A stretch of 46,881 nucleotides of DNA, taken from a virus (taxonomy: Duplodnaviria; Heunggongvirae; Uroviricota; Caudoviricetes). Location: IMG/VR virus record IMGVR_UViG_3300018065_000012. One strand, written 5' to 3'. Each line of letters opens with the position of its first letter. Positions within the stretch are counted from its first letter, which is position 1. The notes under the pieces are model-generated. The model was not told the origin of the DNA. It worked only from the letters and a program-made list of their open reading frames with translations, and searched no databases. This document shows, one piece after another, positions 1-46,881 of this stretch. Position numbers and translations under genes: made by a program.

Positions 1-72
1 TTAACTGAAGTGCCTGAACTTGAGGTGGAATACGAGATTCGACCCAAGCGGCGAATCTTGCGCGGGAATTAA
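1..72 (+). CDS. 3' end of an upstream gene (partial, C-terminal 23 codons, stop TAA 70-72)
   Basis: Open frame from position 1 ending ...ILRGN*; a strong SD (AGGAGG, 81-86) for the next gene follows. Confidence 0.3.
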   Translation, partial: LTEVPELEVEYEIRPKRRILRGN

Positions 73-92
73 GTAGTCGGAGGAGGAATGGT

Positions 93-1103
93 TTGACGCG
101 AACCAACAAGGCAGGTGGGTTATTCCTGCCTGCCTTGTTCTATTGGAGAATAACTATGAGTGGCAAAAAAGGTTGTTTGCTTGGCTGGCTTATGGGCAAT
201 GGCGAGACAGGGACGCCAGACATTCCTAATCCGCCATCGCCGCCACCACCATCTGGAACAGGAAATATGAATAAAAAAGCACTCCTTATTGGTATCAATA
301 AATATCAAATGCCCGGAGCGAATCTGAATGGCTGTGTGAATGACGTAAACAATATGTGGGACATACTTGTAAACAAGCAAGGTTTTGAGCCTGATAACAT
401 CCGCATGGTTACAGATGAACGCGCAACCAAGGCAAATATTCTTTCCCGTCTTGAATGGCTTGTAGCTGGTTCGAAGGCTGGTGATTTGCTTATCTTTCAG
501 TATAGCGGACACGGTTCCCAAGTGAGAGATAGGAACGGGGATGAACTGAATGACCACATGGATGAAATACTTTGCCCGACAGATTTGGATTGGGATGACC
601 CACTGACTGATGATATTGTGGCAACTTATTTCAAGCGCATTCCTAAAGGTGCGTTCCTGACGTTCATTTGTGATGCTTGTCACTCTGGGACAATGGATAG
701 GAGTCTCGTTTCTCCCAATAGCAATCCACACCCAACGAAGGAACGTTTCTTGCCACCACCGGCAGACATCTTAGCGCGGTCAAGAGGCAGAGATTTGAAA
801 ACCAAAAAGGTTGGTTGCAGAAGTTTGTTCAAGAGCAATGGAAACGTAACATATTCTGAGCAACGGCATATGCTTCTCTCCGGTTGTCGTGATGATCAAA
901 CAAGCGCCGATGCTTTTATTGATGGAAAGTATCAAGGCGCAATGACGGCAAGCTTGTTGAAGATGTTGAAAACGCACCCAGATGCTTCTTGGGTACGTGT
1001 TCACGAAGAGATGTTGAAGTATTTGTCAGGTAGTTTTTCTCAGGTGCCTCAATTGAGTGGGCCAAAGCCTGAATTGGAAGCAAAACCTTTTTCAAAGAGC
1101 TGA
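93..1103 (+). CDS. Metacaspase-like peptidase (C14 caspase fold) with an N-terminal hydrophobic segment and a Pro-rich linker
   Basis: ORF-track protein has KKALLIGINKY..., the catalytic His in QYSGHGSQ and the catalytic Cys in FICDACHSG, matching the caspase/metacaspase His-Cys dyad. TTG start sits 6 nt after AGGAGG; an alternative ATG is at 156. The N-terminus carries a hydrophobic stretch then PNPPSPPPPSG. Confidence 0.7.
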   Translation: MTRTNKAGGLFLPALFYWRITMSGKKGCLLGWLMGNGETGTPDIPNPPSPPPPSGTGNMNKKALLIGINKYQMPGANLNGCVNDVNNMWDILVNKQGFEPDNIRMVTDERATKANILSRLEWLVAGSKAGDLLIFQYSGHGSQVRDRNGDELNDHMDEILCPTDLDWDDPLTDDIVATYFKRIPKGAFLTFICDACHSGTMDRSLVSPNSNPHPTKERFLPPPADILARSRGRDLKTKKVGCRSLFKSNGNVTYSEQRHMLLSGCRDDQTSADAFIDGKYQGAMTASLLKMLKTHPDASWVRVHEEMLKYLSGSFSQVPQLSGPKPELEAKPFSKS

Positions 1104-1106
1104 AAA

Positions 1107-1481
1107 ATGAATCATGAAGAGATTGCCGAGCGGATAGCAAAAAGCTTTTCTTCTGCAAGTTTCAAAAAGATCATGTATTACGAGAAAGCCCCTCGCGGGT
1201 ATTTCTTTCTTTTGACGTGGCGTTACAATTTGGGGACTACGCCAAAAATAGACGATGTGAAAACTGCTATTGAAAAGATGAAGAAAGATTTTAATACGGA
1301 CTTTGCCAAAGTCAAGAAGTTTGGCGCGTTCAGCGAAACATCATCTTCAGGGCATGCTTTGACGGGTCGCGGCTTGAGGATGGAGTATTCTGTCTCCTCT
1401 ACTTTGTCAATTGAAGAACCGGAAAGAAACAAGATCATTGACCAATTGGAAAAGATGGGCTTTGATTGGGGAAACAAATGA
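1107..1481 (+). CDS. hypothetical protein
   Basis: 124-aa ORF starting 4 nt after the upstream stop; no recognisable motif. Confidence 0.5.
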   Translation: MNHEEIAERIAKSFSSASFKKIMYYEKAPRGYFFLLTWRYNLGTTPKIDDVKTAIEKMKKDFNTDFAKVKKFGAFSETSSSGHALTGRGLRMEYSVSSTLSIEEPERNKIIDQLEKMGFDWGNK

Positions 1482-1618
1482 AAGTAAAACCAGAGCACAA
1501 GTATTTCAAAAACAACGCTCAAGTTGTGAAAAAGACAGCGAATGTCAAACAGGAAGAAGGCGCAGGACAAAAAGTTGGAGCACCTGTCAAAGTCGAAATC
1601 AAAGATGAAAAGGAATAA
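1478..1618 (+). CDS. small Lys-rich hypothetical protein (46 aa)
   Basis: ATG overlaps the upstream TGA (ATGA). The ORF exactly fills the gap to the next gene (stop 1616-1618, next start 1621). It is below the ORF-track size cutoff. Confidence 0.35.
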   Translation: MKVKPEHKYFKNNAQVVKKTANVKQEEGAGQKVGAPVKVEIKDEKE

Positions 1619-1620
1619 CA

Positions 1621-1890
1621 ATGGCGGATAAAAAAAGCTGGTTCAATGTGATCATTGGCGCTTTGGGAACACTTCTTAATTGGTTTTTGCGGAGAAAGCA
1701 GAACCAGCAAGTTGATCAACAACAGGAACAGAACCAGCAGGATGTTCAGAACGAAGAAGGCAAGGTTGATGGAGAGCACCAAGAAATCGACAATGGGCCT
1801 TCAGATGTAACAACGACGCCTGATGGTGGTTTGAACTTTGATGAGTTCAATAAGGGCGAAAATAAAGATGAAAAGGAGAAAGAGAAATGA
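1621..1890 (+). CDS. small membrane protein (N-terminal TM helix, Gln/Glu-rich tail)
   Basis: WFNVIIGALGTLLNWFL hydrophobic helix followed by a QQ/E-rich region. Its stop overlaps the start of the next lipoprotein gene (ATGA). Confidence 0.5.
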   Translation: MADKKSWFNVIIGALGTLLNWFLRRKQNQQVDQQQEQNQQDVQNEEGKVDGEHQEIDNGPSDVTTTPDGGLNFDEFNKGENKDEKEKEK

Positions 1891-2282
1891 GATGGTTAGT
1901 CCTTTTGCTTCCGTTGTTGCTTGTGGGTTGTATTAACGTTAAGGTGGAAATGCCCAAGGAAGTAGAAAAGAAATACGTCTTTGAAAGATACCCGACCTAT
2001 CCGGTTGCTGAAAAACCAAAGCTTGAAAACGTCCGTGGTGCAGAAATGCATCCTTGGAAAGACGCAGCGACGTTTGCCGGTGCAAAATTGAAAGGTGCAG
2101 ACAAAACGAAGTTTGATGAACTTTCAACCAAGGCCAAAACAGATGAAAAAAATGGTCTGAAGAAAATCAAGGATGGCTACGACGGCTTAATCAAGTGGGG
2201 AAAGAAAAACGAAGCGACGGTTAAATCGTATAATGAATTTGCTGAAAAGAAAAACGAACGACTCAAAGACAAGGAGAAATGA
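1887..2282 (+). CDS. putative lipoprotein (lipobox LLVGC)
   Basis: MRWLVLLLPLLLVGC signal peptide with a lipobox, then a Lys-rich mature part. Overlaps the upstream membrane-protein gene (embedded/overlapping arrangement). Confidence 0.55.
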   Translation: MRWLVLLLPLLLVGCINVKVEMPKEVEKKYVFERYPTYPVAEKPKLENVRGAEMHPWKDAATFAGAKLKGADKTKFDELSTKAKTDEKNGLKKIKDGYDGLIKWGKKNEATVKSYNEFAEKKNERLKDKEK

Positions 2283-2283
2283 G

Positions 2284-2502
2284 ATGCGTAAATTGGTGGT
2301 ATTTCTTGCTATTGTTGCAGTAATGATCGTGGGTTGCGGCGAGGTTGAAGAGGTTAAGCCGGAGACGAAACCGGAGCCAACAGTAGAGAAAAAGGCCGAA
2401 GAACCCAAGGCAGAAGAGAAAAAAGAAGAACCCAAAGTAGAACAGCCGAAGGTGGAAAAGAAGGCCGAAGAACCCAAGGCAGAACCCAAGGCAGAAAAAT
2501 AA
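2284..2502 (+). CDS. putative lipoprotein (lipobox MIVGC) with EPKAEEKK repeats
   Basis: ATG at 2284 preceded by AAGGAG. MRKLVVFLAIVAVMIVGC signal/lipobox. C-terminal Pro/Glu/Lys-rich repeats. Confidence 0.5.
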   Translation: MRKLVVFLAIVAVMIVGCGEVEEVKPETKPEPTVEKKAEEPKAEEKKEEPKVEQPKVEKKAEEPKAEPKAEK

Positions 2503-2525
2503 TTTACATTTTTTCTAAAAAGAAC

Positions 2526-2554
2526 TTGAAAGTTTGCCGTCATAAGTGTATAAT
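2526..2554 (+). promoter_or_regulatory. sigma70-like promoter TTGAAA-N17-TATAAT (copy 1 of a repeated promoter motif)
   Basis: TTGAAA 2526-2531, 17-nt spacer, TATAAT 2549-2554. Same architecture at 3639, 33608 and 40655. Confidence 0.6.
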
Positions 2555-2583
2555 GTATTGATTGGATTGATCTTTTACAAACG

Positions 2584-2658
2584 TTGCGGAGTGGAGAAGT
2601 AGAATCTCGTCTGGCTCATAACCAGAAGGTCGCTGGTGCAATTCCAGCCTCCGCTACC
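2584..2658 (+). tRNA. tRNA-Met(CAU)-like (possibly initiator or Ile2 type); position 1:72 unpaired
   Basis: Cloverleaf by eye: D-stem GAGA/TCTC, anticodon stem TCTGG/CCAGA with loop CUCAUAA, variable AGGTC, T-arm GCTGG-TGCAATT-CCAGC, acceptor GCGGAG/CTCCGC, ends ACCA. The T-loop is non-canonical (G55). Confidence 0.5.
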
Positions 2659-2665
2659 AGACTGA

Positions 2666-2688
2666 CAAGTGGGTTAGTTCCACTTTTT
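2666..2688 (+). terminator. rho-independent terminator-like hairpin (AAGTGG-GTTAGTT-CCACTT + TTTTT)
   Basis: 6-bp stem, 7-nt loop, followed by T5, immediately after the tRNA-Met-like gene. Confidence 0.45.
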
Positions 2689-2689
2689 G

Positions 2690-3062
2690 GTTAGCTCAGT
2701 GCCGATTAATGGCTAAACAGGGAAACCCCGCTGAGCTTTGAAAACAGTTCTCGCTGAAGCCGAAATATCAAAGGGCGCTTTGCGGGACGGGCCTCCGAGA
2801 ACACACGACGCAGTTCTCATGGGAGCCGTGCGAGGACTTAATATTTAAGGTGAGTGAAATGTTTTGTTTTAGATTTGCCGAACAATCTGCCTCGTTACTC
2901 ATGCGAAAGCATGAGCGCGGTATTGCCGCGTCGGGGCGACTTATTTTGTCACCCAGTTTGACAAAACAAGAAGTCGTCCTGAATACGAATGATACCAGTT
3001 GACAAGGTTCGGCGAATGAAGAAAAATGAACGCCGGACCTTGAAAAGTTCGGCGTTTTTTTG
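2690..3062 (+). other. non-coding or structured region of about 370 nt (possible small RNA); an alternative 47-aa ORF lies at 2861-3004
   Basis: No long + ORF. Multiple hairpins: AGCTCAG...CTGAGCT, CTCATGC-GAAA-GCATGAG (GNRA tetraloop), CGCGG-TATTG-CCGCG, TTGTCA...TGACAA. Ends in a strong terminator. An ATG at 2861 with AAGGTGAG SD gives a 47-aa ORF that cannot be excluded. Confidence 0.3.
3030..3062 (+). terminator. rho-independent terminator (AACGCCGGAC...GTTCGGCGTT + T7)
   Basis: GC-rich imperfect inverted repeat followed by TTTTTTT. Confidence 0.6.
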
Positions 3063-3095
3063 TTGGCTAAATATAAAAGGAAGTGGGGGTGCGTC

Positions 3096-3632
3096 ATGAA
3101 GCGGGTTTTACTGCTCGGAAGAAACGGAAGAATCCTTGATGTAGTCTGCTGGAAGGCAGCGATCAATCTGACGTACTTCCGTGGATGCGGAAGGGATGTC
3201 GTGTTCCCGCTTGAATATCATGATGTTGAGGTTCGTTCTCAATATCAGTCTTTCAAGCTTCCGGCGGTTATGATTCTGCTTGGCAACCGTGACCGCTACC
3301 CGAATAGTGACGTGCTTCCGCTGTCCCGTTCAAATGTGTTGCTTCGGGATGAATACACGTGCCAGTACTGCGGAAAGAAATTGTCTTTCACAAGCGGTAC
3401 GATCGACCACGTTTTTCCGCTGTGCAAGGGCGGCACCAATACGTGGAGAAATGTGGTTGCGTGTTGCGAAGACTGTAACAACGAAAAGGATGACTTGAGA
3501 CTGGAACAGTACACGAAGCAGACGGGTAAGAAGCTGAAGAAAAAGCCACGGACTCCAAGCCGTGGGGTGCTGTTCAGGTCTTATGTTGAAAAGGAAGGTT
3601 ACGGCTGTTGGAAACCTTACATCAGCGTGTAA
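3096..3632 (+). CDS. HNH homing endonuclease
   Basis: CQYCGKK ... TIDHVFPLCKGG...N...VACCEDCNNEK: an HNH/zinc-finger nuclease motif. ATG at 3096 with AAGGAAG SD; the ORF-track frame starts at 3060. Confidence 0.8.
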   Translation: MKRVLLLGRNGRILDVVCWKAAINLTYFRGCGRDVVFPLEYHDVEVRSQYQSFKLPAVMILLGNRDRYPNSDVLPLSRSNVLLRDEYTCQYCGKKLSFTSGTIDHVFPLCKGGTNTWRNVVACCEDCNNEKDDLRLEQYTKQTGKKLKKKPRTPSRGVLFRSYVEKEGYGCWKPYISV

Positions 3633-3638
3633 TTTTCC

Positions 3639-3667
3639 TTGAAAATGTTCTTTGACAATTGTATAAC
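3639..3667 (+). promoter_or_regulatory. sigma70-like promoter TTGAAA-N17-TATAAC (copy 2), upstream of tRNA cluster 1
   Basis: TTGAAA 3639-3644, 17-nt spacer, TATAAC 3662-3667. Same motif family as 2526. Confidence 0.55.
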
Positions 3668-3680
3668 GTAATAGCGGAAT

Positions 3681-3757
3681 TGGAGCTGTAGCTCAACTGG
3701 TCAGAGTATCGGACTGTCGATCCGAGGGTTGCGGGTTCGAGTCCCGTCAGCTCCGCC
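3681..3757 (+). tRNA. tRNA-Asp(GUC)
   Basis: Acceptor GGAGCTG/CAGCTCC, D GCTC/GAGT, anticodon stem TCGGA/TCCGA loop CUGUCGA, T-arm GCGGG-TTCGAGT-CCCGT, discriminator G, CCA. Confidence 0.8.
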
Positions 3758-3765
3758 AGATGACA

Positions 3766-3793
3766 ACGCAGTGGGGAATTCCCCACTGCTTTT
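3766..3793 (+). promoter_or_regulatory. inter-tRNA hairpin CAGTGGGG-AATT-CCCCACTG followed by CTTTTGG (processing or terminator-like)
   Basis: Perfect 8-bp stem with a 4-nt loop between two tRNA genes. Confidence 0.4.
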
Positions 3794-3869
3794 GGGCGGT
3801 TAGTTCAGTTGGTAGAACGCATGGATCACAACCATGAGGTCACTGGTTCAAGTCCAGTACCGCCCACCA
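3794..3869 (+). tRNA. tRNA-Val(CAC)
   Basis: Acceptor GGGCGGT/ACCGCCC, D GTTC/GAAC, anticodon stem CATGG/CCATG loop AUCACAA, T-arm ACTGG-TTCAAGT-CCAGT, A73, CCA. Anchored to ORF-track ATG 3834. Confidence 0.8.
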
Positions 3870-3877
3870 GAAACAAA

Positions 3878-3954
3878 CGGAAGGTTAAGGTATTTGATTC
3901 CGAGTCCTTGGTTGAATTATATGCGTTATGCGCCAGCTTTGGGTTGGCCTTCCG
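3878..3954 (+). other. 77-nt element enclosed by a perfect 7-bp helix CGGAAGG/CCTTCCG (structured RNA or degenerate tRNA-like)
   Basis: tRNA-sized unit with an acceptor-like closing helix, but the interior does not fold into a canonical cloverleaf. Confidence 0.25.
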
Positions 3955-3964
3955 TGAATAAAAT

Positions 3965-4036
3965 CCAGCACGCTTCAGTGATGGGATACTTCTCCATTTT
4001 AGGAAAAAAAGCAACCTGTCGCGTTTTTTGGTGCTG
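3965..4036 (+). ncRNA. Bracketed tRNA-array element A (minimal copy of the module-bracketed family)
   Basis: 5' module CCAGCAC-GCTTCAGTG...GATACTTC, 3' module GCGTTTTTTGGTGCTGG. Terminal helix CCAGCAC/GTGCTGG. No tRNA-like insert. Confidence 0.55.
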
Positions 4037-4041
4037 GTTTA

Positions 4042-4117
4042 TGGCCCTGTGATGTAATTGGAAACATGTCAGGTTTTCAGCCTGATTTTTGGGGTTCGAG
4101 TCCCCACAGGGTCACCA
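4042..4117 (+). tRNA. tRNA-Glu(UUC)
   Basis: Acceptor GGCCCTG/CAGGGTC (G2-U71), D ATGT/ACAT, anticodon stem TCAGG/CCTGA loop UUUUCAG, T-arm TGGGG-TTCGAGT-CCCCA, A73, CCA. Confidence 0.8.
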
Positions 4118-4127
4118 AAAAATAATT

Positions 4128-4261
4128 CCAGTACGCTTCAGTGAAGAGATACTTCGACTTGTAATCGAGAGGTTGCGGGTTCGAGTCCCGTCGGTTTGCT
4201 TCGGCAAACTGTAGCTCAATTGGCAGAGCGCTAAATACCTCTTTGCGTTTTTTGGTACTGG
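4128..4261 (+). ncRNA. Bracketed element B carrying a circularly permuted tRNA-Thr(UGU)-like core
   Basis: Order in DNA: 5' module, anticodon arm TTCGA-CUUGUAA-TCGAG, variable AGGTT, T-arm GCGGG-TTCGAGT-CCCGT, acceptor 3' strand CGGTTTG, then C-TTCG-G cap, acceptor 5' strand CAAACTG, TA, D-arm GCTC-AATTGGCA-GAGC, G26, 3' module. The D-arm, anticodon loop and variable loop are identical to the genuine tRNA-Thr(UGU) at 12586. Confidence 0.55.
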
Positions 4262-4269
4262 AATTTTTC

Positions 4270-4346
4270 GGGGATGAAGACGAAGTGGACGAGTCACTGC
4301 CCTGTCACGGCAGAGTAAGCGGGTTCAAGTCCCGTCATTCCCGCCA
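4270..4346 (+). tRNA. tRNA-Asp(GUC), second divergent copy
   Basis: Acceptor GGGGATG/CATTCCC (G4-U69), 3-bp D-stem, anticodon stem CTGCC/GGCAG loop CUGUCAC, T-arm GCGGG-TTCAAGT-CCCGT, G73, CCA. Confidence 0.7.
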
Positions 4347-4355
4347 AGTTTACGT

Positions 4356-4430
4356 TCCGGCGTGGCCCAACGGTAGGGCAGCTGGCTGTTAACCAGTTCA
4401 TTGGAAGTTCGACTCTTCCCGCCGGAGCCA
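4356..4430 (+). tRNA. tRNA-Asn(GUU)
   Basis: Acceptor TCCGGCG/CGCCGGA, D GCCC/GGGC, anticodon stem GCTGG/CCAGT loop CUGUUAA, T-arm GGAAG-TTCGACT-CTTCC, G73, CCA. Confidence 0.8.
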
Positions 4431-4433
4431 TTT

Positions 4434-4520
4434 GCGCAAGTGCTGGAACAGGTAGACAGGCCAGTTTGAGGGACTGGTGTCCGAAAGGGCGTGGGAGTTC
4501 GAATCTCCCCTTGCGCACCA
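4434..4520 (+). tRNA. tRNA-Leu(GAG), class II
   Basis: Acceptor GCGCAAG/CTTGCGC, anticodon stem CCAGT/ACTGG loop UUGAGGG, long variable arm TGTCCGAAAGGGCGT, T-arm GGGAG-TTCGAAT-CTCCC, A73, CCA. Confidence 0.8.
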
Positions 4521-4628
4521 AATAATTTTTTGATAAAGTGCAATAGGAAAGGAGAAACAACAAATGCTTGATCTCACTTGTACCAAAGGGGGTCTGCCAT
4601 GTTAGAGCCTTAACGAAAGGAGCTAAAC

Positions 4629-5018
4629 ATGAGCAGAACCTTCAAGAAGTACCCACGGCACTGGTATAGGCGTCCAAGCGGACGTAAGAGAGCGCTGGTG
4701 AATGGGGTAAGGAAACGGGCTGTGCCTCCCGACCCTTACGATGATATTCACCCCGACAGACAGTGCTTTAGTGCAGACAAAGTTGGTTTGGAGTTGCACA
4801 AGTTGGGATGGAGCAACGAAAAGATTGCCAAGCGTTTGAGTTGGAGATTCAAAGTTCCTTACTTGGTGATTTGGCACAGCATTATCCCCGACAAACCGTT
4901 TGATTGGTGGTGGTCTTGCAAGTGTAAGGAATGCAATGAAAAATACCAAGCTTGGCGGGAGTGGCGCGGAGGAATGCGTCTTTATTCTTGGGATGAGTTG
5001 GCAGTGGAACGCGGCTGA
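4629..5018 (+). CDS. hypothetical protein (basic N-terminus, Trp/Cys-rich)
   Basis: ATG with AAAGGAG SD; 129 aa; no motif recognised. Confidence 0.5.
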   Translation: MSRTFKKYPRHWYRRPSGRKRALVNGVRKRAVPPDPYDDIHPDRQCFSADKVGLELHKLGWSNEKIAKRLSWRFKVPYLVIWHSIIPDKPFDWWWSCKCKECNEKYQAWREWRGGMRLYSWDELAVERG

Positions 5019-5036
5019 GACAAGGAAGAATAGCGG

Positions 5037-5119
5037 TGTGACGAAACTGGTAAACGTGCATGGCTTAGAACCATGTGCCCTTTGTGGGCTTGAGGGTTCG
5101 ACTCCCTTCACCGCTACCA
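5037..5119 (+). tRNA. tRNA-Leu(UAG), class II
   Basis: Acceptor AGCGGTG/CACCGCT, anticodon stem CATGG/CCATG loop CUUAGAA, variable arm TGCCCTTTGTGGGCT, T-arm GAGGG-TTCGACT-CCCTT, A73, CCA. Confidence 0.8.
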
Positions 5120-5135
5120 TTTGAGGAAAGAGCAA

Positions 5136-5894
5136 ATGACAGATATCATTGTTCTGACTCACAACAAGGAAGAGAAAACCTGTCGTTGTTTTGAATCCAT
5201 TGCGTTGAATACAAAAAATTATCGGGTGCTTTGGGTTGACAATGGCTCAGAAGAAGCAAGCATTCAAAAGGTTTTGCCGTTTGCTGAAAAGCTTGAAAAC
5301 TTTCGCTTGATGCGCAACAAGGAAAATGAAGGGTTTTCAAAAGGGGTCAATTGCGCCTTGCGTCTTTTCTTGTTTGACGGATTATCTGATCACCTTATCT
5401 TGCTGAACAATGACGTTGTTGTGACGAAAGGTTGGCTTGATCATTTGATTGCTGCGATGAAGAAATCAGGTTTGGATGCAATTGGCCCAGTGACATCAGA
5501 CAATTGTCAACAAAGCCTTGAAGCATTACGGCCTCAATTGAGTAGAAAATTGCCGGAGTTCACGGACGAAACGACAGAGGAAAAAGCGAGAATATTATAT
5601 GAGGACGCAGGTAGTGCAGTTTATCCGGTGACTTCAATCTTGACTTTTTTCTGTGTGTTGTTTCGCAGGGAAACGGTTGAACAAATCGGGTTGCTTGATG
5701 AAAACATTTTCGCCTACGGTGAAGATAACGATTATTGTGAGCGAATGAAACGCACGGGGAAGAAAATGGGATTAGCTGTTGGAATTTACGTTGAGCATGA
5801 TCACGGCGCAACGGCTCAGTTGTTTGGAGACAGCTGGAAAGAGAAACAAATGAAAAAGGCTTCGGCGTATATCCAGCAGAAATATAATCTTTAG
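5136..5894 (+). CDS. Family 2 glycosyltransferase (GT-A fold)
   Basis: IIVLTHN...VDNGS...LLNNDVVV... and YGEDNDYCERM (DxD/ED motifs typical of GT2). ATG 5136 with GAGGAAAG SD; the ORF-track frame opens at TTG 5121. Confidence 0.7.
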   Translation: MTDIIVLTHNKEEKTCRCFESIALNTKNYRVLWVDNGSEEASIQKVLPFAEKLENFRLMRNKENEGFSKGVNCALRLFLFDGLSDHLILLNNDVVVTKGWLDHLIAAMKKSGLDAIGPVTSDNCQQSLEALRPQLSRKLPEFTDETTEEKARILYEDAGSAVYPVTSILTFFCVLFRRETVEQIGLLDENIFAYGEDNDYCERMKRTGKKMGLAVGIYVEHDHGATAQLFGDSWKEKQMKKASAYIQQKYNL

Positions 5895-5981
5895 GCGTTG
5901 TGGTGAAACTGGCAGACACGCATGATTCAGGGTCATGTTCCCTTTTTGGGAGTGAGGGTTCGACTCCCTCCAACGCCACCA
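5894..5981 (+). tRNA. tRNA-Leu(CAG), class II
   Basis: Acceptor GGCGTTG/CAACGCC, anticodon stem CATGA/TCATG loop UUCAGGG, variable arm TTCCCTTTTTGGGAG, T-arm GAGGG-TTCGACT-CCCTC, A73, CCA. The first G overlaps the upstream stop codon. Confidence 0.8.
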
Positions 5982-5983
5982 TC

Positions 5984-6058
5984 GGCCCTATGGAGTAATC
6001 GGAAACTCACCAGATTCTCAGTCTGGAATTCAGGGTTCGAGTCCCTGTAGGGTCACCA
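5984..6058 (+). tRNA. tRNA-Glu(CUC)
   Basis: Acceptor GGCCCTA/TAGGGTC, D GAGT/ACTC, anticodon stem CCAGA/TCTGG loop UUCUCAG, T-arm CAGGG-TTCGAGT-CCCTG, A73, CCA. Confidence 0.8.
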
Positions 6059-6089
6059 GCTTCGGATTATGAATTGCTTAAAAGATAAA

Positions 6090-6166
6090 GGGCGATTAGC
6101 TCAGCTGGACAGAGCACTTGCTCGACAAGCAAGGGGTCAGTGGTTCGAGTCCACTATCGCCCACCA
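6090..6166 (+). tRNA. tRNA-Val(GAC)
   Basis: Acceptor GGGCGAT/ATCGCCC, D GCTC/GAGC, anticodon stem CTTGC/GCAAG loop UCGACAA (C33 is unusual), T-arm AGTGG-TTCGAGT-CCACT, A73, CCA. Anchored to ORF-track frames 6069/6118. Confidence 0.75.
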
Positions 6167-6177
6167 TTGTAGGAATC

Positions 6178-6255
6178 GGACGCGTAGCTCAGATTGGTCA
6201 GAGCACTTCTCTTACAAGGAAGGGGTCACAGGTTCGAGTCCTGTCGCGTCCACCA
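6178..6255 (+). tRNA. tRNA-Val(UAC)
   Basis: Acceptor GGACGCG/CGCGTCC, D GCTC/GAGC, anticodon stem CTTCT/GGAAG loop CUUACAA, T-arm ACAGG-TTCGAGT-CCTGT, A73, CCA. Confidence 0.8.
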
Positions 6256-6273
6256 AATGAAAGGCGGTGGAAA

Positions 6274-6507
6274 ATGGAAAACAAGGCGCTACCAAAGATC
6301 AAACTACGGGCCGTAAAAGAACCACAAAAAGAAAAGGCTCCAAAGAACACGTATTTGCTCACCATGCGCTTTCCAATCACCGCACTTGACGATGTTGAAG
6401 CGCGCGAACGTGCTTGGAAGCATATGAAGTTTCATAACTTTGTTAAGCTTGATGCAAAGCTTCAACGTGTTCGTGACAAGAAGGCACCGGAGAAAGTAAA
6501 TCTATGA
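6274..6507 (+). CDS. hypothetical protein (77 aa, Lys-rich)
   Basis: ATG 6274 after the tRNA. The ORF-track entry 6118-6507 begins inside tRNA genes, so the shorter start was chosen. Confidence 0.45.
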   Translation: MENKALPKIKLRAVKEPQKEKAPKNTYLLTMRFPITALDDVEARERAWKHMKFHNFVKLDAKLQRVRDKKAPEKVNL

Positions 6508-6932
6508 TTACAGTGACGTGTAATGGCTGTTTTGACGGGTTGCATCCCGGCCACTTGTTTTATCTTGGTTATTGTCGAGCGCAAGGTGACCGTTTGGTCG
6601 TTGGGATCAATTCCGATGAATACATAGCCAACAAGAAAAGAACAAAGCCGTATTTTGATGCTAAGCAACGTAAAGAAGTATTGCTGGCGCTCAACATTGC
6701 TGAAGATGTAATTGTGTTTGATGAACCGAATCCAAACGAATTCATCCGTAAGGTTCATCCGCAAGTGCATTGTACGGGTGAAGAATACGGCTATGAATGT
6801 GCTGAGTCAGTAATTTGTAATGAGCTTGGAATCAAATTGGTATTGGTTCCAAGAACGGCAATATGGTCAACGGGAAGTTTACCGTTGATTGGAATGAAAT
6901 GGGTTGCTGATTTTATGAATAGCGGAAAATGA
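6504..6932 (+). CDS. Nucleotidyltransferase of the HldE/RfaE domain II type (heptose-1-phosphate adenylyltransferase-like or cytidylyltransferase)
   Basis: VTCNGCFDGLHPGHLFYL is the HxGH nucleotidyltransferase signature as in RfaE/HldE and TagD. ATGA overlap with the upstream gene. Confidence 0.7.
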   Translation: MITVTCNGCFDGLHPGHLFYLGYCRAQGDRLVVGINSDEYIANKKRTKPYFDAKQRKEVLLALNIAEDVIVFDEPNPNEFIRKVHPQVHCTGEEYGYECAESVICNELGIKLVLVPRTAIWSTGSLPLIGMKWVADFMNSGK

Positions 6933-6946
6933 ACGTGGAGGGGAAA

Positions 6947-7306
6947 ATGGGCAAAAACTCGCAAGATAAAGGTGATTTGAGCAAGGTTATGATCATAGGT
7001 GCCTTGATGAAGAAAGACAAAAAGGTACTTGATACAATTGGAGAAAATCACAGATTTGATCTTGCGTTTTATGAAGAAGGGACAAGATGTTTCAAAACGG
7101 TTCAATGCAAAACAGGACAGTACAAAAACGGTTGCGTGATTTTTCCTACTTGTAGTGTTGTCAAGAATTCCAAAACTGGAAAACACGAAAGAAGGACTTA
7201 TAAAGGTCAAGTGGACTTTTTTTGGAGTGTATTGTCAAAAGAAAGAAAAGTGTTATCTTGTCCCGGAGAAAATTGCCGGTCAATCTTACACGTACTTAAG
7301 AGTTGA
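6947..7306 (+). CDS. hypothetical protein
   Basis: ATG 6947 with GGAGGGG SD (ORF-track frame from 6929); ends at 7306. Confidence 0.45.
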   Translation: MGKNSQDKGDLSKVMIIGALMKKDKKVLDTIGENHRFDLAFYEEGTRCFKTVQCKTGQYKNGCVIFPTCSVVKNSKTGKHERRTYKGQVDFFWSVLSKERKVLSCPGENCRSILHVLKS

Positions 7307-7363
7307 AAAACCAAAAGTCAAATGCAACAGGATAAACCGAGCTGAAGATTATGAATTATAATC

Positions 7364-7455
7364 GGGGGGATGGCTGAGCGGCTTAAAGCGCACGGTTGCT
7401 AACCGTGTGGGCGTTAGTAGCGTCTCGTGGGTTCGAATCCCACTCCCCCCGCCAT
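7364..7455 (+). tRNA. tRNA-Ser(GCU), class II
   Basis: Acceptor GGGGGGA/TCCCCCC, anticodon stem CACGG/CCGTG loop UUGCUAA, long variable arm, T-arm GTGGG-TTCGAAT-CCCAC, G73, CCA. Confidence 0.8.
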
Positions 7456-7460
7456 TCAAG

Positions 7461-7521
7461 GAGGGCTAAACCAGTGAGGTGTTAAAGCCTCCGCAGGTTC
7501 GAATCCTGTCCCCTCCGCCAC
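7461..7521 (+). pseudogene. 61-nt tRNA-like mini-element (acceptor helix, T-arm and CCA, but no D-arm)
   Basis: GGAGGG(C)...GCAGG-TTCGAAT-CCTGT-CCCCTCC-G-CCA. Interior has a GAGG-UGUUAAAG-CCUC hairpin. Too short for a tRNA. Confidence 0.3.
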
Positions 7522-7542
7522 TTTCAAAGAAAGGAGACAAGT

Positions 7543-7698
7543 GTGTCAGATGCCAAAAAGTCTCGCAAACTGGAACGCATCAAAAGGCGCATGGAAAACG
7601 TCGTTGACGACTGCGAATCGCTTTTGAAGATTTGCAATGGCGACTTGCGCATGAAAGAATTGCGGGACAAAGCACTTGAGTTTTACAAGCTTATTTAA
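7543..7698 (+). CDS. small helical hypothetical protein (51 aa)
   Basis: GTG start 5-6 nt after AAAGGAGA. ...SRKLERIKRRMENVVDDCESLLKICNGDLRMKELRDKALEFYKLI*. The stop abuts tRNA-Ser(UGA). Confidence 0.35.
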   Translation: MSDAKKSRKLERIKRRMENVVDDCESLLKICNGDLRMKELRDKALEFYKLI

Positions 7699-7789
7699 GG
7701 AAGGTTGGCAGAGTGGTTGAATGCGCTGGTTTTGAAAACCAGTGGGCGTCAAAAACGTCTCATGGGTTCGAATCCCATACCTTCCTCCA
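7699..7789 (+). tRNA. tRNA-Ser(UGA), class II
   Basis: Acceptor GGAAGGT/ACCTTCC, anticodon stem CTGGT/ACCAG loop UUUGAAA, long variable arm, T-arm ATGGG-TTCGAAT-CCCAT, U73, CCA. Anchored to ORF-track TTG 7705. Confidence 0.8.
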
Positions 7790-7803
7790 TATATGAAATT
7801 GAT

Positions 7804-7944
7804 ATGAGACAAAACTTGACTTTGACTGACCGGATTTGTATTGTTGTCTTTGTATCGTTGATGATTCTGATGCAACCATTATGGGTTGCGTTGAGAATTC
7901 TTCAATGGTTGATCCGGTTTTGGAAACCTGACTTTCATTGGTAA
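7804..7944 (+). CDS. small hydrophobic protein (46 aa, single TM helix)
   Basis: MRQNLTLTDRICIVVFVSLMILMQPLWVALRILQWLIRFWKPDFHW; in frame with ORF-track entry 7705-7944, starting after the tRNA. Confidence 0.4.
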   Translation: MRQNLTLTDRICIVVFVSLMILMQPLWVALRILQWLIRFWKPDFHW

Positions 7945-7947
7945 TGT

Positions 7948-8024
7948 GTGCCCGTGGCTCAAATGGATAGAGCACCTGACTACGGATCAGGAGGTTGTAG
8001 GTTCGAGTCCTACCGGGCATGCCA
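7948..8024 (+). tRNA. tRNA-Arg(ACG)
   Basis: Acceptor GTGCCCG/CGGGCAT, D GCTC/GAGC, anticodon stem CCTGA/TCAGG loop CUACGGA, T-arm GTAGG-TTCGAGT-CCTAC, G73, CCA. Confidence 0.8.
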
Positions 8025-8041
8025 ACTCAAAGGAATTGCAA

Positions 8042-8122
8042 ATGAAATTCTTTGATGGAACATGGGGATGTTTGATTTGGATTGTTTTGATAGGCGGTTT
8101 ACTGGTTTACTACTTGGCCTGA
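8042..8122 (+). CDS. tiny hydrophobic ORF (26 aa)
   Basis: AAAGGAA SD then ATG. MKFFDGTWGCLIWIVLIGGLLVYYLA*. Confidence 0.25.
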   Translation: MKFFDGTWGCLIWIVLIGGLLVYYLA

Positions 8123-8134
8123 TTGGAATTCTAT

Positions 8135-8211
8135 GGTGAGAGTAGCTCAGATGGTAGAGCGTCTGGTTGTGGTCCAGAAAGTCGCGGGTTCAAGTCCCGT
8201 CTCTCACCCCA
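8135..8211 (+). tRNA. tRNA-His(GUG) with genomically encoded G-1
   Basis: G-1 pairs with C73. Acceptor GTGAGAG/CTCTCAC, D GCTC/GAGC, anticodon stem TCTGG/CCAGA loop UUGUGGU, T-arm GCGGG-TTCAAGT-CCCGT, CCA. Confidence 0.8.
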
Positions 8212-8232
8212 ATATCAACGAAAGGATGAAAT

Positions 8233-8430
8233 TTGAAATGGATAATCTTAATCCTGTTCATGTATATGATAATTGCTATGATATTTTTTCTGCATGAATG
8301 TTCTAAAATACAAAAGCATGTTCCGCCAAAACGTCTTCGACACTGTTCGGTTTACAGGACGCTTCAATGGTTTGAAGCAATTGTTCGAAGCGTTTTATGG
8401 CCGGTTGTGTTGATATTGAATATCTTTTAG
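8233..8430 (+). CDS. hypothetical small membrane protein (65 aa, TTG start)
   Basis: ORF-track frame. Strongly hydrophobic N-terminus (WIILILFMYMIIAMIFFL). Confidence 0.3.
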   Translation: MKWIILILFMYMIIAMIFFLHECSKIQKHVPPKRLRHCSVYRTLQWFEAIVRSVLWPVVLILNIF

Positions 8431-8520
8431 GAAGGGTGGCTGAGCGGCTTAAGGCACTGGTTTCGAAAACCAGCGGACGCCAAAAGCGTCCCGTGGGTTC
8501 AAATCCCATCCCTTCCTCCA
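8430..8520 (+). tRNA. tRNA-Ser(CGA), class II
   Basis: Acceptor GGAAGGG/CCCTTCC, anticodon stem CTGGT/ACCAG loop UUCGAAA, long variable arm, T-arm GTGGG-TTCAAAT-CCCAT, U73, CCA. Confidence 0.8.
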
Positions 8521-8536
8521 TTGTAGGGAACAATCG

Positions 8537-8683
8537 ATGTTCGCTTGGTTTAAGAAATTGTTTTGTAAGAAAGAGGAAGCGCCAGAAGTAGTGGGCTTGA
8601 AAAAGTTTGAGCATCACGCTGAAATCACACTTGAATATAGCGATGGCAAAAGGGTAACACTTTGCGTTCGCAAAGGAGAATAA
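8537..8683 (+). CDS. small hypothetical protein (48 aa)
   Basis: ATG 8537. MFAWFKKLFCKKEEAPEVVGLKKFEHHAEITLEYSDGKRVTLCVRKGE*. Confidence 0.35.
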   Translation: MFAWFKKLFCKKEEAPEVVGLKKFEHHAEITLEYSDGKRVTLCVRKGE

Positions 8684-8758
8684 TCATGGATCATTCAGTT
8701 ACTTCCCGGAGCGGCGAAAGCACGATGGGGCGCAGGCCGCGTGAACCGGGAGGGATTT

Positions 8759-9016
8759 ATGAATCCAGAACGTCGGAGAAAAGGGTTGCTGAAGGTTTGG
8801 AAACTGATGCGGATTTGGCGTAATTATCATGATGGCGATAAAGAATACGCCAATGATGGGTTGATTGCGCAAGGGCATGAGAAAAACCGGAAGCCGTGCT
8901 CTTGTATGATGTGTTGCAATCGTCGCCGTTCAGGTTTTAGTAAGGGAAAAGAAAAGCTTACAAGACAGGAGCGAAAATCAGAAAACAGTTTCAAGGATCA
9001 ACTGGATGAATTGTAG
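8759..9016 (+). CDS. hypothetical basic protein with a Cys cluster (85 aa)
   Basis: ATG 8759 after GGGAGGG (ORF-track frame from 8741). CSCMMCC motif. An alternative out-of-frame 45-aa ORF at 8686-8823 with AAAGGAG SD overlaps it. Confidence 0.45.
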   Translation: MNPERRRKGLLKVWKLMRIWRNYHDGDKEYANDGLIAQGHEKNRKPCSCMMCCNRRRSGFSKGKEKLTRQERKSENSFKDQLDEL

Positions 9017-9104
9017 AGGGGTGTGGTAATTGGTAGCCAGCTGGTTTGGAACACCAGTGTGCCCTAATAAGGCATTGCGGGTTCAAATCCCGTCCCCTCT
9101 GCCA
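9015..9104 (+). tRNA. tRNA-Ser(GGA), class II
   Basis: Acceptor AGAGGGG/CCCCTCT, D TGGT/GCCA, anticodon stem CTGGT/ACCAG loop UUGGAAC, long variable arm, T-arm GCGGG-TTCAAAT-CCCGT, G73, CCA. Confidence 0.75.
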
Positions 9105-9118
9105 CTTTTGAACGATGC

Positions 9119-9194
9119 TGAGGGATAGCTCAATTGGTAGAGCACTTGGCTCTGGTCCAAGCGGTTGCAGGTTCGAATCCTGTTCCCTCTGCCA
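9119..9194 (+). tRNA. tRNA-Gln(CUG) (U1/U72 unpaired, G73)
   Basis: Acceptor TGAGGGA/TCCCTCT, D GCTC/GAGC, anticodon stem CTTGG/CCAAG loop CUCUGGU, T-arm GCAGG-TTCGAAT-CCTGT. Confidence 0.75.
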
Positions 9195-9199
9195 TTTTA

Positions 9200-9274
9200 T
9201 GGCCCGTAGTATAATTGGCAATACACAAGGTTTTGGTCCTTGTATTCCACGTTCGAGTCGTGGCGGGCCAGCCA
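9200..9274 (+). tRNA. tRNA-Gln(UUG) (U1-A72, G73)
   Basis: Acceptor TGGCCCG/CGGGCCA, D GTAT/ATAC, anticodon stem CAAGG/CCTTG loop UUUUGGU, T-arm CCACG-TTCGAGT-CGTGG, CCA. Confidence 0.8.
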
Positions 9275-9276
9275 AC

Positions 9277-9354
9277 GGGACGGTAGCTCAATTTGGTTAG
9301 AGCATCTGCCTTTTAAGCAGGAGGTTGTGGGTTCGAGTCCCACCCGTCTCACCA
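9277..9354 (+). tRNA. tRNA-Lys(UUU)
   Basis: Acceptor GGGACGG/CCGTCTC, D GCTC/GAGC, anticodon stem TCTGC/GCAGG loop CUUUUAA, T-arm GTGGG-TTCGAGT-CCCAC, A73, CCA. Anchored to ORF-track TTG 9325. Confidence 0.8.
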
Positions 9355-9372
9355 ATCTTGAAAGGAGGAACA

Positions 9373-10317
9373 TTGAAGTTTTTTGTAACAGGCGTCTATG
9401 GATTCATCGGCAGTTGCTTTGCAAGAATGTTGATTGAAGAAACTAATCACACGGTTGTTGGTTTTGGCCGGAACACTGATCAAAGAAATAAAGGCCGAAT
9501 CAAAAGCATTATCAGCAGTGAACGTTTCAACCTTATCAATGGCGACCTTGCTGGGGATATAAGTGGATTGCTTGAAGGCGTTGACGTTGTAGTTCATTTT
9601 GCGGCAAAGACTTTTGTGGACCATTCAGTGAAAGACCCTGAACCGTTTGTCCGCAGCAATATTATTGGCAGTTATCAACTTTTGGAACAAGCACGGATTT
9701 ACAAGCCCAAACGCTTCATTCACATTTCAACGGATGAAGTGTATGGCGCGTGTTTAGAAGGGTCTTACAGTGAGGATTCTCCGCTGAATCCGACAAATCC
9801 ATATTCAGCGACAAAAGCAGCTGCGGACGTTTTGGCAACAGGCTACTTTCATACGTACGGGGTGAACGTTATTATCACTCGCACTGAAAACAATGTTGGT
9901 CCGTTCCAGCACCCGCAAAAGGTTCTCCCGACGTTTGTAAGGAAAGCATTGGCTGGTGAGTTGTTGCCGGTTTACGGGGATGGAAAGCACGTAAGACAAT
10001 GGCTTCACGTAAAAGACCATTGCTATGCCGTTTTGCTTTTGATTGAAAAAGGACAGATTGGAGACATTTATCATATTGCTGGCTCAAAGGAATTGCAAAA
10101 CATCGAGTTGGCAAAAATGGTTTTGAAAATCTTGAAAAAGCCGGAAGACGCTTTTGAGTTTATTCCGGACAATGAGATTCGGCCCAATCATGACCGGCGT
10201 TATGCGATTGATTCATCCAAGCTTCGAGCGTTGGGTTGGGAACCAAAGTTTGATCGTGATGAAACCATTCGCAAAACGGTTGAATGGTACGTTAAAAATC
10301 AAAACTGGTTGGTGTAA
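9373..10317 (+). CDS. NDP-sugar 4,6-dehydratase (dTDP-glucose 4,6-dehydratase/RfbB-like, extended SDR)
   Basis: KFFVTGVYGFIGS Rossmann motif, YSATKAAAD (YxxxK), VRQWLHVKDHC. Start chosen at TTG 9373 after AAAGGAGG. The ORF-track frame (9325) opens inside tRNA-Lys. Confidence 0.75.
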   Translation: MKFFVTGVYGFIGSCFARMLIEETNHTVVGFGRNTDQRNKGRIKSIISSERFNLINGDLAGDISGLLEGVDVVVHFAAKTFVDHSVKDPEPFVRSNIIGSYQLLEQARIYKPKRFIHISTDEVYGACLEGSYSEDSPLNPTNPYSATKAAADVLATGYFHTYGVNVIITRTENNVGPFQHPQKVLPTFVRKALAGELLPVYGDGKHVRQWLHVKDHCYAVLLLIEKGQIGDIYHIAGSKELQNIELAKMVLKILKKPEDAFEFIPDNEIRPNHDRRYAIDSSKLRALGWEPKFDRDETIRKTVEWYVKNQNWLV

Positions 10318-10322
10318 ATTAT

Positions 10323-10399
10323 GGACGTATAGCTCAGTTGGTTAGAGCACTCGCCTGATAAGTGAGAGGCCGCTGGTTCGAATCCAGCTACGTCCACCA
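10323..10399 (+). tRNA. tRNA-Ile(GAU)
   Basis: Acceptor GGACGTA/TACGTCC, D GCTC/GAGC, anticodon stem CTCGC/GTGAG loop CUGAUAA, T-arm GCTGG-TTCGAAT-CCAGC, A73, CCA. Confidence 0.8.
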
Positions 10400-10603
10400 A
10401 CTTTATTTGCTCTCATAGGAAGGTCAGGACACCACTGCTGAAGGTAGGAGACAATTGTCGCTCGCACTACTGAGGGTGCAACACAAATAGGCTCCGTTTG
10501 GACTGGGTGAGCAGCAGGAAGGAGCGGGTTGTGGCAAAGATGAATGACAGATTGGAAAACAAAATCCTGCCTACTGTAGAATCTGTCGATGAGAGCATTT
10601 TGT

Positions 10604-10681
10604 GGGTGCGTAGCAAACATTGGTTTTGCAGCGGACTCTTAATCCGTCTTAATGTGGGTTCGATTCCCACCGCACCTACCA
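10604..10681 (+). tRNA. tRNA-Lys(CUU)
   Basis: Acceptor GGGTGCG/CGCACCT, D GCAA/TTGC, anticodon stem GCGGA/TCCGT loop CUCUUAA, T-arm GTGGG-TTCGATT-CCCAC, A73, CCA. Anchored to ORF-track 10498 frame. Confidence 0.75.
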
Positions 10682-10686
10682 ACTTT

Positions 10687-10762
10687 GCTCCCGTAGCTCA
10701 GCTGGACAGAGCGGGACTTTCCTAAAGTTCAGGTCGCAGGTTCGAATCCTGCCGGGAGTACC
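10687..10762 (+). tRNA. tRNA-Arg(CCU)
   Basis: Acceptor GCTCCCG/CGGGAGT, D GCTC/GAGC, anticodon stem GGACT/AGTTC loop UUCCUAA, T-arm GCAGG-TTCGAAT-CCTGC, A73, CCA. Confidence 0.8.
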
Positions 10763-10765
10763 AAA

Positions 10766-11188
10766 ATGATGATTGAAGAAAAACATAAAGACCTTTTTAC
10801 AGTGAGTGATGATTATCACCTTGCTCATTGTATCGCTACTGACATGAGAATGGGCGCTGGAATTGCGTTGCCAATGCAAAAGAAATTTAGATTGAGGGCG
10901 AAAATAAGAAACAGCAACGAATCCATATTGAGTCCAACTTGTATTTTGACTGGTCGCGTTTTCAATTTGATTACAAAACGGCGCAGCAGCGGAAAGCCGA
11001 CCTATCAATCGCTTCAAGCAAGCTTAGTAAAGATGCGTGAAATCATAGAACAAAAAGGCGTTACAAAACTTGCAATGCCAAAAATTGGTTGTGGCCTTGA
11101 TCGTCTTAATTGGGCCGTTGTGCGTCAAATGCTTGAAGATATTTTTTATGGTTTGGAGATCGAAATACTGGTTTGCGTTTGGAAATGA
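10766..11188 (+). CDS. Macro domain protein (ADP-ribose binding or processing)
   Basis: HLAHCIATDMRMGAGIA ... VTKLAMPKIGCGLDRLNW match conserved macro-domain motifs. Confidence 0.6.
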   Translation: MMIEEKHKDLFTVSDDYHLAHCIATDMRMGAGIALPMQKKFRLRAKIRNSNESILSPTCILTGRVFNLITKRRSSGKPTYQSLQASLVKMREIIEQKGVTKLAMPKIGCGLDRLNWAVVRQMLEDIFYGLEIEILVCVWK

Positions 11189-11191
11189 AAT

Positions 11192-11267
11192 GGGGGATTA
11201 GCTCAGTTGGGAGAGCGTTTGACTGGCAGTCAAAAGGTCACGAGTTCGAGTCTCGTATCCTCCACCA
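11192..11267 (+). tRNA. tRNA-Ala(GGC) with G3-U70
   Basis: Acceptor GGGGGAT/ATCCTCC, D GCTC/GAGC, anticodon stem TTTGA/TCAAA loop CUGGCAG, T-arm ACGAG-TTCGAGT-CTCGT, A73, CCA. Confidence 0.8.
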
Positions 11268-11272
11268 CTTGT

Positions 11273-11349
11273 GCTCCCGTAGCTCAAATGGATAGAGTCC
11301 CTGTCTTCTAAACAGGATGTTGCAGGTTCGAGTCCTGCCGGGAGTGCCA
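11273..11349 (+). tRNA. tRNA-Arg(UCU)
   Basis: Acceptor GCTCCCG/CGGGAGT, D GCTC/GAGT, anticodon stem CCTGT/ACAGG loop CUUCUAA, T-arm GCAGG-TTCGAGT-CCTGC, G73, CCA. Confidence 0.8.
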
Positions 11350-11363
11350 ACTTGGAGAACAAA

Positions 11364-11555
11364 ATGGAATTCAGATGGTGGCCGTGCAGGTTGGCAAATG
11401 ATTTTTGTGAGTTGTTGAAAATTCCCGCATATGTTTTAGCATTGCCACTGAAACTGATTGAACATTATCAAGAGACGATTTGGAAAAATTACGCAACTCA
11501 ATCTGACCGGGCGTATACGACAACGGAAATTTCAGATGAAGATTTGGCGGTGTAG
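11364..11555 (+). CDS. hypothetical protein (63 aa)
   Basis: ATG 11364 (ORF-track TTG 11352). The stop lies inside the first 10 nt of the next tRNA. Confidence 0.4.
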   Translation: MEFRWWPCRLANDFCELLKIPAYVLALPLKLIEHYQETIWKNYATQSDRAYTTTEISDEDLAV

Positions 11556-11623
11556 CTCAGTCTGGACAGAGCATCGGATTCATACCCCGAAGGCCACTGG
11601 TTCGATTCCAGTCACCGCTACCA
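11546..11623 (+). tRNA. tRNA-Met(CAU) (initiator-like anticodon stem ...CCCGA; could be Ile2/k2C type)
   Basis: Acceptor GGCGGTG/CACCGCT, D GCTC/GAGC, anticodon stem TCGGA/CCCGA (A31/C39 mismatch) loop UUCAUAC, T-arm ACTGG-TTCGATT-CCAGT, A73, CCA. Confidence 0.7.
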
Positions 11624-11628
11624 ATTTT

Positions 11629-11716
11629 GGGCGAGTGGAGGAATTGGTATACTCGCGGGATTTAAAATCCCGTGGACTAATAGTCCATGAGGGTTCGAGT
11701 CCCTCCTCGCCTACCA
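11629..11716 (+). tRNA. tRNA-Leu(UAA), class II
   Basis: Acceptor GGGCGAG/CTCGCCT, 3-bp D-stem GAG/CTC, anticodon stem CGGGA/TCCCG loop UUUAAAA, variable arm TGGACTAATAGTCCAT, T-arm GAGGG-TTCGAGT-CCCTC, A73, CCA. Anchored to ORF-track ATG 11687. Confidence 0.8.
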
Positions 11717-11734
11717 CTTGACAGGAGAATTTCA

Positions 11735-12289
11735 ATGCCCAACGAGTATTTGTTTGAGTGCCGCGTTCCGAAACATTACTTTGTAACGTCTGGAGCAGGC
11801 CAAATAACGCAGGATGCGGGAGCTGATCATTATGAAACAGGTTCCTATGATTTGGCTTTGCTGGATGCTTCAATTGAGAACTTCAACGTTGTGAAGTATA
11901 CCAGTGTAGTCCCTAAAAATGCGGAAGAAATCCCTTTGGATGAAGCCAAAAAGTATTTCCGTCACGGCGCGGTGCTTGAATGCATCATGGCTCAAATGAA
12001 CGGCCCGCAAGGTGAACATCTTTGCGCTGGCGTAGGAAGATGCAAATGCAAAGTCAATGGAAGCTACATCGGTGGCTTTGCGGCTGAGTATGAAGGCAAT
12101 GCTTCGACAGAGAAAGCAGAAAAAATCCTTGAAAAAGATTTACAAGGCATTGTTGACAGGCGCTATGGAAAAAGTGGTGAAATGTTTGATCTTGAGTTCA
12201 CAATAAGAGATTTGGTTGTTGACGACGAATACGGCACTGTTTTGGCCGCTATTTGCTTTATCACGTACGAATTTCCGGTGATAGGATAG
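11735..12289 (+). CDS. Pyruvoyl-dependent arginine decarboxylase (PdaD)-like
   Basis: Recalled similarity to archaeal PdaD: VPKHYFVTSGAGQ (cf. NTVSLVAGSSEG), ALLDASIENFNVVKYTSVVP (cf. ALLNAGIGNVNLIRISSIMP, Ser-Ser self-cleavage region), AAEYEGNASTEKAEKIL (cf. IMEYEGKCSKKEAEK). ATG 11735 with GGAGA SD; the ORF-track frame begins inside the tRNA. Confidence 0.5.
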   Translation: MPNEYLFECRVPKHYFVTSGAGQITQDAGADHYETGSYDLALLDASIENFNVVKYTSVVPKNAEEIPLDEAKKYFRHGAVLECIMAQMNGPQGEHLCAGVGRCKCKVNGSYIGGFAAEYEGNASTEKAEKILEKDLQGIVDRRYGKSGEMFDLEFTIRDLVVDDEYGTVLAAICFITYEFPVIG

Positions 12290-12294
12290 AATGT

Positions 12295-12381
12295 GGCAGC
12301 GTGGTGAAATTGGTATACACGCGTGATTCAAAATCACGTCCGGGCAACCGGGTGAGGGTTCGAGTCCCTCCGCTGCTACCA
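12295..12381 (+). tRNA. tRNA-Leu(CAA), class II
   Basis: Acceptor GGCAGCG/CGCTGCT, anticodon stem CGTGA/TCACG loop UUCAAAA, variable arm TCCGGGCAACCGGGT, T-arm GAGGG-TTCGAGT-CCCTC, A73, CCA. Confidence 0.8.
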
Positions 12382-12388
12382 AACTAAA

Positions 12389-12595
12389 ATGAAAGACAAA
12401 AGCGTAATCCCAGAAGGCATTTATTGTCACGGCGTAAATGGCGTCTGCCCATATTGGTCCTCAAGGGAGGACAAACCAGAGCAGGAAAATGGATACTGTT
12501 CTTTTCTTGAAATGGGCGATTGGAACGATGAGCCTTTGACCCTTTTGTGGGATCAAGTGAAAGAATGCGGAATAAATGATGATTGGCCAACATAG
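12389..12595 (+). CDS. hypothetical protein (68 aa, Cys/Trp-containing)
   Basis: ATG 7 nt after the tRNA CCA. The stop lies inside the next tRNA. Confidence 0.45.
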   Translation: MKDKSVIPEGIYCHGVNGVCPYWSSREDKPEQENGYCSFLEMGDWNDEPLTLLWDQVKECGINDDWPT

Positions 12596-12661
12596 CTCAA
12601 TTGGCAGAGCAGGGCACTTGTAATGCTCAGGTTGTGGGTTCGAATCCCTCTGTTGGCTCCA
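12586..12661 (+). tRNA. tRNA-Thr(UGU)
   Basis: Acceptor GCCAACA/TGTTGGC, D GCTC-AATTGGCA-GAGC, anticodon stem GGGCA/TGCTC loop CUUGUAA, variable AGGTT, T-arm GTGGG-TTCGAAT-CCCTC, U73, CCA. Confidence 0.8.
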
Positions 12662-12677
12662 CTTCAAAGGGGAAATT

Positions 12678-13073
12678 ATGATTTGGATTTTTCTTATTGT
12701 TGCCGTTTATATTTTCATTGATGTTTGTATCCGACAACGCCCAAAAAAGGTTGATATATACAAGCAACATTTGATAGCAGACAGGGAACAAGCAGAAGAC
12801 ATTTCGAGAAAACGAGAAGCCATTTGGGAAAGGTCAAAGGAAAAGAGAGAAAAATACGAGAAGGAAATCAAAACACAACAAAAAATTGGGAGAAATCTTT
12901 TCAAGGCGTTTGAGCTGATTGGTTGGTTTCGAGACGAACATAACAGACGATGGATTACGCCTTGCGGTGTTTTAGAAGACGTTGAGATTTATTTTTCTAC
13001 GAAACTTTATGTTCATACAGCGATTTACCTTTTGAAGAAGAAAAACTTGTTTGCTGCCGTGGCTCAGTGGTAG
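12678..13073 (+). CDS. membrane protein (N-terminal TM helix, charged coiled C-terminal part)
   Basis: MIWIFLIVAVYIFIDVCI followed by a K/E/R-rich region. The last 21 nt overlap tRNA-Thr(GGU). Confidence 0.5.
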   Translation: MIWIFLIVAVYIFIDVCIRQRPKKVDIYKQHLIADREQAEDISRKREAIWERSKEKREKYEKEIKTQQKIGRNLFKAFELIGWFRDEHNRRWITPCGVLEDVEIYFSTKLYVHTAIYLLKKKNLFAAVAQW

Positions 13074-13127
13074 AGCACGTCCTTGGTAAGGACGAGGTCA
13101 TGGGTTCGAGTCCCATCGGCAGCTCCA
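13053..13127 (+). tRNA. tRNA-Thr(GGU)
   Basis: Acceptor GCTGCCG/CGGCAGC, D GCTC/GAGC, anticodon stem CGTCC/GGACG loop UUGGUAA, T-arm ATGGG-TTCGAGT-CCCAT, U73, CCA. Confidence 0.8.
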
Positions 13128-13167
13128 AGCCTTTATCACCCCGCTATTTACGTTATGCAAATCATGG

Positions 13168-13244
13168 GCCACCTTAGCACAATTTGGCGGTGCGCTGCTT
13201 TCGTAAGGCAGAGGTTCCCGGTTCGAATCCGGGAGGTGGCTCCA
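13168..13244 (+). tRNA. tRNA-Thr(CGU)
   Basis: Acceptor GCCACCT/AGGTGGC, D GCAC/GTGC, anticodon stem CTGCT/GGCAG loop UUCGUAA, T-arm CCCGG-TTCGAAT-CCGGG, U73, CCA. Confidence 0.8.
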
Positions 13245-13424
13245 TATTTCTCTTTTCTGTAAAATTCCTCACAACGTTCATTCCTTTGTCGCAATTCCAT
13301 TCCTGACAAAAACTTACCAGCAAGAACTATTTTCTATCAATTGTCGCTAACTGCTTCTTTTTTTTTATATTTTGCAGTTAGTAGATGGTATAGACTTCCC
13401 GCGTGGATTTCGTGAGGTCAAAGG

Positions 13425-14399
13425 ATGAAACAATACATTGTTACTGGACGCTTCTTTGCGGGACCGTTGAAGCGATCAATCCCGGTAAATGCATATTTCT
13501 ATGAATATGAGGAACAATCAAAGCTGGTAATGACAAATGCTCCGGACAGTAGCAATTTGTCGAATCAGCTCCTAACAAAATTTAATTACAGCGATGGAGA
13601 TTCAGTAGGTTGGTTCAAAAGCCTTGTTCATGTTCATCATGTTAATTACATTGTCTATCTTCAAGACCTGCCAGAAAGCGTTTTGGACCTTACGGGTCCA
13701 GATGGTATTCTTGATGCAAGCGATGTAAACAATGATTCGTCCGTAACGGGAACGACGGTCAAGGATGCGCTTGAAAATCTCGCAGCAGGTGCATTGGTCA
13801 TTGTCGACATCCTTGCAAACCGTCCGGCGTTTGGAGTTCAAGGGCGGGCGTTTTGGGCAACAGATACTCAACAATTTTTCATTGATACAGGAACTTCTTG
13901 GGATTTAGTTTCTGGCGGTGGTTCAGGTTTTGTTCTGAATCGAGACTTGGACTATTTCAACGGGAACACTTCACCACTCAGAGCAGATGCAGATGTTTAC
14001 GGCTTTGAAGATGCGGCTTCGTTTCTTCCTTCTGTTGATAATGATGTGATTTTCAAAGTTGCTTCTCAGTTGGCATATGCAAATTTGAATACGACGACGA
14101 TTTTCTTACTCTATTTTATGTCAACGTCTGAAGTGGGAAAGAATATTGTGCTGAAATTTGATTACACTGTACACGACAACGGAGAAGCTTACAATGCGGG
14201 TACGGCTTACAGTTCAAGTCATACAGTTGCGACGCCAAACAATGCAAACATGGCAACGATAACTGCGATTACAATACCAAACGCCAATATCACGTCAAGC
14301 ACGGTAGAAGTCGAATGTCGACTAACGCGTGCGGGAACAGACGTTTCCGATACACACTTAGGTGATTTTATTCTCAAACAGCTCTTGGTCACAGGGTAA
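13425..14399 (+). CDS. putative virion structural protein (324 aa)
   Basis: First gene of the structural block, preceded by a 180-nt intergenic region; Asn/Thr/Ser-rich. No motif recognised. Confidence 0.5.
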   Translation: MKQYIVTGRFFAGPLKRSIPVNAYFYEYEEQSKLVMTNAPDSSNLSNQLLTKFNYSDGDSVGWFKSLVHVHHVNYIVYLQDLPESVLDLTGPDGILDASDVNNDSSVTGTTVKDALENLAAGALVIVDILANRPAFGVQGRAFWATDTQQFFIDTGTSWDLVSGGGSGFVLNRDLDYFNGNTSPLRADADVYGFEDAASFLPSVDNDVIFKVASQLAYANLNTTTIFLLYFMSTSEVGKNIVLKFDYTVHDNGEAYNAGTAYSSSHTVATPNNANMATITAITIPNANITSSTVEVECRLTRAGTDVSDTHLGDFILKQLLVTG

Positions 14400-14414
14400 G
14401 GAGGGTCTTAACAA

Positions 14415-17288
14415 ATGTCATTCAGGGAACGACTCATCGGATCAAGAGTTGACAGCGTAGGTGTACAAGTCTCCGTTGTTGACTCAAGATTGGATTCGGT
14501 TGTTGACTCGCGTGTAGCGATCGTTGACAGTCGAATTCAAGTCGGTGATTCGACGGTTTCGAGCGAGGTAACCTCTGTCGGAGTACAAGTGTCGGTTGTT
14601 GACTCGCGTTTGACCGTCGTAAACACTGAGACTACAACGATTGATTCGCGGGTGACTGTCGTCGACTCCCGCGTGGTTGTAATTGACGACGAATTATCGG
14701 TTGTTGATAGTAAGATTGATGTCATCGATACTGAAGTATCAACGCTTGATTCCCGCGTTGTTGTGGTCGATGACGAAGTATCAGTTGTTGACAGCAAGGT
14801 AACAAGTGGTTTCAACGGGACTGACCTGTCAATTACCAATAGCAAGATTGACAGTATTGGTACTGGCGGTGGCGGCGAATCGACGACACAATCGAAGGTT
14901 GACAGTGTTGGTGTTCAAGTTAGCGCTGTTGATTCACAGCTTGTCGTTACTGATTCTGTTGTTGACGTCATTGACAGCGAAGTTACATCAGTCGGCGTTC
15001 AGGTGACAGCGGTTGATTCTGTTCTAACGATTGTTGACTCCACGATTGTTGTCATCGATAGTGAAGTTACATCTGTCGGAACGCAGGTTTCAACAACTGA
15101 TTCACGGCTTGTTGTCGTCGATTCAATCGTTGATGTTATTGACAGCGAAGTTACGTCTGTCGGTACGCAGGTTTCAACGGTTGATAGTAAGATTGACGTC
15201 GTTGATACTGAATTATCAACGGTTGATTCACGCCTCACGGTTGTCGATTCCCGCGTTGTGGTGATTGACGACGAGGTTTCAACGGTAGGTTCCAACGTTC
15301 TGTCCGCGCATGTTGTAACGGACAGTAAGGTTGACAGTGTTGGAGCGCAAGTCAGCACGGTTGATAGCAAGTCCGACGTACAATCCGGCGCTATCAGCAC
15401 ACTGACTGGCATGGTCGATGCGTTGGATAACAACGTAATGGCCAAGTTAATCGTCCCGCCGGTTATCGTTCGTGACGAGACTTCAACCCGTACGATCAGG
15501 GTTTGGTTGTACCTGTACGATGCTGAAGGTACGATGATGGACCCCGACAGCAATCAAGCGTATTTGGAAGTGCTTGATGAAGCTGGGGCGACGGAACTTG
15601 CTCGTGGGTTGATGACGCGGAACGACATTGGTAGGTACTACAGAGATTGGACCATTGCAACGGGGCAATCACTGGAAGCCTATCAGCTTGTTGCTGACTA
15701 TGACGTAACTGGAAGCACGGTTTACCAGACGCGTTACAGTGAGGTCGTAGACGTTGATCCTGATGTCAGTTCTTCAATTGACAGCGTTGGAACGCAGGTA
15801 TCGGTTGTTGACTCCAGAGTCACGGTTGTCGATTCCCGCGTTGTTGTCATTGATACTGAACTGTCGGTTGTTGACAGTAAGATTGATGTTATCGACGACG
15901 AGGTATCGGTTGTTGATAGTAAAATTGACGTTATCGATACTGAGGTATCGGTTGTCAATTCAACAGTTGTTGTCATCGACAGCGAGATTACATCCGTTGG
16001 TGTTCAGGTTTCTACAACTGATTCCAGACTGGTTGTCGTTGACTCGATTGTTGACGTTATCGACAGCGAAGTTACATCAGTCGGTACACAGGTGACAGCG
16101 GTTGATTCTCGCATTGTTGTCGTTGACGACGAACTATCAACGGTTGATAGTAAGGTTGATGTCATTGATGGCGAGGTTGGCGCTGGTTTTGCAGCAACGA
16201 ACCTGTCGGTCGTTAACAGTAAGATTGACAGTGTTGGCGCTGGCGGCAGTAGCGAAAGCACAACACAGTCGAAGGTTGACAGTGTTGGCGTTCAGGTCAG
16301 TGCAGTCGACTCGCAACTGGTTGTTACCGATTCGGTTGTTGATGTCATTGACAGCGAAGTTACATCTGTTGGCGTTCAGGTTACAGCGACTGACTCACGG
16401 GTTACTGTTGTCGATTCACGGGTTGTCGTCATTGATACCGAACTGTCGGTTGTTGACAGTAAGATTGATGTCATCGACACTGAATTGTCAACGGTTGATT
16501 CGCGGGTTGTCGTCATTGATACTGAACTGTCAACGGTGGACTCCAAGGTTGACGTCATTGATGATGAGGTTTCGGCGCTTAACAGTACTGTACTTTCTGC
16601 CCACACTATCACGGATAGCAAAGTTGACAGCGTGGAAGTGGAAGTTCAAAGCGTTGGGACACAAGTGTCGACAACGGATTCCAGAGTCACGGTTGTCGAT
16701 TCGCAGGTCGTTGTTACGGATAGCAAGGTTGTCAGTGGCTTCAACGGGACTGACTTGTCCGTCACGAACAGTAAGGTTGATAGTTTGGCGTCCGTTGCGG
16801 CGACGTCTGTCCAGAAGGCAGAATTCAGGGCTTATATCTGGACAAATGCAAGTGCCAACCTTGTCGACGGTAGCAATGACTACACGGAAATTGCTGCTGG
16901 AACATCGCAGGAAACAAGCTGGGTTGACGCAGGTATTGTCGCCTCGTTGGTCGTCAATGCGCCTGAATCCGGAACAAAAACGGTCAAGGACTGCGAACTT
17001 GACCTTGGTTGGGCCGGACAGATGGATGCAAACGACGGTGACTCGAAATGGATGGTCGTCACGGGCGGTTCTGCAACGGTTACCAGTGCTGAAGATATTC
17101 CCGGCACAGAGGTTGCAGAAACGACCAGCAAGACCACGCGTTGGCGTACAGGGCAGTATGTTAACGCCAACGAAATGGGCACGATGCCCTTTACCCTCAT
17201 GTTGCTCGGTAAAGTGGACAACGGCGCAGACACAGTGACGCTCACTGGTTTGCTTGGCTCGACGGTTGCAGTTGTTTACGAGGTCTAA
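14415..17288 (+). CDS. Fibrous repeat protein (tail-fibre or whisker-like) built from tandem 11-aa (33-nt) VDS[RK]V-type repeats with a globular C-terminal domain
   Basis: 957 aa. Dozens of ...VVDSRVTVVDSRVVVIDTELSVVDSKIDVID... repeats. Large internal duplication (about 14430-15300 versus 15780-16620). Non-repetitive C-terminus 16800-17288. Confidence 0.7.
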   Translation: MSFRERLIGSRVDSVGVQVSVVDSRLDSVVDSRVAIVDSRIQVGDSTVSSEVTSVGVQVSVVDSRLTVVNTETTTIDSRVTVVDSRVVVIDDELSVVDSKIDVIDTEVSTLDSRVVVVDDEVSVVDSKVTSGFNGTDLSITNSKIDSIGTGGGGESTTQSKVDSVGVQVSAVDSQLVVTDSVVDVIDSEVTSVGVQVTAVDSVLTIVDSTIVVIDSEVTSVGTQVSTTDSRLVVVDSIVDVIDSEVTSVGTQVSTVDSKIDVVDTELSTVDSRLTVVDSRVVVIDDEVSTVGSNVLSAHVVTDSKVDSVGAQVSTVDSKSDVQSGAISTLTGMVDALDNNVMAKLIVPPVIVRDETSTRTIRVWLYLYDAEGTMMDPDSNQAYLEVLDEAGATELARGLMTRNDIGRYYRDWTIATGQSLEAYQLVADYDVTGSTVYQTRYSEVVDVDPDVSSSIDSVGTQVSVVDSRVTVVDSRVVVIDTELSVVDSKIDVIDDEVSVVDSKIDVIDTEVSVVNSTVVVIDSEITSVGVQVSTTDSRLVVVDSIVDVIDSEVTSVGTQVTAVDSRIVVVDDELSTVDSKVDVIDGEVGAGFAATNLSVVNSKIDSVGAGGSSESTTQSKVDSVGVQVSAVDSQLVVTDSVVDVIDSEVTSVGVQVTATDSRVTVVDSRVVVIDTELSVVDSKIDVIDTELSTVDSRVVVIDTELSTVDSKVDVIDDEVSALNSTVLSAHTITDSKVDSVEVEVQSVGTQVSTTDSRVTVVDSQVVVTDSKVVSGFNGTDLSVTNSKVDSLASVAATSVQKAEFRAYIWTNASANLVDGSNDYTEIAAGTSQETSWVDAGIVASLVVNAPESGTKTVKDCELDLGWAGQMDANDGDSKWMVVTGGSATVTSAEDIPGTEVAETTSKTTRWRTGQYVNANEMGTMPFTLMLLGKVDNGADTVTLTGLLGSTVAVVYEV

Positions 17289-17304
17289 GTCAAAGCAAGA
17301 AAGG

Positions 17305-17338
17305 CTTGGGAAGGGCTTGAAATATAGCCCTTCCCAAG
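17305..17338 (+). promoter_or_regulatory. perfect 12-bp hairpin CTTGGGAAGGGC-(10 nt)-GCCCTTCCCAAG immediately after the fibre gene stop
   Basis: Perfect inverted repeat 17 nt downstream of TAA 17286-17288. No U-tract, so more likely a stability/processing element or a weak terminator. Confidence 0.45.
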
Positions 17339-17344
17339 TACAAT

Positions 17345-17653
17345 ATGAACGCAGACGATAAGTACAATTTCAAATTCTGCATTATTGGTCAAGAGACAAT
17401 AAGGCAAAAGTTGATGACAATTCGTTTTCTTCGATTGTCACAACAGCCAACGCTCGCGATTGATTCATTTAATGCGGAGAAAAAAGGCATCATTGAAACA
17501 GCCAAATTTGCTATCGTGTTCAGGCCGGAGAAAAAGAACGATCCAATAAAGGAAGTTGGCGCTCTGATTGATAATGGATGGCCTGAATTTCGTATTTTGG
17601 TTGAGGGTGATGACTTCCCGATGTGCGGTATACCATCGGACAATATTGCATGA
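17345..17653 (+). CDS. hypothetical protein (102 aa)
   Basis: ORF-track frame; weak RBS; function unknown. Confidence 0.4.
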   Translation: MNADDKYNFKFCIIGQETIRQKLMTIRFLRLSQQPTLAIDSFNAEKKGIIETAKFAIVFRPEKKNDPIKEVGALIDNGWPEFRILVEGDDFPMCGIPSDNIA

Positions 17654-17665
17654 AATGGAGATGAA

Positions 17666-18796
17666 ATGGGATTGTTTACAGCAGCACATTTCGTTCAAGT
17701 TGCGCCGTGTCGCAGTGGTTTGTACGAAACGACGCGTGAAATTTGCAAAGGACAAATTGAATTTCTGAATTGGGATGCCCGCATGGTAGACGTGACGGGC
17801 ATTTGCACGGCTGGCGGGAAACCGACAAAGAAAAAGGAAGAAAGAGGAGTTCCGCTTGCAAGCGTAAAATGGGCAAAAAAGAAAGCAGATGTTTTCTTTT
17901 TGCACACGGGAATTCCGACGAAAATAGAAGGTTCAAGACCAGCGCTTTACTTTGCTCATGGGATGCCGGAGTATACGTTTTATTCGCAAGTCATGCGCGA
18001 AGTTTCCCCGAGTGAAGCCATTCGGGAACAAAAGCTTAAAAACGCGAATCCGTTCTTTGGCAGTTGGGGTTTAATAGTTCAGATAGCCAAGAAAGACTGG
18101 ATGAAAGGTGCGGTCACCTTATGGCGAAGACATAAGCCATATTGGGAGCCATACTTTGAAAATGTCATTCTTGGAAATCACTTTTGTGATTTGGAACTGT
18201 TTAAGCCGGAAGGAGACAAGGCCGACTATGTTCAGCGGCCAGCAGAAAACGGCGGCTTGAATATTACTTTTGCCGATCATTGGCGTTACACGGCTTTCAA
18301 AGACCCGTTTCAAATATTGCATGGTGCCTATAAGTTTTGCAAGGAGACAAATTCGCGGATTCATTTATATGCCGTGCCCAAGGAAGAAGTAAGGGATATT
18401 CGTCACCCTTGGAATTCGATTATACACGGCGTCAGCGATGAACTGAAAGATACGATTGGTGGTTTTTATGCAGTCCACGCAGATATTGCTTCAGTTCATC
18501 GGGCAGCTGATTTATTGATTACGCCTTCTTGTGATGATACAAGAACAGTGATTGAAGCTTCGGCCTGTGGTTGTCCGGTCCTTGCAAGACATGGGACGGA
18601 AGCGGCAATTTTTCATTGTCGTATGGAAGACCCTGATGAGCTTTACAAGGCATTGAAAGACGTTTACTACAAGTTACAAGACGAGAAAAAGAAAAAGAGT
18701 ATAAAAGAACGATCAAGAGAATTGGTAACGCGCAACAACTTTTCATTGAAAGCTTGTGTGGAGAAGATCGAAACGGGGCTGGCTGAAGCCCTTTAA
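17666..18796 (+). CDS. GT-B fold glycosyltransferase (GT4-like)
   Basis: C-terminal domain with EASACGCPVLA (cf. the EAMACGxPVIA motif of GT1/GT4 glycosyltransferases); 376 aa. Confidence 0.55.
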   Translation: MGLFTAAHFVQVAPCRSGLYETTREICKGQIEFLNWDARMVDVTGICTAGGKPTKKKEERGVPLASVKWAKKKADVFFLHTGIPTKIEGSRPALYFAHGMPEYTFYSQVMREVSPSEAIREQKLKNANPFFGSWGLIVQIAKKDWMKGAVTLWRRHKPYWEPYFENVILGNHFCDLELFKPEGDKADYVQRPAENGGLNITFADHWRYTAFKDPFQILHGAYKFCKETNSRIHLYAVPKEEVRDIRHPWNSIIHGVSDELKDTIGGFYAVHADIASVHRAADLLITPSCDDTRTVIEASACGCPVLARHGTEAAIFHCRMEDPDELYKALKDVYYKLQDEKKKKSIKERSRELVTRNNFSLKACVEKIETGLAEAL

Positions 18797-18838
18797 TAAA
18801 GTGTCGCAGTGCGGTGAGCTTTTGATAATATCAAGAGC

Positions 18839-18872
18839 GAAACATTGTCTCAGTTGTAGCCAACAATGTTTC
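18839..18872 (+). promoter_or_regulatory. 10-bp perfect hairpin GAAACATTGT-(14 nt)-ACAATGTTTC in the intergenic region
   Basis: Inverted repeat between the GT gene and the next structural gene. Confidence 0.35.
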
Positions 18873-18990
18873 TTGCCGCAGGGAGAAATTGGAGAGAGAA
18901 GTAATTTGCACTTTTTCTTTCTTTCCCTGCCCGTGGTCCGCACTCCCATTTTATTCTGCATTAGTTGAAAATGCTCGAAGGAGATGAAAA

Positions 18991-21873
18991 ATGGGATTGA
19001 CTGGTTCTCAAAGGGCAGAGAAGGTTGGATTCACTTACACACCTACAAATTACATTCCTGTTCCAGTTTACAGTGAGTCGACAAACAAGGTATCTGCCCA
19101 TCTAAAAGGCATCGACAATGCCCTTGTCGGCAGTGGCGCTGTAAGTGCAGTCAACGTACCAACAGATACGAGTAATTTTGATCAAATACTTTCTTCTGCC
19201 GATACGAATGTTCAGTTGGCATTGGAAACGCTTGATAGTCTTGGTGGATATTTTCCTTTGAGTGCAAGTGCTGTTGGCGTTGTAACGGATAATTTCGACG
19301 ACATTCTTTCCTCTGCCGACGACACGGTTCAAAAAGCATTTGACACACTTGACGACCACGACCACTATTCTGAAGGGTTGTTTGAGGACCGTCCAGCACC
19401 AAGCACTGAAGGCCGTTGGTACAATGCAACAGACAACAGGCAGCTTTTCATCGACAACGGAACACAATGGAGAGAAGTTGCTGCTTTGGGGACGTCTGCT
19501 CCAACGATTTATGAACGTCACGTAGCGACGGCAGCGCAGACGGTCTTTGATCTTTCAAGCCATTACGATGTAGGCGTCAACGCGCTTCAGGTCTATGTAA
19601 ACGGTGAAAGACAAACTGTTGGCGCAAGCAATGATTATGTTGAAACGGATTCTGATACAATCACATTCAATGCGGGGTTGAACGCTTCTGATGAAGTAAT
19701 TTTCTTGCAGCACGCCGGTGGTGCCAAATCGATTATTACAGCGAGAACAGATTTCACGGCAACAGGTGGACAAACTGAATTCAATCTTTCATTCAGTTAT
19801 CGTCCCGGCTATCAAGACATCCTTGTTTATTCATCGGGTGTTGTTCAAAGAGTTGGTGCCAGCTATGACTATTTGGAAACAGATGAAACAACTGTAACGT
19901 TCAATTCTGGCCGTGCCCTCAATGAGCAAATTGCTATCATAAGGATTGGTTCAAACGATGCTGGTACAGTCGGGTTGTATGACAGACATGTTGCTACAGC
20001 AGGACAAACAGTTTTCAATTTGGCTGGTGCATATCCAACGGGTACAAATGCGTTGTTAGTGTTCAAAAATGGCGCATTGCTTTCGGTCACGGCTGACTAC
20101 ACTGAAACAGATGGCGATACGGTTACGCTTACCGCTCCTGCCAATCTCAGCGATGTTCTGATCTTCCGTATTCCTTATGGAGATACGGAAGTTGGAACAG
20201 GTGGCCCAGCGATCAACGTGACGACGGATACGAGTAATTTTGATCAAATACTTTCTTCTGCTGATACAACTGTTCAAGCGGCATTGGAAACGCTTGACAG
20301 TCTTGGTGGATATTTCCCACTTAGCGCAAGTGCGGTTGGAGTTGCAACAGATGATTTTGATGACTTCATTTTGACTTCTGCCGACGACACGGTTCAAAAA
20401 GCGTTGGATACACTGGATGACCATGACCATTATGTTGAAGGCTTGTTCTCAAATCGCCCCGCTGCTGGTATTGAAGGCCGTTGGTATTACGCTACTGATA
20501 CGGGTATTCTATATGCGGATAATGGAATTGCTTGGAGGGAAGTATCTGCCAACGTTGCCGCCAGTGCTGTGAGCGTCGCTACAAGCGGTTTTGGCGGTTT
20601 CATTCTTGATTCTGACGATGACACAGCTCAAAAAGCTTTCGATACGCTGGACGATCACGATCACTATGTTGAAGGATTATTGGATGATCGTCCTGCTTTT
20701 GGAATTGATGGGCGGTGGTACCGAGCAACTGATACAGGACAACTCTTTGTAGACAATGGTTCCTCTTGGAACGAAGTTGCTGCAATTGGTACTGGCGCTC
20801 CAACGTTATATGAGCGTCACGTTGCGACAGCGGCTCAAACAGTCTTCGATCTTTCGACCAATTATGATACGGGAGTAAACGCACTTCAGGTTTATCGTAA
20901 TGGAAACAGGCAGACTGTAGGGGCCACCAATGATTATGTAGAAACTGATTCCGATACGGTAACTTTTAATGTTGGTTTGGACGCCAGTGATGAAGTAATT
21001 TTCATTCAGTTCTCAGGCGGTGCAAAGACGGTCATTACAGCGCGTGCAGATTTTGCCGCTACCGCTGGACAAACCGTTTTTGATTTGCCGTTTACATATC
21101 GTCCCGGCTACCAAGACATTCAGGTGTATTCTGGTGGCTTAATTCAGCGTCTTGGCGGCAGTTATGATTATCTGGAAACGGATGCTGATACCATCACCTT
21201 CAATGTTGGGCGTGTTCTGAATGAAAACGTCACTGTCTTGAAGATGGGCGGCAATGAAGCTGGCACAGTCGGGTTGTATGAGAAACATGTAGCTACTGCC
21301 GCACAGACAGTTTTCAATTTGACAGGTACTTATCCTGTTGGCACACACTCTCTGCTCGTTTTTCAAGAAGGTGCGTTGCTTACGATTGGCGACGACTATA
21401 CTGAAACGGACGCTGACACGGTAACGTTGACTGTTGGTGCTACTGTTAGCGACGTACTTCTTTTCCGTGTGATGAATGGCGACACGGAACTTTCAGCGCA
21501 CGATATTGACTACCATAGTGATTATCCGACAGGTTTGCATCCGTATGAGGCGAGTACAGCGGGTGTGGGTAGTCCAAACATCTTGTTGGATTCCGAAAGC
21601 GGCTTGACGGTTTCCAATGTCGGAGCAGGAGCGGAAAACTACAACACGTTGCCTTCTGCTGTGGCTGGTTTGAAGTACACATTCATTTGCGAGAATGCCA
21701 ATGGTATTCGGGCAACTGCTGCGGCTGGCGATACGGTGCGTGTTGGCAGCAATGTGAGTGCTGCTGCTGGATACGCAAGGGCTACTACAGTTGGAAATGC
21801 TGTTACGCTTGTTGCTGTAGACTCAACACAATGGATAGCGACTTCTGTTGTCGGTGTATGGACTGTTGTGTAA
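18991..21873 (+). CDS. Large structural protein (960 aa) with an internal duplication of about 400 aa and Ig-like/beta-sandwich-type repeats
   Basis: GAAGGAGA SD. Repeated blocks such as ...YERHVATAAQTVFDLS..GVNALQVYVNGERQTVGASNDYVETDSDTITFN... occur twice (about 19500-20200 and 20800-21450), and the DTSNFDQILSSADT...HDHY motif occurs three times. Confidence 0.6.
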   Translation: MGLTGSQRAEKVGFTYTPTNYIPVPVYSESTNKVSAHLKGIDNALVGSGAVSAVNVPTDTSNFDQILSSADTNVQLALETLDSLGGYFPLSASAVGVVTDNFDDILSSADDTVQKAFDTLDDHDHYSEGLFEDRPAPSTEGRWYNATDNRQLFIDNGTQWREVAALGTSAPTIYERHVATAAQTVFDLSSHYDVGVNALQVYVNGERQTVGASNDYVETDSDTITFNAGLNASDEVIFLQHAGGAKSIITARTDFTATGGQTEFNLSFSYRPGYQDILVYSSGVVQRVGASYDYLETDETTVTFNSGRALNEQIAIIRIGSNDAGTVGLYDRHVATAGQTVFNLAGAYPTGTNALLVFKNGALLSVTADYTETDGDTVTLTAPANLSDVLIFRIPYGDTEVGTGGPAINVTTDTSNFDQILSSADTTVQAALETLDSLGGYFPLSASAVGVATDDFDDFILTSADDTVQKALDTLDDHDHYVEGLFSNRPAAGIEGRWYYATDTGILYADNGIAWREVSANVAASAVSVATSGFGGFILDSDDDTAQKAFDTLDDHDHYVEGLLDDRPAFGIDGRWYRATDTGQLFVDNGSSWNEVAAIGTGAPTLYERHVATAAQTVFDLSTNYDTGVNALQVYRNGNRQTVGATNDYVETDSDTVTFNVGLDASDEVIFIQFSGGAKTVITARADFAATAGQTVFDLPFTYRPGYQDIQVYSGGLIQRLGGSYDYLETDADTITFNVGRVLNENVTVLKMGGNEAGTVGLYEKHVATAAQTVFNLTGTYPVGTHSLLVFQEGALLTIGDDYTETDADTVTLTVGATVSDVLLFRVMNGDTELSAHDIDYHSDYPTGLHPYEASTAGVGSPNILLDSESGLTVSNVGAGAENYNTLPSAVAGLKYTFICENANGIRATAAAGDTVRVGSNVSAAAGYARATTVGNAVTLVAVDSTQWIATSVVGVWTVV

Positions 21874-21885
21874 GGAACTTGACTG

Positions 21886-22650
21886 ATGACAAAGACAGTA
21901 GTTCCAGCGCATAGTATTGATGCGTTGATGAACAAAAAACTGTTGCGGAATCTGGAAATTCATAGCAACGCTGCCGCTGCAATATCCAAAGTTGATATTG
22001 ATTCTGGTATTGTTGCTTCTGAGGATGGCACAACCGTAATGAAAGTCAGCAGTCCTATCACTGTTGACATTGCTGCTTCCGGTGTCAATGGTCTTGACAC
22101 GGGCAGCGAAGCAGTTTCAACGTGGTATTACCTTTATATCATTTACAATCCAACGACTGATACCGAAGCTGGACTATTTTCGATTTCTGCTTCGAGTCCT
22201 ACAATGCCAAGTGGGTATACGAAAAAACGTTTGGTCAGCGCCATTTACAATCAATCTGGTGGTGACTTCTTAACATTCAAACAAGAGAACTACGAGTTTT
22301 ATCTGCTTGGTCGGCAAAGCGTCATATACGGTGGAACTGCTACGGCTTGGACTCCTCTAACAATGAGCAGTTATGTTCCAAGTAATATTTGTCGCACGGC
22401 TAAACTGAATTTGGTTGCTTTTTATGGCAGTACGAATGTTGGTACGGAATGGAGCCAACTTGCATGGAAAACAGGAACGGCTTGGACGCAGATTGATTGG
22501 CGTCGTGGAGTAAGTGGTGATTATATTGTGAATTCGCAAACATTTGATATACCATTGGACACGAAATCACCACCGACAATTTGGTATCGGAATTCAAATT
22601 CGGACTCACATTTTCGAGTATATGTCAACGGATGTAGATTGCAATTGTAG
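21886..22650 (+). CDS. Tandem paralog 1 of 6 (about 255-aa family, function unknown, probably virion-associated)
   Basis: Shared motifs: MTKTVVPAHSI, GLDTGSEAVSTWYYLYIIYNP, SSPTMPSGYTKKRL, PSNICRTAK, DIPLDTKSPPTIWY, C-terminal GCRLxL. Confidence 0.6.
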   Translation: MTKTVVPAHSIDALMNKKLLRNLEIHSNAAAAISKVDIDSGIVASEDGTTVMKVSSPITVDIAASGVNGLDTGSEAVSTWYYLYIIYNPTTDTEAGLFSISASSPTMPSGYTKKRLVSAIYNQSGGDFLTFKQENYEFYLLGRQSVIYGGTATAWTPLTMSSYVPSNICRTAKLNLVAFYGSTNVGTEWSQLAWKTGTAWTQIDWRRGVSGDYIVNSQTFDIPLDTKSPPTIWYRNSNSDSHFRVYVNGCRLQL

Positions 22651-22671
22651 AATCACTAAAGGACTTGACCG

Positions 22672-23439
22672 ATGACAAAGACAACAGTTCCAGCGCACAG
22701 TATGGAAGCGCTGATGAATAAAAAACTGTTGCGGAATCTGGAAATTCATAGCAACGCTGCCGCTGCGATTTCCAAGGTTGACATTGATTCTGGTCTTGTA
22801 GGCAGTGATGATGGAACGACTATAATGGAAGTTCCGAGTACCATTACGGTGGACATTGCGGCTTCAGGGGCTAATGGTCTTGATACAGGTTCAGAAGCGG
22901 TTTCGACTTGGTATTACTTGTACTTGATTTACAATCCAAGCACGGACACTGAGGCTGGATTGTTTTCAGCAAGCGCAAGCAGCCCCACGATGCCAAGTGG
23001 GTATACGAAGAAGCGTTTGATAAGCGCCGTCTATAATCATTCAGGTGGCGATTTTTTGACGTTCAGACAAGATGATTATGAATTTTATCAGCTTGGTTAT
23101 CAAAGTGTTTTAGCGGCTGGAACTGCTACGTCTTGGACTGCTGTTACAATGGGCAATTTTATTCCGAGTAATATTTGTCGCACAGCTAAAATGCTTGGGC
23201 TTGCTATTTACGGTGGTACGGCTGGCGTCAATAGCCGACAAAGCTATATTGCGTGGAAAACGGGAACAATTTGGACAGGTCTTATGTGGCGACGTGGGGC
23301 AAGTGGTGACCTTAATATCAATACGCAAACATTGGATATACCATTGGACACAAAATCACCGCCGACAATTTGGTATTATAACACACACGCAGCTTCAAAT
23401 TTTAATTTGTACGTTGTTGGATGTAGGCTGAACTTGTAA
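22672..23439 (+). CDS. Tandem paralog 2 of 6
   Basis: About 80% identical to paralog 1 by eye. Confidence 0.6.
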   Translation: MTKTTVPAHSMEALMNKKLLRNLEIHSNAAAAISKVDIDSGLVGSDDGTTIMEVPSTITVDIAASGANGLDTGSEAVSTWYYLYLIYNPSTDTEAGLFSASASSPTMPSGYTKKRLISAVYNHSGGDFLTFRQDDYEFYQLGYQSVLAAGTATSWTAVTMGNFIPSNICRTAKMLGLAIYGGTAGVNSRQSYIAWKTGTIWTGLMWRRGASGDLNINTQTLDIPLDTKSPPTIWYYNTHAASNFNLYVVGCRLNL

Positions 23440-23464
23440 AGAGAAATCTGGAAGAGGACTTGTA

Positions 23465-24229
23465 ATGACAAAGACAGTGCTTCCAGCGCATAGCATTGAA
23501 GTGGCGCTGAACGAAAAACTGTTGAAGGATTTGGAAATCGAATCCAATTCCTCAAACCCGACGTATCAGGTGGACATCAATTCTGGTATCGTTAGTAGTG
23601 AAGATGGAACTGTTGTGGTGGAGGTAACTTCACCAATTACAGTAGACATTACTGCTTCAGGAGTTAATGGACTCGATACGGGTTCAGAGGCAGTTTCAAC
23701 ATGGTATTATCTCTATATCATTTACAACTTGACAAGCGACACGGTTGCAGGACTTTTTTCGACAAGCGCAAGTTCGCCAACAATGCCGAGTGGGTACACA
23801 AAAAAGCGTTTGGTCAGTGCTATCTATAATCAATCTGGTGGTGATTTTTTGACCTTCAGACAAGATGATAACGAGTTTTATCTGCTTGGCTATCAAAGCA
23901 TCTTGTCTGGTGGAAGTGCTACCTCTTGGACTGCTGTAACGATGGGCAATTATGTTCCGAGCAATATTTGTCGCACGGTTAAACTCTCTTTGGTTTCCAC
24001 TTGGGGGGGGGCTGATGGCGGGTCAAAGGCTGCTTACCTTGGATGGAAAACAGGAACGATTTGGATGTCGTCTCGCTATCGTTACAGTTCCGGTGGTGAC
24101 TTGTATCGTAACTCGCATACATTTGATTTGCCATTAGACACAAAATCGCCACCGACGCTTTGGTATTATCAATCGTCATCAGTGTCAAGCCTCGCTTTGC
24201 TTGTTAATGGATGCAGACTGGATATATAA
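23465..24229 (+). CDS. Tandem paralog 3 of 6
   Basis: Same motif set; stop TAA overlaps the next start (TAATG). Confidence 0.6.
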   Translation: MTKTVLPAHSIEVALNEKLLKDLEIESNSSNPTYQVDINSGIVSSEDGTVVVEVTSPITVDITASGVNGLDTGSEAVSTWYYLYIIYNLTSDTVAGLFSTSASSPTMPSGYTKKRLVSAIYNQSGGDFLTFRQDDNEFYLLGYQSILSGGSATSWTAVTMGNYVPSNICRTVKLSLVSTWGGADGGSKAAYLGWKTGTIWMSSRYRYSSGGDLYRNSHTFDLPLDTKSPPTLWYYQSSSVSSLALLVNGCRLDI

Positions 24230-24987
24230 TGCCTGAAACTGAAATCAAAGCTGGACGCATTGACCCGTTGTTGACCAAGACGATGATACAGAGTCTTGAG
24301 ATACGTTGCAATTTTACGGACTTCGTTTACATTGACGCTGGCGTTGTCGGTTCAGATGACGGTGAGGAAATTATGGAAGTCACGGCCACTCTTTCTGTGG
24401 ATATTGACACGAACGGAGCGAACGGGCTGGACACAGGTTCACCAGCAGACAATACGTGGTATTATGTCTACGTCATAAGCAATTACACAACGGTTGCGGG
24501 TTTGCTTTCGACAAGTGCTTCTGCTCCGACAATGCCAAGTGGATATGTGAAGAAAAAAGCAGTAAGCAAATTGCGTCGTGGTACTGGCGCTTTTTACTTT
24601 GTAAGACAGTATAATGATTACGTGAAATATGCAAATAGGCTCAATGTCCTTACGAATGGAAGTGCGACATCTCGAACTCAAATCAGTCTGTCGAATTATG
24701 TTCCAGATGAAGCATACAGTGCCGACATCAATTGGAGATTCGAGCCTGATGGTACAAACATTCAAGCAAGCAGAGTGGGTTATGTTGAAGCCTTGAGTGG
24801 TTCGGCTCATCAGTGGTGTTACATGGGAATTGATGAGACGGCAAGCACAGTTTATCATTATCGCCAGTTTTGTCATATTGAATTACCGATGTATTATACC
24901 AGCCCAACAAGACTTTATTACTATCAAAGTGGTAGCGATGCTGATACTTCGCTTTGGGTTCAGGGATACAGATTGAAAGGGCTTTAG
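24229..24987 (+). CDS. Tandem paralog 4 of 6 (divergent)
   Basis: Retains GLDTGS...TWYY(V/L)Y...SAPTMPSGY(V/T)KK and C-terminal QGYRLKGL. The ORF track starts at 24211; the ATG at 24229 (TAATG junction) is preferred. Confidence 0.55.
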   Translation: MPETEIKAGRIDPLLTKTMIQSLEIRCNFTDFVYIDAGVVGSDDGEEIMEVTATLSVDIDTNGANGLDTGSPADNTWYYVYVISNYTTVAGLLSTSASAPTMPSGYVKKKAVSKLRRGTGAFYFVRQYNDYVKYANRLNVLTNGSATSRTQISLSNYVPDEAYSADINWRFEPDGTNIQASRVGYVEALSGSAHQWCYMGIDETASTVYHYRQFCHIELPMYYTSPTRLYYYQSGSDADTSLWVQGYRLKGL

Positions 24988-24991
24988 AGCA

Positions 24992-25744
24992 ATGGCTGAA
25001 ACAGTCGTACTTACAGAACGCATTCAGTCTGCATTGCTGAAGAAGGTAAATGGTCTTCGTGTCAGAGGAACAAGCGATACGGTTATAGCTATTGATTCGG
25101 GCGTTGTTGGTAGTGACGATGGTGACGTATGTATGGAAGTCACGTCCACAATTTCAGTGGATATTACGAATTCAGGTGCTAATGGATTGGATACGGGTGC
25201 GGCTGCGGCAAACACGTGGTATTACCTATTTTTGATTTATAATCCAACGACAGATACGGTTGCTGGATTGCTTTCAACGAGTCAAAGTTCGCCAACGATG
25301 CCTTTAGGATATACAAAGAAACGATGGATAAGTGCAGTGCGTCGAACCACTGTGTTGTTTCGATATACACAATGGAATGAAGAAATTTTGTTTGCTTACT
25401 ATATAGGCGTATTGAGCAATGGGAGTTCTACAAGCCGCACTCAAATCAGTTGCTCAAATTATGTTCCTGATGCTCATGCTTCTGCTTTTCTGGTTTTTGC
25501 AAATGCTACTTCATCAAATTTCCACGGAAGAGATATATGTACGATAGAGGAAGAAAGCGGCACCACGTACATGAGATTGTTCGCTGACTATGACGATGTT
25601 CCAACGCCGTTAAGTTTTATGAACCGAAACACTTGTAGCTGTTGGTTTCCAAACTATTATTCAACAGCCCGTGTGTACTATTACGTGAGTCATTCGCAAC
25701 AAGATTTAGACATTCTTATTCAAGGTTTCCAGTTGAGGTTATAA
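24992..25744 (+). CDS. Tandem paralog 5 of 6 (divergent)
   Basis: GANGLDTGAAAANTWYYLFLIYNPTTDT...SSPTMPLGYTKKR, C-terminal QGFQLRL. Confidence 0.55.
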   Translation: MAETVVLTERIQSALLKKVNGLRVRGTSDTVIAIDSGVVGSDDGDVCMEVTSTISVDITNSGANGLDTGAAAANTWYYLFLIYNPTTDTVAGLLSTSQSSPTMPLGYTKKRWISAVRRTTVLFRYTQWNEEILFAYYIGVLSNGSSTSRTQISCSNYVPDAHASAFLVFANATSSNFHGRDICTIEEESGTTYMRLFADYDDVPTPLSFMNRNTCSCWFPNYYSTARVYYYVSHSQQDLDILIQGFQLRL

Positions 25745-26499
25745 TGGCAGAGTTGGCCGTTGACATCAAGCGAATCAAGCAACTTCTGACAAAGAAGAAG
25801 TTGGACAATCTTGGAATCCAGTACAACAGTGCCAATGTTGTTCGGATTACAGATGGCGTTGTTGGAACTGATGATGGTGATGCTATCATGGAAGTCGGTT
25901 CTAACATCGACGTGGATATTTCAACGACTGGAGCAAACGCACTGGATACGGGTACGGTCAGCAATGATACTTGGTATTATCTCTTTCTCATTTTGAACCC
26001 GACGAATGGAACTGTTGCTGGATTGTTTTCATTGAGTGATACTGCCCCTACAATGCCTTCAGGATATACGAAGAAGCGACTTGTTAGTGTTCTTCGATAT
26101 TTCACAGCATCGTTTTCAAATTTCAGGCAATACAATTTTAGGGTGTACTATCCTCAAAATTATACCATCCTTTCTGGTGGGGGAAGCACGAGTCGGGTTC
26201 AACTAAACATAAGCAATTATGCGCCGAATGACTATACTCATTCTGCTCGACTTTTATTTATGGCGAACTGGAATAATGCTTTTGGAAACAGTGTAGTTTA
26301 TCTCGAAGCATTAAGTGGAAGCACCTATCATTACACAAGGGCTGGACTTTTTTCTGGTTCGTGGTGGTATAGATTCAGACAGACAAACGAAGCGGATGTA
26401 GGAATGATGTATGACAATCCCGTGCGTGTTTACTATTACACGGGCGATGCACAATGCCGATGCTCGATTTATGTCAAGGGCTACACGTTGAGATTATAA
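25744..26499 (+). CDS. Tandem paralog 6 of 6 (divergent)
   Basis: Starts at ATG 25744 (TAATG junction; the ORF-track frame opens at 25642). GANALDTGTVSNDTWYYLFLILNPTNGT...APTMPSGYTKKRL, C-terminal KGYTLRL. Confidence 0.55.
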   Translation: MAELAVDIKRIKQLLTKKKLDNLGIQYNSANVVRITDGVVGTDDGDAIMEVGSNIDVDISTTGANALDTGTVSNDTWYYLFLILNPTNGTVAGLFSLSDTAPTMPSGYTKKRLVSVLRYFTASFSNFRQYNFRVYYPQNYTILSGGGSTSRVQLNISNYAPNDYTHSARLLFMANWNNAFGNSVVYLEALSGSTYHYTRAGLFSGSWWYRFRQTNEADVGMMYDNPVRVYYYTGDAQCRCSIYVKGYTLRL

Positions 26500-26536
26500 C
26501 GTTTAGTAGAAGATACTCGAAAAGGAGAGAATAACA

Positions 26537-26752
26537 ATGGCACAGTGGTATGCACGGTACAATCAACTCGACAGTGACAAGGTGGAAGAAGCGGGATTTG
26601 TCGAGCAGTCGGAGCGTGATCGTTGGAGTGCTATGTCGGGCATGTCGGCTTGTGGTGGTTTCGATGATGAAATTCCGAACGACTTGATGGACATTGACGG
26701 CAACCCGAACTATTACTACAACACAGGCACGGGCGAAATTGTTCACCTGTAA
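26537..26752 (+). CDS. small acidic hypothetical protein (71 aa)
   Basis: AAAGGAGAG SD then ATG 26537. Confidence 0.5.
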   Translation: MAQWYARYNQLDSDKVEEAGFVEQSERDRWSAMSGMSACGGFDDEIPNDLMDIDGNPNYYYNTGTGEIVHL

Positions 26753-26819
26753 GTGTTGTGGGTTCTGAAAGGTTCTTGTCTGAAAGTCTATTCTTACGGC
26801 TGAGAAGTATGGAGAAGCA

Positions 26820-28055
26820 ATGCCGCATCTTTTGACTCAAGCCCAACAGAAGGAACAGGTGGCAGACCTTTCCTTGTATGTTGACCCTTCTGCATCGACC
26901 ATGACGGGGACAAATACTTCTGCTGTTACCAAGAAGTTGATTGACAGTGGCGGGGGTTTTTCGTCTTTGAAACCCCGTCAAGTAGTCGTCAATACCACTG
27001 ACCATACTGCTACAATTATTGATTACGTAGAAGATGACACGACACTCGTTTTGAAGAATCACATCTTTACCGCGACTTCAAAAGGCTATTCTATCGACAA
27101 CAATGCAGGAACTTCGGGTGACAAATTTAAGTATCCTCAATCAGCAATGGAAGCAGTACCAGAGACAATTGGCTTCTATCTTCATGTGTATCTTGCCGAT
27201 GGGACGTATAGCGAAATCGGAACAAGTGACATAGTGCTTGGTCGTGCAACAGTTTCAGATGCGTTTCTTTACATCAACAAAAAGATGGCGGCTGGTGGAC
27301 GTATTATAATCGAAGGCAACACGACGACTCCAGCCAACGTGCATTTTAACGGAACAACTCCATCTGCTGCTGCTGGTGTTTTAATTCAGAATGCTCAGAA
27401 AGTAGAAGTTGGAGGGTTGAAGGTATCCAACTGTACCTATGGGATTACTGCTGAAGAAAATTCATCTTTCAGGCTTTATGATGTTATTGCGACTGATTGT
27501 ACTTATGGAATTTCTTTGTTTGATGATTCGGATGGACAAGGTTGGCGGTTGATTTCTGGTCAAAGTGGGACAGGCAACACTTATGGCGTTTATATGGAGC
27601 GTGGATATTTCTACGTTTCCGATGAATCTGTTGGGTCAAGTTCATCCTCTTTGCGCTACAATGGATACAATATCTATCTAAAGACTTCGAGAATCAAAGT
27701 TATTGGAAATGCTACTGCCAATGTAAATCTTTCGGACTCGACAAATCAAGGCGTCTTTGCTACTGAAGGAAGTTCGCTTGAATTTGACCGCATTACAGTC
27801 GATAGTGCAGGGGCAGCGGGAATAGAGATAACATTTGAGAGCAGTGGAAGTGTAGCCAATTCTACTATCTCAAACAATACGGCTCAAGGAATTTTAGCGT
27901 TTAATAATTCCGTGATATACTCAGATACCAATACGGGTGCTGGAAGCACTTATGGTTTATCTGCTCAGAATGGTTCGGTAATCTCTAAGAATAGTACACA
28001 GCCTACGGGTACTGTAAGCAATGAACAAACGGTAAATGGTGGAGCGATTTACTAA
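26820..28055 (+). CDS. Tandem paralog 1 of 3: putative tailspike/depolymerase-like protein with right-handed beta-helix (pectate-lyase-like) repeats
   Basis: Conserved N-terminus (ADLSLYVD...TMTGTNTS...LKP.QVVVNT.D.TAT(I/V)(I/V)DY) followed by repeated (V/I)xNCTxGIxxxEN / NTYGxxxE beta-helix-like motifs; 411 aa. Confidence 0.55.
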   Translation: MPHLLTQAQQKEQVADLSLYVDPSASTMTGTNTSAVTKKLIDSGGGFSSLKPRQVVVNTTDHTATIIDYVEDDTTLVLKNHIFTATSKGYSIDNNAGTSGDKFKYPQSAMEAVPETIGFYLHVYLADGTYSEIGTSDIVLGRATVSDAFLYINKKMAAGGRIIIEGNTTTPANVHFNGTTPSAAAGVLIQNAQKVEVGGLKVSNCTYGITAEENSSFRLYDVIATDCTYGISLFDDSDGQGWRLISGQSGTGNTYGVYMERGYFYVSDESVGSSSSSLRYNGYNIYLKTSRIKVIGNATANVNLSDSTNQGVFATEGSSLEFDRITVDSAGAAGIEITFESSGSVANSTISNNTAQGILAFNNSVIYSDTNTGAGSTYGLSAQNGSVISKNSTQPTGTVSNEQTVNGGAIY

Positions 28056-28075
28056 ATAGGTGCAGGAGTTAGCGA

Positions 28076-29311
28076 ATGCCCCTTTTGACTCAAAACCAGA
28101 AAAAAGCGCAAGTTGCAGACCTGAGTTTGTATGTTGATAATTCTCAGTCCACAATGACAGGAACGAATACATCCGTTGTTTCCAATAAACTGATTGATTC
28201 GAGTGCAGATTTCTCGACGTTGAAACCGCATCAGGTAGTAGTGAACACAAGCGACCATACAGCGACAATCATTGACTATGTTGAAAACGATACTACAATA
28301 GTTCTGAAAGAGAATATTTTTACGGCGACTCCAAAGGGCTATTCCGTTGACAATCACACAGGTGCTTCAAGCGACAAATTCAAATATCCGCAATCGACAA
28401 TGGAATCTGTTCCTGCAAATATTGACTTTTATCTACACGTCTATATTGCTGACGGGACATACAGTGAGATTTCGGCAAGTGATATAGATACTATTCGTGG
28501 TAGCTTTGGAAAGGCTTTTCTTTTCATCAACAAAAGAATGAACGCTGGTGGGCGTATTGTTGTTGAAGGTAATACGACCACTCCCGCCAATGTTCTTTTC
28601 AATGGTACAACTCCATCGGCTGCTGTTGGTGTTCTTGTTCAAGATACTCAGAAGGTTGAAGTGAAAGGATTGAAAGTAACGAATTGTACGCATGGGATTG
28701 GTGTTGTCGAGAATTCTTTCTTGACTGTTTCCGATACCATTACAAACAGCAACAATAATGGGTTTACGGTCTATATGTACTCGTATGTTTTAGCCTCTCG
28801 GATAATTTCTGGCGAAAGTGGCGTTAAGAACACTTATGGTATATTGATGGAGTCGAGTACCTTCAATATTGACGATTCAGGTTCGGGAGCAAACTCGTCG
28901 TCGTTGCGTTACAACACTGACAACATCAATGCGTATTCTTCGACAGTCGCAGTTACAGGCAATGCTACCGCTAACGTTAATTTGTCCGATTCTACAAATT
29001 GGGGCGTCATTTTAAGAACATGCAATACAGCGATTCTTGACCGTGTTATTATTGACAGTGCGAGTTCTGGTGGGGCAATTCAAGTCAATTACGAAGGCAA
29101 TTTGAGTATCAGCAATTCTGTTATCTCAAACAATTCAACGAGAGGAATTACAGCTTATAGTAATTCCTTCGTATACTCAAGCAACAATACTGGTGCGGGT
29201 CAATCGTATGGTTTGGTTGCTCAACATGGTTCGGTTATTTTGAAGAACGGTACACAACCCACAGGAACAACGTCAAATGAACAAACATCAACAGGTGGAG
29301 CGATTTATTAA
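28076..29311 (+). CDS. Tandem paralog 2 of 3 (beta-helix tailspike-like)
   Basis: Same architecture; AGGAG SD. Confidence 0.55.
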   Translation: MPLLTQNQKKAQVADLSLYVDNSQSTMTGTNTSVVSNKLIDSSADFSTLKPHQVVVNTSDHTATIIDYVENDTTIVLKENIFTATPKGYSVDNHTGASSDKFKYPQSTMESVPANIDFYLHVYIADGTYSEISASDIDTIRGSFGKAFLFINKRMNAGGRIVVEGNTTTPANVLFNGTTPSAAVGVLVQDTQKVEVKGLKVTNCTHGIGVVENSFLTVSDTITNSNNNGFTVYMYSYVLASRIISGESGVKNTYGILMESSTFNIDDSGSGANSSSLRYNTDNINAYSSTVAVTGNATANVNLSDSTNWGVILRTCNTAILDRVIIDSASSGGAIQVNYEGNLSISNSVISNNSTRGITAYSNSFVYSSNNTGAGQSYGLVAQHGSVILKNGTQPTGTTSNEQTSTGGAIY

Positions 29312-29330
29312 GAAGGTGTAGGAGTCAGAA

Positions 29331-30569
29331 ATGCAGCATCTTTTAGTCAGAGCGCAACAGAAGGAAAAAGTCACAAGCCTTGACCTTTACGTTGATGCTT
29401 CTCAAACAACGACGACAGGAACCAACACATCTGTTGTTAGTGGAAAGCTGGTTGATTCCACCGCAGATTTTCGGTCTTTGAAACCGCATCAAGTGGTTGT
29501 CAACACAACTGATGGTACGGCTACGGTTGTCGACTATGCGGAAAACAGAACAACGTTGGTTTTGAAGAACCACATTTTCACAGCAACAAGCAAAGCATAT
29601 AGTATTGATGACCATACAGGTTCTTCAAGCGACAAATTCAAGTATCCTCAATCAGCTTTAGAAGCGATGCCTTCAACAATTGGTATTATTTCTCGTGTCT
29701 ATATTGCTGACGGTACATATAATGTGATGGGAACAACTGATGTAATTTGTAATCGTGGCGATGTTACAAAAGCTATCCTTTACGTCAACAAAAGTTTTAC
29801 TGCTGGTGGTCGTATAGACATTATAGGCAATGTATCAACTCCGGCGAATGTTGCTTTTAATGGTACAACTCCTTCTTCGAATGCTGGTGTATTCGTTCAA
29901 GGCAGTCAGAAAATAGAAGTTGAAGGAATCAAGGTAACGAATTGTGTGCATGGGATTACTGCTCAAGAAAAATCATCGGTAGAGGTTTTCGATACGATTA
30001 CAAATAGCAACACTTATGGGTTGTCTGTTTTTTCTCAATCGGTTATGGATTGTTTTAGGGTAATTTCTGGCGAGAGTGGTGCGGGAAATTCTTATGGCGC
30101 ATACCTCGAAGACAGCAATTGTTACATTGCAGATTCAGCTTCAGGAGCAAATTCGTCTTCGCTTCGTTATAATACGACAAACAATATCTATGCGGTGTTT
30201 TCAAGATTGAGGGCGTTGGGCAATGTTACTGCCAATGTGAACTTGTCCAATGCTACGGGATGGGGAGTAATTGCAAGCAGAGGCAGCACGGTAGATTTTG
30301 ACTATGTAACGATTGACAGTTCGGGTGCAGGGGGTTTTCAGGCTACATATGAGAGCAATGCCAGTTTAAGGGATTCCGTTGTTTCAAATAATACCACTTG
30401 GGGCATTTCAGCCGACCTTAATTCGTATGTGAACTCCCGTGATATGAGTGGTGCTGGAAATGATTATGGTTTGGTTTCTGAACTTGGCTCCGTTGTTCAG
30501 AAAGTCGGTACACAGCCCACAGGAGTATCAGGAAACGAATTGACAGCTACGGGCGGTACGATTATCTAA
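29331..30569 (+). CDS. Tandem paralog 3 of 3 (beta-helix tailspike-like)
   Basis: Same architecture; AGGAG SD. Confidence 0.55.
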   Translation: MQHLLVRAQQKEKVTSLDLYVDASQTTTTGTNTSVVSGKLVDSTADFRSLKPHQVVVNTTDGTATVVDYAENRTTLVLKNHIFTATSKAYSIDDHTGSSSDKFKYPQSALEAMPSTIGIISRVYIADGTYNVMGTTDVICNRGDVTKAILYVNKSFTAGGRIDIIGNVSTPANVAFNGTTPSSNAGVFVQGSQKIEVEGIKVTNCVHGITAQEKSSVEVFDTITNSNTYGLSVFSQSVMDCFRVISGESGAGNSYGAYLEDSNCYIADSASGANSSSLRYNTTNNIYAVFSRLRALGNVTANVNLSNATGWGVIASRGSTVDFDYVTIDSSGAGGFQATYESNASLRDSVVSNNTTWGISADLNSYVNSRDMSGAGNDYGLVSELGSVVQKVGTQPTGVSGNELTATGGTII

Positions 30570-30578
30570 GGAGAGAGT

Positions 30579-30872
30579 GTGGGGAAATTTATTCGCAAAA
30601 AAGCAGATGATGTTCTTATTACTCAGTTCCTTGGGACGTTGGATAATGAAGGGACGATGTTTGCCGATGGGTACTTGCAGGAATCAGGTGGTGGCAATAT
30701 GTTGCTTTCGAGTTTTCCAGCCAGTGCGACATGGAATGCAACGCAAGAAATCATTGACATTGGGGATACGAGCTACATTGACAATAATGGCGGTTGGGAT
30801 GATGGGAAATTCATTTACGACGGTTCATGGAGTCTGAATCCCAGTTACGTTCCTGAACCAGAAGATGAATAA
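30579..30872 (+). CDS. hypothetical protein (97 aa, GTG start)
   Basis: AAGGAGAGAG SD immediately upstream; Gly/Asp-rich. Confidence 0.45.
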   Translation: MGKFIRKKADDVLITQFLGTLDNEGTMFADGYLQESGGGNMLLSSFPASATWNATQEIIDIGDTSYIDNNGGWDDGKFIYDGSWSLNPSYVPEPEDE

Positions 30873-30877
30873 GATGA

Positions 30878-31063
30878 ATGCAAGTGATAAAGGCGATAAG
30901 AAAAAGAAAAATTTGCGCACAATGTTTGAAGATTCTTAATCCTCATTCCATACAATATTTTGTGGAGAAAGGATGCATCTGCGACGGGTGTTACAAACTG
31001 AATAAGTGGAAAGAAGAAAACCCAACGTCTTTAATACTTCCCTATTGCGGAAGGAGAATATGA
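30878..31063 (+). CDS. small Cys-rich (zinc-ribbon-like) protein (61 aa)
   Basis: CAQC...CICDGC...C pattern. The 3' end contains the GGAAGGAG RBS of the next gene. Confidence 0.4.
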   Translation: MQVIKAIRKRKICAQCLKILNPHSIQYFVEKGCICDGCYKLNKWKEENPTSLILPYCGRRI

Positions 31064-32521
31064 ATGAGCAGTAGAACACAACAGCGTGAAAAAAAGCGAA
31101 GGGAAAAACGGCAAAGGAAAAAAGAGAAAGATAGAGTTCAACAAACTGTTTCCCCAATGCCTCCAGAACAAAGAATAAGGCGACTGCCATACATTGTTCT
31201 CAAGTTGCTTACAGGCGCTAACATTGCTGAAAACTACAAGCTGAATAAAGATGCAGTTGCTATCATTTGGGACAACGATACTGATCATATCAGTAGTGAA
31301 GATTTCAAGATTGCTCAGAAAATAGCTGACGAACTTTTCAAGGAGCAAGTAAAAGAAAAAAGCTTGATGCCTACTATCAATACGCTTCCAGTTGGAATGA
31401 TGCTCCATAGGCTTGCTACGCAAAAAATCGAGCGTATGGTGCGGAACGAAACAGAAGGCAAAAAGAAAATCCTGTTTATCAAAGACAGAAGCGGATGTGG
31501 CTACTGGAGAATGTTAGTTCCTTCGCGTTACATGGATGCAGAAAACCTGTATATCGACATCACTGAATCGGAATTGGTCTTTGACTTTCTTTTGGAATAC
31601 GATACAATCGTCATTCAGCGTCTTTGCAATTGGCGTGAATATTACATCATTGAAAGACTGAAGCGGCACGGCAAGCGTATTGTTTACGACATTGATGATG
31701 ATATTTTTGACGTGCCTGTGGATAATCCCGCTGCTCGCTACGTGAAAAAAGATCAACACAAAGCGGCTTACGGAATTATGCGGCTTTGTGATGCGGTGAC
31801 GACAACCAGTGAGATTTTGAAAGAGCGTTTGAAGTGCCCTGAAACAACGGTTGTTATTCCAAACGCGATTGATCTTGAAGACGGTTACCCCGCGAAGTAT
31901 CGTCAAAGTGAAGACGGTATCAAACGTATTGTTTGGATGGGCGGTGGAAGTCATAGCAAGGATTGGCTTGAATGTTTTGAAGCTGTGGACAAGATTCTTC
32001 AAGAGCGCGAAGATGTTCGGCTTGTAATTTACGGGGATATACCACGGGCCTTGAGAGCAGCCCTTGCTACTGATGATAAACCATGGTTTACGAAAAGAAT
32101 TGAATTTGTACCGTTTCAAGCAGTTGAGACATATGTGGAATTGACAAAGGAAACAACGGCTGATTGCGCATTGGCTCCGTTATCCAATGAAAGTTTCAAC
32201 GCCGCAAAGAGTAATATCAAATGGTTGGAATACACGGCAATGGGGGTTCCAACTGTAGCCAGCAATGTAAGCCCGTACAAAGAACATATTGACAGCGGCA
32301 GAAACGGTGTCTTGGTTTCAAACACGGATGAATGGTATCGGGCAATTACAGCGTTTCTGGATGACCCAGAACTTTGTGCTAATGTTGTTGATGAAGCAGT
32401 GAAATCAGTTGACGAGCGTTTTGACGTAAAGAAAATTGTGCATGATTGGGAAGAAGTAATTTTGGGCCATGAGATGTATTCAGAAGAAAATCAACCACAG
32501 CTTGTAAACATCGAGACATGA
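31064..32521 (+). CDS. GT-B fold glycosyltransferase with a highly basic N-terminus
   Basis: C-terminal SNIKWLEYTAMGVPTVAS...GRNGVLV resembles the GT1/GT4 donor-binding domain. N-terminal KKRREKRQRKKEK. Confidence 0.55.
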   Translation: MSSRTQQREKKRREKRQRKKEKDRVQQTVSPMPPEQRIRRLPYIVLKLLTGANIAENYKLNKDAVAIIWDNDTDHISSEDFKIAQKIADELFKEQVKEKSLMPTINTLPVGMMLHRLATQKIERMVRNETEGKKKILFIKDRSGCGYWRMLVPSRYMDAENLYIDITESELVFDFLLEYDTIVIQRLCNWREYYIIERLKRHGKRIVYDIDDDIFDVPVDNPAARYVKKDQHKAAYGIMRLCDAVTTTSEILKERLKCPETTVVIPNAIDLEDGYPAKYRQSEDGIKRIVWMGGGSHSKDWLECFEAVDKILQEREDVRLVIYGDIPRALRAALATDDKPWFTKRIEFVPFQAVETYVELTKETTADCALAPLSNESFNAAKSNIKWLEYTAMGVPTVASNVSPYKEHIDSGRNGVLVSNTDEWYRAITAFLDDPELCANVVDEAVKSVDERFDVKKIVHDWEEVILGHEMYSEENQPQLVNIET

Positions 32522-32534
32522 AAAGGAGAAAACT

Positions 32535-32633
32535 ATGGTACAGCAAGCAAAAAAATTGATCACGAAATACAAAAAGTCACTCTCGCTAAAACGTGACAGG
32601 ATTGTTAAAAGAAAGCCAAAACCACAGGCATAA
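32535..32633 (+). CDS. tiny basic ORF (32 aa)
   Basis: AAAGGAGAAAACT then ATG. Fills the gap exactly; the stop lies 2 nt before the next ATG. Confidence 0.3.
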   Translation: MVQQAKKLITKYKKSLSLKRDRIVKRKPKPQA

Positions 32634-32635
32634 TT

Positions 32636-33571
32636 ATGACAAAGTATTTGGTTACTGGCGCGGCAGGTTTCATTGGTTCGCACCTTGTCGAAAATCTAAT
32701 CAAGCGTGGAGATAAAGTACGGGGTGTTGACAATTTTGCGACAGGTCGTCTTGAAAACATAAAGTCATTTCTCGATGATTTTGAATTTGTTGAAGGCGAT
32801 TTGAGAGAAGACAAAGTAGTTTCAGAAACAGTCAAAGACGTTGACGTAATCTTTCATGAAGCTGCAATTCCTTCTGTTCCCCGTTCTGTAGCCGACCCTT
32901 GGCTAAGTCACGAATCCAACGTTGATGTCACTTTGAAATTGCTAATGGCTTCGCGGGGGACGGTCAAGCGTTTGATTTATGCAGCGTCGTCTTCGGCCTA
33001 TGGTCAAAATCCACGATTGCCAAAAATTGAGAGTTTTCCAATTGCTCCAATTTCTCCGTATGCTGTAACGAAAGTCGTTGGCGAGTTGTATTGCAAAGTG
33101 TTTACTGAGATTTTTGAAGTTGAGACGATTTCTCTCCGGTATTTCAACGTTTTTGGTCCGCGTCAAAATCCAAAGTCACAGTATGCAGCGGTGATTCCAA
33201 AATTTATCGTTTCCATGTTGAGAGGAGAGCAACCACGTATTTATGGAGACGGTTTGCAATCCCGCGATTTTACATATGTCCAAAACGTCGTTGAAGCAAA
33301 TTTGTTAGCAGCGAAAGCAAAGAAGGCTTCAGGTCAGGTGTATAATATAGCCTGTGGACAACAGATTGATTTACTTACGTTGGTAACGAAAATCAATCAA
33401 CTTCTTGAAACAGAGATTGAACCAATTTTAGACCCGGAAAGAGCAGGCGACGTAAAGCATTCTTTGGCCGCTATTGATAATGCAAGGCGTGGATTGAAGT
33501 TTGAGCCGGTTGTGAGTTTTGATGAAGGTTTGGCAAAAACAGTTGATTGGTTTAAGTGTTGTCCTGAATAG
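32636..33571 (+). CDS. NAD-dependent sugar epimerase/dehydratase (UDP-sugar 4-epimerase-like, extended SDR)
   Basis: YLVTGAAGFIGSHL Rossmann motif, YAVTK (YxxxK), DGLQSRDFTYVQNVV. Confidence 0.75.
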   Translation: MTKYLVTGAAGFIGSHLVENLIKRGDKVRGVDNFATGRLENIKSFLDDFEFVEGDLREDKVVSETVKDVDVIFHEAAIPSVPRSVADPWLSHESNVDVTLKLLMASRGTVKRLIYAASSSAYGQNPRLPKIESFPIAPISPYAVTKVVGELYCKVFTEIFEVETISLRYFNVFGPRQNPKSQYAAVIPKFIVSMLRGEQPRIYGDGLQSRDFTYVQNVVEANLLAAKAKKASGQVYNIACGQQIDLLTLVTKINQLLETEIEPILDPERAGDVKHSLAAIDNARRGLKFEPVVSFDEGLAKTVDWFKCCPE

Positions 33572-33607
33572 TGTTATAAATTTTTGTTAAAAGTTTTAAG
33601 ATTTTCC

Positions 33608-33636
33608 TTGAAAACAAACGTCTAAGGTTGTATAAT
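33608..33636 (+). promoter_or_regulatory. sigma70-like promoter TTGAAA-N17-TATAAT (copy 3)
   Basis: TTGAAA 33608-33613, 17-nt spacer ending GGTTG, TATAAT 33631-33636. Confidence 0.6.
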
Positions 33637-33642
33637 GTATCG

Positions 33643-33847
33643 TTGAACAAAGGTCTTTTTGAAACTGGTGTAAAATGAATTTGGTCATAGCAAGCTCAAA
33701 CCATCCATGTCGATTCCCCGGACGCGGCGATGCCGCCCCAGCACGGGGTTGGTATGCGCCGTATTTCGGGCGTTTCGGGAGCTTGCTATGAGATAGGTAA
33801 CACAAAGTACTCAAGCAAGCCCCGAATGAAAATTCGGGGCTTTTTTA
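33643..33847 (+). ncRNA. candidate structured small RNA (about 200 nt) with its own promoter and terminator
   Basis: 13-bp perfect helix TCATAGCAAGCTC/GAGCTTGCTATGA enclosing GC-rich hairpins (CCCCG...CGGGG, GCGGC-GAT-GCCGC). Ends with a perfect terminator GCCCCGAA-TGAAAA-TTCGGGGC + T6 (33818-33847). A 38-aa ORF is possible but lacks an RBS. Confidence 0.45.
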
Positions 33848-33891
33848 TTGTTCTTTGACAACCAAATCGACAGCTTAACGCGGAAAAATTC

Positions 33892-33967
33892 GGGGATGTA
33901 GCTCAGTTGGGAGAGCGCTGCGTTCGCAATGCAGAGGTCAGGGGTTCGAATCCCCTCGTCTCCACCA
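33892..33967 (+). tRNA. tRNA-Ala(CGC) with G3-U70
   Basis: Acceptor GGGGATG/CGTCTCC, D GCTC/GAGC, anticodon stem CTGCG/TGCAG loop UUCGCAA, T-arm AGGGG-TTCGAAT-CCCCT, A73, CCA. Confidence 0.75.
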
Positions 33968-33975
33968 AATATAAT

Positions 33976-34052
<77 letters not shown>

Positions 34053-34054
34053 TT

Positions 34055-34130
34055 GGGGGCATAGCTCAGCTGGGAGAGCACAAGCTTTGCAAGCTTGGGG
34101 TCAGGAGTTCGAGTCTCCTTGCCTCCACCA
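34055..34130 (+). tRNA. tRNA-Ala(UGC) with G3-U70
   Basis: Acceptor GGGGGCA/TGCCTCC, D GCTC/GAGC, anticodon stem CAAGC/GCTTG loop UUUGCAA, T-arm AGGAG-TTCGAGT-CTCCT, A73, CCA. Confidence 0.8.
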
Positions 34131-34137
34131 AATACAA

Positions 34138-34271
34138 AAGGCACGCTTCAGTGAAGAGTTACTTCCCTTCGGCGGACGAAGTTCAGGTTCGATTCCTGAC
34201 CCTCCAACCATGATGGAGGGTAGTGTAATGGTAGCACGCGTAAAATATCTCTTTGCGTCTTTTGGTGCCTT
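34138..34271 (+). ncRNA. Bracketed element C1 with a permuted tRNA-like core (acceptor closed by an ACCATGA loop that encodes the discriminator and CCA)
   Basis: Terminal helix AAGGCAC/GTGCCTT; 5' module GCTTCAGTGAAGAGTTACTTC; T-arm TCAGG-TTCGATT-CCTGA; CCCTCCA-ACCATGA-TGGAGGG; D-arm GTGT-AATGGTA-GCAC; 3' module ...CTCTTTGCGTCTTTTGG. The anticodon region is aberrant. Confidence 0.5.
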
Positions 34272-34280
34272 TTATATTTT

Positions 34281-34388
34281 TCAGCACGCTTCAGTGATGA
34301 CATACTTCTTGGTTCAACTCCAACATCGCCCTCTATATGGGCGATGGTGCCACGTGGGTGGCGGTGTTGTTACGTTTTTTGGTGCTGA
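34281..34388 (+). ncRNA. Bracketed element C2 with a permuted tRNA-like core lacking an anticodon arm
   Basis: Terminal helix TCAGCAC/GTGCTGA; T-arm TTGG-TTCAACT-CCAA; acceptor CATCGCC-loop-GGCGATG; D-arm GCCA-CGTGGG-TGGC; 3' module CGTTTTTTGG. Confidence 0.5.
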
Positions 34389-34404
34389 ACTTTTTGAATA
34401 AATT

Positions 34405-34513
34405 CCGGCACGCTTCAGCGTGGGCTTACTTCTTTCTTAAAAAAAGAACCTGCCTGTTCGATTCAGGTGTTGGGTGGACCCGGTACAATTCGCTCATGCG
34501 TCTTTTGGTGCTG
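34405..34513 (+). ncRNA. Bracketed element C3 (anticodon-like arm and T-arm, degenerate acceptor and D parts)
   Basis: Terminal helix CCGGCAC/GTGCTGG (one G-U); TTCTTT-CUUAAAA-AAAGAA arm; T-arm GCCTG-TTCGATT-CAGGT; 3' module GCGTCTTTTGG. Confidence 0.45.
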
Positions 34514-34518
34514 GATTT

Positions 34519-34593
34519 AGCGGTGTTAGTGTATTGGTTGCACATTTGGTTCCCAGCCAGAAGGAGCCAGTTCGAGTCTGGTACACCGCTCCA
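34519..34593 (+). tRNA. tRNA-Gly(CCC)
   Basis: Acceptor GCGGTGT/ACACCGC, D GTGT/GCAC, anticodon stem TTTGG/CCAGA loop UUCCCAG, T-arm GCCAG-TTCGAGT-CTGGT, U73, CCA. Confidence 0.75.
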
Positions 34594-34596
34594 TTT

Positions 34597-34673
34597 GTCA
34601 AGGTAGCTCAGCACGGTAGAGCACTGGCCTGAAGAGCCGGGTGTCGTCGGTTCAAATCCGACCCTTGACGCCA
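34597..34673 (+). tRNA. tRNA-Phe(GAA)
   Basis: Acceptor GTCAAGG/CCTTGAC, D GCTC/GAGC, anticodon stem CTGGC/GCCGG loop CUGAAGA, T-arm GTCGG-TTCAAAT-CCGAC, G73, CCA. Confidence 0.8.
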
Positions 34674-34676
34674 CAC

Positions 34677-34752
34677 GCAGGCGCATGTTCCAAGGCTGGC
34701 GACGGGGATTCCAAATCCTTGTGGGTAGGTTCGATTCCTACCGTCTGCGCCA
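34677..34752 (+). tRNA. tRNA-Trp(CCA), copy 1
   Basis: Acceptor GCAGGCG/CGTCTGC, irregular D-arm, anticodon stem GGGGA/TCCTT loop UUCCAAA, T-arm GTAGG-TTCGATT-CCTAC, G73, CCA. Confidence 0.7.
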
Positions 34753-34755
34753 TAC

Positions 34756-34830
34756 AGGGCCATAGTTTAATTGGTAAAACGGGGGATTCCAAATCCTTTG
34801 ATGCGGGTTCGATTCCTGCTGGCCCTGCCA
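34756..34830 (+). tRNA. tRNA-Trp(CCA), copy 2 (identical anticodon arm, different body, A1-U72)
   Basis: Acceptor AGGGCCA/TGGCCCT, D GTTT/AAAC, anticodon stem GGGGA/TCCTT loop UUCCAAA, T-arm GCGGG-TTCGATT-CCTGC, G73, CCA. Confidence 0.7.
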
Positions 34831-34836
34831 ATCTGT

Positions 34837-34928
34837 GGAGAGTGTTCCCCACGGCAGACTGTAAATCTGTTGCCCATCAGAATAAGTGGGGTGGCGGCGA
34901 ATGGGTTCAATTCCCTCACTCTCCACCA
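34837..34928 (+). tRNA. atypical tRNA-Tyr(GUA)-like, 92 nt: 8-bp acceptor, no canonical D-arm, enlarged variable region (possible pseudo-tRNA)
   Basis: Acceptor GGAGAGTG/CACTCTCC; anticodon arm GCAGA-CUGUAAA-TCTGT; only TT-CCCC-ACG between the acceptor and anticodon stems; GTGGGG in the variable region could pair with CCCC; weak T-stem GGG/CCC; A73, CCA. Confidence 0.4.
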
Positions 34929-34932
34929 TTAA

Positions 34933-35018
34933 GGAGCGGTAGTCTAATTGGTAAGGCAGTGGGCTGTAAACCCACCGGCATTGCGCCATTGGAGGTTCGA
35001 GTCCTCCCCGCTCCACCA
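34933..35018 (+). tRNA. tRNA-Tyr(GUA), class II
   Basis: Acceptor GGAGCGG/CCGCTCC, D GTCT/AGGC, anticodon stem GTGGG/CCCAC loop CUGUAAA, variable arm CGGCATTGCGCCAT, T-arm GGAGG-TTCGAGT-CCTCC, A73, CCA. Confidence 0.8.
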
Positions 35019-35039
35019 TTTTTCTTTTTCAGCAAAAAT

Positions 35040-35061
35040 CTTTTATATTCGGTTGTATAAT
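35040..35061 (+). promoter_or_regulatory. weaker promoter-like site sharing the GGTTGTATAAT -10 element (no good -35)
   Basis: TATAAT 35056-35061 preceded by GGTTG as in the other promoters; the -35 region is CAAAAA. Confidence 0.3.
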
Positions 35062-35083
35062 ATAAGGGTAATTCTCACAGGGG

Positions 35084-35338
35084 ATGAATATGGAAACTCG
35101 GCCAGAAACGGGCAAAATGAAGTTTGGCGACGACTGGTCTGGAATATTCATCCGAGGCGACAATGCTTTCAATTATCATATGCAACTCAAAGAAGTTTTG
35201 AAAGACAATGGCGGTGAATTCGGCATTATTGCGAAACATACAATCCGAGATTTGATTGATCTTTTGGAATCTTGCGAAGAGCATAATGATATCAAACCGC
35301 AAAAATTGAAATCATTCGAGGAATGCCGTTATGAATGA
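35084..35338 (+). CDS. hypothetical protein (84 aa)
   Basis: ORF-track frame; overlaps the dCMP deaminase start by 8 nt. Confidence 0.45.
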   Translation: MNMETRPETGKMKFGDDWSGIFIRGDNAFNYHMQLKEVLKDNGGEFGIIAKHTIRDLIDLLESCEEHNDIKPQKLKSFEECRYE

Positions 35339-35786
35339 TAGACCATCCATTGACCAGACGATGATGGATATTGCAAAAACTTGGTCCTTTCGATCAAGAT
35401 GTTTACGGCGACAAGTGGGTTCAGTAATCGTAAAAGACAAACATGTTTTGACTTCTGGTTATAATGGCCCGCCAAAAGGGTTGCCTCATTGCGATGAATG
35501 TGGTGGTTGTTTGCGGCAAGAAATGGATTTGCCGTCAGGCGAACGTCAAGAACTTTGCAGAGGTTCTCACGCAGAATTGAATGCAATTATTCAAGCGGCA
35601 ATATTTGGGATAAGCGTAAAAGGCGCAACGCTGTATTGCACAAACTTTCCTTGTAACTTTTGTGCCAAAGCAATTGTTCAAGCTGAGATTAAAAAAGTCA
35701 TTTACGAAGATGACTATACGGAAGACGATAACATGGCAAAACAAATGCTTGAACATGTTGGAATTAAAATGGAGAAATTTGAATGA
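35331..35786 (+). CDS. cd: dCMP deaminase (cytidine/deoxycytidylate deaminase family)
   Basis: Zinc-binding HAELNAI and PCNFCAKAI (H[AC]E...PCxxC) motifs; size and context as in T4-type dCMP deaminases. Confidence 0.8.
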   Translation: MNDRPSIDQTMMDIAKTWSFRSRCLRRQVGSVIVKDKHVLTSGYNGPPKGLPHCDECGGCLRQEMDLPSGERQELCRGSHAELNAIIQAAIFGISVKGATLYCTNFPCNFCAKAIVQAEIKKVIYEDDYTEDDNMAKQMLEHVGIKMEKFE

Positions 35787-35962
35787 GCTGGAAAGATTTT
35801 CTTTACGGCGCGGCATCTGTTCTCGACTTGTCTGGTTCAATGGGCAATGCGCAAGTGAATGAAATTTTGCGCAAGTCTGACGCGGAAGCATTGAGGTCAG
35901 ATTGGGAAGCAGTTGGACAAGACATGTGGAAGGCGATTGAACAATCTGAAGATGTCGGGTGA
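35783..35962 (+). CDS. small acidic hypothetical protein (59 aa), translationally coupled to cd
   Basis: ATGA overlap with the cd stop; MSWKDFLYGAASVLDLSGSMGNAQVNEILRKSDAEALRSDWEAVGQDMWKAIEQSEDVG*. The stop lies inside the next tRNA. Confidence 0.45.
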   Translation: MSWKDFLYGAASVLDLSGSMGNAQVNEILRKSDAEALRSDWEAVGQDMWKAIEQSEDVG

Positions 35963-36038
35963 GCGCAGCTGGTGCTGTGAGTGGCCTGCAAAGCCATTTG
36001 GCCTTTGGGTCCAACTGGTTCGATTCCAGCATCCGACT
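35954..36038 (+). tRNA. tRNA-Sec-like (8/4 'allo-tRNA' architecture) tRNA with GCA (Cys) anticodon
   Basis: 8-bp acceptor GTCGGGTG/CATCCGAC; 6-bp D-stem CGCAGC/GCTGTG with 4-nt loop TGGT; 6-bp anticodon stem AGTGGC/GCCATT with loop CUGCAAA; long variable arm TGGCCTTTGGGTCCAA; 4-bp T-stem CTGG/CCAG with loop TTCGATT; U73; no encoded CCA. Confidence 0.5.
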
Positions 36039-36056
36039 CTAATTTGGAGAACATGA

Positions 36057-36311
36057 ATGCCAAAAAGAAGTTTCCCGCTCAAGATCAGTTTTGATCATGA
36101 AATTGATCGAGATACGATGTTTTTTCTTGCTGTAAAGTTTGCGAGAGAATATCCAAAAGCAGCGACACAAATAATTGGAGCATTGGAAGGGGAACGGAAA
36201 TATTGCAAGATCAATTGTCCGTTCCCTTTTGTATGTAGTGAGTTTCCTTGCAAAACGCTTTGTTGTAACGCAGACTGCTGCGACAACGGCCACGCTTATA
36301 GGATGAGCTGA
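36057..36311 (+). CDS. hypothetical Cys-rich protein (84 aa)
   Basis: GGAG SD. The C-terminus has CKINCPFPFVCSEFPCKTLCCNADCCDNGH. Confidence 0.45.
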   Translation: MPKRSFPLKISFDHEIDRDTMFFLAVKFAREYPKAATQIIGALEGERKYCKINCPFPFVCSEFPCKTLCCNADCCDNGHAYRMS

Positions 36312-36685
36312 TGCAATACGAACTTGAAAATGGTTACAAGGTTTGGGTGAACGCGAAGACTTACCGCTCGAAATTGAACAAGCAAGTTTGCATCAAATGT
36401 TTGAAACAGTATTGGCCAGATGCAGATTCCGTTTGGGATGTTCAAGCAGAACTGAAATGGGAAGAAGGCAGGTTGTATATTTGTCCTTGTTCTTCTGTTA
36501 ACGGGCGCGATGAAAACCGCAGAGCAGGCCGATACAACGAAGGCCGGTTGATCGAACACGACCCACCGGAAGCTTGCCCATTCAAAACAGAGCATCTTGT
36601 CAGTTGTAATAAACAAGGTTTCATCTATTATAAAAGCCGCATTGAGGAGTATTGCGAAAAGAATTTCAAAAAGGTGAAAAGGTGA
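36311..36685 (+). CDS. hypothetical protein (124 aa, Cys-containing)
   Basis: TGATG overlap with the upstream gene. Confidence 0.5.
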   Translation: MQYELENGYKVWVNAKTYRSKLNKQVCIKCLKQYWPDADSVWDVQAELKWEEGRLYICPCSSVNGRDENRRAGRYNEGRLIEHDPPEACPFKTEHLVSCNKQGFIYYKSRIEEYCEKNFKKVKR

Positions 36686-36873
36686 AGCTGATTGTAAAAT
36701 TTGTCGTCTTGATTGCTGGAAGTTATCTTTGCTATTTGTCTTGGGCTGAGCCAAAAACAATTATTTGGCTGTATGGAAATTATATCATGCCGGTTTTCTT
36801 TGCATGTATTCCGTTTTATGCAGCATGGTGGTGCTATCAAGACTTAAAGAGCGCCCGTAGCTCAGATGGATAG
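36682..36873 (+). CDS. small membrane protein (about 63 aa, two hydrophobic helices)
   Basis: GTG start overlapping the upstream TGA (GTGA). VKLIVKFVVLIAGSYLCYLSW...IMPVFFACIPFYAAWWCY. The 3' end overlaps tRNA-Arg(CCG). The ORF-track frame starts at 36652. Confidence 0.4.
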   Translation: MKLIVKFVVLIAGSYLCYLSWAEPKTIIWLYGNYIMPVFFACIPFYAAWWCYQDLKSARSSDG

Positions 36874-36927
36874 AGCGTCTGCCTCCGGAGCAGAAGGTCA
36901 CAGGTTCGAGTCCTGTCGGGCGTGCCA
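36851..36927 (+). tRNA. tRNA-Arg(CCG)
   Basis: Acceptor GCGCCCG/CGGGCGT, D GCTC/GAGC, anticodon stem TCTGC/GCAGA loop CUCCGGA, T-arm ACAGG-TTCGAGT-CCTGT, G73, CCA. Confidence 0.8.
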
Positions 36928-36946
36928 AACATACGAGGATGAAAGA

Positions 36947-37204
36947 ATGATAATCATGGAGCATGGAAACGTCGATAAACAAGTACCCAATCAAGGCGCG
37001 TGGGATATTCATGTTGCGGGGCAAGAAAAATATCCACTGGTGGTGATCCTTTGTCCCAAATGTCAAAAAGTATCTTGTCTCCGTAATCATACGATTCATC
37101 GCGACGGGACAGTTTCACCAAGCTTGGTCTGTCCAAGAGATGAATGTAATTTTCATGAAATGATCAAGTTGAAAGACTGGAAAGGGTTGCCTCAAAAATT
37201 GTAG
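36947..37204 (+). CDS. small zinc-ribbon-like protein (85 aa)
   Basis: ATG 36947 after GAGGATGAAAGA (the ORF-track frame from 36866 opens inside the tRNA). CPKCQ...CPRDEC. Confidence 0.45.
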   Translation: MIIMEHGNVDKQVPNQGAWDIHVAGQEKYPLVVILCPKCQKVSCLRNHTIHRDGTVSPSLVCPRDECNFHEMIKLKDWKGLPQKL

Positions 37205-37207
37205 TTT

Positions 37208-37283
37208 GGGCCGGTAACTCAATTGGTAGAGAACCGTTCTTATACAGCGGTAGTCGTTGGTTCGAATCCAACCCGGCCTACCA
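37208..37283 (+). tRNA. tRNA-Ile(UAU)
   Basis: Acceptor GGGCCGG/CCGGCCT, D ACTC/GAGA (3 bp), anticodon stem CCGTT/AGCGG loop CUUAUAC, T-arm GTTGG-TTCGAAT-CCAAC, A73, CCA. Anchored to ORF-track TTG 37223. Confidence 0.75.
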
Positions 37284-37304
37284 AATTCAAGATGGAGTGG
37301 AATT

Positions 37305-37559
37305 ATGAAAGAGGGACGCATAAGCAAAGGTGGCGTGGGAAATCCTCCAACAAGACCAAGACCCAAGCCACCAAAGGGACAAGGAGGCTCTCAAAAGTTG
37401 AAAGAAGTTTTGGAAGCCCTTGAATTCTATGCTGATGAAAGCAATTGGAAAAACGGGACGTCAGTTCATTACGAATGGGCGACGTTTGCTGAGTTGGATG
37501 AAGGCAAACGGGCAAGAAAAGCACTTGAAAAATATCGGGGTGTAGGAAAGTCTGGTTAA
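37305..37559 (+). CDS. hypothetical protein (84 aa)
   Basis: ATG 37305 after GGAGTGG (the ORF-track frame starts at 37257 inside the tRNA). The last 24 nt overlap tRNA-Pro(CGG). Confidence 0.4.
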   Translation: MKEGRISKGGVGNPPTRPRPKPPKGQGGSQKLKEVLEALEFYADESNWKNGTSVHYEWATFAELDEGKRARKALEKYRGVGKSG

Positions 37560-37613
37560 TCCGCTACGTTCGGGACGTAGAGATCGCCGGTTCAAATCCG
37601 GCCACCCCGACCA
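37536..37613 (+). tRNA. tRNA-Pro(CGG)
   Basis: Acceptor CGGGGTG/CACCCCG, D GGAA/ATCC (3 bp), anticodon stem CTACG/CGTAG loop UUCGGGA, T-arm GCCGG-TTCAAAT-CCGGC, A73, CCA. Confidence 0.8.
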
Positions 37614-37629
37614 CTTTAGGAAAAGGCTG

Positions 37630-37764
37630 ATGAACGATCCAAAAGCTTATCAATACACAGGCTCATTGAGTGACAAGTTCTTTATTGTGTTGATCATTTT
37701 AGCAATGATTTCTGTTCCTATTTTTATTATAATTGCGTTTTTGTATTGGGTTCCAAGGAGCTAA
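37630..37764 (+). CDS. small single-TM membrane protein (44 aa)
   Basis: AGGAAAAGG SD then ATG 37630. MNDPKAYQYTGSLSDKFFIVLIILAMISVPIFIIIAFLYWVPRS*. The stop lies 1 nt before the next ATG. Confidence 0.4.
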   Translation: MNDPKAYQYTGSLSDKFFIVLIILAMISVPIFIIIAFLYWVPRS

Positions 37765-37765
37765 A

Positions 37766-38008
37766 ATGCTTTACACGGTTGGCGAGACAGAAAAATACGA
37801 GCAATATATAAAAGAGCAAGGCACGATTTCAAAGGCAGTTGGTGGCTCAGTTTGGAGTTCAAAAGAAGCCGCGCAAAAGTATTTGAAAGAAAGAGGGTTG
37901 CTTGGAAAATTTACTGTTTACGGCATTGACGCCGGTTGGAATGATACTGAATATACAGGTAATCCTTGGCGTGATTTGAAAATTGTTGCAAAAATAATTG
38001 AACTTTGA
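37766..38008 (+). CDS. hypothetical protein (80 aa)
   Basis: ATG 37766 after AAGGAG (the ORF-track frame starts at 37733). Confidence 0.5.
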   Translation: MLYTVGETEKYEQYIKEQGTISKAVGGSVWSSKEAAQKYLKERGLLGKFTVYGIDAGWNDTEYTGNPWRDLKIVAKIIEL

Positions 38009-38082
38009 GCGGGTGTAGCTTAATGGTAAAGCTCCAGCCTTCCAAGCTGATCACGTGGGTTCGATTCCCATCGCCCGCTCCA
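38009..38082 (+). tRNA. tRNA-Gly(UCC)
   Basis: Acceptor GCGGGTG/CGCCCGC, D GCTT/AAGC, anticodon stem CCAGC/GCTGA (C27/A43 mismatch) loop CUUCCAA, T-arm GTGGG-TTCGATT-CCCAT, U73, CCA. Confidence 0.7.
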
Positions 38083-38087
38083 TTTAA

Positions 38088-38161
38088 GCGGCTGTAGCTC
38101 AGTGGTAGAGCGCAAGGTTGCCAATCTTGCTACGAGGGTTCGATTCCCTTCAGCCGCTCCA
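38088..38161 (+). tRNA. tRNA-Gly(GCC)
   Basis: Acceptor GCGGCTG/CAGCCGC, D GCTC/GAGC, anticodon stem CAAGG/TCTTG loop UUGCCAA, T-arm GAGGG-TTCGATT-CCCTT, U73, CCA. Confidence 0.8.
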
Positions 38162-38223
38162 AAATTAAAGATGAAACGGAGATATATGATGAGCCAATCA
38201 CCTTTTGTTCGGGGGATTACATC

Positions 38224-38481
38224 ATGGACGCTCCAAAATGCGAACATCTGTTACCATTTTTGCAAGCTCAAACGCGGCTGATAACAAAACATTTGGGCGA
38301 GCATAAATGGTTCCAAAAAATTGAAAGTGAAAATGAAGCAGTTGGAGATTTCATTGAAAAGTTTGGGTGGGTAATGCGAGAATTCTTTTGTGGTTATTGT
38401 TGTGAACATCGTTATGAATGCGACATTGCCATAGAATACGATTTCTTGCCGCCAGAGAGGAAAAAGCAAAATGACCCTTGA
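38224..38481 (+). CDS. hypothetical protein (85 aa, Cys/His-containing)
   Basis: ORF-track frame; a GGGGGA lies upstream. Confidence 0.4.
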   Translation: MDAPKCEHLLPFLQAQTRLITKHLGEHKWFQKIESENEAVGDFIEKFGWVMREFFCGYCCEHRYECDIAIEYDFLPPERKKQNDP

Positions 38482-39274
38482 AGAAGCACGCAAACTTGTT
38501 TTGAAATCATTCAACAAAAGTGATTTCTATTACAACCATCAATCGCCGCATGGCTATACAAACTTCATTGACGGGATGGCGTGGGTTGGTTTATTGTGCG
38601 GCGCATGTCATCTTGTGGATGACAAAGAGTTGGCGGCATTAGCAGAAAACTACTTGAGAATGCTTTTGAAAGTTGGACCGGATGCAAGAAATTATGCGCC
38701 GATGAAAGTAAGAGACGACTGGATCAAATCTGAAACAGCTCCCGGATTTTGGTACCGTAAAAAGCCGCAGTCCTTCGCGGGGCCAGCGGCTTTATTGTTT
38801 GCTATCAACTGCGGCGCAAAATTGGATAACCCCTTCAACATTGAATCACGTGCCAAGTGGATGCGTTTCTTAAATCCATTCTTTGGTTATCTTGTGCGTT
38901 GGTTTCATTGGTTCAGACAGCATATCAATAGTCAGTTTATCGCTCATTTGATTAACGATTCCAAACCGCCAAGCTCAATGCTTTGGTTGTGCGAGGAAAA
39001 TCCTTTTTTCAGCGCTATTGCTGGAATTGAATGCAGTGTTGAATACCCGAAATCATGGAGCCGGTTTCAAAAGTATGAAACAAAAGACGTGGACGATATT
39101 CAACCGCTGAAAAACCGGAAACCATCAGCTTGGATTTTCAGAAGTTGGCCCAAGGCCGAATACACTGGCGCACTTCCTTACGCGGGCAGTGCTTATACGC
39201 CAACGGCAATGGTTGTTGGTGAATATTTGCAACAGCATTTGAGGAAGAAAAATGCCAAAGTACAAGACAGTTGA
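38471..39274 (+). CDS. hypothetical protein (267 aa, Trp/Phe-rich)
   Basis: Overlaps the upstream gene by 11 nt. No motif recognised. Confidence 0.5.
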   Translation: MTLEEARKLVLKSFNKSDFYYNHQSPHGYTNFIDGMAWVGLLCGACHLVDDKELAALAENYLRMLLKVGPDARNYAPMKVRDDWIKSETAPGFWYRKKPQSFAGPAALLFAINCGAKLDNPFNIESRAKWMRFLNPFFGYLVRWFHWFRQHINSQFIAHLINDSKPPSSMLWLCEENPFFSAIAGIECSVEYPKSWSRFQKYETKDVDDIQPLKNRKPSAWIFRSWPKAEYTGALPYAGSAYTPTAMVVGEYLQQHLRKKNAKVQDS

Positions 39275-39491
39275 GGAACTTGCGCAAGCATTCCAAACAG
39301 GTGAGTTTGGAGCAGATGGTCAAGTTATCAAGATTGAATCGGATGACATAAACGCTTCATTGGTTCGGGTAACTTGCGCAGAGGAAAGTCCTGACGAGTT
39401 TGAAATAATGTTCGAAGGATACGTACAAGGCGGTTATACAAAAGTGAAAAACGAGCTTGGGCCGTCTTTTGGAAGAGCGAAAAAAGAATGA
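39252..39491 (+). CDS. hypothetical acidic protein (79 aa)
   Basis: Overlaps the upstream gene by 23 nt. Confidence 0.45.
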   Translation: MPKYKTVEELAQAFQTGEFGADGQVIKIESDDINASLVRVTCAEESPDEFEIMFEGYVQGGYTKVKNELGPSFGRAKKE

Positions 39492-39494
39492 CGT

Positions 39495-39571
39495 CGGGGT
39501 GTGGCTCAGCTTGGTAGAGCGCTTGACTGGGGGTCAAGAGGTCGCTGGTTCAAATCCAGTCACCCCGACCA
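39495..39571 (+). tRNA. tRNA-Pro(GGG)
   Basis: Acceptor CGGGGTG/CACCCCG, D GCTC/GAGC, anticodon stem CTTGA/TCAAG loop CUGGGGG, T-arm GCTGG-TTCAAAT-CCAGT, A73, CCA. Confidence 0.8.
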
Positions 39572-39586
39572 TTTTGGAAACGGATA

Positions 39587-39814
39587 ATGATAGACAAAAA
39601 GCAAATAGAAATCGAAACACTAAAGCATAAAGTCAACGAACAAAAAGCGTTCATAATGCATTTGAAACGACTTTATGGCAGCGCGAGGCGGTGGGAACTT
39701 TCAAGAACGACACAGTGCCACAAGTGCCACGTCGACGCGGATGCTGAATTTTTTGCATTCATGAGAGCAATGCCTCATATTGAATGGGACAACTGGGGAA
39801 ACGCTAAAAAATGA
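39587..39814 (+). CDS. hypothetical protein (75 aa)
   Basis: ORF-track frame; Cys/His pairs (CHKCH). Confidence 0.45.
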   Translation: MIDKKQIEIETLKHKVNEQKAFIMHLKRLYGSARRWELSRTTQCHKCHVDADAEFFAFMRAMPHIEWDNWGNAKK

Positions 39815-40113
39815 GTTGGGCGAAGTATGCAAAAGAAACGTTGAAAAAGGGTCTTGACGCGGCTGTAAAGCCTCGTGGAAGCTCAATGAAGCCAAAGATT
39901 GAAAGTGGTGACGTTGTAACCATTGCCCCTTGTGACCCGTTCAGACTCAAGGTGGATGATATTGTTTTGGTTACAGTAAAAGGGAAAGACTATTTGCATT
40001 TGATCAAGGCGGTTGATAGCAAAAGGTTTTTGATTGGAAACAATCGTGGCGGGATAAATGGCTGGGTTGGCTGGAACTCAATTCATGGAAAAGCGGTAGA
40101 GGTTTCAAAATGA
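39811..40113 (+). CDS. S24/S26-like serine peptidase fold protein (LexA/UmuD/signal-peptidase-like catalytic domain only)
   Basis: GSSMKPKIESGDVVTI (cf. GDSMxPxxxxGDxxxV) and a downstream Lys in HLIKAV. ATGA overlap with the upstream gene. Confidence 0.45.
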   Translation: MSWAKYAKETLKKGLDAAVKPRGSSMKPKIESGDVVTIAPCDPFRLKVDDIVLVTVKGKDYLHLIKAVDSKRFLIGNNRGGINGWVGWNSIHGKAVEVSK

Positions 40114-40646
40114 TTCGACGTATCAACTTGTACGCTGGCCCATGTGCAGGAAAGTCGACCATTGCGGCGCATGTGTTTTCTCATTTCAGAGCCAAGCAAG
40201 TCAACATTGAGCTTGTGACAGAATATGTGAAATCTTGGGCATATGAAGAGCGCAAAATTACATCGTATGATCAATTGTACTTACTCGCAAAACAGTTGCG
40301 GCAAGAGGATTTAATTTTGCGAAACGGAGTTGACCTAATCGTAACGGATTCCCCGATTTTACTTTCTGCTTGTTACGCGCAGAAATATGGGTTTCCAAGC
40401 GTTTCTGCGTTGCGGGAAATTGCTGCTGAGTTTGAGAAAACATACCCGTCGTTAAACATTTTTATCGAACGCGGAAGGACGCCTTACAATCAAAGTGGTC
40501 GTTACGAGACTTACGAACAAGCAGTTGAGATGGATGCGGCAATTGAAAAAACCATTTTTGCTGCTGGGGTTAAAGAGTTGTTCAGCGTATCATTGGATAC
40601 TGAAATAATTATCAAATTGATTGAAACAAAGTTAGAGACTTTTTAA
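40110..40646 (+). CDS. P-loop NTPase (predicted kinase/AAA-like ATPase)
   Basis: Walker A GPCAGKST near the N-terminus. ATGA overlap with the upstream gene. Confidence 0.55.
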   Translation: MIRRINLYAGPCAGKSTIAAHVFSHFRAKQVNIELVTEYVKSWAYEERKITSYDQLYLLAKQLRQEDLILRNGVDLIVTDSPILLSACYAQKYGFPSVSALREIAAEFEKTYPSLNIFIERGRTPYNQSGRYETYEQAVEMDAAIEKTIFAAGVKELFSVSLDTEIIIKLIETKLETF

Positions 40647-40654
40647 TTTTTCCC

Positions 40655-40682
40655 TTGAAAGCTGTCGGCTTGGTTGTATAAT
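40655..40682 (+). promoter_or_regulatory. sigma70-like promoter TTGAAA-N16-TATAAT (copy 4)
   Basis: TTGAAA 40655-40660, spacer ending GGTTG, TATAAT 40677-40682. Confidence 0.55.
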
Positions 40683-40705
40683 AAAACAGTGGTCCAGCAA
40701 ATAAT

Positions 40706-40770
40706 TCGACACGCTTCAGCGCAAAGATACTTCTTGGTATAGAAAAGCTTTGCTCGATTTTTGGTGTCGA
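40706..40770 (+). ncRNA. Bracketed element D (minimal copy) in its own promoter-to-hairpin unit
   Basis: Terminal helix TCGACAC/GTGTCGA; 5' module GCTTCAGCGCAAAGATACTTC; inner helix GCAAAG/CTTTGC; 3' module TCGATTTTTGG. Confidence 0.55.
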
Positions 40771-40781
40771 TTTTCTTAATA

Positions 40782-40842
40782 GGCTCGGGGCGGAACCTAT
40801 CACACCACACCAAATTGGATCGCCTCTATACTGCCCCGAGCC
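40782..40842 (+). terminator. long hairpin GGCTCGGGGC-(41 nt)-GCCCCGAGCC followed by a U-rich TTCTCTT (terminator-like)
   Basis: Perfect 10-bp GC-rich inverted repeat downstream of element D. Confidence 0.4.
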
Positions 40843-41002
40843 TTCTCTTAATATATTGATATGAACGGAATTACACTTGCGTCAAACACCTTACCCATTA
40901 TTTTTTTATATTTTTCCTTATAGTAGAGGACGCTATTATTGTGTTCGGCTGAGGTTGTGTAAATACGATTCTCCAAGAATCTTAAGACGTGACGGGTAGA
41001 CA

Positions 41003-41494
41003 ATGAGAAAGTGGCGCGTAATCCGAGATTTTTACCTTGGAGAGTCTGATCGCATCAAAGCGAGAAATCCGAATGAAGACAATTTCATGCTTTATGAAGG
41101 CACAATTATCTATGAGGCAGAAAATACCGATCGCGTAGTCATCAATGGAAAAGTTTATCATTTCAGAATTGGAACAGTTTTTACTCGCTTTTGCGTTCTT
41201 GAAGAAACACTTCCAGAATCGGTTACAGGCGACACAATGCCGGGTGGGGTGTTACCAGCGGACCTTGTTTGGAAAGGTCCAAGTGATCTGACCACCATCA
41301 TCGCCGGGAAACGATATCAAACCCCAGATAGATTTTTTGAGGAGAGTCTCGTTGTTGCAATTCGTGGTTTGATTGTTGCCGATGAAAATGTCGATGGATT
41401 CACAATCATCGACGACCAAACATTTGAAATGAAAGAAACCTACACAAAACCGAAGGATTGGATCATGTGTGGGTATGTTAAGAAAAGCTCATGA
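41003..41494 (+). CDS. hypothetical protein (163 aa)
   Basis: ORF-track frame; its stop overlaps the start of the collagen-like gene (ATGA). Confidence 0.5.
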   Translation: MRKWRVIRDFYLGESDRIKARNPNEDNFMLYEGTIIYEAENTDRVVINGKVYHFRIGTVFTRFCVLEETLPESVTGDTMPGGVLPADLVWKGPSDLTTIIAGKRYQTPDRFFEESLVVAIRGLIVADENVDGFTIIDDQTFEMKETYTKPKDWIMCGYVKKSS

Positions 41495-44400
41495 CACGTA
41501 GCCTTCTCAGCCAATCACTCCAAGTCGATGCTTCCGCAACTTATGATGATACTATAGCTTCAGTACATACTCAACCTGTTGCGGAAGGTCAAGCCAATCT
41601 TGAAGGTGATCTGAATGTTCTTCGTACGTTATTGAAGAATTTGATCGGAGAACCTGATTGGTATGACCCCGCTGAATTATCGATGAAGGAACTTGCTGAT
41701 AAGTTCCTGATGGAAGCACTCCATCAGAGTGGTTTTGAAAATGTCACGGTTGGAACGGGAACCAGCACAACAGTTTTTGATGGCCCAATCAAGTCAATCG
41801 CGAATCACAACAATGGTCAAGGTTCTTCCACTGTTGAGGGCGTCGTCGTTGACTCGGAAAGGGCATATCGACTCTTTATTCGAGACCATGATTCAGGCGA
41901 CCCAATTTCAGACGGCAGCGGAAATGCAGTTTATGGCCGTTTGAGTTTTGGCGCTGGTACATATACGATAAGTTGGCACACCTTCAATGGTGGTTCTGAG
42001 TCAACTTACAACTTCACTTCCCCTATCGACCTTGATCTTGCGTTTGTCGCTGTTTCAAGGCAGTTCAAAAATCTTGATTGGAATCATTTTCTTGACGTTG
42101 AATTTTATGACATCGGTATCGGCGGCATTGGTTCGCAAGGTAACCAAGGAAATCAAGGTGACGTTGGCATCGATGGAGTTCAGGGGCCGCAAGGAAACAC
42201 GGGTATTGACGGCGTTCAAGGCGGCCAAGGACGCCAAGGAAATCAAGGCGAAGTTGGTGAGTCTGGCGTTCAAGGTTATCAGGGTTGGCAAGGTACCATT
42301 GGAGTTGATGGCGTTCAAGGAGCGCAAGGAAATCAAGGAAATATTGGTATCGACGGTGTTCAAGGCGCACAAGGCAATCAGGGTGACATTGGTACAGACG
42401 GTGTCCAAGGTGGTCAAGGCGTTCAGGGTTGGCAGGGAACGGGTGATACAGGCCCGCAAGGAAACGACGGTGTTCAGGGCTGGCAAGGTGATTTTGGAGC
42501 GCAAGGTAATCAAGGCGACGAGGGCACAGGCAATCAGGGCAACCAAGGGCCAGCAGGAATTGATGGACAGCAAGGTGCTCAAGGTGATGTAGGTATTCAG
42601 GGCTATCAAGGCAATCAGGGCTTCATCGGCGTTCAAGGATTTTCTCCGCAAGGTTGGCAAGGCCCACAAGGTGGAATTGGCGTTGATGGCGTCCAAGGAA
42701 ATCAAGGACGACAAGGTAATCAGGGCAACGCTGGCGACACTGGCGGGCAAGGTCGTCAGGGTGCGCAAGGCGCTGTCGGTGCTGATGGATTCCAAGGAAA
42801 TCAAGGCGACATAGGCGTTGATGGAGTTCAAGGGCCGCAAGGCAATGTTGGTTTGCAAGGCGTTCAAGGATGGCAAGGCGACCAAGGCGTTGACGGTGTT
42901 CAGGGCAACCAAGGTAATCAGGGTGATGTTGGCTCTGATGGTGCTGACGGTGCGCAAGGCCGTCAGGGAAATCAGGGTCAAGTTGGTGACATCGGCGCAC
43001 AAGGAGCGCAAGGCTGGCAAGGACTTCAAGGTATTGACGGAGTCCAAGGCAATCAGGGTGTTGCGGGTGACATCGGTTTCCAAGGCGCACAGGGTTATCA
43101 AGGAACAGGCGTACAAGGTAGTCAGGGAAACCAAGGAGACATCGGTGTTGACGGTGTTCAGGGAACGCAAGGCAATCAAGGTGACATCGGTGTTGATGGA
43201 GTTCAGGGGCCGCAGGGTGACGTTGGTATTGACGGTGTCCAAGGCGTTCAAGGTTCGCAAGGCAATCAAGGTCAAGTTGGAGATACCGGAGCGCAGGGTA
43301 ACCAAGGACGCCAAGGAAATCAAGGTCAAGTTGGAGATACAGGCTCTCAAGGCAACCAAGGAGATATCGGCGTTCAGGGTGCGCAGGGCAATCAAGGACT
43401 TCAGGGTGACCAAGGCGTAGATGGTGTTCAGGGCAGTCAAGGTAACCAAGGCGACATTGGTGTTGATGGAGTACAGGGTGCGCAGGGCAATCAAGGACTT
43501 CAGGGCGACCAAGGAATTGACGGAGTTCAAGGCACTCAAGGTTGGCAAGGTATAGTTGGCTTCCAAGGTAATCAGGGTTTGCAAGGGATAGACGGTGTTC
43601 AAGGTAATCAAGGTTCGCAAGGAAATCAAGGTCAAGTTGGAGATACGGGTTCGCAAGGAACACAGGGCAACCAAGGAGATGTAGGACAAGACGGCGTTCA
43701 AGGGAACCAAGGCCGTCAAGGAAATCAGGGCGACATCGGTGTTGACGGTGTTCAGGGCAGTCAAGGTAATCAGGGCGCTGTTGGCGTTGATGGAGTCCAA
43801 GGCGTGCAGGGCGATGTCGGTTCTGATGGAGTCCAAGGTGTTCAGGGAAATCAGGGTTGGCAAGGAGATGTCGGCATTGATGGCGTTCAAGGCCCACAAG
43901 GTAACGTGGGTGTCGACGGCGTTCAAGGCGTACAAGGCTCTCAGGGTTGGCAGGGAATTGACGGAGTTCAAGGCGTACAAGGTTGGCAAGGACTTCAAGG
44001 CGACCAAGGAATAGATGGCGTTCAGGGCAATCAGGGAAATCAGGGTTCACAAGGCAATCAGGGTGAAGTAGGCGATACTGGAACACAAGGGACGCAGGGC
44101 AACCAAGGCATTATTGGACAAGATGGAGTTCAGGGTAACCAAGGTCGTCAAGGGAATCAAGGTGCTATCGGTGTTGATGGCGTTCAAGGCAATCAGGGGA
44201 ATCAAGGCGACCAAGGGATAGATGGAGTACAGGGTAATCAAGGTTGGCAAGGAACGGGCGACACAGGGGCGCAAGGCAGTCAAGGCAATCAGGGTTGGCA
44301 AGGTGAATTTGGCCCACAAGGAGATGAAGGCACAGGCAATCAGGGTTCACAGGGGCCAGCGGGAATTGATGGTACACAGGGTTTCCAAGGTTCTGACGGT

Positions 44401-46881
44401 ACGCAAGGTTGGCAAGGCAATCAAGGTTATTTGGGGCCACAGGGTTATTCTCCGCAAGGTTGGCAAGGAGCGCAGGGAAATCAAGGCGATATTGGTTCTG
44501 ATGGAGTTCAGGGCGTACAAGGAAATCAAGGGGACGTAGGTGATACAGGCATTCAAGGAAATCAAGGCAATCAGGGCGATATCGGTATTGATGGAATCCA
44601 AGGGCCACAGGGGAATCAAGGTAATCAGGGCGCAGTTGGTGTTGATGGCGTCCAAGGCGTTCAAGGAAACCAAGGTGACGTAGGTGATACAGGTAGTCAG
44701 GGGGCGCAGGGCAACCAAGGCATTATTGGACAAGACGGAGTTCAGGGCAACCAAGGTTCACAAGGAAACCAAGGTCAAGTTGGCGATACAGGCTCTCAAG
44801 GAAATACTGGTGCTGATGGAGTTCAAGGCAATCAAGGAGCGCAGGGGAACCAAGGCTTACAAGGCGATACTGGCGATACAGGCGTACAAGGAAATCAAGG
44901 TTGGCAGGGTGTTGTTGGCGCTGATGGAGTTCAAGGTGCGCAAGGGGACGTAGGTGCGGATGGCGTACAAGGCAATCAGGGTTGGCAAGGTGCTATCGGT
45001 GTTGATGGAGTTCAGGGCAGTCAAGGAAATCAGGGCGATATTGGTGCGGATGGTGTTCAGGGTTCACAAGGGAATCAAGGCGTTGTTGGTTCTGATGGAG
45101 TCCAAGGCGTTCAAGGCAACCAAGGCGACGTAGGCGATACGGGCATTCAGGGTTCACAAGGTTCGCAGGGCAACGTTGGTCAGGACGGGGTTCAGGGAAA
45201 TCAGGGAGCGCAAGGAAATCAAGGTCAGGTTGGAGATACAGGTTCGCAAGGTAATCAGGGCTGGCAAGGAACAGGCGATACAGGCGTACAAGGAGTGCAG
45301 GGAAACCAAGGCGATGTTGGCTCTGATGGAGTTCAAGGCGCACAAGGTGACGTAGGAGATACAGGCGCTCAAGGTAATCAGGGCGCAGTTGGTGCGGATG
45401 GAGTCCAAGGGAATCAGGGAAGTCAAGGAGACGCTGGTACTGATGGCGTACAAGGCAATCAGGGGAATCAGGGTTCTATTGGCGTCGATGGGGTTCGGGG
45501 TAATCAGGGACGACAAGGTAATCAGGGCAATGCTGGCGACACAGGCACACAGGGGAATCAGGGCAACCAAGGAAATGTCGGTCAGACAGGCGTACAAGGG
45601 AGTCAGGGAAACCAAGGCGATGAAGGTACTGACGGGGCGCAAGGCAATCAAGGCAATACAGGCGCACAAGGGAATCAGGGCAACCAAGGAAACGTAGGAC
45701 AAGACGGTGTTCAGGGAAATCAGGGAAACCAAGGCGATGAAGGTTTCCAAGGTTATCAAGGGACAAATCCCGGTGTTCAAGGGCCGCAAGGTTGGCAAGG
45801 ACAAGATGGCCTCGGCGCTGCTGCTACTCTTGGAGAGTTGTACGCAAAGGATTATGGAACAGGACAAACGCTGGATACCGTCAACACGTGGGAAGTGGTT
45901 GAAGCCCTTGCGACGGCTGGCAATAGTTACAACACCACTCTAAGCACCGTAAACCATACCATTACAGTGTTGAAAACGGCACTGTATAACATGGATTGGC
46001 AAATATCGTTCAGTGGCACAGCAAACCATCAAATGGAGTTTGCTGTCTTTGTAAACAATGTTGCTCAGAATGACACGTATCAAGAACGAAAACTGAATGC
46101 AAATGGTGATACAGGCAATGTTGGCGGCACTGCAATTCTGTCATTGACTGCTAACGACGTTGTTGATTTGCGTGTTCGGGATACGACATCTTCTGGAAGC
46201 ATCACTGTAAATCATGCGAATCTTAACGTTGATGAAATTGTTGGTGTTGGGCCGCAAGGAGTTCAGGGCGCACAAGGCAATGATGGAGTTCAGGGAAATC
46301 AAGGTAATGTAGGTGATACAGGCGATACAGGAGCGCAAGGAAATCAAGGTTGGCAAGGTGATGCTGGCACGGACGGCGTACAGGGAAATCAAGGCAATCA
46401 GGGCTGGCAAGGAACGGGCGATACAGGAGCGCAAGGAAATCAAGGAGATGTAGGACAAGATGGAGTCCAAGGCAATCAGGGTAATCAAGGGGATGTAGGC
46501 ACTGATGGTTCACAAGGAAATCAAGGCTTACAAGGCGATACTGGCGATACAGGTGCACAAGGAAATCAAGGTAATGTAGGTGATACAGGCGTTCAAGGCG
46601 CGCAGGGTCGTCAAGGGAATCAGGGCGACATTGGCGATACAGGAGCGCAGGGGAATCAAGGAAACGTAGGACAAGATGGAGTTCAGGGAAATCAAGGCAA
46701 TCAAGGATGGCAAGGTACGGGTGATACAGGGCCACAAGGGTATCAAGGTTGGCAGGGAGATGAAGGTTCACAAGGCAATCAAGGATGGCAAGGTTGGCAA
46801 GCAAGCGGTGGCGAAGAAAGAGCGTTGTTCTGTTGTTCGTTCTTTACTTCAAAGCGGTCATACATTGAGTATTCACAAACA
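41491..46881 (+). CDS. Giant collagen-like (Gly-X-Y) protein, open at the window end (more than 1796 aa): N-terminal 210-aa non-collagen domain, about 1200 aa of GXY triplets, an internal 150-aa C1q/BclA-CTD-like globular insert, then GXY resumes
   Basis: Read in frame from ATG 41491 with no stop to 46881. It is absent from the ORF track, which appears to list only stop-closed ORFs. Translation from 42121 is GGIGSQGNQGNQGDVGIDGVQGPQGNTGID...; the insert at about 45790-46250 has beta-rich TNF/C1q-like sequence (...ITVLKTALYNMDWQISFSGTANHQMEFAVFVNN...DLRVRDTTSSGSITVNHANLNV). Confidence 0.75.
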   Translation, partial: MTRSLLSQSLQVDASATYDDTIASVHTQPVAEGQANLEGDLNVLRTLLKNLIGEPDWYDPAELSMKELADKFLMEALHQSGFENVTVGTGTSTTVFDGPIKSIANHNNGQGSSTVEGVVVDSERAYRLFIRDHDSGDPISDGSGNAVYGRLSFGAGTYTISWHTFNGGSESTYNFTSPIDLDLAFVAVSRQFKNLDWNHFLDVEFYDIGIGGIGSQGNQGNQGDVGIDGVQGPQGNTGIDGVQGGQGRQGNQGEVGESGVQGYQGWQGTIGVDGVQGAQGNQGNIGIDGVQGAQGNQGDIGTDGVQGGQGVQGWQGTGDTGPQGNDGVQGWQGDFGAQGNQGDEGTGNQGNQGPAGIDGQQGAQGDVGIQGYQGNQGFIGVQGFSPQGWQGPQGGIGVDGVQGNQGRQGNQGNAGDTGGQGRQGAQGAVGADGFQGNQGDIGVDGVQGPQGNVGLQGVQGWQGDQGVDGVQGNQGNQGDVGSDGADGAQGRQGNQGQVGDIGAQGAQGWQGLQGIDGVQGNQGVAGDIGFQGAQGYQGTGVQGSQGNQGDIGVDGVQGTQGNQGDIGVDGVQGPQGDVGIDGVQGVQGSQGNQGQVGDTGAQGNQGRQGNQGQVGDTGSQGNQGDIGVQGAQGNQGLQGDQGVDGVQGSQGNQGDIGVDGVQGAQGNQGLQGDQGIDGVQGTQGWQGIVGFQGNQGLQGIDGVQGNQGSQGNQGQVGDTGSQGTQGNQGDVGQDGVQGNQGRQGNQGDIGVDGVQGSQGNQGAVGVDGVQGVQGDVGSDGVQGVQGNQGWQGDVGIDGVQGPQGNVGVDGVQGVQGSQGWQGIDGVQGVQGWQGLQGDQGIDGVQGNQGNQGSQGNQGEVGDTGTQGTQGNQGIIGQDGVQGNQGRQGNQGAIGVDGVQGNQGNQGDQGIDGVQGNQGWQGTGDTGAQGSQGNQGWQGEFGPQGDEGTGNQGSQGPAGIDGTQGFQGSDGTQGWQGNQGYLGPQGYSPQGWQGAQGNQGDIGSDGVQGVQGNQGDVGDTGIQGNQGNQGDIGIDGIQGPQGNQGNQGAVGVDGVQGVQGNQGDVGDTGSQGAQGNQGIIGQDGVQGNQGSQGNQGQVGDTGSQGNTGADGVQGNQGAQGNQGLQGDTGDTGVQGNQGWQGVVGADGVQGAQGDVGADGVQGNQGWQGAIGVDGVQGSQGNQGDIGADGVQGSQGNQGVVGSDGVQGVQGNQGDVGDTGIQGSQGSQGNVGQDGVQGNQGAQGNQGQVGDTGSQGNQGWQGTGDTGVQGVQGNQGDVGSDGVQGAQGDVGDTGAQGNQGAVGADGVQGNQGSQGDAGTDGVQGNQGNQGSIGVDGVRGNQGRQGNQGNAGDTGTQGNQGNQGNVGQTGVQGSQGNQGDEGTDGAQGNQGNTGAQGNQGNQGNVGQDGVQGNQGNQGDEGFQGYQGTNPGVQGPQGWQGQDGLGAAATLGELYAKDYGTGQTLDTVNTWEVVEALATAGNSYNTTLSTVNHTITVLKTALYNMDWQISFSGTANHQMEFAVFVNNVAQNDTYQERKLNANGDTGNVGGTAILSLTANDVVDLRVRDTTSSGSITVNHANLNVDEIVGVGPQGVQGAQGNDGVQGNQGNVGDTGDTGAQGNQGWQGDAGTDGVQGNQGNQGWQGTGDTGAQGNQGDVGQDGVQGNQGNQGDVGTDGSQGNQGLQGDTGDTGAQGNQGNVGDTGVQGAQGRQGNQGDIGDTGAQGNQGNVGQDGVQGNQGNQGWQGTGDTGPQGYQGWQGDEGSQGNQGWQGWQASGGEERALFCCSFFTSKRSYIEYSQT

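Follow-up and report, generated by a model that had tools for sequence, protein, structure and literature searches.

The first complete gene of the window (the whole stretch of DNA analyzed, 46,881 nucleotides) encodes a complete type I metacaspase (C14B), an identity on which sequence, profile, and predicted fold agree. The position of its relatives beside endolysin genes suggests an undescribed protease step in the host lysis of some phages. Among 47 phage lineages clustered at 70% identity, 7 (about 15%) have the metacaspase gene right next to an endolysin gene, which makes lysis the best-supported functional lead. A literature search on phage or viral metacaspases and on caspase-like proteins in lysis cassettes found nothing relevant.

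The metacaspase gene and its operon

The earlier note, made from the sequence of the window, had proposed a metacaspase-like protease with an intact His/Cys dyad, and Pfam, the alignments, and Foldseek agree on this. Peptidase_C14 (PF00656) was found with E = 3.5e-32 (112 bits, cut-off 21.4), yeast Yca1 and a Candida metacaspase aligned with E = 4.3e-41 and E = 1.5e-40, respectively, and the top 29 PDB matches of the AlphaFold model (pLDDT 82.7) were all metacaspases (29/29). His119 and Cys175 are in register with the catalytic His and Cys of both the Yca1 and the Candida enzymes. The alignment with the type I Candida metacaspase forms one HMMER stretch (residues 39–305) spanning p20 and p10, and domain 2 of the Yca1 alignment matches the p10 motif (E = 7.6e-11), while that of the type II AtMC4 and AtMC9 is limited to p20. 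The p10 domain directly follows p20, without the extended type II linker. With a p10 domain, the protein fits the PMC5756287 definition of a true metacaspase, and an orthocaspase or metacaspase-like protein (p20 only) is ruled out.

In TbMCA2, the acidic S1 pocket that accepts Arg/Lys at P1 consists of Cys92, Asp95, Ser156, and Asp211 (PMC4357240). Their equivalents C60, D63, S117, and D173, placed by motif register and chain offsets with no printed TbMCA2 alignment, are invariant together with the dyad in 56/56 clade members. Metacaspases of types I and III require Ca2+ and have both micromolar and millimolar sites (PMC5756287). All four Ca-site Asp residues are present in the phage protein (D136, D152, D153, and D181, equivalent to TbMCA2 D173, D189, D190, and D220), and Asp occupies these positions in 37, 56, 47, and 24 of the 56 clade members, respectively. 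The predicted specificity is for Arg/Lys, and the Ca2+ site is intact. A Lys or Arg also lies at most six residues upstream of the caspase domain in 55 of 56 relatives, which is not diagnostic of N-terminal autoprocessing because the cellular homologues also start with MAKK.

The closest known enzymes, Yca1/Mca1 (4f6o), Candida glabrata MCA (7qp0), and Trypanosoma brucei MCA2 (4af8), share the p20+p10 arrangement without a long linker. With type I metacaspases (MEROPS C14B), the phage protein has in common YSGHG, D-x-CHSG, the acidic S1 pocket, the four-Asp Ca2+ site, the p10 motif SGCxDxQTSADA, a Pro-rich N-terminal stretch, and about 40% p20 identity. It differs in being encoded by a phage, in the short membrane anchor of its clade that replaces a Q/N-rich or zinc-finger prodomain, and presumably also in its role, which would be neither in stress nor in clearing aggregates nor in killing its own cell. 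Over the catalytic unit as a whole, chromosomal type I metacaspases of bacteria (Nitrospira, Terrabacter, Burkholderiales, Desulfobacterota) share 42–50% identity with the phage protein, whose gene probably derives from such enzymes. Unlike the phage clade, they have no anchor or linker, and their partner, a CHAT/lipase-like/TPR-S protein of roughly 1000–1800 aa, is absent from the phage loci.

The start of the gene is ATG 156 on 9/9 public contigs carrying an identical metacaspase gene. A start at TTG 93, which would provide the hydrophobic leader GGLFLPALFYW, is ruled out by the gene calls and by a conserved RNA hairpin between the lpp180 and metacaspase genes, of which this leader is the translation; the hydrophobic N-terminal segment previously described is an artifact of that start. 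The hairpin folds with −32.6 kcal/mol (z = −3.7) and includes a terminator-like match at 113–135, and equivalent hairpins of other sequence occur in lineages L011 (z = −4.9) and L008 (z = −4.0), where the changes are compensatory. The true N-terminus, MSGKKGCLLGWLMG, has no TM segment (maximal Kyte-Doolittle-19 value of 1.0), and with the start corrected, no Sec or lipoprotein signal was found on the metacaspase, which lacks a lipobox and any hydrophobic segment of at least 15 residues. The N-terminal patch contains only 8 hydrophobic residues and is weakly amphipathic (muH 0.19). The PNPPSPPPPSG stretch behind it is real.

Bases 156–2502 form one tightly packed operon in a huge-phage genome, with intergenic gaps of 3, −4, 2, −4, and 1 nt (Table 1). 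The metacaspase gene is followed by those of two small soluble proteins, the helix protein p89, and two lipoproteins; p124 and p46 had been missed, and the membrane protein noted downstream is separated from the metacaspase by both. The two lipobox proteins were correctly recognized, with other details revised: their genes are 1 nt apart (TGA g ATG) instead of overlapping, the last protein counts 72 and not 73 aa, and the ATGA overlap assigned to them is that of p89 and lpp131 (1887–1890), where the lpp131 start lies inside the p89 stop, a second ATGA being found at 1478–1481. At the promoter, the operon ends and a tRNA array (tRNA-Met at 2585) begins.

Table 1 Features of the metacaspase locus, with positions in the window.
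Feature	Position	Strand	Description and basis
lpp180, 3′ end	1–72	+	Last 23 codons and TAA; full gene read on identical contig
GC-rich hairpin	about 104–135	+	14 bp; terminator-like or RNA-stability element; RNA fold
Metacaspase	156–1103	+	Type I, 315 aa; Pfam, HMMER alignments, gene calls, predicted fold
Basic/hydrophobic patch	156–200		Metacaspase N-terminus; short
Pro-rich linker	225–257		Metacaspase
His119 codon	510–512		p20 dyad (YSGHG)
Cys175 codon	678–680		p20 dyad (DACHSG)
p10 motif	Ser codon from 879		SGCRDDQTSADA, residues 242–253
p124	1107–1481	+	124-aa soluble protein; ORF; stop overlaps next start
p46	1478–1618	+	46-aa basic protein; adjoins metacaspase also in L008 and L011
p89	1621–1890	+	89 aa; helix SWFNVIIGALGTLLNWFL, then RRK, then Q/E/D-rich tail
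lpp131	1887–2282	+	131-aa lipoprotein; lipobox LVG/C, signal MRWLVLLLPLLLVG/C
lpp72	2284–2502	+	72-aa lipoprotein; lipobox IVG/C, signal MRKLVVFLAIVAVMIVG/C
Promoter	2526–2554	+	Sigma-70-like, near-consensus TTGAAA-17-TATAAT

The complete lpp180 gene (L001, 9375–9917) encodes a 180-aa lipoprotein with the signal MRTVLVVAFLISSVLMIG/C, and L008 and L011 have homologous lipoproteins at the equivalent place (37% and 66% identity, respectively). No Pfam or PHROG match was found for p124, and among 5.8 billion proteins only p124 itself was recovered; its single-sequence models were unstable (one of five at pLDDT 77). A hidden endolysin was considered for p124 and rejected, as it has no family match and no homologue and its AF2 fold matches are insignificant (E ≥ 0.026). 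The p89 tail carries the conserved motif PDGGLNFDEF. Lpp131 belongs to a small dedicated family with 22 relatives among 1.84 billion representatives by full HMMER search (2 by word index), which keep the lipobox and the motifs VYERYPxYP and WGKKNxAT..SYNxYA. The mature part of lpp72 (54 aa, 15% Pro, no Cys) consists of E/K/P-rich repeats, its L011 counterpart has 63 aa, and its weak PHROG matches stem from the signal peptide alone.

Membrane anchors and genomic contexts in the phage clade

The closest cellular homologues begin at the caspase domain itself (MAKKALLVGI), without an N-terminal extension. Comparison with them shows that the phage clade gained a predicted anchor (an amphipathic helix or an N-out/C-in TM segment) and a flexible linker, which would place the protease at the cytoplasmic face of the membrane. 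When the best 120 homologues listed were processed by script, 114 could be classed by N-terminus: 36 with a TM segment, 54 amphipathic, 19 with a short or no extension, and 5 other. The FF(K/R)xLFG N-termini may resemble the MinD membrane-targeting sequence. The L042 lineage has a C-terminal TM tail replacing the N-terminal anchor, and the metacaspase of the GenBank huge phage LR745208 (39% identity) has neither an anchor nor lysis neighbours.

In 37 TM-bearing close homologues, Lys and Arg are scarce before the TM segment (mean 0.05) and abundant in the 12 residues after it (3.8), a pattern present in 36/37 that indicates an N-out/C-in topology, the catalytic domain being cytoplasmic. This charge topology rules out a secreted or SAR-type protease, and the suggestion of a secreted protease fails on the missing signal peptide as well. 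Membrane tethering is supported for the family, with its TM or amphipathic N-termini, and only weakly for the protein of the window with its 8-residue patch. That such proteases are uncommon in phages is true of deposited genomes (1 of 50,697 records, no PHROG family) but not of uncultured contigs, where 53 IMG/VR loci were found.

The peptidoglycan hydrolases adjoining the metacaspase belong to five different families, and stop and start codons often overlap; in several lineages, holin-like genes adjoin the metacaspase too. The neighbour is Amidase_2 in L019 and in L176, where a 3-TM protein and a large ORF (terminase-like by eye only) follow; GH108 in L039, together with an upstream 2-TM protein; Phage_lysozyme in L148/L157; and a phrog_465 endolysin in L023/L146/L149/L150/L151. 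In L042, a 3-TM protein and then GH25 (by Pfam) lie beside the metacaspase. The seventh lineage (L152–154) was counted through a PG_binding_1 neighbour in which no hydrolase domain was identified. Within one lineage, the endolysin differs in type from locus to locus, whereas the metacaspase, a lipoprotein, and a 2-TM protein are constant. In the TM-anchored clade, a GH108 endolysin lies 5–6 kb from the metacaspase; elsewhere the metacaspase is found, for example, near AAA ATPase, gp32/RecA, or tail-fibre-like genes.

Of the 213 genes within 1.5 kb of the metacaspase, 11 encode lipoproteins, compared with 2 of the 378 beyond 3 kb (Fisher P = 4e-4, the genes not being phylogenetically independent); at these related loci, gene calls, TM segments, and lipoboxes come from simple scripts and not from dedicated predictors. 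Exported, non-homologous neighbours of 150–185 aa occur in three clades. A common origin of these proteins was rejected, as hhalign detected no homology among lpp180, the 147–160-aa lipoprotein, and the 171–185-aa signal-peptide protein beyond matching signal peptides.

The envelope proteins of the window and the spanin question

The description of p89 as a type II membrane protein is insecure: a hydrophobic stretch exists, but the segment is weak (KD 1.37, uncharged), and in the two homologues it carries 2–4 charged residues on one helical face (muH about 0.5). Its match to the phrog_4237 'holin' is weak (E = 9.6e-5) and confined to the helix, and the p89 tail is acidic, not basic.

The locus had also been read as a lysis/spanin-like cassette. 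The adjacency to endolysin genes in the related lineages speaks for a link to lysis, while the spanin features are only partly present and no holin or endolysin was recognized from −10 kb to +46 kb of the locus in a non-exhaustive scan of the window and the 10 kb upstream (Pfam on the record, ten further ORFs, and jackhmmer with seven endolysin seeds). Lysis genes can lie scattered, as in T4. We consider it unlikely that p89 and lpp131 (or lpp72) are a two-component spanin, the outer-membrane part of a split lysis system. As in lambda Rz/Rz1 and T4 PseT.3/PseT.2, the gene of a helix protein precedes that of a lipobox lipoprotein with a 4-nt overlap, an o-spanin-like layout also seen in L008 and L011; the combined 220 aa are within the typical ≤250 aa (PMC6139136), and the third protein, lpp72, resembles Rz1 in its small size and Pro content. 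However, the TMD is not conserved as a TMD: its L011 counterpart carries E, K, K, and D, so that the p89-type segment would rather be an amphipathic helix, and the RRK right behind the p89 helix favours C-in. The p89 tail is short, acidic, and of low complexity instead of a coiled coil, and no adjoining holin or endolysin was found. Neither the p89 tail nor mature lpp131 or lpp72 contains a periplasmic Cys, whereas 507 of 528 known spanin pairs have at least one and only 21 have none (PMC6139136).

A possible lysis protease and its rivals

We infer, tentatively and with slightly less than an even chance of being right, that the metacaspase is a Ca2+-gated, membrane-tethered accessory lysis protease. 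Free Ca2+ in the cytoplasm is sub-micromolar, and the protease would be kept inactive at the cytoplasmic face of the inner membrane until a late-infection breach of the membrane (holin triggering) let Ca2+ in and turned it on. It would then cleave after Lys/Arg, with a lysis regulator or the holin tail as candidate substrates or, if it frees itself and passes through the lesion, the Lys/Arg-rich proteins by which the outer membrane is held to the wall. The adjacent lipoproteins and helix protein would be envelope-side partners of the same module.

SAR endolysins are comparable lytic enzymes, inactive at the inner membrane until it is compromised: they are tethered, and are released and activated on depolarisation. 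They are N-in/C-out with the enzyme in the periplasm, whereas the phage metacaspases are predicted to be N-out/C-in, are proteases, and would be triggered by Ca2+. In the phiKZ lysis cassette, a fifth, cytoplasmic protein, gp143, acts on the cytoplasmic domain of the holin (PMC12894885). The likeness to this jumbo-phage lysis regulator is conceptual, in that a membrane-face protease beside a holin or endolysin could act alike; gp143 is neither a protease nor homologous, and no holin was identified in the window.

That membrane-anchored metacaspases constitute a new, recurrent class of phage lysis-cassette protein, in which a zymogen on the cytoplasmic face of the inner membrane is fired by holin-triggered Ca2+ influx and the lipoproteins and helix protein of the window serve as envelope partners, seems rather doubtful to us. 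Such a zymogen might release itself by cutting its own linker, and Lys/Arg-rich lysis regulators or outer-membrane-to-wall tethers would be severed; if true, it would be a proteolytic counterpart of mycobacteriophage LysB or a spanin substitute. The lysis scheme of phages of Gram-negative bacteria comprises holins, endolysins, spanins or disruptins, and a few regulators; we know of no protease in it. A lysis role, if true, would add a proteolytic step to phage lysis, would tie 'cell-death proteases' to virus-induced bacterial cell death, would give metacaspases, whose bacterial roles are little understood, a directly testable function, and might be a source of new lytic enzymes.

The gene could instead be a bacterial metacaspase captured from CHAT/caspase death systems that acts at the membrane to destroy or pre-empt the defences or other proteins of the host, with no relation to the lipoproteins; we regard this as somewhat unlikely. 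Large CHAT-domain proteins (lipase-like, TPR-S sensor) do adjoin the closest cellular homologues at 25 of 40 long bacterial loci, most phage lineages place the metacaspase away from lysis genes, and prokaryotic caspase homologues cut other proteins, such as MaOC1, which is reported to cleave an antitoxin (PMC7935541). However, no CHAT gene or gene of known defence function adjoins the examined phage copies, no gasdermin, CHAT/lipase, or STAND ATPase partner was recognized by sequence beside the metacaspase in the window or in these loci, and such a role would leave unexplained the repeated, translationally coupled adjacency to five endolysin families, the swapping of endolysins around a constant metacaspase, and the enrichment of exported neighbours. 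Even without the link to lysis, phage-specific anchors on a captured host protease would be a clean case of domain-level repurposing.

We also think it improbable that the lipoproteins and p89 are mere neighbours, either morons (Cor/Llp-like superinfection exclusion or envelope modification) or an independent spanin pair, with the metacaspase acting elsewhere. In PHROG, lpp72 weakly resembles Cor and Rz-like spanin entries (E = 0.003–0.013), which would fit this, but the matches span little beyond the signal peptide. Homologues of the cassette partners occur only in the two closest lineages, the lpp131 family is tiny, and the region between nrdDG and the tRNA array is a typical accessory zone; against this stand the operon-like packing with two ATGA overlaps, the order lpp180-MCA-p46-p89-lpp131, kept down to 58% metacaspase identity (L008, L011), and the non-homologous exported proteins flanking the metacaspase in three separate clades. 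A virion or prohead maturation protease is highly improbable: tail-fibre-like genes (Laminin_G_3) lie near the metacaspase in some relatives, but the protein has no similarity to prohead protease families, carries a membrane anchor in its clade, and is encoded in variable contexts outside head modules.

A six-gene operon headed by a type I metacaspase

The open reading frame listed as 93–1103 contains a Peptidase_C14 domain (Pfam, E = 3.5e-32), and its best matches among solved structures were two type I metacaspases, yeast 4f6o (E = 4.3e-41) and Candida glabrata 7qp0 (E = 1.5e-40, aligned in one stretch over residues 39–305), followed by T. brucei MCA2, Arabidopsis MC4 and MC9, and Geobacter GSU0716. 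YSGHG and DACHSG correspond in the alignments to the catalytic His and Cys, and the top 29 PDB matches of a structure predicted from 56 homologues (pLDDT 82.7) were all metacaspases. In TbMCA2, the S1 pocket consists of Cys92, Asp95, Ser156, and Asp211 and the allosteric Ca2+ site of Asp173, 189, 190, and 220 (PMC4357240). The S1-pocket equivalents (C60, D63, S117, and D173) are conserved without exception in the 56 clade members, and all four Ca2+-site equivalents (D136, D152, D153, and D181) are present in the window protein. The C14 fold and the aligned dyad, on which the earlier note had made its proposal of a metacaspase-like protease depend, were thus both found and, together with the S1-pocket and Ca2+-site residues, indicate a genuine, apparently active type I metacaspase. 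Its residues show a complete, Ca2+-site-bearing enzyme of predicted Arg/Lys specificity, a further member of a well-known family.

In every gene call on public contigs, the gene starts at ATG 156 (315 aa). A TTG start at position 93 was rejected, as the extension reads through a 14-bp GC-rich hairpin behind the stop codon of the upstream gene. The hydrophobic N-terminal segment described previously is therefore a translated hairpin; the actual N-terminus is MSGKKGCLLGWLMGNG, followed by a Pro-rich stretch, and contains no signal peptide, transmembrane (TM) segment, or lipobox. Hairpins of equal stability but different sequence occupy the same place in the window (z = −3.7) and in two related loci, L011 (z = −4.9) and L008 (z = −4.0), and that of the window was scored as terminator-like in a signal scan. 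It could be a terminator or an attenuator separating metacaspase expression from the upstream gene.

The metacaspase is encoded in an operon with envelope proteins. This operon holds six genes rather than the four initially counted, and ATGA overlaps are found at p124/p46 and p89/lpp131 instead of between the tandem lipoprotein genes. Only two lineages, the nearest ones, have homologues of lpp180, p46, p89, and lpp131 accompanying the metacaspase: L008 and L011/L144/L174, whose metacaspases are 58% and 74% identical to the window protein, respectively; an lpp72 homologue accompanies the metacaspase in one related case. The lpp131 family is small and dedicated: a search of 1.84 billion representatives gave 22 relatives, in which the lipobox and two motifs are retained.

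Features of the metacaspase (MCA) locus in the window and in related loci (L-numbers); p, small protein, and lpp, lipoprotein, with length in aa
Locus	Feature	Position	Remarks
Window	lpp180, 3′ end	first 72 bases	third lipoprotein gene
Window; L011; L008	hairpin between upstream lipoprotein gene and MCA	104–135; ~6461–6495; ~5955–6005	compensatory sequence changes, three lineages
Window	MCA	156–1103	operon gene 1
Window	p124	1107–1481	operon gene 2
Window	p46	1478–1618	operon gene 3
Window	p89	1621–1890	operon gene 4
Window	lpp131	1887–2282	operon gene 5
Window	lpp72	2284–2502	operon gene 6
Window	sigma-70-like promoter	2526–2554	near-consensus TTGAAA-17-TATAAT, directly before first tRNA-Met; opens tRNA array
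L012; L182; L183; L185	conserved 171–185-aa upstream neighbour, TM-anchored clade	3128–3664; 6481–6996; 6441–6998; 6344–6877	Sec-type signal peptide, no Pfam match
L019	Amidase_2 → MCA → lipoprotein → 2-TM 61-aa protein		
L039	2-TM 107-aa protein → MCA → GH108		
L042	3-TM 117-aa protein → GH25 endolysin → MCA		3-TM protein holin-like
L148, L157	Phage_lysozyme → MCA → lipoprotein		2-TM protein further downstream
L176	Amidase_2 → MCA → 3-TM protein → large ORFs		ORFs terminase-/portal-like by eye only
L023, L146, L149, L150, L151	phrog_465 endolysin → MCA		
L152–154	MCA → PG_binding_1 protein		no hydrolase domain identified

Membrane anchors of phage metacaspases

Phage METACASPASES, unlike their cellular homologues, mostly carry an N-terminal anchor followed by a Pro/acidic linker. 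Among the 120 closest homologues listed, 114 were classed by script: a true TM segment stands at the N-terminus in 36, and an amphipathic helix with a consensus like xIIxFFKKLFG in 54; another 19 have a short or absent extension (some of these are probably truncated gene calls), and the remaining 5, the window protein among them, were classed as "other". The TM variants hold on average 0.05 K/R in the N-flank vs 3.8 in the 12 residues after the TM segment, a bias seen in 36/37, which by the positive-inside rule predicts an N-out/C-in orientation that places the protease on the cytoplasmic face of the membrane. These sequence features show a predicted, phage-specific anchoring of the metacaspases on the cytoplasmic side, and the anchor appears to be a phage-specific addition that was repeatedly re-invented. 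The membrane tethering suggested in the earlier note is thus supported for the phage clade, but the window protein itself has the weakest version of the anchor, a hydrophobic patch of 8 residues.

When one genome was scanned for each bacterial species, 556 metacaspase relatives were obtained. The best 80 of these (42–50% identity) are spread over Desulfobacterota, Nitrospira, Burkholderiales, Terrabacter, and other taxa, and many of them lie on chromosomal contigs of megabase scale. The caspase domain opens nearly all of the best bacterial relatives directly (MAKKALLVGI).

The L042 metacaspase (7998–8843) lacks an N-terminal anchor and carries a C-terminal TM tail instead (LGYYILGGVGILLLILFVYGLFIA). 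In a sister phage, the 74%-identical metacaspase (P0030; L011 6450–8594, also L144 and L174) contains an intein (Intein_splicing and HNH_3; CFSGDT...VFVHN|S), inserted directly behind YSGHG, the motif of the catalytic His. Such an insertion in the active site of a protease is unusual and speaks for the gene being important to the phage.

Lysis genes and the role of the metacaspase

The survey of phage gene neighbourhoods covered 53 loci from IMG/VR, 38 from metagenomes, and a number of long contigs, and showed lysis genes recurrently coupled to the metacaspase. A peptidoglycan hydrolase gene is adjacent in 7 of 47 metacaspase lineages (clustered at 70% identity, L152–154 being counted via their PG_binding_1 neighbour), and the stop and start codons of the two genes usually overlap. 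If endolysin genes number one or two in several hundred, chance would, by a rough estimate, account for such adjacency in well under one lineage. Counter-examples were common: in the TM-anchored clade, a GH108 endolysin lies 5–6 kb from the metacaspase, and AAA ATPase, gp32/RecA, and Laminin_G_3 proteins are among the other neighbours. Inside individual lineages, one endolysin family has been exchanged for another (Amidase_2 vs phrog_465, and Phage_lysozyme vs phrog_465) around a constant metacaspase, lipoprotein, and 2-TM protein, so the metacaspase behaves as a module member. Lipoproteins, counted like TM segments with simple lipobox and Kyte-Doolittle scripts, were encoded by 11/213 genes within 1.5 kb of the metacaspase vs 2/378 genes beyond 3 kb (P = 4e-4); these neighbour counts are phylogenetically non-independent. 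In three clades, exported proteins of 150–185 aa, mutually non-homologous, lie directly beside the metacaspase gene; in the TM-anchored clade, an HNH endonuclease gene just precedes that of the 171–185-aa signal-peptide protein.

The earlier note had raised a possible spanin-like cassette at the window locus. The pairing of p89 with lpp131 or lpp72 agrees with two-component spanins in gene order, overlap, size, and lipobox but fails or is doubtful on the TM domain, the periplasmic cysteines, and the cassette context. The p89 segment (SWFNVIIGALGTLLNWFL in the window, SWLSFAFEILKKLIDWFF and GFLSWLWDLLQWLVSVF in homologues) has polar or charged residues at positions 4, 8, 11, 12, and 15, on one helical face; the presumed membrane protein is better described as bearing a putative conserved amphipathic, membrane-seeking helix than a classical TM domain. 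No periplasmic cysteine occurs in p89, lpp131, or lpp72, a lack shared by only 21 of 528 known spanins. No endolysin or holin was recognised between 10 kb upstream and the window end among the Pfam matches on record, ten further ORFs, and jackhmmer searches with seven endolysin seeds. The lysis reading at this locus is therefore based on analogy with the relatives and on the envelope-directed neighbours. Searches and a structure model for p124, considered as an endolysin candidate, gave nothing.

We tentatively consider it quite possible that the metacaspase is a lysis-accessory protease. Free Ca2+ is low in the bacterial cytoplasm, and the metacaspase might wait at the membrane as a zymogen until a holin breaches the membrane and Ca2+ enters; once fired, it would cut a lysis regulator or the holin tail, giving positive feedback. 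Alternatively, it might release itself and then, in the periplasm, cut tether proteins of the envelope. Metacaspases of types I and III need Ca2+ to be active, having both micromolar and millimolar sites, and can lose the N-terminal domain when activated (PMC5756287). The phiKZ lysis cassette, in which a cytoplasmic fifth protein acts on the holin (PMC12894885), offers a precedent for such a cytoplasmic lysis protein. The specific version with the Ca2+ trigger and tether cutting is in itself unlikely.

The main rival is a host-takeover or counter-defence protease originating from CHAT-linked bacterial systems. In 25 of 40 long bacterial loci (L087, L094, L102, and 22 others, ~6900–12500 in each; Terrabacter, Nitrospira, and others), a large CHAT-domain protein of 1000–1860 aa with LCAT/alpha-beta-hydrolase (lipase-like), DUF7379, and TPR-S domains is encoded 3′ of the metacaspase, and the pair forms a conserved two-protease operon that resembles a conflict or cell-death system. 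Given the lysis modules of the relatives, we regard this role for the phage protease as rather improbable. An explanation by neighbourhood alone, in which the lipoproteins would be morons or exclusion factors, is slightly less probable still.

No description of phage-specific metacaspase anchoring or of metacaspases embedded in lysis cassettes was found in literature searches, including a text search of a huge-phage survey (PMC7162821), and PHROGs contains no metacaspase family. What is new about these metacaspases is their anchoring, specific to phages, and their recurrent placement within lysis cassettes.

In a Desulfonema limicola MAG (L092 3360–4400), the metacaspase bears a PG_binding_1 domain fused to its C-terminus (E = 3e-15), and its gene follows that of a 626-aa P-loop ATPase. 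This fusion is another tie of the family to peptidoglycan, in a cellular context.

The source genome

Nine public metagenomic contigs, the longest of 338 kb, carry the identical metacaspase gene, which is preceded there by nrdD/nrdG (anaerobic ribonucleotide reductase). None of 50,697 deposited phage genomes closely matched the window, which is part of an uncultured huge phage genome. Within its 46.9 kb, 47 tRNA genes form two arrays (2585–13244 and 33892–39571), all on the + strand with small ORFs interspersed; almost every amino acid is covered, each by several isoacceptors. The window also encodes glycosyltransferases, a nucleotide-sugar epimerase, and arrays of tail-fibre-like and beta-helix paralogues.

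These tandem paralogues (21886–26499 and 26820–30569) comprise 5 or 6 proteins of ~254 aa with an Mtd-second-domain/tail-fibre PHROG signature and three right-handed beta-helix proteins of 411–412 aa; their appearance suggests receptor-binding or depolymerase modules that have diversified. Amid the tRNA genes lie a pyruvoyl-dependent arginine decarboxylase (11687–12289, E = 7e-32) and a weak Macro-domain protein (10766–11188). In L008 (1–4753), the nrdD upstream of the metacaspase is split into two NRDD-matching pieces (955 aa and 198 aa) flanking a 562-aa gene without a Pfam match, probably another intein or homing-endonuclease insertion.

Follow-up and report, generated by a model that had tools for sequence, protein, structure and literature searches.

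Four sites in the DNA stretch analysed here are likely to be genuine sigma-70/sigma-A-type promoters that start the main units of a phage's non-coding RNA island, judging from their sequence, their placement and their counterparts in related viral contigs. The carrier is a large tRNA-rich phage that had no match among 50,697 GenBank phage records. An exact search for TTGAAA-N15-18-TATAAY across the whole stretch of 46,881 nt (the window) gave exactly the four TTGAAA-N16/17-TATAAY sites proposed in the initial annotation (Table 1), all on the plus strand, which is the coding strand, against an expectation of 0.10 (sd 0.33); none of 100 dinucleotide shuffles reached four. Upstream of the window, another 8.9 kb of this phage's sequence, with NrdD and its neighbours, held no copy of the TTGAAA/TATAAY motif. 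A generic sigma-70 scan of the window returned only 2526, 33608 and 40655 as matches at 11 of 12 positions, the site at 3639 falling outside solely because its -10 ends in C, while matches at 9 of 12 positions were plentiful and in modest excess over shuffles. All four sites are intergenic, in gaps that begin 7-37 nt past the stop of the preceding ORF; even on a generous estimate, at most 13% of the window is unannotated.

Table 1. Positions of the promoter sites, related motifs, RNA genes and downstream ORFs in the window.
Feature	Position	Strand	Remarks
P2526	2526-2554	+	-35 TTGAAA (2526-2531), 17-nt spacer, -10 TATAAT (2549-2554); 87% A+T in the 30 nt upstream
Unit 1	2585-3064	+	tRNA-Met(CAT) 2585-2659, then structured RNA of ~400 nt
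P3639	3639-3667	+	-35 TTGAAA, 17-nt spacer, -10 TATAAC; begins 7 nt past the HNH ORF stop
Unit 2 RNA island	3682-13244	+	31 tRNAs, two bracketed (Y-like) RNAs and interleaved ORFs; starts with tRNA-Asp (3682)
Bracketed (Y-like) RNAs in unit 2	3965-4037, 4128-4261	+	
Looser relative of the second motif	13364-13390	+	TTTATATT...TAGTAGA, ahead of ORF 13425; weak, by eye against 40905
P33608	33608-33636	+	GATTTTCC, -35 TTGAAA, 17-nt spacer, -10 TATAAT (at 33631); 83% A+T in the 30 nt upstream
P33608 structured small RNA	33643-33848	+	~200 nt; ends at intrinsic terminator 33817-33842 and TTTTTT
tRNA array	33892-35018	+	8 ARAGORN tRNAs, tRNA-like sequence 34836-34925, three bracketed RNAs
Bracketed RNAs in the tRNA array	34138-34271, 34281-34388, 34405-34514	+	
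Fifth site	35042-35061	+	TTTATATT-CGGTTG-TATAAT, without a -35; ahead of ORF 35084 and the gene for dCMP deaminase
P40655	40655-40682	+	TTTTTCCC, -35 TTGAAA, 16-nt spacer, -10 TATAAT (at 40677)
Bracketed (Y-like) RNA	40706-40770	+	short insert; first gene past P40655
Long hairpin, conserved loop	40782-40842	+	orthologue in contig L023 has a different stem, still complementary
Second-class motif	40905-40924	+	TTTATATT-TTTCCT-TATAGT; ~80 nt upstream of ORF 41003-41494
ORF 41003, then collagen-like fibre ORF	41003-41494, 41491 to beyond 46881	+	

The earlier description of the promoters as near-identical holds for the hexamers, but not for the spacers, which are unrelated to each other. All four -35 elements agree with TTGACA at five of six positions. 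The -10 is perfect at three sites, and P3639 alone lacks the T at position 6, a base that is normally highly conserved. The spacers (17, 17, 17 and 16 nt) lie within the 17 +/- 1 nt of sigma-70 promoters. At three of the four sites A+T makes up 73-87% of the 30 nt upstream, compared with 55% window-wide. GGTTG, which had been said usually to end the spacer, was found at two of the four and at a fifth, related site only, and CC precedes TTGAAA at three of the four. A TG abuts the -10 (TGTATAAY) in all five sites when the fifth is counted. Bacterial tRNA and rRNA operons have strong sigma-70 promoters with A+T-rich UP elements, and the phage sites resemble these in their hexamers, their 16-17-nt spacers, the A+T-rich upstream tract at most sites and their place directly before stable-RNA genes with short leaders. 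They depart from the sigma-70 consensus in that the -35 is invariably TTGAAA, not TTGACA, and one -10 ends in C. Assignment to the classical extended -10 class (TGnTATAAT) was rejected, as the TG lies at -14/-13, touching the -10, and not at -15/-14; an extended -10-type TGGTATAAT was seen only in a related contig (L002, 8008). Sigma-70-type promoters ahead of tRNA and small-RNA genes are an ordinary way of switching such genes on.

As the initial annotation had it, each of the promoters directly heads an RNA gene, namely a tRNA-Met, a tRNA-Asp, the structured RNA of ~200 nt and a member of the bracketed RNA family, respectively, the distance from the -10 to the start of the gene being 30 nt for P2526, 14 nt for P3639 and 23 nt for P40655. 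P2526 would drive a short gene with the order promoter-RNA-terminator, comprising the tRNA-Met and the ~400-nt RNA, and P33608 would drive another one with its ~200-nt RNA. The first of these units ends at an intrinsic terminator (3028-3057) with a T-run, and its RNA contains a block of high conservation (about 2747-2834), nearly invariant in comparison with contig L147. Both structured RNAs fold far better than shuffles (z = -5.35 for the ~400-nt and z = -6.96 for the ~200-nt RNA), and neither belongs to an Rfam family. P40655 would head a Y-RNA-like gene, while P3639 is predicted to head a long mixed operon, with tRNAs, Y-like RNAs and small ORFs on one transcript, from which RNase P and other host nucleases would presumably release the RNAs.

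The further claim that the motif drives each tRNA or small-RNA unit went too far, since there are 47-48 tRNAs, six bracketed RNAs and upwards of 25 ORFs but only four or five promoters. The tRNA array at 33892-35018 sits behind the strong terminator of the small RNA and lacks a consensus promoter, so RNA expression as a whole is not explained by the four sites. No promoter of the TTGAAA/TATAAY type was found for the HNH gene (3096-3632), between the unit 1 terminator and P3639, or for the tRNAs at 35954-39571, which are tightly placed between ORFs. Nor are the accessory units made of RNA genes only, for they also hold genes for a glycosyltransferase, an epimerase, an arginine decarboxylase and a dCMP deaminase. 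The statement that none of the promoters precedes a structural gene was likewise not supported: from P3639 to the block of large fibre- and glycan-related genes at 13.4-33.6 kb (13425-33571) we detected neither a convincing plus-strand intrinsic terminator nor a second consensus promoter. P40655 is 320 nt ahead of ORF 41003, after which comes a fibre-like ORF with collagen repeats (at least 1797 aa), and within the window no canonical terminator lies between these three. A promoter at 3235 of the related contig L110 also heads a protein gene, so the promoter class is not RNA-specific.

The fifth, -10-only copy that had been reported at 35056 is present (GGTTGTATAAT, with TATAAT at 35056-35061 and CAAAAA in place of the -35), but as a member of the promoter set it did not hold up, since it fits a different motif, TTTATAYT-N6-TATADT. 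This second motif recurs at 40905 and is found at the orthologous place in two relatives, L002 (9908) and L023 (9897); its looser relative at 13364 precedes the first gene of the large-gene block. TTTATAYT-N6-TATADT, and not the TTGAAA motif, may thus serve the fibre operon and the gene block that begins at 35084, and the presence of this second promoter-like motif makes reliance on a single promoter class improbable for the phage.

With regard to the four TTGAAA sites, the host RNA polymerase holoenzyme with its primary sigma factor would read them without phage factors, and hence early in infection, and their near-consensus strength would give abundant stable RNA fast. Alternatively, they may be promoters that are not host-dependent and early, being read by a phage sigma-70-family factor or a modified polymerase, or being used throughout infection simply because stable RNAs need strong promoters. 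The existence of the second motif is in favour of this alternative, and as about 56 kb were seen of a genome probably larger than 180 kb, a phage sigma factor or polymerase may be encoded elsewhere. Nevertheless, we regard this alternative as unlikely, because the sites reach 11 of 12 positions of the primary-sigma TTGACA/TATAAT, a general bacterial consensus that may not be that of the host, and because no sigma or polymerase gene is present in the window or its flanks. In T4, T5, T7, lambda and SPO1, sites of primary-sigma consensus are host-read early promoters.

Comparison with related contigs revealed promoters at equivalent places. The orthologue of P33608 in L139 (minus strand, 2205-2177) reads GATTTTCC-TTGAAC-17-TATAAT with an unrelated spacer and retains the order promoter-RNA-terminator. 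The analogue of P2526 in L147 (minus strand, 9046-9018; TTGATT-17-TATATT) stands ahead of a near-identical tRNA-Met and the conserved block, and the counterpart of P3639 is a re-positioned TTGACA-17-TATGGT in the gap after the HNH gene of the same contig. Analogues of P40655 precede bracketed RNAs in L002 (8008), L023 (7201), L110 (5378) and L131 (3743), and L097 likewise has a sigma-70-like promoter just upstream of its bracketed RNAs; in L002 and L110 the bracketed-RNA unit is flanked by terminators at both ends. The -35 variants of the relatives are TTGAAA, TTGAAC, TTGACA, TTGCAA and TTGATT, with spacers of 16-18 nt and one of 19 nt, and several of the promoters are weaker matches (TTGATT/TATATT, TTGCAA/TATAGT, and the 19-nt spacer in L131). 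The relatives' promoters were sought in front of RNA genes, and the comparison is biased accordingly. At orthologous or analogous sites hexamers and spacing are kept and the spacer sequence has diverged, a pattern drawn from few lineages and in part from sites found by inspection.

A phage-specific consensus (CCTTGAAA...GGTTGTATAAT) had also been claimed. Neither GGTTG nor CC is retained in the relatives, so the common part is probably a generic sigma-70 consensus: directly before the -10 the relatives have the triplets TGG, CAG, CTG, GGG, CCG, TTG, GTG, GAG, CCG and CGC, with TG abutting in three of ten, and TTCC before the -35 occurs in L023 and L139 only. The same comparison bears on whether the likeness of the four sites goes back to the copying of one sequence, as a duplicated cassette or the end of an HNH-linked mobile element, and not to independent selection. 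Three sites do share a TTTYCC preceding the -35 and a TTG preceding the -10, and one abuts an HNH homing-endonuclease gene. We consider copying very unlikely, however, as the downstream sequences are as unrelated among the four sites as the spacers, orthologous sites retain hexamers and spacing only, and the promoter after the HNH gene in L147 has been rebuilt from a different -35/-10 pair, which is the pattern expected of selection for function and not of a repeat. Functionless chance matches are scarcely credible, for although A+T-rich intergenic DNA favours TATAAT-like strings and the generic scan gave many 9-of-12 matches, modestly above shuffles, the four exact matches far exceed expectation, lie on one strand directly upstream of RNA genes and have the motif recurring at equivalent places in six related contigs.

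The tRNA region of T4 encodes eight tRNAs and two small stable RNAs that are made from polycistronic precursors. The region described here is similar in that it intermingles tRNA clusters with small stable RNAs whose role is unclear and that a few sigma-70-type promoters would give long precursors in need of processing. In contrast to T4, it comprises 47-48 tRNAs, six Y-like RNAs and many protein genes embedded in the units, and no sequence relationship between the two was found.

The promoters themselves are ordinary; the interest lies in the RNAs they drive, some of which resemble a new group of phage Y RNAs, the partners of Ro60. Covariation unites the bracketed elements in one RNA family, a subclass of which mimics tRNA. 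Across twelve copies, picked with P2 left out, it supports the arrangement of terminal stem, internal loop and stem, with 98.8% of cells paired and double changes in 12 of 14 pairs, a result equalled by none of 500 shuffles. For the 134-165-nt subclass, RNAalifold predicted a T-arm, a closed acceptor stem and a D-arm, all three, with compensatory changes in 20 of 31 pairs, whereas the remaining copies have non-tRNA inserts. In three related phage contigs bracketed copies lie just upstream of Ro60 (TROVE + vWA_Ro60) genes; the one in L110 matched TROVE at 1.3e-24 and vWA_Ro60 at 1.9e-11, and the homologues in L084 and L097 show 46-49% identity. The window itself holds no Ro60 homologue. YrlA-type Y RNAs are tRNA-mimic partners of Ro60/Rsr (PMC4201824), and the Yrl1 and Yrl2 RNAs are located upstream of Ro60 in Thermus phage phiLo (PMC12135203). 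Because the elements form a covarying family with a tRNA-mimic subclass and copies adjoin Ro60 genes, we classify them on these sequence grounds as probably divergent Y RNAs. In common with YrlA, Yrl1 and Yrl2 they have a conserved internal loop between a terminal 5'-3' stem and a second stem, to which the one subclass adds the T-arm, closed acceptor stem and D-arm. The conserved Ro-binding motif of Y RNAs, GNCGAAN0-1G / CGAA (PMC4201824, PMC12135203), is absent from the handle, which has GCUYCAG, WUACUUC and CGNYUUUUG where it would be expected, and the Rfam YrlA model scored 24.4-31.7 bits on the bracketed RNAs against a gathering score of 69, covering only tRNA-like parts. Unlike YrlA, Yrl1 and Yrl2, the bracketed RNAs are present many times per genome and carry inserts of 9-225 nt that differ greatly from one another.

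The sigma-70-type motif reported in the initial annotation is real: a pattern search of the whole window for TTGAAA-N15-18-TATAAY returned exactly four matches, all on the plus strand, where 0.10 were expected, and four were reached in none of 100 shuffles. An independent scan with the generic sigma-70 consensus gave only three sites with 11 of 12 matching positions, all among the four; P3639 (promoters are named by the start of their -35 hexamer) is missing solely because its -10 hexamer is TATAAC. Allowing one mismatch per hexamer added no site of comparable quality in the window, and 8.9 kb of the same phage upstream of it, encoding NrdD, a radical-SAM protein and a caspase-like protein, held no match even with up to one mismatch. 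All four sites start 7-37 nt behind the stop codon of the upstream ORF, and sequence of this kind occupies 13% of the window at the most. The near-identity claimed for the promoters applies to their hexamers, which are identical, but not to their spacers, which are unrelated. At three sites TTTYCC stands ahead of the -35, and TG adjoins the -10 in five of five when a -10-only copy at 35056 is included. The four sites very probably mark functional sigma-70-type promoters heading RNA-rich units. The mechanism is an ordinary one, sigma-70-type promoters before RNA genes, while early timing and use of the host polymerase would be reasonable assumptions by analogy with studied phages.

Related viral contigs (L numbers) were reached in two ways, through ORF 41003 (41003-41494; 78-83% amino-acid identity) and through the sequence pattern of the bracketed RNAs described below; relatives sought in IMG/VR via the epimerase, the dCMP deaminase and ORF 1107 were distant or absent, and unusable for promoter comparison. 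Ten further sigma-70-like promoters were tabulated in six related contigs, a biased sample in that part of them were found by inspection upstream of RNA genes. The counterpart of P33608 in L139, with a completely different spacer, is GATTTTCC-TTGAAC-17-TATAAT, followed by a structured RNA and a terminator. In L147, TTGATT-17-TATATT stands 5' of a tRNA-Met that is nearly identical and of a ~90-nt block that hardly varies, and in the gap after the HNH gene TTGACA-17-TATGGT replaces P3639, a promoter rebuilt from different hexamers within the same gap. Others lie just upstream of bracketed RNAs (Table), and in L002 and L110 one terminator stands before the promoter and another after the RNAs. Free spacers with hexamers and spacing kept are predicted by selection for promoter function, and not by simple repeat copying. 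The phage-specific consensus initially proposed is not supported by this comparison: GGTTG and CC are not conserved in relatives, the TG adjoining the -10 is present in only some, and the common core is generic sigma-70 with TTGAAA preferred. In L023, a tmRNA gene lies directly upstream of a sigma-70-type promoter; ARAGORN called no tmRNA in the window.

The units behind the four promoters differ in kind. Behind P2526, tRNA-Met begins after 30 nt, and a ~400-nt structured RNA (fold z = -5.35) and a strong intrinsic terminator come next; P33608 is followed by a ~200-nt structured RNA (z = -6.96) with its own terminator. Two of the four units thus show the arrangement of promoter, RNA and terminator that is classic for stand-alone RNA genes. 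P3639 lies 14 nt before tRNA-Asp, behind which 9.6 kb are occupied by 31 tRNAs together with two bracketed RNAs and several ORFs, among them a glycosyltransferase, an epimerase and an arginine decarboxylase, and P40655 stands 23 nt before a bracketed RNA and a long hairpin. The picture of one such promoter for each RNA unit and of none before a structural gene is not supported. There are four or five promoters in total, the tRNA array at 33892-35018 lies behind a strong terminator without a promoter of its own, the tRNAs at 35954-39571 are wedged between small ORFs, again without such a promoter, and protein genes lie within the units. From P3639 to the block of large genes at 13.4-33.6 kb there is no recognisable plus-strand terminator or second consensus promoter, and P40655 is situated 320 nt 5' of ORF 41003 and the fibre ORF, from which a long-loop hairpin alone separates it, unlike in L002, where a clear terminator separates the promoter unit of the bracketed RNAs from the ORF 41003 homologue. 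These arrangements show a tRNA island organised as a few long mixed operons and short stand-alone RNA genes.

In the window, only tRNAs scored above the Rfam thresholds, and neither the RNAs behind tRNA-Met and P33608 nor the bracketed RNAs and the 40782 hairpin matched any family at E<=5, except for sub-threshold YrlA and permuted-tmRNA matches on tRNA-like parts. The ~90-nt core of the RNA after tRNA-Met is nearly invariant in comparison with L147, its conservation equalling that of the adjacent tRNA; this RNA has GCCGAAAU in a stem-closed loop, a faintly Y-RNA-like feature. The hairpin behind P40655 has a conserved loop of ~40 nt (AACCUAYCAYACCACACCA..UUGGAUCGCCUCUAYAC), and its stem differs between lineages yet stays complementary; it could be a small RNA in its own right, or else serve as a signal for processing or termination.

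Table. Positions of promoters, RNA elements and other features in the window and in related contigs.
Feature	Sequence and position	Remark
Sigma-70-type promoters	window 2526, 3639, 33608, 40655	start of -35; plus strand
Promoters just upstream of bracketed RNAs	L002 8008; L023 7201; L110 5378; L131 3743; L097 6108	19-nt spacer in L131
tRNA islands (two)	window 2585-13244 and 33892-39571	
tRNA-Met(CAT)	window 2585-2659; L084 676-752; L097 5457-5531; L002 8752-8828	
Structured RNA after tRNA-Met	window 2660-3064	conserved block ~2747-2834
Terminator of P2526 unit	window 3028-3057	
Structured RNA after P33608	window 33643-33848	
Terminator of P33608 unit	window 33817-33842	
Handle (bracketed) RNAs, window	3965-4037, 4128-4261, 34138-34271, 34281-34388, 34405-34514, 40706-40770	40706-40770 follows P40655
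Handle (bracketed) RNAs, relatives	L001/L002 8088-8649; L022/L023 7549-8597; L139, L147, L131, L083, L084, L097, L110	
Hairpin with conserved loop	window 40782-40842; L023 ~7640-7705	
Further conserved hairpin RNA	L002 ~8660-8745; L023 ~7715-7800	loop motif CGUCCUCCUCAC
tmRNA gene	L023 6817-7182	
Additional tRNA-like sequence	window 34836-34925	
Second motif	window 35042-35061, 40905-40924; L002 9908; L023 6708, 9897	coding strand, intergenic
Looser relative of second motif	window 13364-13390	5' of ORF 13425
Hairpin between large ORFs	window 17305-17338	
Collagen-repeat (Gly-X-Y), tail-fibre-like ORF	window 41491-46881	at least 1797 aa, continues past window end

The downstream RNAs are more interesting than the promoters. 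The bracketed elements, here called handle RNAs, belong to one family, of which at least 12 distinct copies are spread over three lineages; the window has six. All keep one fixed register. Their 5' side consists of a 7-nt stem, GCUYCAG, a second 7-nt stem and WUACUUC, followed by an insert of 9-225 nt, and their 3' side of the second-stem partner, CGNYUUUUG and the first-stem partner. In an alignment of the handle only, whose copies were chosen without use of the second stem, 98.8% of cells are paired and double compensatory changes occur in 12 of 14 pairs, a level that none of the shuffles attained, while slid controls pair at 33-48%. For a subclass of 134-165 nt, an independent RNAalifold prediction sets a T-arm, a D-arm and an acceptor stem closed by a loop atop the handle, with compensatory changes in 20 of 31 pairs; on this fold the subclass is a tRNA mimic. 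A scan of IMG/VR with the handle pattern gave 103 stretches, about the estimated chance number, of which only those with both stems complementary were kept. The short-insert pattern matched 15 times in 185,579 bacterial and archaeal genomes, never with both stems complementary, and thus provided no cellular copies and no clue to the host. In favour of Y RNAs, we rejected permuted functional tRNA genes as an explanation of the bracketed elements, because copies without a tRNA part have the same handle, a loop closes the acceptor stem and Ro60 genes are adjacent; brackets of small self-cleaving ribozymes fall on the same evidence.

L110 has a handle RNA with a terminator behind it and then a gene for a 599-aa protein with TROVE and Ro60-vWA domains, and homologues with 46-49% identity are encoded beside the handle RNAs of L084 and L097, two contigs fetched by the RNA pattern only; the window itself holds no Ro60 gene. 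The architecture predicted for the 134-165-nt subclass is the one described for YrlA Y RNAs (PMC4201824). However, the handle RNAs lack the CGAA-type Ro-binding motif that known Y RNAs of bacteria and phages carry (PMC4201824, PMC12135203), and their Rfam YrlA scores are far under the threshold. Handle RNAs are probably divergent Y RNAs. A tRNA-Met(CAT) gene adjoins handle RNAs and Ro60 in relatives, which suggests a conserved module of a Y-like RNA and a (perhaps initiator) tRNA-Met; the L084 copy resembles bacterial initiator tRNA, and in that of the window the first acceptor pair is mismatched. L002 and L023 carry a further conserved hairpin RNA, not seen in the window, whose CGUCCUCCUCAC loop resembles the 3' end of 16S rRNA.

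We regard it as an even call whether the promoters are the expression signals of a new, multi-copy family of phage Y-like RNAs, acting with phage Ro60 in an early-fired, conserved module. In such a module, a fixed handle would carry interchangeable cargo, namely tRNA mimics, long structured inserts or short hairpins, and work with the phage-encoded Ro60; host-type promoters would fire it at the start of infection, it may redirect the decay of host RNA or protect the tRNAs of the phage, and the order promoter, handle RNA and, in part, tRNA-Met would be conserved across several lineages of tRNA-rich large phages. The promoters themselves are of value mainly for annotation, as four confident starts of transcription units in a genome without a close match in GenBank phage records (50,697 records gave no hit to 8.6 kb in megablast or to ORF 41003 in tblastn), and as a starting consensus for genome scanning, in contrast to a second candidate class before fibre genes. 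Their wider value is indirect, since they lead to a covarying RNA family resembling divergent multi-copy Y RNAs linked to phage Ro60, a concrete lead to the reason for Ro60 in large phages and to the role of non-tRNA RNAs in phage tRNA arrays.

The fifth site initially listed, at 35056, is indeed a -10-only copy: it has no -35 and shares a second motif, TTTATAYT-N6-TATADT, with a site at 40905. This motif matches twice in the window against 0.05 expected, the pattern having been derived from the same two sites. L002 (9908) and, with a 4-nt gap, L023 (9897) have independent copies at the orthologous place, 5' of their ORF 41003 homologues, and in L023 another precedes the tmRNA gene. The motif stands before the fibre operon in three lineages. 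With five or six sites, it is tentatively a second promoter class, for the fibre operon among others, and a candidate middle or late one.

The window of 46.9 kb has ~45% G+C, essentially all genes on the plus strand, and 47 tRNA genes according to ARAGORN or 46 according to Rfam. Metagenome contigs that reach 182 kb and more carry identical sequence, so the window belongs to a large phage genome rich in tRNAs. The large ORFs that fill the 20 kb between the two tRNA islands encode Ig-like and beta-helix proteins, glycosyltransferases and epimerases. The collagen-repeat ORF shows a strong purine skew and 53% G+C, and its likeness to phage tail-fibre families consists of the collagen repeats only. 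An additional tRNA-like sequence with a long variable arm and the anticodon loop CUGUAAA, apparently Tyr, was not called by ARAGORN and scored a sub-threshold 28.9 bits with the Rfam tRNA-Sec model. TTGAAA-16-TACAAT at 17317 was considered as a sixth promoter and set aside, as it is embedded in a hairpin with a perfect 13-bp stem that lies between two large ORFs. No T-run follows on the plus strand. This hairpin may act in RNA stability or processing rather than as a promoter or terminator.

Follow-up and report, generated by a model that had tools for sequence, protein, structure and literature searches.

A complete tRNA gene island in a large tailed phage includes a non-canonical, apparently phage-restricted pseudoknot tRNA-Tyr

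The tRNA genes in a 46,881-nt stretch of viral DNA (hereafter, the window) were located and compared with those of related loci. The window carried 48 tRNA genes, all on the plus strand, in two blocks at 2585–13244 (32 genes) and 33892–39571 (16 genes). A 20.6-kb gene block that included tail-fibre-like proteins lay between them. Approximately 6 kb upstream, the same contig encoded a major head protein (phrog_2522, E = 8e-54), and identical proteins were present on a 338,319-bp contig, which gives a genome of at least 338 kb. The window was assigned to a tailed phage according to the head protein, the tail-fibre-like proteins and the contig with the exact proteins. One relative, L029, was divergent; in the other available contigs the compared tRNA region was identical but for one SNP. 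Huge phages with up to 67 tRNAs have been described (PMC7162821), compared with 48 genes here, and a tRNA set of this size in a huge phage is already known. The genes of the first block, each called by ARAGORN, are given below with their Rfam bit scores.

2585–2659, +, tRNA-Met(CAU), initiator-like (U1xU72 mismatch, A11:U24, unusual T-loop UGCAAUU); RF00005, 57.5 bits
3682–3758, +, tRNA-Asp(GUC) copy 1; 71.3 bits
3794–3869, +, tRNA-Val(CAC); 70.8 bits
4043–4117, +, tRNA-Glu(UUC); 58.5 bits
4270–4346, +, tRNA-Asp(GUC) copy 2, divergent by sequence in the D-arm and anticodon-loop positions 37–38; 49.8 bits
4356–4430, +, tRNA-Asn(GUU); 64.3 bits
4434–4520, +, tRNA-Leu(GAG); 49.2 bits
5032–5119, +, tRNA-Leu(UAG); 57.3 bits
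5894–5981, +, tRNA-Leu(CAG); 50.6 bits
5984–6058, +, tRNA-Glu(CUC); 60.5 bits
6090–6166, +, tRNA-Val(GAC); 65 bits
6178–6255, +, tRNA-Val(UAC); 69.6 bits
7364–7454, +, tRNA-Ser(GCU); 59.7 bits
7699–7789, +, tRNA-Ser(UGA); 60.8 bits
7948–8024, +, tRNA-Arg(ACG); 65.2 bits
8136–8211, +, tRNA-His(GUG); 67.3 bits
8430–8520, +, tRNA-Ser(CGA); 51.6 bits
9015–9104, +, tRNA-Ser(GGA); 53.5 bits
9119–9194, +, tRNA-Gln(CUG); 64.7 bits
9200–9274, +, tRNA-Gln(UUG); 57.7 bits
9277–9354, +, tRNA-Lys(UUU); 73.2 bits
10323–10399, +, tRNA-Ile(GAU); 76.8 bits
10604–10681, +, tRNA-Lys(CUU); 53.9 bits
10687–10763, +, tRNA-Arg(CCU); 64.3 bits
11192–11267, +, tRNA-Ala(GGC); 68.7 bits
11273–11349, +, tRNA-Arg(UCU); 63.8 bits
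11546–11623, +, tRNA(CAU), elongator Met or Ile2; 65.5 bits
11629–11716, +, tRNA-Leu(UAA); 56.3 bits
12295–12381, +, tRNA-Leu(CAA); 57.4 bits
12586–12661, +, tRNA-Thr(UGU); 67.8 bits
13053–13127, +, tRNA-Thr(GGU); 73.7 bits
13168–13244, +, tRNA-Thr(CGU), closing block 1; 60.2 bits

The second block is listed in the same way, with all genes called by ARAGORN except the non-canonical tRNA-Tyr.

33892–33967, +, tRNA-Ala(CGC), opening block 2; 68 bits
33976–34052, +, tRNA-Pro(UGG); 68.9 bits
34055–34130, +, tRNA-Ala(UGC); 67.3 bits
34520–34593, +, tRNA-Gly(CCC); 53.5 bits
34597–34673, +, tRNA-Phe(GAA); 66.5 bits
34677–34752, +, aberrant tRNA-Trp(CCA), better register, read from sequence (ARAGORN 34681–34752); RF01852, 32.8–37.6 bits, sub-threshold; fold
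34756–34830, +, tRNA-Trp(CCA), canonical; 67.5 bits
34837–34928, +, non-canonical tRNA-Tyr(GUA), pseudoknot family; RF01852, 28.9 bits; family model R1, 90 bits; covariation
34933–35018, +, tRNA-Tyr(GUA), canonical class II; 62.5 bits; fold
35954–36039, +, Sec-shaped tRNA-Cys(GCA), called as Cys; RF01852, 60.6 bits (threshold 47); fold and sequence
36851–36927, +, tRNA-Arg(CCG); 67.7 bits
37208–37283, +, tRNA-Ile(UAU); 60.2 bits
37536–37613, +, tRNA-Pro(CGG); 64.1 bits
38009–38082, +, tRNA-Gly(UCC); 67.1 bits
38088–38161, +, tRNA-Gly(GCC); 70.6 bits
39495–39571, +, tRNA-Pro(GGG), final tRNA gene; 66.4 bits

ARAGORN called 47 genes between 2585 and 39571, whereas each of 30 shuffled versions of the window with dinucleotides preserved gave 0 calls. 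Rfam gathering-threshold matches numbered 46, comprising 45 to RF00005 (49–77 bits) and one to RF01852. The large island claimed in the initial annotation was thus recovered without mass rejection by the predictors. Its estimate of about 46 genes was right for a large, near-complete set but not for the exact number, as the true total was 48 genes with 44 distinct anticodons. The claim of tRNAs for all amino acids held (20/20), and the listed anticodons were all reproduced (five for Leu; four each for Ser and Arg; three each for Val, Ala, Gly, Pro and Thr; two each for Gln, Glu, Lys and Ile; two CAU and two Asp genes). Of the duplications it proposed, both Asp genes were called by ARAGORN and Rfam, whereas the second Trp and second Tyr were non-canonical and sub-threshold in Rfam. 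These two and the Cys gene had been taken as ordinary divergent tRNAs; instead, all three were structurally non-canonical and grouped at 34.7–36.0 kb. The other 45 of the 48 were ordinary bacterial-type tRNAs with CCA encoded.

All 61 sense codons were decoded by a Watson–Crick anticodon or ordinary G34/I34 wobble. By established decoding rules, tRNA-Ile(UAU) would decode AUA independently of lysidine synthesis by the host. The set also held the initiator-like tRNA-Met, with its 1x72 mismatch and A11:U24.

The non-canonical tRNA-Tyr escaped ARAGORN's bacterial mode, also when the thresholds were lowered. Its acceptor had 8 bp (34837–44 with 34917–24). Strand a (CCCCAC, 34847–52) paired with a' (GUGGGG, 34886–91), the 6-bp anticodon stem (34853–58 with 34866–71) closed the loop CUGUAAA, and v (GCC, 34872–74) paired with v'' (GGC, 34896–98). 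The a/a' and v/v'' helices crossed, indicating that the core was a pseudoknot. An invariant GG (34893–94) followed the relocated strand a'. The T-stem had four positions, three of which were paired in the window copy, with U.U outermost, and the 3' end carried A73 and an encoded CCA.

This element belonged to a family of 36 distinct sequences plus the Tyr copy of locus L217 (approximately 37) in phage tRNA arrays. In the family plan, the 8-bp acceptor and the 4-bp T-stem made up a 12-bp branch and the D hairpin was missing; a 6-nt strand directly 5' of the 6-bp anticodon stem paired with a 6-nt strand within the loop of the short variable-arm helix. The 7-nt anticodon loop with U33 and A37, the T-loop UUCRAWU, the GG motif and CCA were conserved. 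The retrieval patterns, however, prescribed a' (GTGRGG), GGC, the T-loop and the distance to CCA, so that constancy at these columns and of the 8/4 spacing is partly built in. Free tests came from the partners left unconstrained (strand a, the 5' acceptor strand and v) and from the L217 copy, which was found by the model. The paired fraction of cells was 96.7% versus 83.3% in shuffles, and slid registers gave only 35–54%. Double-change pairs numbered 18 versus 9.3 in shuffles, none of 500 shuffles reaching the observed values; the sequences are related and mostly from one freshwater clade, so that these counts are not independent events. Pairing in the a/a' helix was complete (100%): L029c and L176 had U-A in place of C-G, and L217 had CUCCAC/GUGGAG. 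The v/v'' core was also 100% paired (one position was CG in 26, GC in 9 and AU in 1), in a v'' register picked among few options, a choice that favours pairing. When RNAalifold was run without an input structure, its prediction agreed in the acceptor, a/a', the 6-bp anticodon stem and the T-stem. The family covariance model scored members at 83–107 bits and ordinary tRNAs at no more than 36. Judged from these alignments, covariation supports every helix of the family, and the odd Tyr gene is evidently a real but non-canonical tRNA.

Only GUA and GCA anticodons occurred in the family, and the discriminator matched them, i.e., GUA members always had A73 and GCA members always U73. U73 and GCA are CysRS identity elements (PMC5389517). 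The specific pattern matched 17 viral and 52 metagenomic contigs. Among 185,579 species genomes there was a single match, and the scaffold carrying it (177,804 bp) was equal in size to a viral contig; the family is apparently phage-restricted. No published description of the architecture was found. ARAGORN-called tRNAs were also present at 73 of 76 member-bearing loci, with members a few nucleotides from their neighbours. Canonical tRNA-Tyr was present in 14 of 26 large arrays, often adjacent to the odd form, which was therefore not simply a replacement.

The tRNA-Cys was the sole Cys tRNA within the window and the only gene of the set without an encoded CCA. It had an 8-bp acceptor, a 6-bp D-stem with a 4-nt loop, a 6-bp anticodon stem, a long variable arm, a 4-bp T-stem and U73. 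It matched the selenocysteine-tRNA model and not the general tRNA model, and its minimum free energy fold (−37.6 kcal/mol, z −2.7) was a complete 8/4 Sec-type cloverleaf. There is precedent for 8/4 tRNAs in phages (PMC5389517). The amino acid it carries is uncertain, because SerRS might also recognise the long variable arm with U73 (PMC5389517). The second Trp was of the 7/5 type, with C8, three G.U pairs in the D-stem, a 6-bp anticodon stem, a 3-nt variable loop and G73-CCA; it may be a decaying duplicate. Neither the Sec-like Cys nor the odd Trp was present in L029, the one divergent relative available for comparison.

We favour, with a probability of about 0.72, an account in which the region is the tRNA island of a tailed phage and the pseudoknot and Sec-shaped tRNAs in it serve translation. 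The island supplies a decoder for each sense codon plus an initiator-like tRNA. In the odd Tyr, the a/a' helix would rebuild the stack of D-stem and anticodon stem with the 6+6 bp of tRNA-Sec and allo-tRNAs, and the invariant GG would substitute for G18G19 at the elbow, keeping the L-shape. It can be argued that this shape is compatible with the 1-nt link between a' and GGC and a v helix of 3–5 bp. Host TyrRS would charge the odd Tyr (A73, GUA) for use in translation, CysRS would probably charge the GCA/U73 members, and the Sec-shaped Cys tRNA would read UGY as Cys. The least certain steps are that the full set may keep phage translation going through depletion or cleavage of the host tRNAs, and that the re-architected Tyr and Cys tRNAs may escape host factors that recognise the normal tRNA body. 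A search of the window and 10 kb on each side for an aminoacyl-tRNA synthetase, CCA-adding enzyme, tRNA ligase/kinase or tRNA nuclease turned up none, and genes related to defence or tRNA repair were likewise absent from the vicinity. Translation independent of the host and evasion of tRNA-targeting defences are plausible; the tie to such defences comes from published precedent (PMC10264068, PMC11555353, PMC11464382) and not from the present sequence. For example, retron-Eco7 depletes tRNA-Tyr, and a phage tRNA-Tyr counters the depletion (PMC11555353).

It is unlikely that the tRNAs only top up codons used more by the phage than by the host, with the atypical genes incidental. The G-ending codons of the C34 isoacceptors were indeed common in the window ORFs (ACG 35% of Thr, CCG 32% of Pro, TTG 42% of Leu, AAG 43% of Lys, GCG 23% of Ala). 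However, tRNAs were present even for rarely used codons (CTA 2% and CTC 6% of Leu, CCC 10% of Pro, GGG 13%), and full replacement therefore fits better than selective compensation. Moreover, the set is complete rather than selective, initiator-like tRNA included, and compensation leaves the conserved non-canonical architecture unexplained. Decay of the three atypical genes into functionless duplicates is doubtful as a general explanation. The sub-threshold score, C8 and G.U pairs of the odd Trp are in keeping with decay, as are the lone 3' tRNA fragment beside the canonical Trp at the same place in L029 and the missing CCA of the Sec-like Cys. However, that Cys gene folds cleanly as a full cloverleaf and is the only Cys decoder of an otherwise complete set, and pseudogene status is excluded for the odd Tyr, as the approximately 37 distinct sequences keep five helices through compensatory changes and have identity-matched discriminators.

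A role of the atypical tRNAs in the stop-containing UAN and UGN boxes, by read-through of UAR/UGA or competition with release factors, is very improbable. The atypical genes carry CCA, GUA and GCA, precisely the three sense anticodons whose boxes also contain stop codons, the pseudoknot family is limited to the latter two, and tRNA-Sec-like traits are common to all three genes. The Hirsh suppressor, in which an altered D-arm of E. coli tRNA-Trp lets CCA read UGA, also counts for this role. However, TGA (17), TAA (14) and TAG (6) all terminated the 37 ORFs examined, long ORFs were intact under code 11, and no read-through candidates were found. The narrow anticodon range can reflect descent, since GCA is one mutation from GUA, and tRNA-Cys of Sec shape has precedent outside phages (PMC5389517). 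It is also quite unlikely that the odd Tyr/Cys elements are non-translational mimics, i.e., nuclease decoys, primers or donors for a non-ribosomal transferase. Such a function would suit the arrays that also hold canonical tRNA-Tyr and the L217 Tyr/Cys pair, which has no other tRNA nearby, and some allo-tRNAs are charged yet unused in translation (PMC5389517). Against it, the family keeps the anticodon loop, T-loop, GG, CCA and the 12-bp acceptor branch, which is what EF-Tu recognises (PMC5389517). Furthermore, arrays L178 and L166 held tRNAs for 19 amino acids with Tyr alone missing, and the odd element filled this slot as the sole Tyr tRNA.

The whole window was scanned with ARAGORN, which called 47 tRNA genes, all on the + strand, between 2585 and 39571, and no gene was called in 30 dinucleotide-preserving shuffles of the window. 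Matches at the Rfam gathering thresholds numbered 46, of which 45 were with the general tRNA model and the remaining one with the selenocysteine-tRNA model. When the non-canonical tRNA-Tyr(GUA) at 34837-34928 (odd Tyr) was included, the set comprised 48 genes with 44 distinct anticodons for all 20 amino acids, and the 3' CCA was encoded by every gene except one. The scores of 45 of the 48 genes against the general model were 49.2-76.8 bits, compared with an RF00005 gathering score of 29 bits; the genes at 34677-34752 and 34837-34928 fell outside RF00005, and that at 35954-36039 was claimed by RF01852. The initial annotation had proposed a near-complete set of about 46 genes. The large set proved real given the ARAGORN calls and the empty shuffles, and the proposed anticodon list was reproduced exactly, but the count was 48 with the odd Tyr. 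The genes were arranged in two blocks, between which lay approximately 20.6 kb of tail-fibre-like genes:

2585-13244, + strand, tRNA block 1, 32 genes
33892-39571, + strand, tRNA block 2, 16 genes

Codon usage was counted over 37 ORFs of the window (9,665 codons). All 61 sense codons were covered, either through Watson-Crick pairing with an anticodon of the set or, for codons ending in U, via G34, and CGA and CGC were read by the ACG (inosine) tRNA. The C34 isoacceptors matched well-used codons (ACG 35%, CCG 32%, TTG 42%), and rare codons also had tRNAs (CTA 2%, CCC 10%). The set contained a UAU tRNA, so AUA (13% of Ile codons) would be readable without a lysidine-modified CAU tRNA. A canonical tRNA-Ile(UAU) was observed in both related phages, at 37208-37283 in the window and at 9392-9470 in L029, a divergent relative. 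A 1x72 mismatch together with A11:U24 is a hallmark of initiator tRNAs; both were present in the gene at 2585, which is predicted to be initiator-like. The stop codons of the 37 ORFs were TGA (17), TAA (14) and TAG (6). Stop-codon recoding in the window was ruled out because all three stops ended ORFs and the long ORFs were intact.

The origin of the window was evaluated from its genes and from longer contigs. The PHROG matches around the tRNAs were to tail needle, tail fibre and virion protein families. The exact window proteins were carried by metagenomic contigs of up to 338,319 bp, and the longest of these, ENA ERZ27256780 k141_931436, broke inside the collagen-like repeat gene that leaves the window at its 3' end. 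A 182-kb contig, ENA ERZ27256791 k141_662351 (181,979 bp), supplied the 10-kb upstream flank, where the phrog_2522 major head protein (E=8e-54), about 6 kb from the window, and the anaerobic ribonucleotide reductase NrdD/NrdG (L222 5033-7649) were encoded, with no further tRNAs. According to the structural matches, the 338,319-bp contig and the upstream NrdD/NrdG region, the source is a huge (>200 kb) tailed phage, probably of an anaerobe. No nucleotide-level relative was found by megablast of a 20-kb structural block among 50,697 deposited phage records. Moreover, a 267-aa neighbour protein had no IMG/VR relative, and the homologues of an 84-aa neighbour protein were only on contigs shorter than 2 kb. 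The IMG/VR loci linked by dCMP deaminase were dropped as relatives, being 29-44% identical and from unrelated phages.

Complete huge-phage genomes carry up to 67 tRNAs, the number rising with genome length (PMC7162821). Since sets of this size are documented, the headline observation was real but of a known kind; a near-complete set is expected in a huge phage, and the window is one more, well-documented example. Like those arrays, it belongs to a large tailed-phage genome with dozens of tRNAs that differ from host types. The survey used tRNAscan-SE and described no non-canonical architectures, whereas the window combined full codon cover with three atypical genes. The earlier suggestion that such a set lets the phage translate largely independently of the tRNAs of its host, in keeping with defences that deplete tRNAs, agreed with the completeness of the set and with precedents, and is plausible. 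The window and its 10 kb flanks yielded no synthetase, tRNA-repair enzyme or tRNA nuclease.

The main value of the window lies in a gene missed by predictors, the odd Tyr, which was not called by ARAGORN even under relaxed thresholds. A sensitive Rfam scan gave three matches to the selenocysteine-tRNA model, which were clustered at 34.7-36.0 kb:

34677-34748, + strand, second tRNA-Trp (odd Trp), anticodon CCA, 33-38 bits
34836-34925, + strand, odd Tyr, anticodon GUA, 28.9 bits
35953-36038, + strand, tRNA-Cys (Sec-like Cys), anticodon GCA, 60.6 bits

The odd Tyr was read out as GGAGAGUG UU CCCCAC G GCAGA CUGUAAA UCUGU U GCC CAUCAGAAUAA GUGGGG U GGC GGC GAA UGGG UUCAAUU CCCU CACUCUCC A CCA. Its elements were CCCCAC/GUGGGG, GCC/GGC, UGGC and A73-CCA, and it adjoined a canonical tRNA-Tyr at 34933-35018. 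It scored 90 bits to R1, the covariance model of its family, and was the only member detected by R1 over the window. Over the 5.9 kb of tRNA region compared, twelve strain-level contigs were identical but for one SNP. This SNP was at window position 34864 (L022 position 8554), where an A to C change at position 37 of the odd Tyr converted CUGUAAA to CUGUACA.

The same layout was present twice in tandem in L029 (neighbour protein 68% identical), one copy having GCA with a U discriminator and the other GUA with A. Pattern scans matched 17 viral and 52 metagenomic contigs. In 185,579 species-representative genomes, there was a single match, on a 177,804-bp 'MAG' scaffold equal in size to a viral contig. 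Three search patterns lacked specificity and gave mostly chance matches, so their output was filtered by a fold descriptor. The distinct family sequences numbered 36, with lengths of 87-96 nt, and the covariance model added one further copy in L217. The members scored 83-107 bits to R1, and every ordinary tRNA scored 36 bits or less.

Each helix of the family was examined in the alignment. All eight acceptor pairs were 100% paired, with double changes in all eight. The anticodon stem was also 100% paired, as was the helix between strand a, located 5' of the anticodon stem (CCYCAY), and strand a', located in the variable-arm loop (GUGRGG); the latter helix was found in 36 of 36 sequences, most of which belong to one clade and which were retrieved by patterns in which a', GGC, the T-loop and the spacing up to CCA were fixed. 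Changes in a/a' included C-G to U-A in two lineages (L029c and L176), several wobbles, and CUCCAC/GUGGAG in L217. The T-stem of four pairs was 97.9% paired, and the window copy paired three of the four. The v/v'' helix of the variable arm joined the triplet that follows the anticodon stem with the one that follows the invariant GGC, in a v'' register picked by the analyst, and occurred as GCC/GGC, GGC/GCC, GAC/GUC and CCC/GGG, with an optional fourth pair that was A-U, U-A, C-G or G-C. The structure test was performed on an N-padded alignment with one register common to all rows, where 96.7% of cells were paired overall compared with 83.3% after shuffling, and 18 pairs were changed on both sides compared with 9.3 expected. 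None of 500 shuffles reached the observed values, and slid registers fell to 35-54%. RNAalifold on the bare MAFFT alignment returned the same acceptor, a/a' and T-stem; its anticodon stem was 6 bp long, and the additional pair covaried (UA/GU/CG/AU). The v and a/a' helices cross each other; hence, the family core is predicted to be a pseudoknot.

The D hairpin was absent from the family, with only 9 nt from the acceptor to the anticodon stem, and the partner strand was positioned 3' of the anticodon arm. In the proposed model, the a strand would abut the anticodon stem to give a 12-bp stack (6+6), equal in size to the stacked D and anticodon stems of tRNA-Sec and allo-tRNA. By polarity, a would stand in for the usual 3' D strand and a' for the 5' one, and the GG after a' could make a G18G19-like contact with the conserved T-loop UUC. 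The D-arm would then have had its 5' half relocated into the variable-arm loop.

Other readings of the odd Tyr were weighed against the pseudoknot. Single-sequence MFE folding gave a simple hairpin between the 5' strand of the variable region and GUGGGG. It was rejected since that strand switches from GCC to GGC or GAC while GUGGGG remains constant, and it covaries with the strand downstream of GGC. The mitochondrial mode of ARAGORN reported a 'Tyr' at 34825-34898, which was also rejected because it had other boundaries and a different, unsupported fold. A cloverleaf interrupted by an intron, or one reached by processing, was rejected as well: no contiguous deletion restored a cloverleaf, a group I intron would need more length than the element offers, and the archaeal and eukaryotic splicing endonuclease is not known from bacterial hosts.

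The possible function of the pseudoknot family was explored from its identity elements and gene context. A73 is a determinant for TyrRS. The discriminator followed the anticodon, in that all GUA members had A73 and the GCA members, from two lineages, had U73. The main determinants of CysRS are U73 and GCA (PMC5389517). The anticodon loop (CUGUAAM), the T-loop and the CCA were intact. ARAGORN-called tRNAs were also present at 73 of the 76 member-bearing loci, with members a few nucleotides from their neighbours. In the arrays of L178 (32 tRNAs) and L166 (27 tRNAs), 19 amino acids were represented with only Tyr missing, and the element was at the edge. The tracking of the discriminator, the intact loops and CCA, the array context and the filling of the Tyr gap point to a working tRNA, which is the favoured reading of these sequences. 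A canonical tRNA-Tyr was also found at 14 of the 26 loci with at least 15 tRNAs; this counted against a simple replacement role.

The meaning of a working tRNA of this form was considered further. The rebuilt body might escape host factors that recognise the normal tRNA body, a tentative idea with the odds leaning against it. The three atypical anticodons of the window (CCA, GUA and GCA) were exactly those in codon boxes with stops, a suggestive coincidence. A stop-codon role for these tRNAs is unlikely because GCA is one mutation from GUA, a Sec-shaped tRNA-Cys is already known, and termination looked normal. We regard as improbable the wider proposal of a translationally active pseudoknot-core tRNA not seen in cells that, with the Sec-like Cys and the odd Trp, serves the UAN and UGN boxes, with nuclease escape or sense/termination balance as possible reasons. 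If its members are aminoacylated and take part in ribosomal translation, the family would be a natural exception in which the L-shape arises from a different strand topology. Phage censuses based on tRNAscan-SE or ARAGORN would then under-count systematically, and arrays seemingly lacking tRNA-Tyr may have one. Furthermore, orthogonal tRNA engineering would gain a new scaffold, as it already has from allo-tRNAs, and the family would be a testable candidate for evading tRNA-targeting immunity through overall structure and not only through the anticodon loop.

The family was compared with known unusual tRNAs. It resembled the (8/4) allo-tRNAs and the phage (8/4) tRNA-Ser and tRNA-His in its 12-bp 8/4 branch, its long variable arm, the stack of a 6-bp D-type and a 6-bp anticodon-type stem, the occurrence in phage clusters and the sub-threshold tRNA-Sec matches (PMC5389517). 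However, the D hairpin of allo-tRNAs is normal (long stem and tetraloop), and they mostly carry G73 or U73, with Ser identity, whereas the family has its second D strand and GG in the variable-arm loop and carries A73 with GUA or U73 with GCA. In place of the seryl-identity discriminator of the (8/4) allo-tRNA (G73/U73 with a long arm), the GUA members had A73, and Tyr species are unreported among the (8/4) allo-tRNAs in PMC5389517. The tetraloop-closed long D-stem of allo-tRNA was absent in the odd Tyr family and present in the Sec-like Cys at 35954-36039. Metazoan mt-tRNA-Ser(AGY) also lacks a D hairpin from the acceptor to the anticodon stem (PMC7609411), but D-armless mitochondrial tRNAs are shortened with an unpaired connector, whereas the phage family is longer than normal and its connector is fully paired with the relocated strand. 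In the literature searched, 8/4 tRNA-Ser and tRNA-His of phages, allo-tRNAs and selC* were found, and no Tyr species or D-hairpin-less pseudoknot form; the coverage was incomplete and a prior description is possible. In freshwater arrays with an odd Tyr, ARAGORN called 'tRNA-Ile(UAU)' genes of 90-92 nt with the anticodon at position 31-32 (L164 4950-5041, L166 1111-1202, L178 6394-6485, L120 1096-1187, L181 14429-14518), which are possibly allo-tRNA(UAU)-like species.

Phage tRNAs that counter host defence were also compared. Retron-Eco7 depletes tRNA-Tyr and is countered by the tRNA-Tyr of phage T5 (PMC11555353), anticodon-loop variant phage tRNAs counter tRNA-targeting defence (PMC10264068), and T5 tRNA-Lys acts against PARIS (PMC11464382). 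The odd Tyr is similarly a tRNA-Tyr in a tRNA-rich region that differs from the host type, and these cases give a rationale for divergent copies beside canonical ones. In contrast, the defence-countering tRNAs are canonical cloverleaves acting by abundance or a few loop changes, whereas the core of the odd Tyr is wholly rebuilt.

The Sec-like Cys (35954-36039) was the only Cys gene of the window. It had an 8-bp acceptor whose 3' strand CATCCGAC was followed by T, a 6-bp D-stem with a 4-nt loop (UGGU), a 6-bp anticodon stem with the loop CUGCAAA, a long variable arm, a 4-bp T-stem, U73 and no encoded CCA. The 8+4 branch was obtained in both the MFE fold and the RF01852 alignment, which scored 60.6 bits against a gathering score of 47. 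Bacterial tRNA-Sec (selC) has UCA, G73 and an 8/5 branch of 13 bp; the gene was not one, having GCA, U73 and 8/4, and was outside the pseudoknot family (R1 20.7 bits). Its tRNA-Sec-like shape, 8-bp acceptor, 4-bp T-stem, U73 and GCA were like those of selC* tRNA-Cys, which has been described in anaerobic bacteria that possess selenocysteine machinery (PMC5389517). Unlike selC*, it was in a phage array with no sel gene in the window or 10 kb flanks, and the bulged A51a was not seen. Across the window and both 10 kb flanks, the Pfam and PHROG matches of the scanned ORFs and the Pfam matches of called genes included no SelA-, SelB- or SelD-like protein.

In bacteria, tRNA-Cys normally belongs to class I. 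The ordinary tRNA-Cys genes of other phage arrays were 7/5 cloverleaves, but long-variable-arm U73 GCA tRNAs, many without CCA, were found on at least 45 viral contigs, so that long-armed tRNA-Cys seems widespread in phages. Some had an acceptor stem nearly identical to that of the Sec-like Cys. Class II-shaped 7/5 examples with GCA and U73 were observed at L330 7424-7511, L342 4726-4811, L292 1179-1264 and at least 40 further viral loci. No description of a class II-shaped viral tRNA-Cys was found in the literature searched. Directly downstream of the Sec-like Cys gene were two small ORFs without a Pfam match, at 36057-36311 (8 Cys in 84 aa) and 36311-36685 (7 Cys in 124 aa), compared with 1.4% Cys overall.

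The odd Trp (34677-34752) folded as a 7/5 cloverleaf with G73-CCA and C8; three of its D-stem pairs were G.U, its anticodon stem had 6 bp and its variable loop 3 nt. The alternative of an 8/5 Sec-type stem (34676-34749) left no discriminator before CCA, and the 7/5 G73-CCA form was preferred. In L029, only a 3' tRNA fragment adjoined the canonical Trp. The odd Trp may be a decaying copy.

Several other features were noted in and around the tRNA arrays. A GOLLD RNA (RF02032, 202.8 bits) was located within a phage tRNA array at L216 4069-4535, and a tRNA with the CUA anticodon (amber suppressor-type) was at L156 4320-4393, about 3.9 kb upstream of the odd Tyr of that locus. A tmRNA (RF00023, 118 bits) followed tRNA-Ile(UAU) at L029 9610-9975, and also occurred at L031 1284-1649; none was found in the window. 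An ORF-free gap of about 200 nt between tRNA-Ile(GAU) and tRNA-Lys(CUU), at 10385-10589, had a weak match to bacterial RNase P class A (28 bits against a threshold of 100, E=3.7e-5). It is probably not RNase P, and a small RNA may be encoded there.

Auxiliary genes among the tRNAs were a caspase-like peptidase C14 (153-1103), a weak macro-domain protein (10766-11188) and a pyruvoyl-dependent arginine decarboxylase (11735-12289). The ORF matches of the window comprised the caspase-like peptidase, the pyruvoyl arginine decarboxylase, glycosyltransferases, sugar epimerases, a dCMP deaminase and an HNH endonuclease. Two tandem paralogue arrays were observed at 21886-26499 and 26820-30569, containing six proteins of about 250-285 aa with the N-terminal half in common and three beta-helix proteins of 411-412 aa. 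They were preceded by two repeat-rich fibre-like proteins of about 960 aa, one of which (14415-17288) consisted of VVDSRV-type repeats, and the whole looks like a diversified receptor-binding module between the tRNA blocks. The collagen-like ORF running off the 3' end (41491-46881; 1,894 aa on contig L226) had GxQGxQG-type Gly-X-Y repeats after approximately 220 residues, which accounted for the 53% GC of the final 5 kb and for its strong skew towards purines.

Follow-up and report, generated by a model that had tools for sequence, protein, structure and literature searches.

We identified a family of six small RNA elements on the + strand of a 46,881-nt stretch of phage DNA (the window, taken at its full length), where they occur in the tRNA clusters of a giant phage. 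Judged by sequence and fold, the six loci are predicted to be modular RNAs on the plan of the Y RNAs YrlA and YrlB, and we consider it probable that each joins a putative protein-binding handle to an exchangeable payload. In copies B and C1, and in part in C2 and C3, the payload is a tRNA mimic that is circularly permuted, has its acceptor stem closed, and is homologous to the YrlA tRNA-like domain. The Y RNA plan and the occurrence of phage YrlA genes among tRNAs are already known; the handle sequence is new.

All six copies contain the same scaffold: a 7-bp terminal helix (P1), an asymmetric, sequence-invariant internal loop (GCUUCA, 6 nt, opposite GNYUUUUG, 8 nt), an 8-bp helix (P2), and a WUACUUC junction followed by a variable payload. 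Separate folding of each copy returned an identical P1/internal loop/P2 scaffold in every case. A preliminary description had reported six + strand loci with shared 5' and 3' modules and complementary outer 7-mers, all of which are present in the sequence. Its coordinates hold for the loci except that copies A and C3 each end one base later (4037 and 34514), and the spacer between GYG and WTACTTC, given there as 7–8 nt, is actually 5 nt. The inner helix, for which covariation had been noted in B, C1, and D, covaries across all six copies. The 5' motif ACGCTTCAGYGN6TACTTC occurs six times in the window versus 0.00 expected from 100 shuffles; the two weaker matches to the 5' module, at 8358 and 39351, lack a 3' counterpart, and a covariance-model search of the window with the scaffold yielded zero copies beyond the six.

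Copy B (4128..4261, +) combines the scaffold with a complete permuted tRNA mimic. Its P1 5' strand (4128..4134, +) pairs with 4255–4261 and is followed by the 5' internal-loop strand GCUUCA (4135..4140, +), which corresponds to alignment columns 8–13 and is invariant or nearly so across the family. The P2 5' strand (4141..4148, +) pairs with 4239–4246 and is the counterpart of the anticodon stem in the YrlA tRNA-like domain, while the conserved junction AUACUUC (4149..4155, +) occupies the place of the YrlA YUAY. The 3' internal-loop strand, GUUUUUUG (4247..4254, +), matches the family consensus GNYUUUUG. Within the payload, the order is an anticodon-like hairpin, AGGUU, a T arm, an acceptor stem closed by UUCG, and a D arm. 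Copy C1 (34138..34271, +) likewise carries a permuted mimic composed of a hairpin, T arm, closed acceptor stem, and D arm. Copy C2 (34281..34388, +; 54.8 bits with the scaffold covariance model) contains a T arm, a closed 8-bp stem, and a D-like hairpin, without a V hairpin, and copy C3 (34405..34514, +; 52.5 bits) an anticodon-like hairpin with the loop CUUAAAA, a T arm, and a short stem, its D arm being degenerate.

The two remaining copies are short forms. Described previously as free of payload, they in fact carry hairpins of 22 nt in copy A (3965..4037, +; 61.2 bits), which is analogous to YrlB, and 14 nt in copy D (40706..40770, +; 57.5 bits). The proposal that all copies lie in promoter-driven tRNA operons does not extend to D, a stand-alone gene that is separated from the nearest tRNA by 1.1 kb and from the closest long form by ~6 kb and that has its own near-consensus sigma-70-like promoter (40655..40682, +; TTGAAA-16-TATAAT, 11/12 matches). 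Downstream of it, the fold has a G+C-rich stem of 13 bp that encloses a large loop, with UUCUCUU after it (40781..40843, +); this candidate structure may end the D transcript, and a simple terminator scan at copy D did not call it.

The family extends well beyond the window. The 45 unique members that we collected come from at least 15 contigs of viral or metagenome origin and are located in tRNA arrays on the same strand as the tRNAs, which bears out the earlier view of a multi-copy family co-encoded with phage tRNAs. The geometry of 7 bp, 6/8-nt loop, and 8 bp is exactly fixed across these 45 members, and the segment C-GCUUCA-G is invariant or nearly so in all 44 distinct scaffolds; the UAC of the junction is preceded by A in 25 of these scaffolds, by U in 15, and by C in 4. 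Among the 44 scaffolds, 98.2% of cells are paired, versus 73.4% in shuffles and 34–60% in slid registers, a percentage that is inflated, with more divergent handles missed, because members were collected by a sequence pattern together with a minimum of six pairs per helix. Thirteen of the 15 scaffold pairs change on both sides, and the covariation score of 0.817 (0.298 in shuffles) was reached by none of 500 shuffles; the proposed covariation of the closing helix is thus upheld with the added homologs, and RNAalifold independently predicts both P1 and P2. Pairs of the G-U type fill 88 of 660 cells (13%) and would be A-C mismatches if the other strand were read, so the RNA is read from the tRNA strand. 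The family is therefore a selected + strand RNA structure with real compensatory covariation in both helices.

Payloads are far more diverse than the scaffold. T arm, acceptor stem, and D arm occur in permuted order in 26 of 45 payloads, a tRNA-like part is missing altogether from approximately 10 of 45 members, and two share no relationship with these, carrying instead a payload of ~170 nt. First hairpins resemble anticodon arms in about 9 of 30 cases. A genome may contain up to eight or more copies with several payload topologies. The spacer to the neighboring tRNA or element has a median of 10–11 nt, always on the same strand; CCA is encoded by 256 of 264 neighboring tRNAs and follows none of the elements. 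The carrier phages are rich in tRNAs and tmRNA, and the phage of the window has a near-complete tRNA set. Examination of the genes neighboring the elements brought out no candidate protein partner.

Kinship with YrlA is indicated by both similarity and order of parts. The Rfam YrlA model (RF02553) matches copy B with 33.9 bits over 4168–4232 (a partial match, model positions 24–84) and copy C1 with 24.4 bits over 34182–34237. Both fall below the gathering score of 69 bits, a threshold that is not discriminating for phage members because the genuine YrlA of phage Bxz1, which adjoins the Ro gene gp220, also scores only 32.5 bits (model positions 23–87). The core of copy B is 76–80% identical to RNAs that neighbor Ro-like genes in phages of Gordonia, Mycobacterium, and Microbacterium, with matches (E down to 4e-13) to RNAs 0.2–1.3 kb from the Ro-like genes of Sixama, Forza, Tonenili, and Magritte. 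Bxz1 and Sixama share the order of copy B, namely stem, YUAY, hairpin, AGGUY, T arm, closed acceptor stem, D arm, GCGCUAAA, and stem, and short RNAs accompany the YrlAs of both phages; this domain order and the short companion RNAs have been described (PMC4201824; bioRxiv 10.1101/312249). In Gordonia phage Sixama, YrlA genes adjoining the Ro gene are interleaved with tRNAs.

The P1/loop/P2 unit, by contrast, is a predicted new handle that differs from the known Ro60/Rsr site. The 5'-end motif of YrlA, GNCGAAN0-1G, is the putative Rsr/Ro60 contact (Chen et al. 2014, PMC4201824), and at the equivalent stem position it is replaced here by GCUUCAG. Neither Rfam nor the searched literature contains a match to, or a description of, the scaffold. 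A pattern search for the handle in 195 TROVE-encoding viral loci (1.93 Mb) found no real copies, and the scaffold covariance model found none in 996 kb of TROVE-encoding loci (best 16 bits, E 0.33) versus 17 matches of 39–61 bits in 151 kb of scaffold-bearing loci. Conversely, canonical GNCGAA Y RNAs adjoin TROVE in the TROVE-encoding viral loci and are absent from the scaffold-bearing loci examined. No TROVE gene occurs in the homolog loci, in the window, or in the 10 kb adjoining it on each side, which together with the window cover ~67 kb of a genome at least 338 kb long. Given this difference from the Ro60/Rsr site and the lack of linkage to TROVE, the partner of the handle would be either an unlinked or divergent Ro60 or a different protein, and we consider a protein other than Ro60 somewhat more likely.

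In the explanation that we favor, the paired ends (P1), invariant loop, P2, and WUACUUC junction lead into an exchangeable module, namely a permuted tRNA mimic in B and C1 (partly in C2 and C3) and only a hairpin, as in YrlB, in A and D. Copies A to C3 would be co-transcribed with the surrounding tRNAs and freed as the neighboring tRNAs, 5–16 nt away, are cut by RNase P and 3'-processing enzymes, while D would be transcribed from its own promoter. The P1/loop/P2 unit would then be the protein-binding handle and the payload the effector end, engaging tRNA-binding factors. Mimicry of tRNA is not the whole story, because A and D have no tRNA-like part and two members have the unrelated payload of ~170 nt. 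More tentatively, the GCUUCA/GNYUUUUG stem could dock a protein other than Ro60, giving a new phage RNP of constant handle and interchangeable payloads that recruits, sequesters, or retargets host tRNA-binding or RNA-surveillance factors in jumbo-phage infection. If this is true, one handle would present tRNA mimics of several topologies and identities as well as simple hairpins and a conserved ~170-nt domain.

Several other explanations bear on the same observations. The elements could be ordinary Ro60/Rsr-bound Y RNAs whose Ro60 is encoded elsewhere in the phage genome or by the host, with an RNA-recognition surface that has changed together with the stem motif. In favor of this, the plan as a whole is the same as in YrlA/YrlB, the tRNA-like core is homologous, TROVE proteins occur in some jumbo phages, and only a part of this genome was covered by the TROVE search. 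We nevertheless regard this as rather doubtful, as the defining GNCGAAN0-1G is absent, the handle occurs in none of the 195 TROVE neighborhoods, and the examined DNA contains no TROVE gene, whereas the YrlA genes known from bacteria and phages have a Ro60/TROVE gene no more than ~4 kb away on their own strand (PMC4201824). Alternatively, the mimics could act as stand-alone decoys that soak up tRNA-targeting host nucleases or tRNA-binding defense proteins, the scaffold serving only to stabilize and release them. The D arms and anticodon-like loops vary between copies, which suggests that different tRNA identities are imitated; the carrier phages make a large investment in tRNAs and tmRNA; and a decoding role is ruled out by the closed acceptor stem and absent CCA. 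However, few first hairpins look like anticodon arms, some members are without any tRNA-like part, and the invariant loop and junction sequences are needless for a purely stabilizing stem, so that we consider decoys unlikely.

It is very unlikely that the scaffold is a self-cleaving or self-processing cassette that excises or circularizes its payload from a polycistronic tRNA transcript. Ribozymes are known in phage tRNA regions, the two helices bracket invariant unpaired nucleotides, and the elements lie close together among tRNAs, a setting that calls for processing; yet none of the Rfam ribozymes matches, even at E up to 10, conserved complementarity that could form a catalytic pseudoknot is missing between the pyrimidine-rich strands of loop and junction, and release is already explained by processing of the flanking tRNAs. 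Maturation into functional tRNAs, as from the circularly permuted tRNA genes of the red alga Cyanidioschyzon merolae, is extremely improbable. The permuted order of most payloads, and the presence of every tRNA arm in copy B, fit such genes, but the acceptor stem is capped by a 4–9 nt loop or a long hairpin and has no discriminator or CCA, the scaffold would stay inserted between D arm and anticodon arm, the short members have no tRNA body, and the phage tRNA set is already near-complete. Moreover, a 6-nt/8-nt loop between helices of 7 bp and 8 bp is not the 3-4-3 bulge-helix-bulge. Hardly any probability attaches to DNA-level repeats of a miniature transposable element, for which the multiple copies and the inverted repeats formed by the outer 7-mers would speak. 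Those terminal repeats vary between copies with compensating changes, the G-U pairs are strand-specific, the copies keep to the tRNA strand at tRNA-like spacing, the flanks show no consistent target-site duplication, and the payloads are diverse rather than near-identical; we therefore rejected a MITE or IS terminal-repeat element.

Among known RNAs, ordinary tRNA (RF00005) was rejected, the elements being called neither by ARAGORN nor by Rfam at the gathering score and having a loop-capped acceptor stem and no CCA. The T4 species 1 and 2 RNAs (rnaC and rnaD), cited for comparison in the preliminary description, are apt in genomic context, being small stable RNA genes at the end of a phage tRNA cluster. 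They are otherwise unlike the family, as they lack the scaffold, the GCUUCA, UACUUC, and YUUUUGG motifs, the permuted order of T arm, acceptor stem, and D arm, and any YrlA match, and rnaC has a 3' T arm in normal order; homology was rejected because neither scaffold, motifs, nor arm order is common to them. The permuted tRNA genes of C. merolae and the two-piece permuted tmRNA resemble the elements in that the 3' half of the tRNA-like body precedes the 5' half, and tmRNA_permuted gives weak matches of 13–14 bits. Unlike them, the elements have no bulge-helix-bulge, free CCA end, or coding or tag region, and we infer that the permutation here would persist in the mature fold instead of marking a processing intermediate.

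The closest relatives are the Y RNAs, which qualifies the earlier statement that the family resembles none described: it holds for the scaffold, while the plan and the core of B and C1 are those of YrlA/YrlB. As in YrlA, where the paired ends form the stem that bears the protein-binding site, the ends of all six copies pair into a long stem with a conserved internal loop. The plan shared with YrlA continues with a (Y/W)UAY junction, a variable hairpin, AGGUY, T arm, closed acceptor-like stem, and D arm, from which an A-rich linker returns to the stem. The domain order V, T arm, acceptor-like stem, D arm is present in B and C1, partial in C2 and C3, and absent from A and D. The conserved YUAY that opens the YrlA V region (Chen et al. 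2014, PMC4201824) has a strict counterpart in 19 of 44 scaffolds, UAC being conserved there in the family. The stem loop differs, with GNCGAAN0-1G/...UAACAYGCU in YrlA versus GCUUCA/GNYUUUUG here, as do the rigid geometry, many copies, and several payload topologies of this family. Copies A and D and the other short members are like YrlB and the short Y RNAs in keeping the handle, carrying only a small hairpin, and lying near long forms; unlike YrlB, they have a different handle sequence, and copy D is an independent, promoter-driven gene.

The window carries two dense + strand tRNA arrays (47 tRNAs by ARAGORN, 46 by Rfam), separated by sugar-modification and tail-fibre-like genes. Beside these tRNAs lie six small RNA loci, all on the + strand: A (3965–4037), B (4128–4261), C1 (34138–34271), C2 (34281–34388), C3 (34405–34514), and D (40706–40770). 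The preliminary description of six copies bracketed by conserved 5' and 3' modules is borne out: the window contains six instances of the 5' motif ACGCTTCAGYGN6TACTTC and 100 shuffles contain none, and the 3' module is absent at two weaker 5'-motif matches elsewhere in the window. No further copies were found in the window by a covariance model of the scaffold, which spans payloads up to ~65 nt, misses B and C1, and is thus a detector for short and medium forms only. Some details required correction: the ends of A and C3 had each been placed one base short, the 5' module has a 5-nt spacer, not one of 7–8 nt, and A and D, described as enclosing nothing, contain small hairpins. Copy D has its own promoter, as read from the sequence, independent of the tRNA transcripts. 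Directly 3' of D (window 40781–40843, +), folding gives a strong hairpin whose G+C-rich stem of 13 bp closes a loop of ~37 nt; it is possibly a terminator, or else some other structured element. One 86-nt tRNA (window 35954–36039, +), called tRNA-Cys(GCA) by ARAGORN, passes the Rfam selenocysteine-tRNA model (60.6 bits, gathering score 47) and not the general tRNA model; it could be Sec-like, or a long-arm tRNA of some other atypical kind, with a Cys anticodon.

When each is folded alone, all six copies form an identical scaffold, comprised of a 7-bp closing helix (P1), an asymmetric internal loop (6 nt GCUUCA against 8 nt GWYUUUUG), an 8-bp helix (P2), and a conserved (A/U)UACUUC junction, beyond which lies a variable insert, the payload. 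In B the insert contains, in order, a 5-bp hairpin (loop CUUGUAA), AGGUU, a T arm (GCGGGUUCGAGUCCCGU), a 7-bp acceptor-like stem with a UUCG cap, and a D arm (GUAGCUCAAUUGGCAGAGC); in the predicted fold it amounts to an entire tRNA body in circularly permuted form, with the acceptor end closed. The arms of C1 follow the same order. A T arm is also present in C2, followed by a closed stem and D-like hairpin, and in C3, where it stands between a hairpin and a short stem; A and D have a single hairpin each. B is not a recent duplicate of one window tRNA. Its T arm corresponds to tRNA-Asp and its D arm to tRNA-Thr(UGU); because the two arms match different tRNAs, its body is a mosaic rather than the product of a single donor.

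The scaffold is conserved as an RNA structure. In an ungapped alignment of 44 distinct scaffolds (the 5' 28 nt and 3' 23 nt), 98.2% of cells hold standard pairs, compared with 73.4% in shuffles and 34–60% in slid registers; this percentage is partly circular, since selection required at least six pairs per helix, but the pair-type number is not. Changes on both sides occur in 13 of the 15 pairs, and the covariation score of 0.817 (0.298 in shuffles) is attained by none of 500 shuffles. RNAalifold, given no input structure, predicts P1 and P2 and no other helix (covariation term, -5.7 kcal/mol). The raw pattern matches already fell into two groups, with 7/7 and 2–5/7 P1 pairs, before any pairing filter. 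G-U pairs make up 88 of 660 cells, which indicates that the structure is that of the tRNA-strand RNA and not of the DNA. Outside the helices the sequence is nearly frozen; C7, C9, U11, C12, G14, U23, C25–C28, U42, G44, and G45 are invariant. The earlier proposal of a selected RNA helix with compensatory changes is upheld and stands on much firmer ground. The three conserved unpaired strands are all pyrimidine-rich.

Pattern scans identified true relatives on viral and metagenome contigs only. All 18 matches in 185,579 representative bacterial and archaeal genomes, in a scan covering payloads of 93–123 nt, are false positives with 2–5 of 7 P1 pairs, as are many metagenome matches. A 159-nt Acidobacteria/Terriglobia set was also rejected; it is an open reading frame with third-position variation, presumably resembling squalene-hopene cyclase. 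A relaxed search requiring both helices yielded 45 unique members of identical geometry on at least 15 contigs, where membership was set by a fairly strict sequence pattern plus at least six pairs per helix; the covariance model subsequently added one more copy (in locus L080). At least eight copies occur on one 253-kb viral contig (IMGVR_UViG_3300029288_000063). Other scaffold-bearing contigs include ena:ERZ27256780:k141_931436 (338 kb) and ena:ERZ27256791:k141_662351 (182 kb). All members are set in tRNA arrays, with neighbours on the same strand in every case and the next tRNA or element at a median distance of 10–11 nt. CCA follows none of the elements but is encoded by 256 of the 264 neighbouring tRNAs.

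The phage of the window is also present in ENA, Logan, and JGI assemblies, in contigs of up to 338 kb, indicating that it is a jumbo phage. Xanthomonas phage XacN1 was considered as a complete scaffold-bearing genome, and no scaffold was found in it. An unannotated 2.5-kb gap in its tRNA region encodes a tmRNA (107.8 bits) and a GOLLD RNA (227 bits), at 14819–15238 and 16212–16625 of locus L164. Among the other genes of the window, a tandem set of six paralogous ORFs of ~254 aa (21886–26499, +; two were scanned, both matching the Mtd second domain weakly) precedes three tandem ORFs of ~411 aa (26820–30569, +; the one scanned has a beta-helix domain), and together these look like a diversified receptor-binding or tail-fibre cassette. 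The window also encodes a caspase-family (Peptidase_C14) protein (93–1103, +), a homolog of which, on a related contig, is split by an intein with an HNH endonuclease (L049 1655–3799). Right after ORF 41003–41494 begins a 1,894-aa gene with collagen-like G-x-y repeats in the DNA reading, which runs from window 41491 (+) past the window end at 46881 (L168 10489–16173); these repeats account for many spurious entries, on both strands, among the listed ORFs.

Payloads vary from 12 to 172 nt among the 45 unique members, and D-arm types differ from copy to copy. The permuted tRNA-like arrangement, with the T arm before the D arm, is found in 26; seven contain a T arm only by a crude motif test, ten contain neither motif, and one has a large insert in which the D-motif match is spurious. 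The remaining member (L080 2872–2737, −) encloses a tRNA body in normal order (D, anticodon, T), with the anticodon-arm loop UUGCAAG. Two others (L080 3095–2961 and L034 2087–2233) are permuted at another point, giving T arm, closed stem, D arm, and anticodon arm. These differing permutation points indicate that the scaffold has been joined to the tRNA body at different positions. A domain of ~170 nt, with conserved blocks GGCUCUAAGGUAGC... and ...CUGUACYGGAAGCC, is common to two members (L041 3164–2942, −; L080 3905–3696, −) and has no match in Rfam; its first block is identical to E. coli 23S rRNA 1925–1936 over 10–12 nt, too short to be interpreted as rRNA mimicry. The first hairpin fits an anticodon-arm mimic in only ~9 of 30 members and resembles the poorly conserved V region of YrlA, a bacterial Y RNA-like RNA. 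The last 8 nt of the payload before the 3' strand of P2 (e.g., window 4231–4238) are A-rich across the members, at 48% A compared with 26% over whole payloads; examples are UAAAUAC and UAAAAUAU, and canonical YrlAs have GCGCUAAAAA at the equivalent place.

At the gathering threshold, Rfam identifies only tRNAs in these loci, plus tmRNAs in related loci. With permissive filters the sole meaningful match is YrlA (RF02553), on the T arm–acceptor stem–D arm core of B (33.9 bits, model 24–84 of 114) and of C1 (24.4 bits), both below the family threshold of 69 bits. A genuine YrlA, that of mycobacteriophage Bxz1, located ~190 nt upstream of the Ro-like gene gp220, scores on a par with B (32.5 bits over model 23–87). 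In blastn searches of GenBank phages, the best matches to B cover query 27–112 at 76–80% identity (E down to 4e-13), and the matching RNAs lie 0.2–1.3 kb from a Ro-like gene in Gordonia phages Sixama and Forza, Mycobacterium phage Tonenili, and Microbacterium phage Magritte. Read directly, the Y RNAs of Bxz1 and Sixama share the plan of the scaffold family motif by motif: closing stem, conserved 5' loop, stem, UUAYC, small hairpin, AGGUY, T arm, closed stem, D arm, GCGCUAAA, stem, 3' loop, and closing stem. Each of the two phages additionally encodes shorter companion RNAs that lack the tRNA-like part. Sixama (L084) contains three canonical Y RNA-like genes among its tRNAs, just downstream of the Ro gene (~5530–5610, 5685–5815, and 5892–6024); they are unannotated in GenBank, and some sister phages carry a tRNA-Leu annotation at the corresponding locus.

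The handle, i.e., the 51-nt scaffold itself, is distinct. The published motif for putative contact with Ro60/Rsr, the TROVE-domain (PF05731) partner of Y RNAs, is GNCGAAN0-1G near the 5' end (PMC4201824). It is present in Bxz1 (GGCCGAGAG) and Sixama (GGCCGAAG), whereas the scaffold family has at this site an invariant or nearly invariant GCUUCAG with a conserved U-rich strand opposite. The handle has no match in Rfam, and the family is not described in the searchable literature. Known YrlA genes occur on the same strand as Ro60 and within ~4 kb of it (PMC4201824). Pfam scans found no TROVE domain in the window ORFs, nor was one found in the 10 kb beyond each window end; tblastn with the Bxz1 Ro protein against the window and homolog loci (611 kb, part of each phage genome) gave a best E of 0.22, and among 120 listed of 4,549 TROVE protein matches none came from a contig of 338 kb. 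Conversely, the handle was not found by pattern in 79 + 116 TROVE-encoding viral loci (1.93 Mb), nor by covariance model in 996 kb of TROVE-encoding loci, where the best score was 16 bits; the same model gives 17 matches of 39–61 bits in 151 kb of scaffold-bearing loci. Canonical GNCGAA...GGUUAUC Y RNAs occur beside TROVE in the TROVE-encoding loci and were not found in scaffold-bearing loci, so the two handle types are unmixed in the loci examined.

We propose that A to C3 would be freed from polycistronic transcripts through processing of the flanking tRNAs. The P1/loop/P2 unit is a putative protein-binding handle, based on the analogous Ro60-binding stem of Y RNAs, the covarying helices, and the invariant loops. 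The payload would engage tRNA-binding factors, as published YrlA is modified by TruB and DusA, and that of M. smegmatis is an RNase P substrate (PMC4201824; bioRxiv 10.1101/312249). An unlinked or divergent Ro60 has a modest chance of being the partner; we rank a protein other than Ro60 somewhat above it, since neither the defining motif nor the linkage to a Ro60 gene holds here. Recurrent neighbours encode HNH endonucleases, a cytidylyltransferase-like protein, a PD-(D/E)XK nuclease, and an HTH protein, and no TROVE, La, Sm/Hfq, or RtcB domain was found in the other neighbour proteins. A small basic protein (window 4629–5018, +) combines a very basic N-terminus (RRPRGxKRAxxNGVRKRAVPP) with a C-terminal CxCxxC motif and has no Pfam match. 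Its gene recurs in four further contig groups, at most 1.3 kb from copies and always on their strand. Homologs include L007 5914–5549, L055 2082–2420, and L056 5766–6104, the last between two scaffold copies, and several scaffold-rich loci are without it. This protein is syntenic rather than demonstrably linked, and is a possible candidate partner.

Other roles for these elements were also considered. Stand-alone tRNA decoys are possible for the long forms but leave the invariant handle and the short forms unexplained. Were the long forms functional permuted tRNAs, a free CCA end and a bulge-helix-bulge would be expected, and neither is present; a self-processing cassette has no ribozyme match in Rfam. 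The covarying termini, the strand-specific G-U pairs, and the fixed placement all argue against a transposable repeat. The T4 species 1 and 2 RNAs, to which the elements had been compared, are alike in genomic context, but rnaC and rnaD are unrelated and context is all that is shared.

Based on the Rfam and blastn matches, the plan shared with Bxz1 and Sixama, and the published features, the payload and overall plan are Y RNA-like. The preliminary description recognized no described RNA family; the elements do form a genuine selected family, unannotated and absent from Rfam, but the RF02553 match and shared plan make them a variant of the YrlA/YrlB kind and not a categorically new RNA. Their features fit the published description of YrlA and YrlB (PMC4201824), with A and D as counterparts of the short YrlB-type form, and in the YrlA crystal structure the terminal stem is the counterpart of the anticodon stem (bioRxiv 10.1101/312249). 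The novelty lies in the handle, which appears independent of Ro60 genes, and in the number of copies and the payload range. At present tRNA finders and Rfam miss these elements in annotation, and such non-decoding tRNA mimics add a class to giant-phage tRNA arrays that bears on why the arrays are carried. The invariant 51-nt handle offers a direct bait for the partner. To our knowledge, Ro60 is the only known partner of bacterial and phage Y RNAs. In the scaffold family the Y RNA plan and tRNA-like effector domain are retained, and the putative protein-binding stem is swapped. The family is multi-copy, recorded so far only on phage contigs and, in the loci examined, not linked to Ro60 genes; if its partner is indeed not Ro60, the Y RNA design would be a general modular platform rather than one specific to Ro60.
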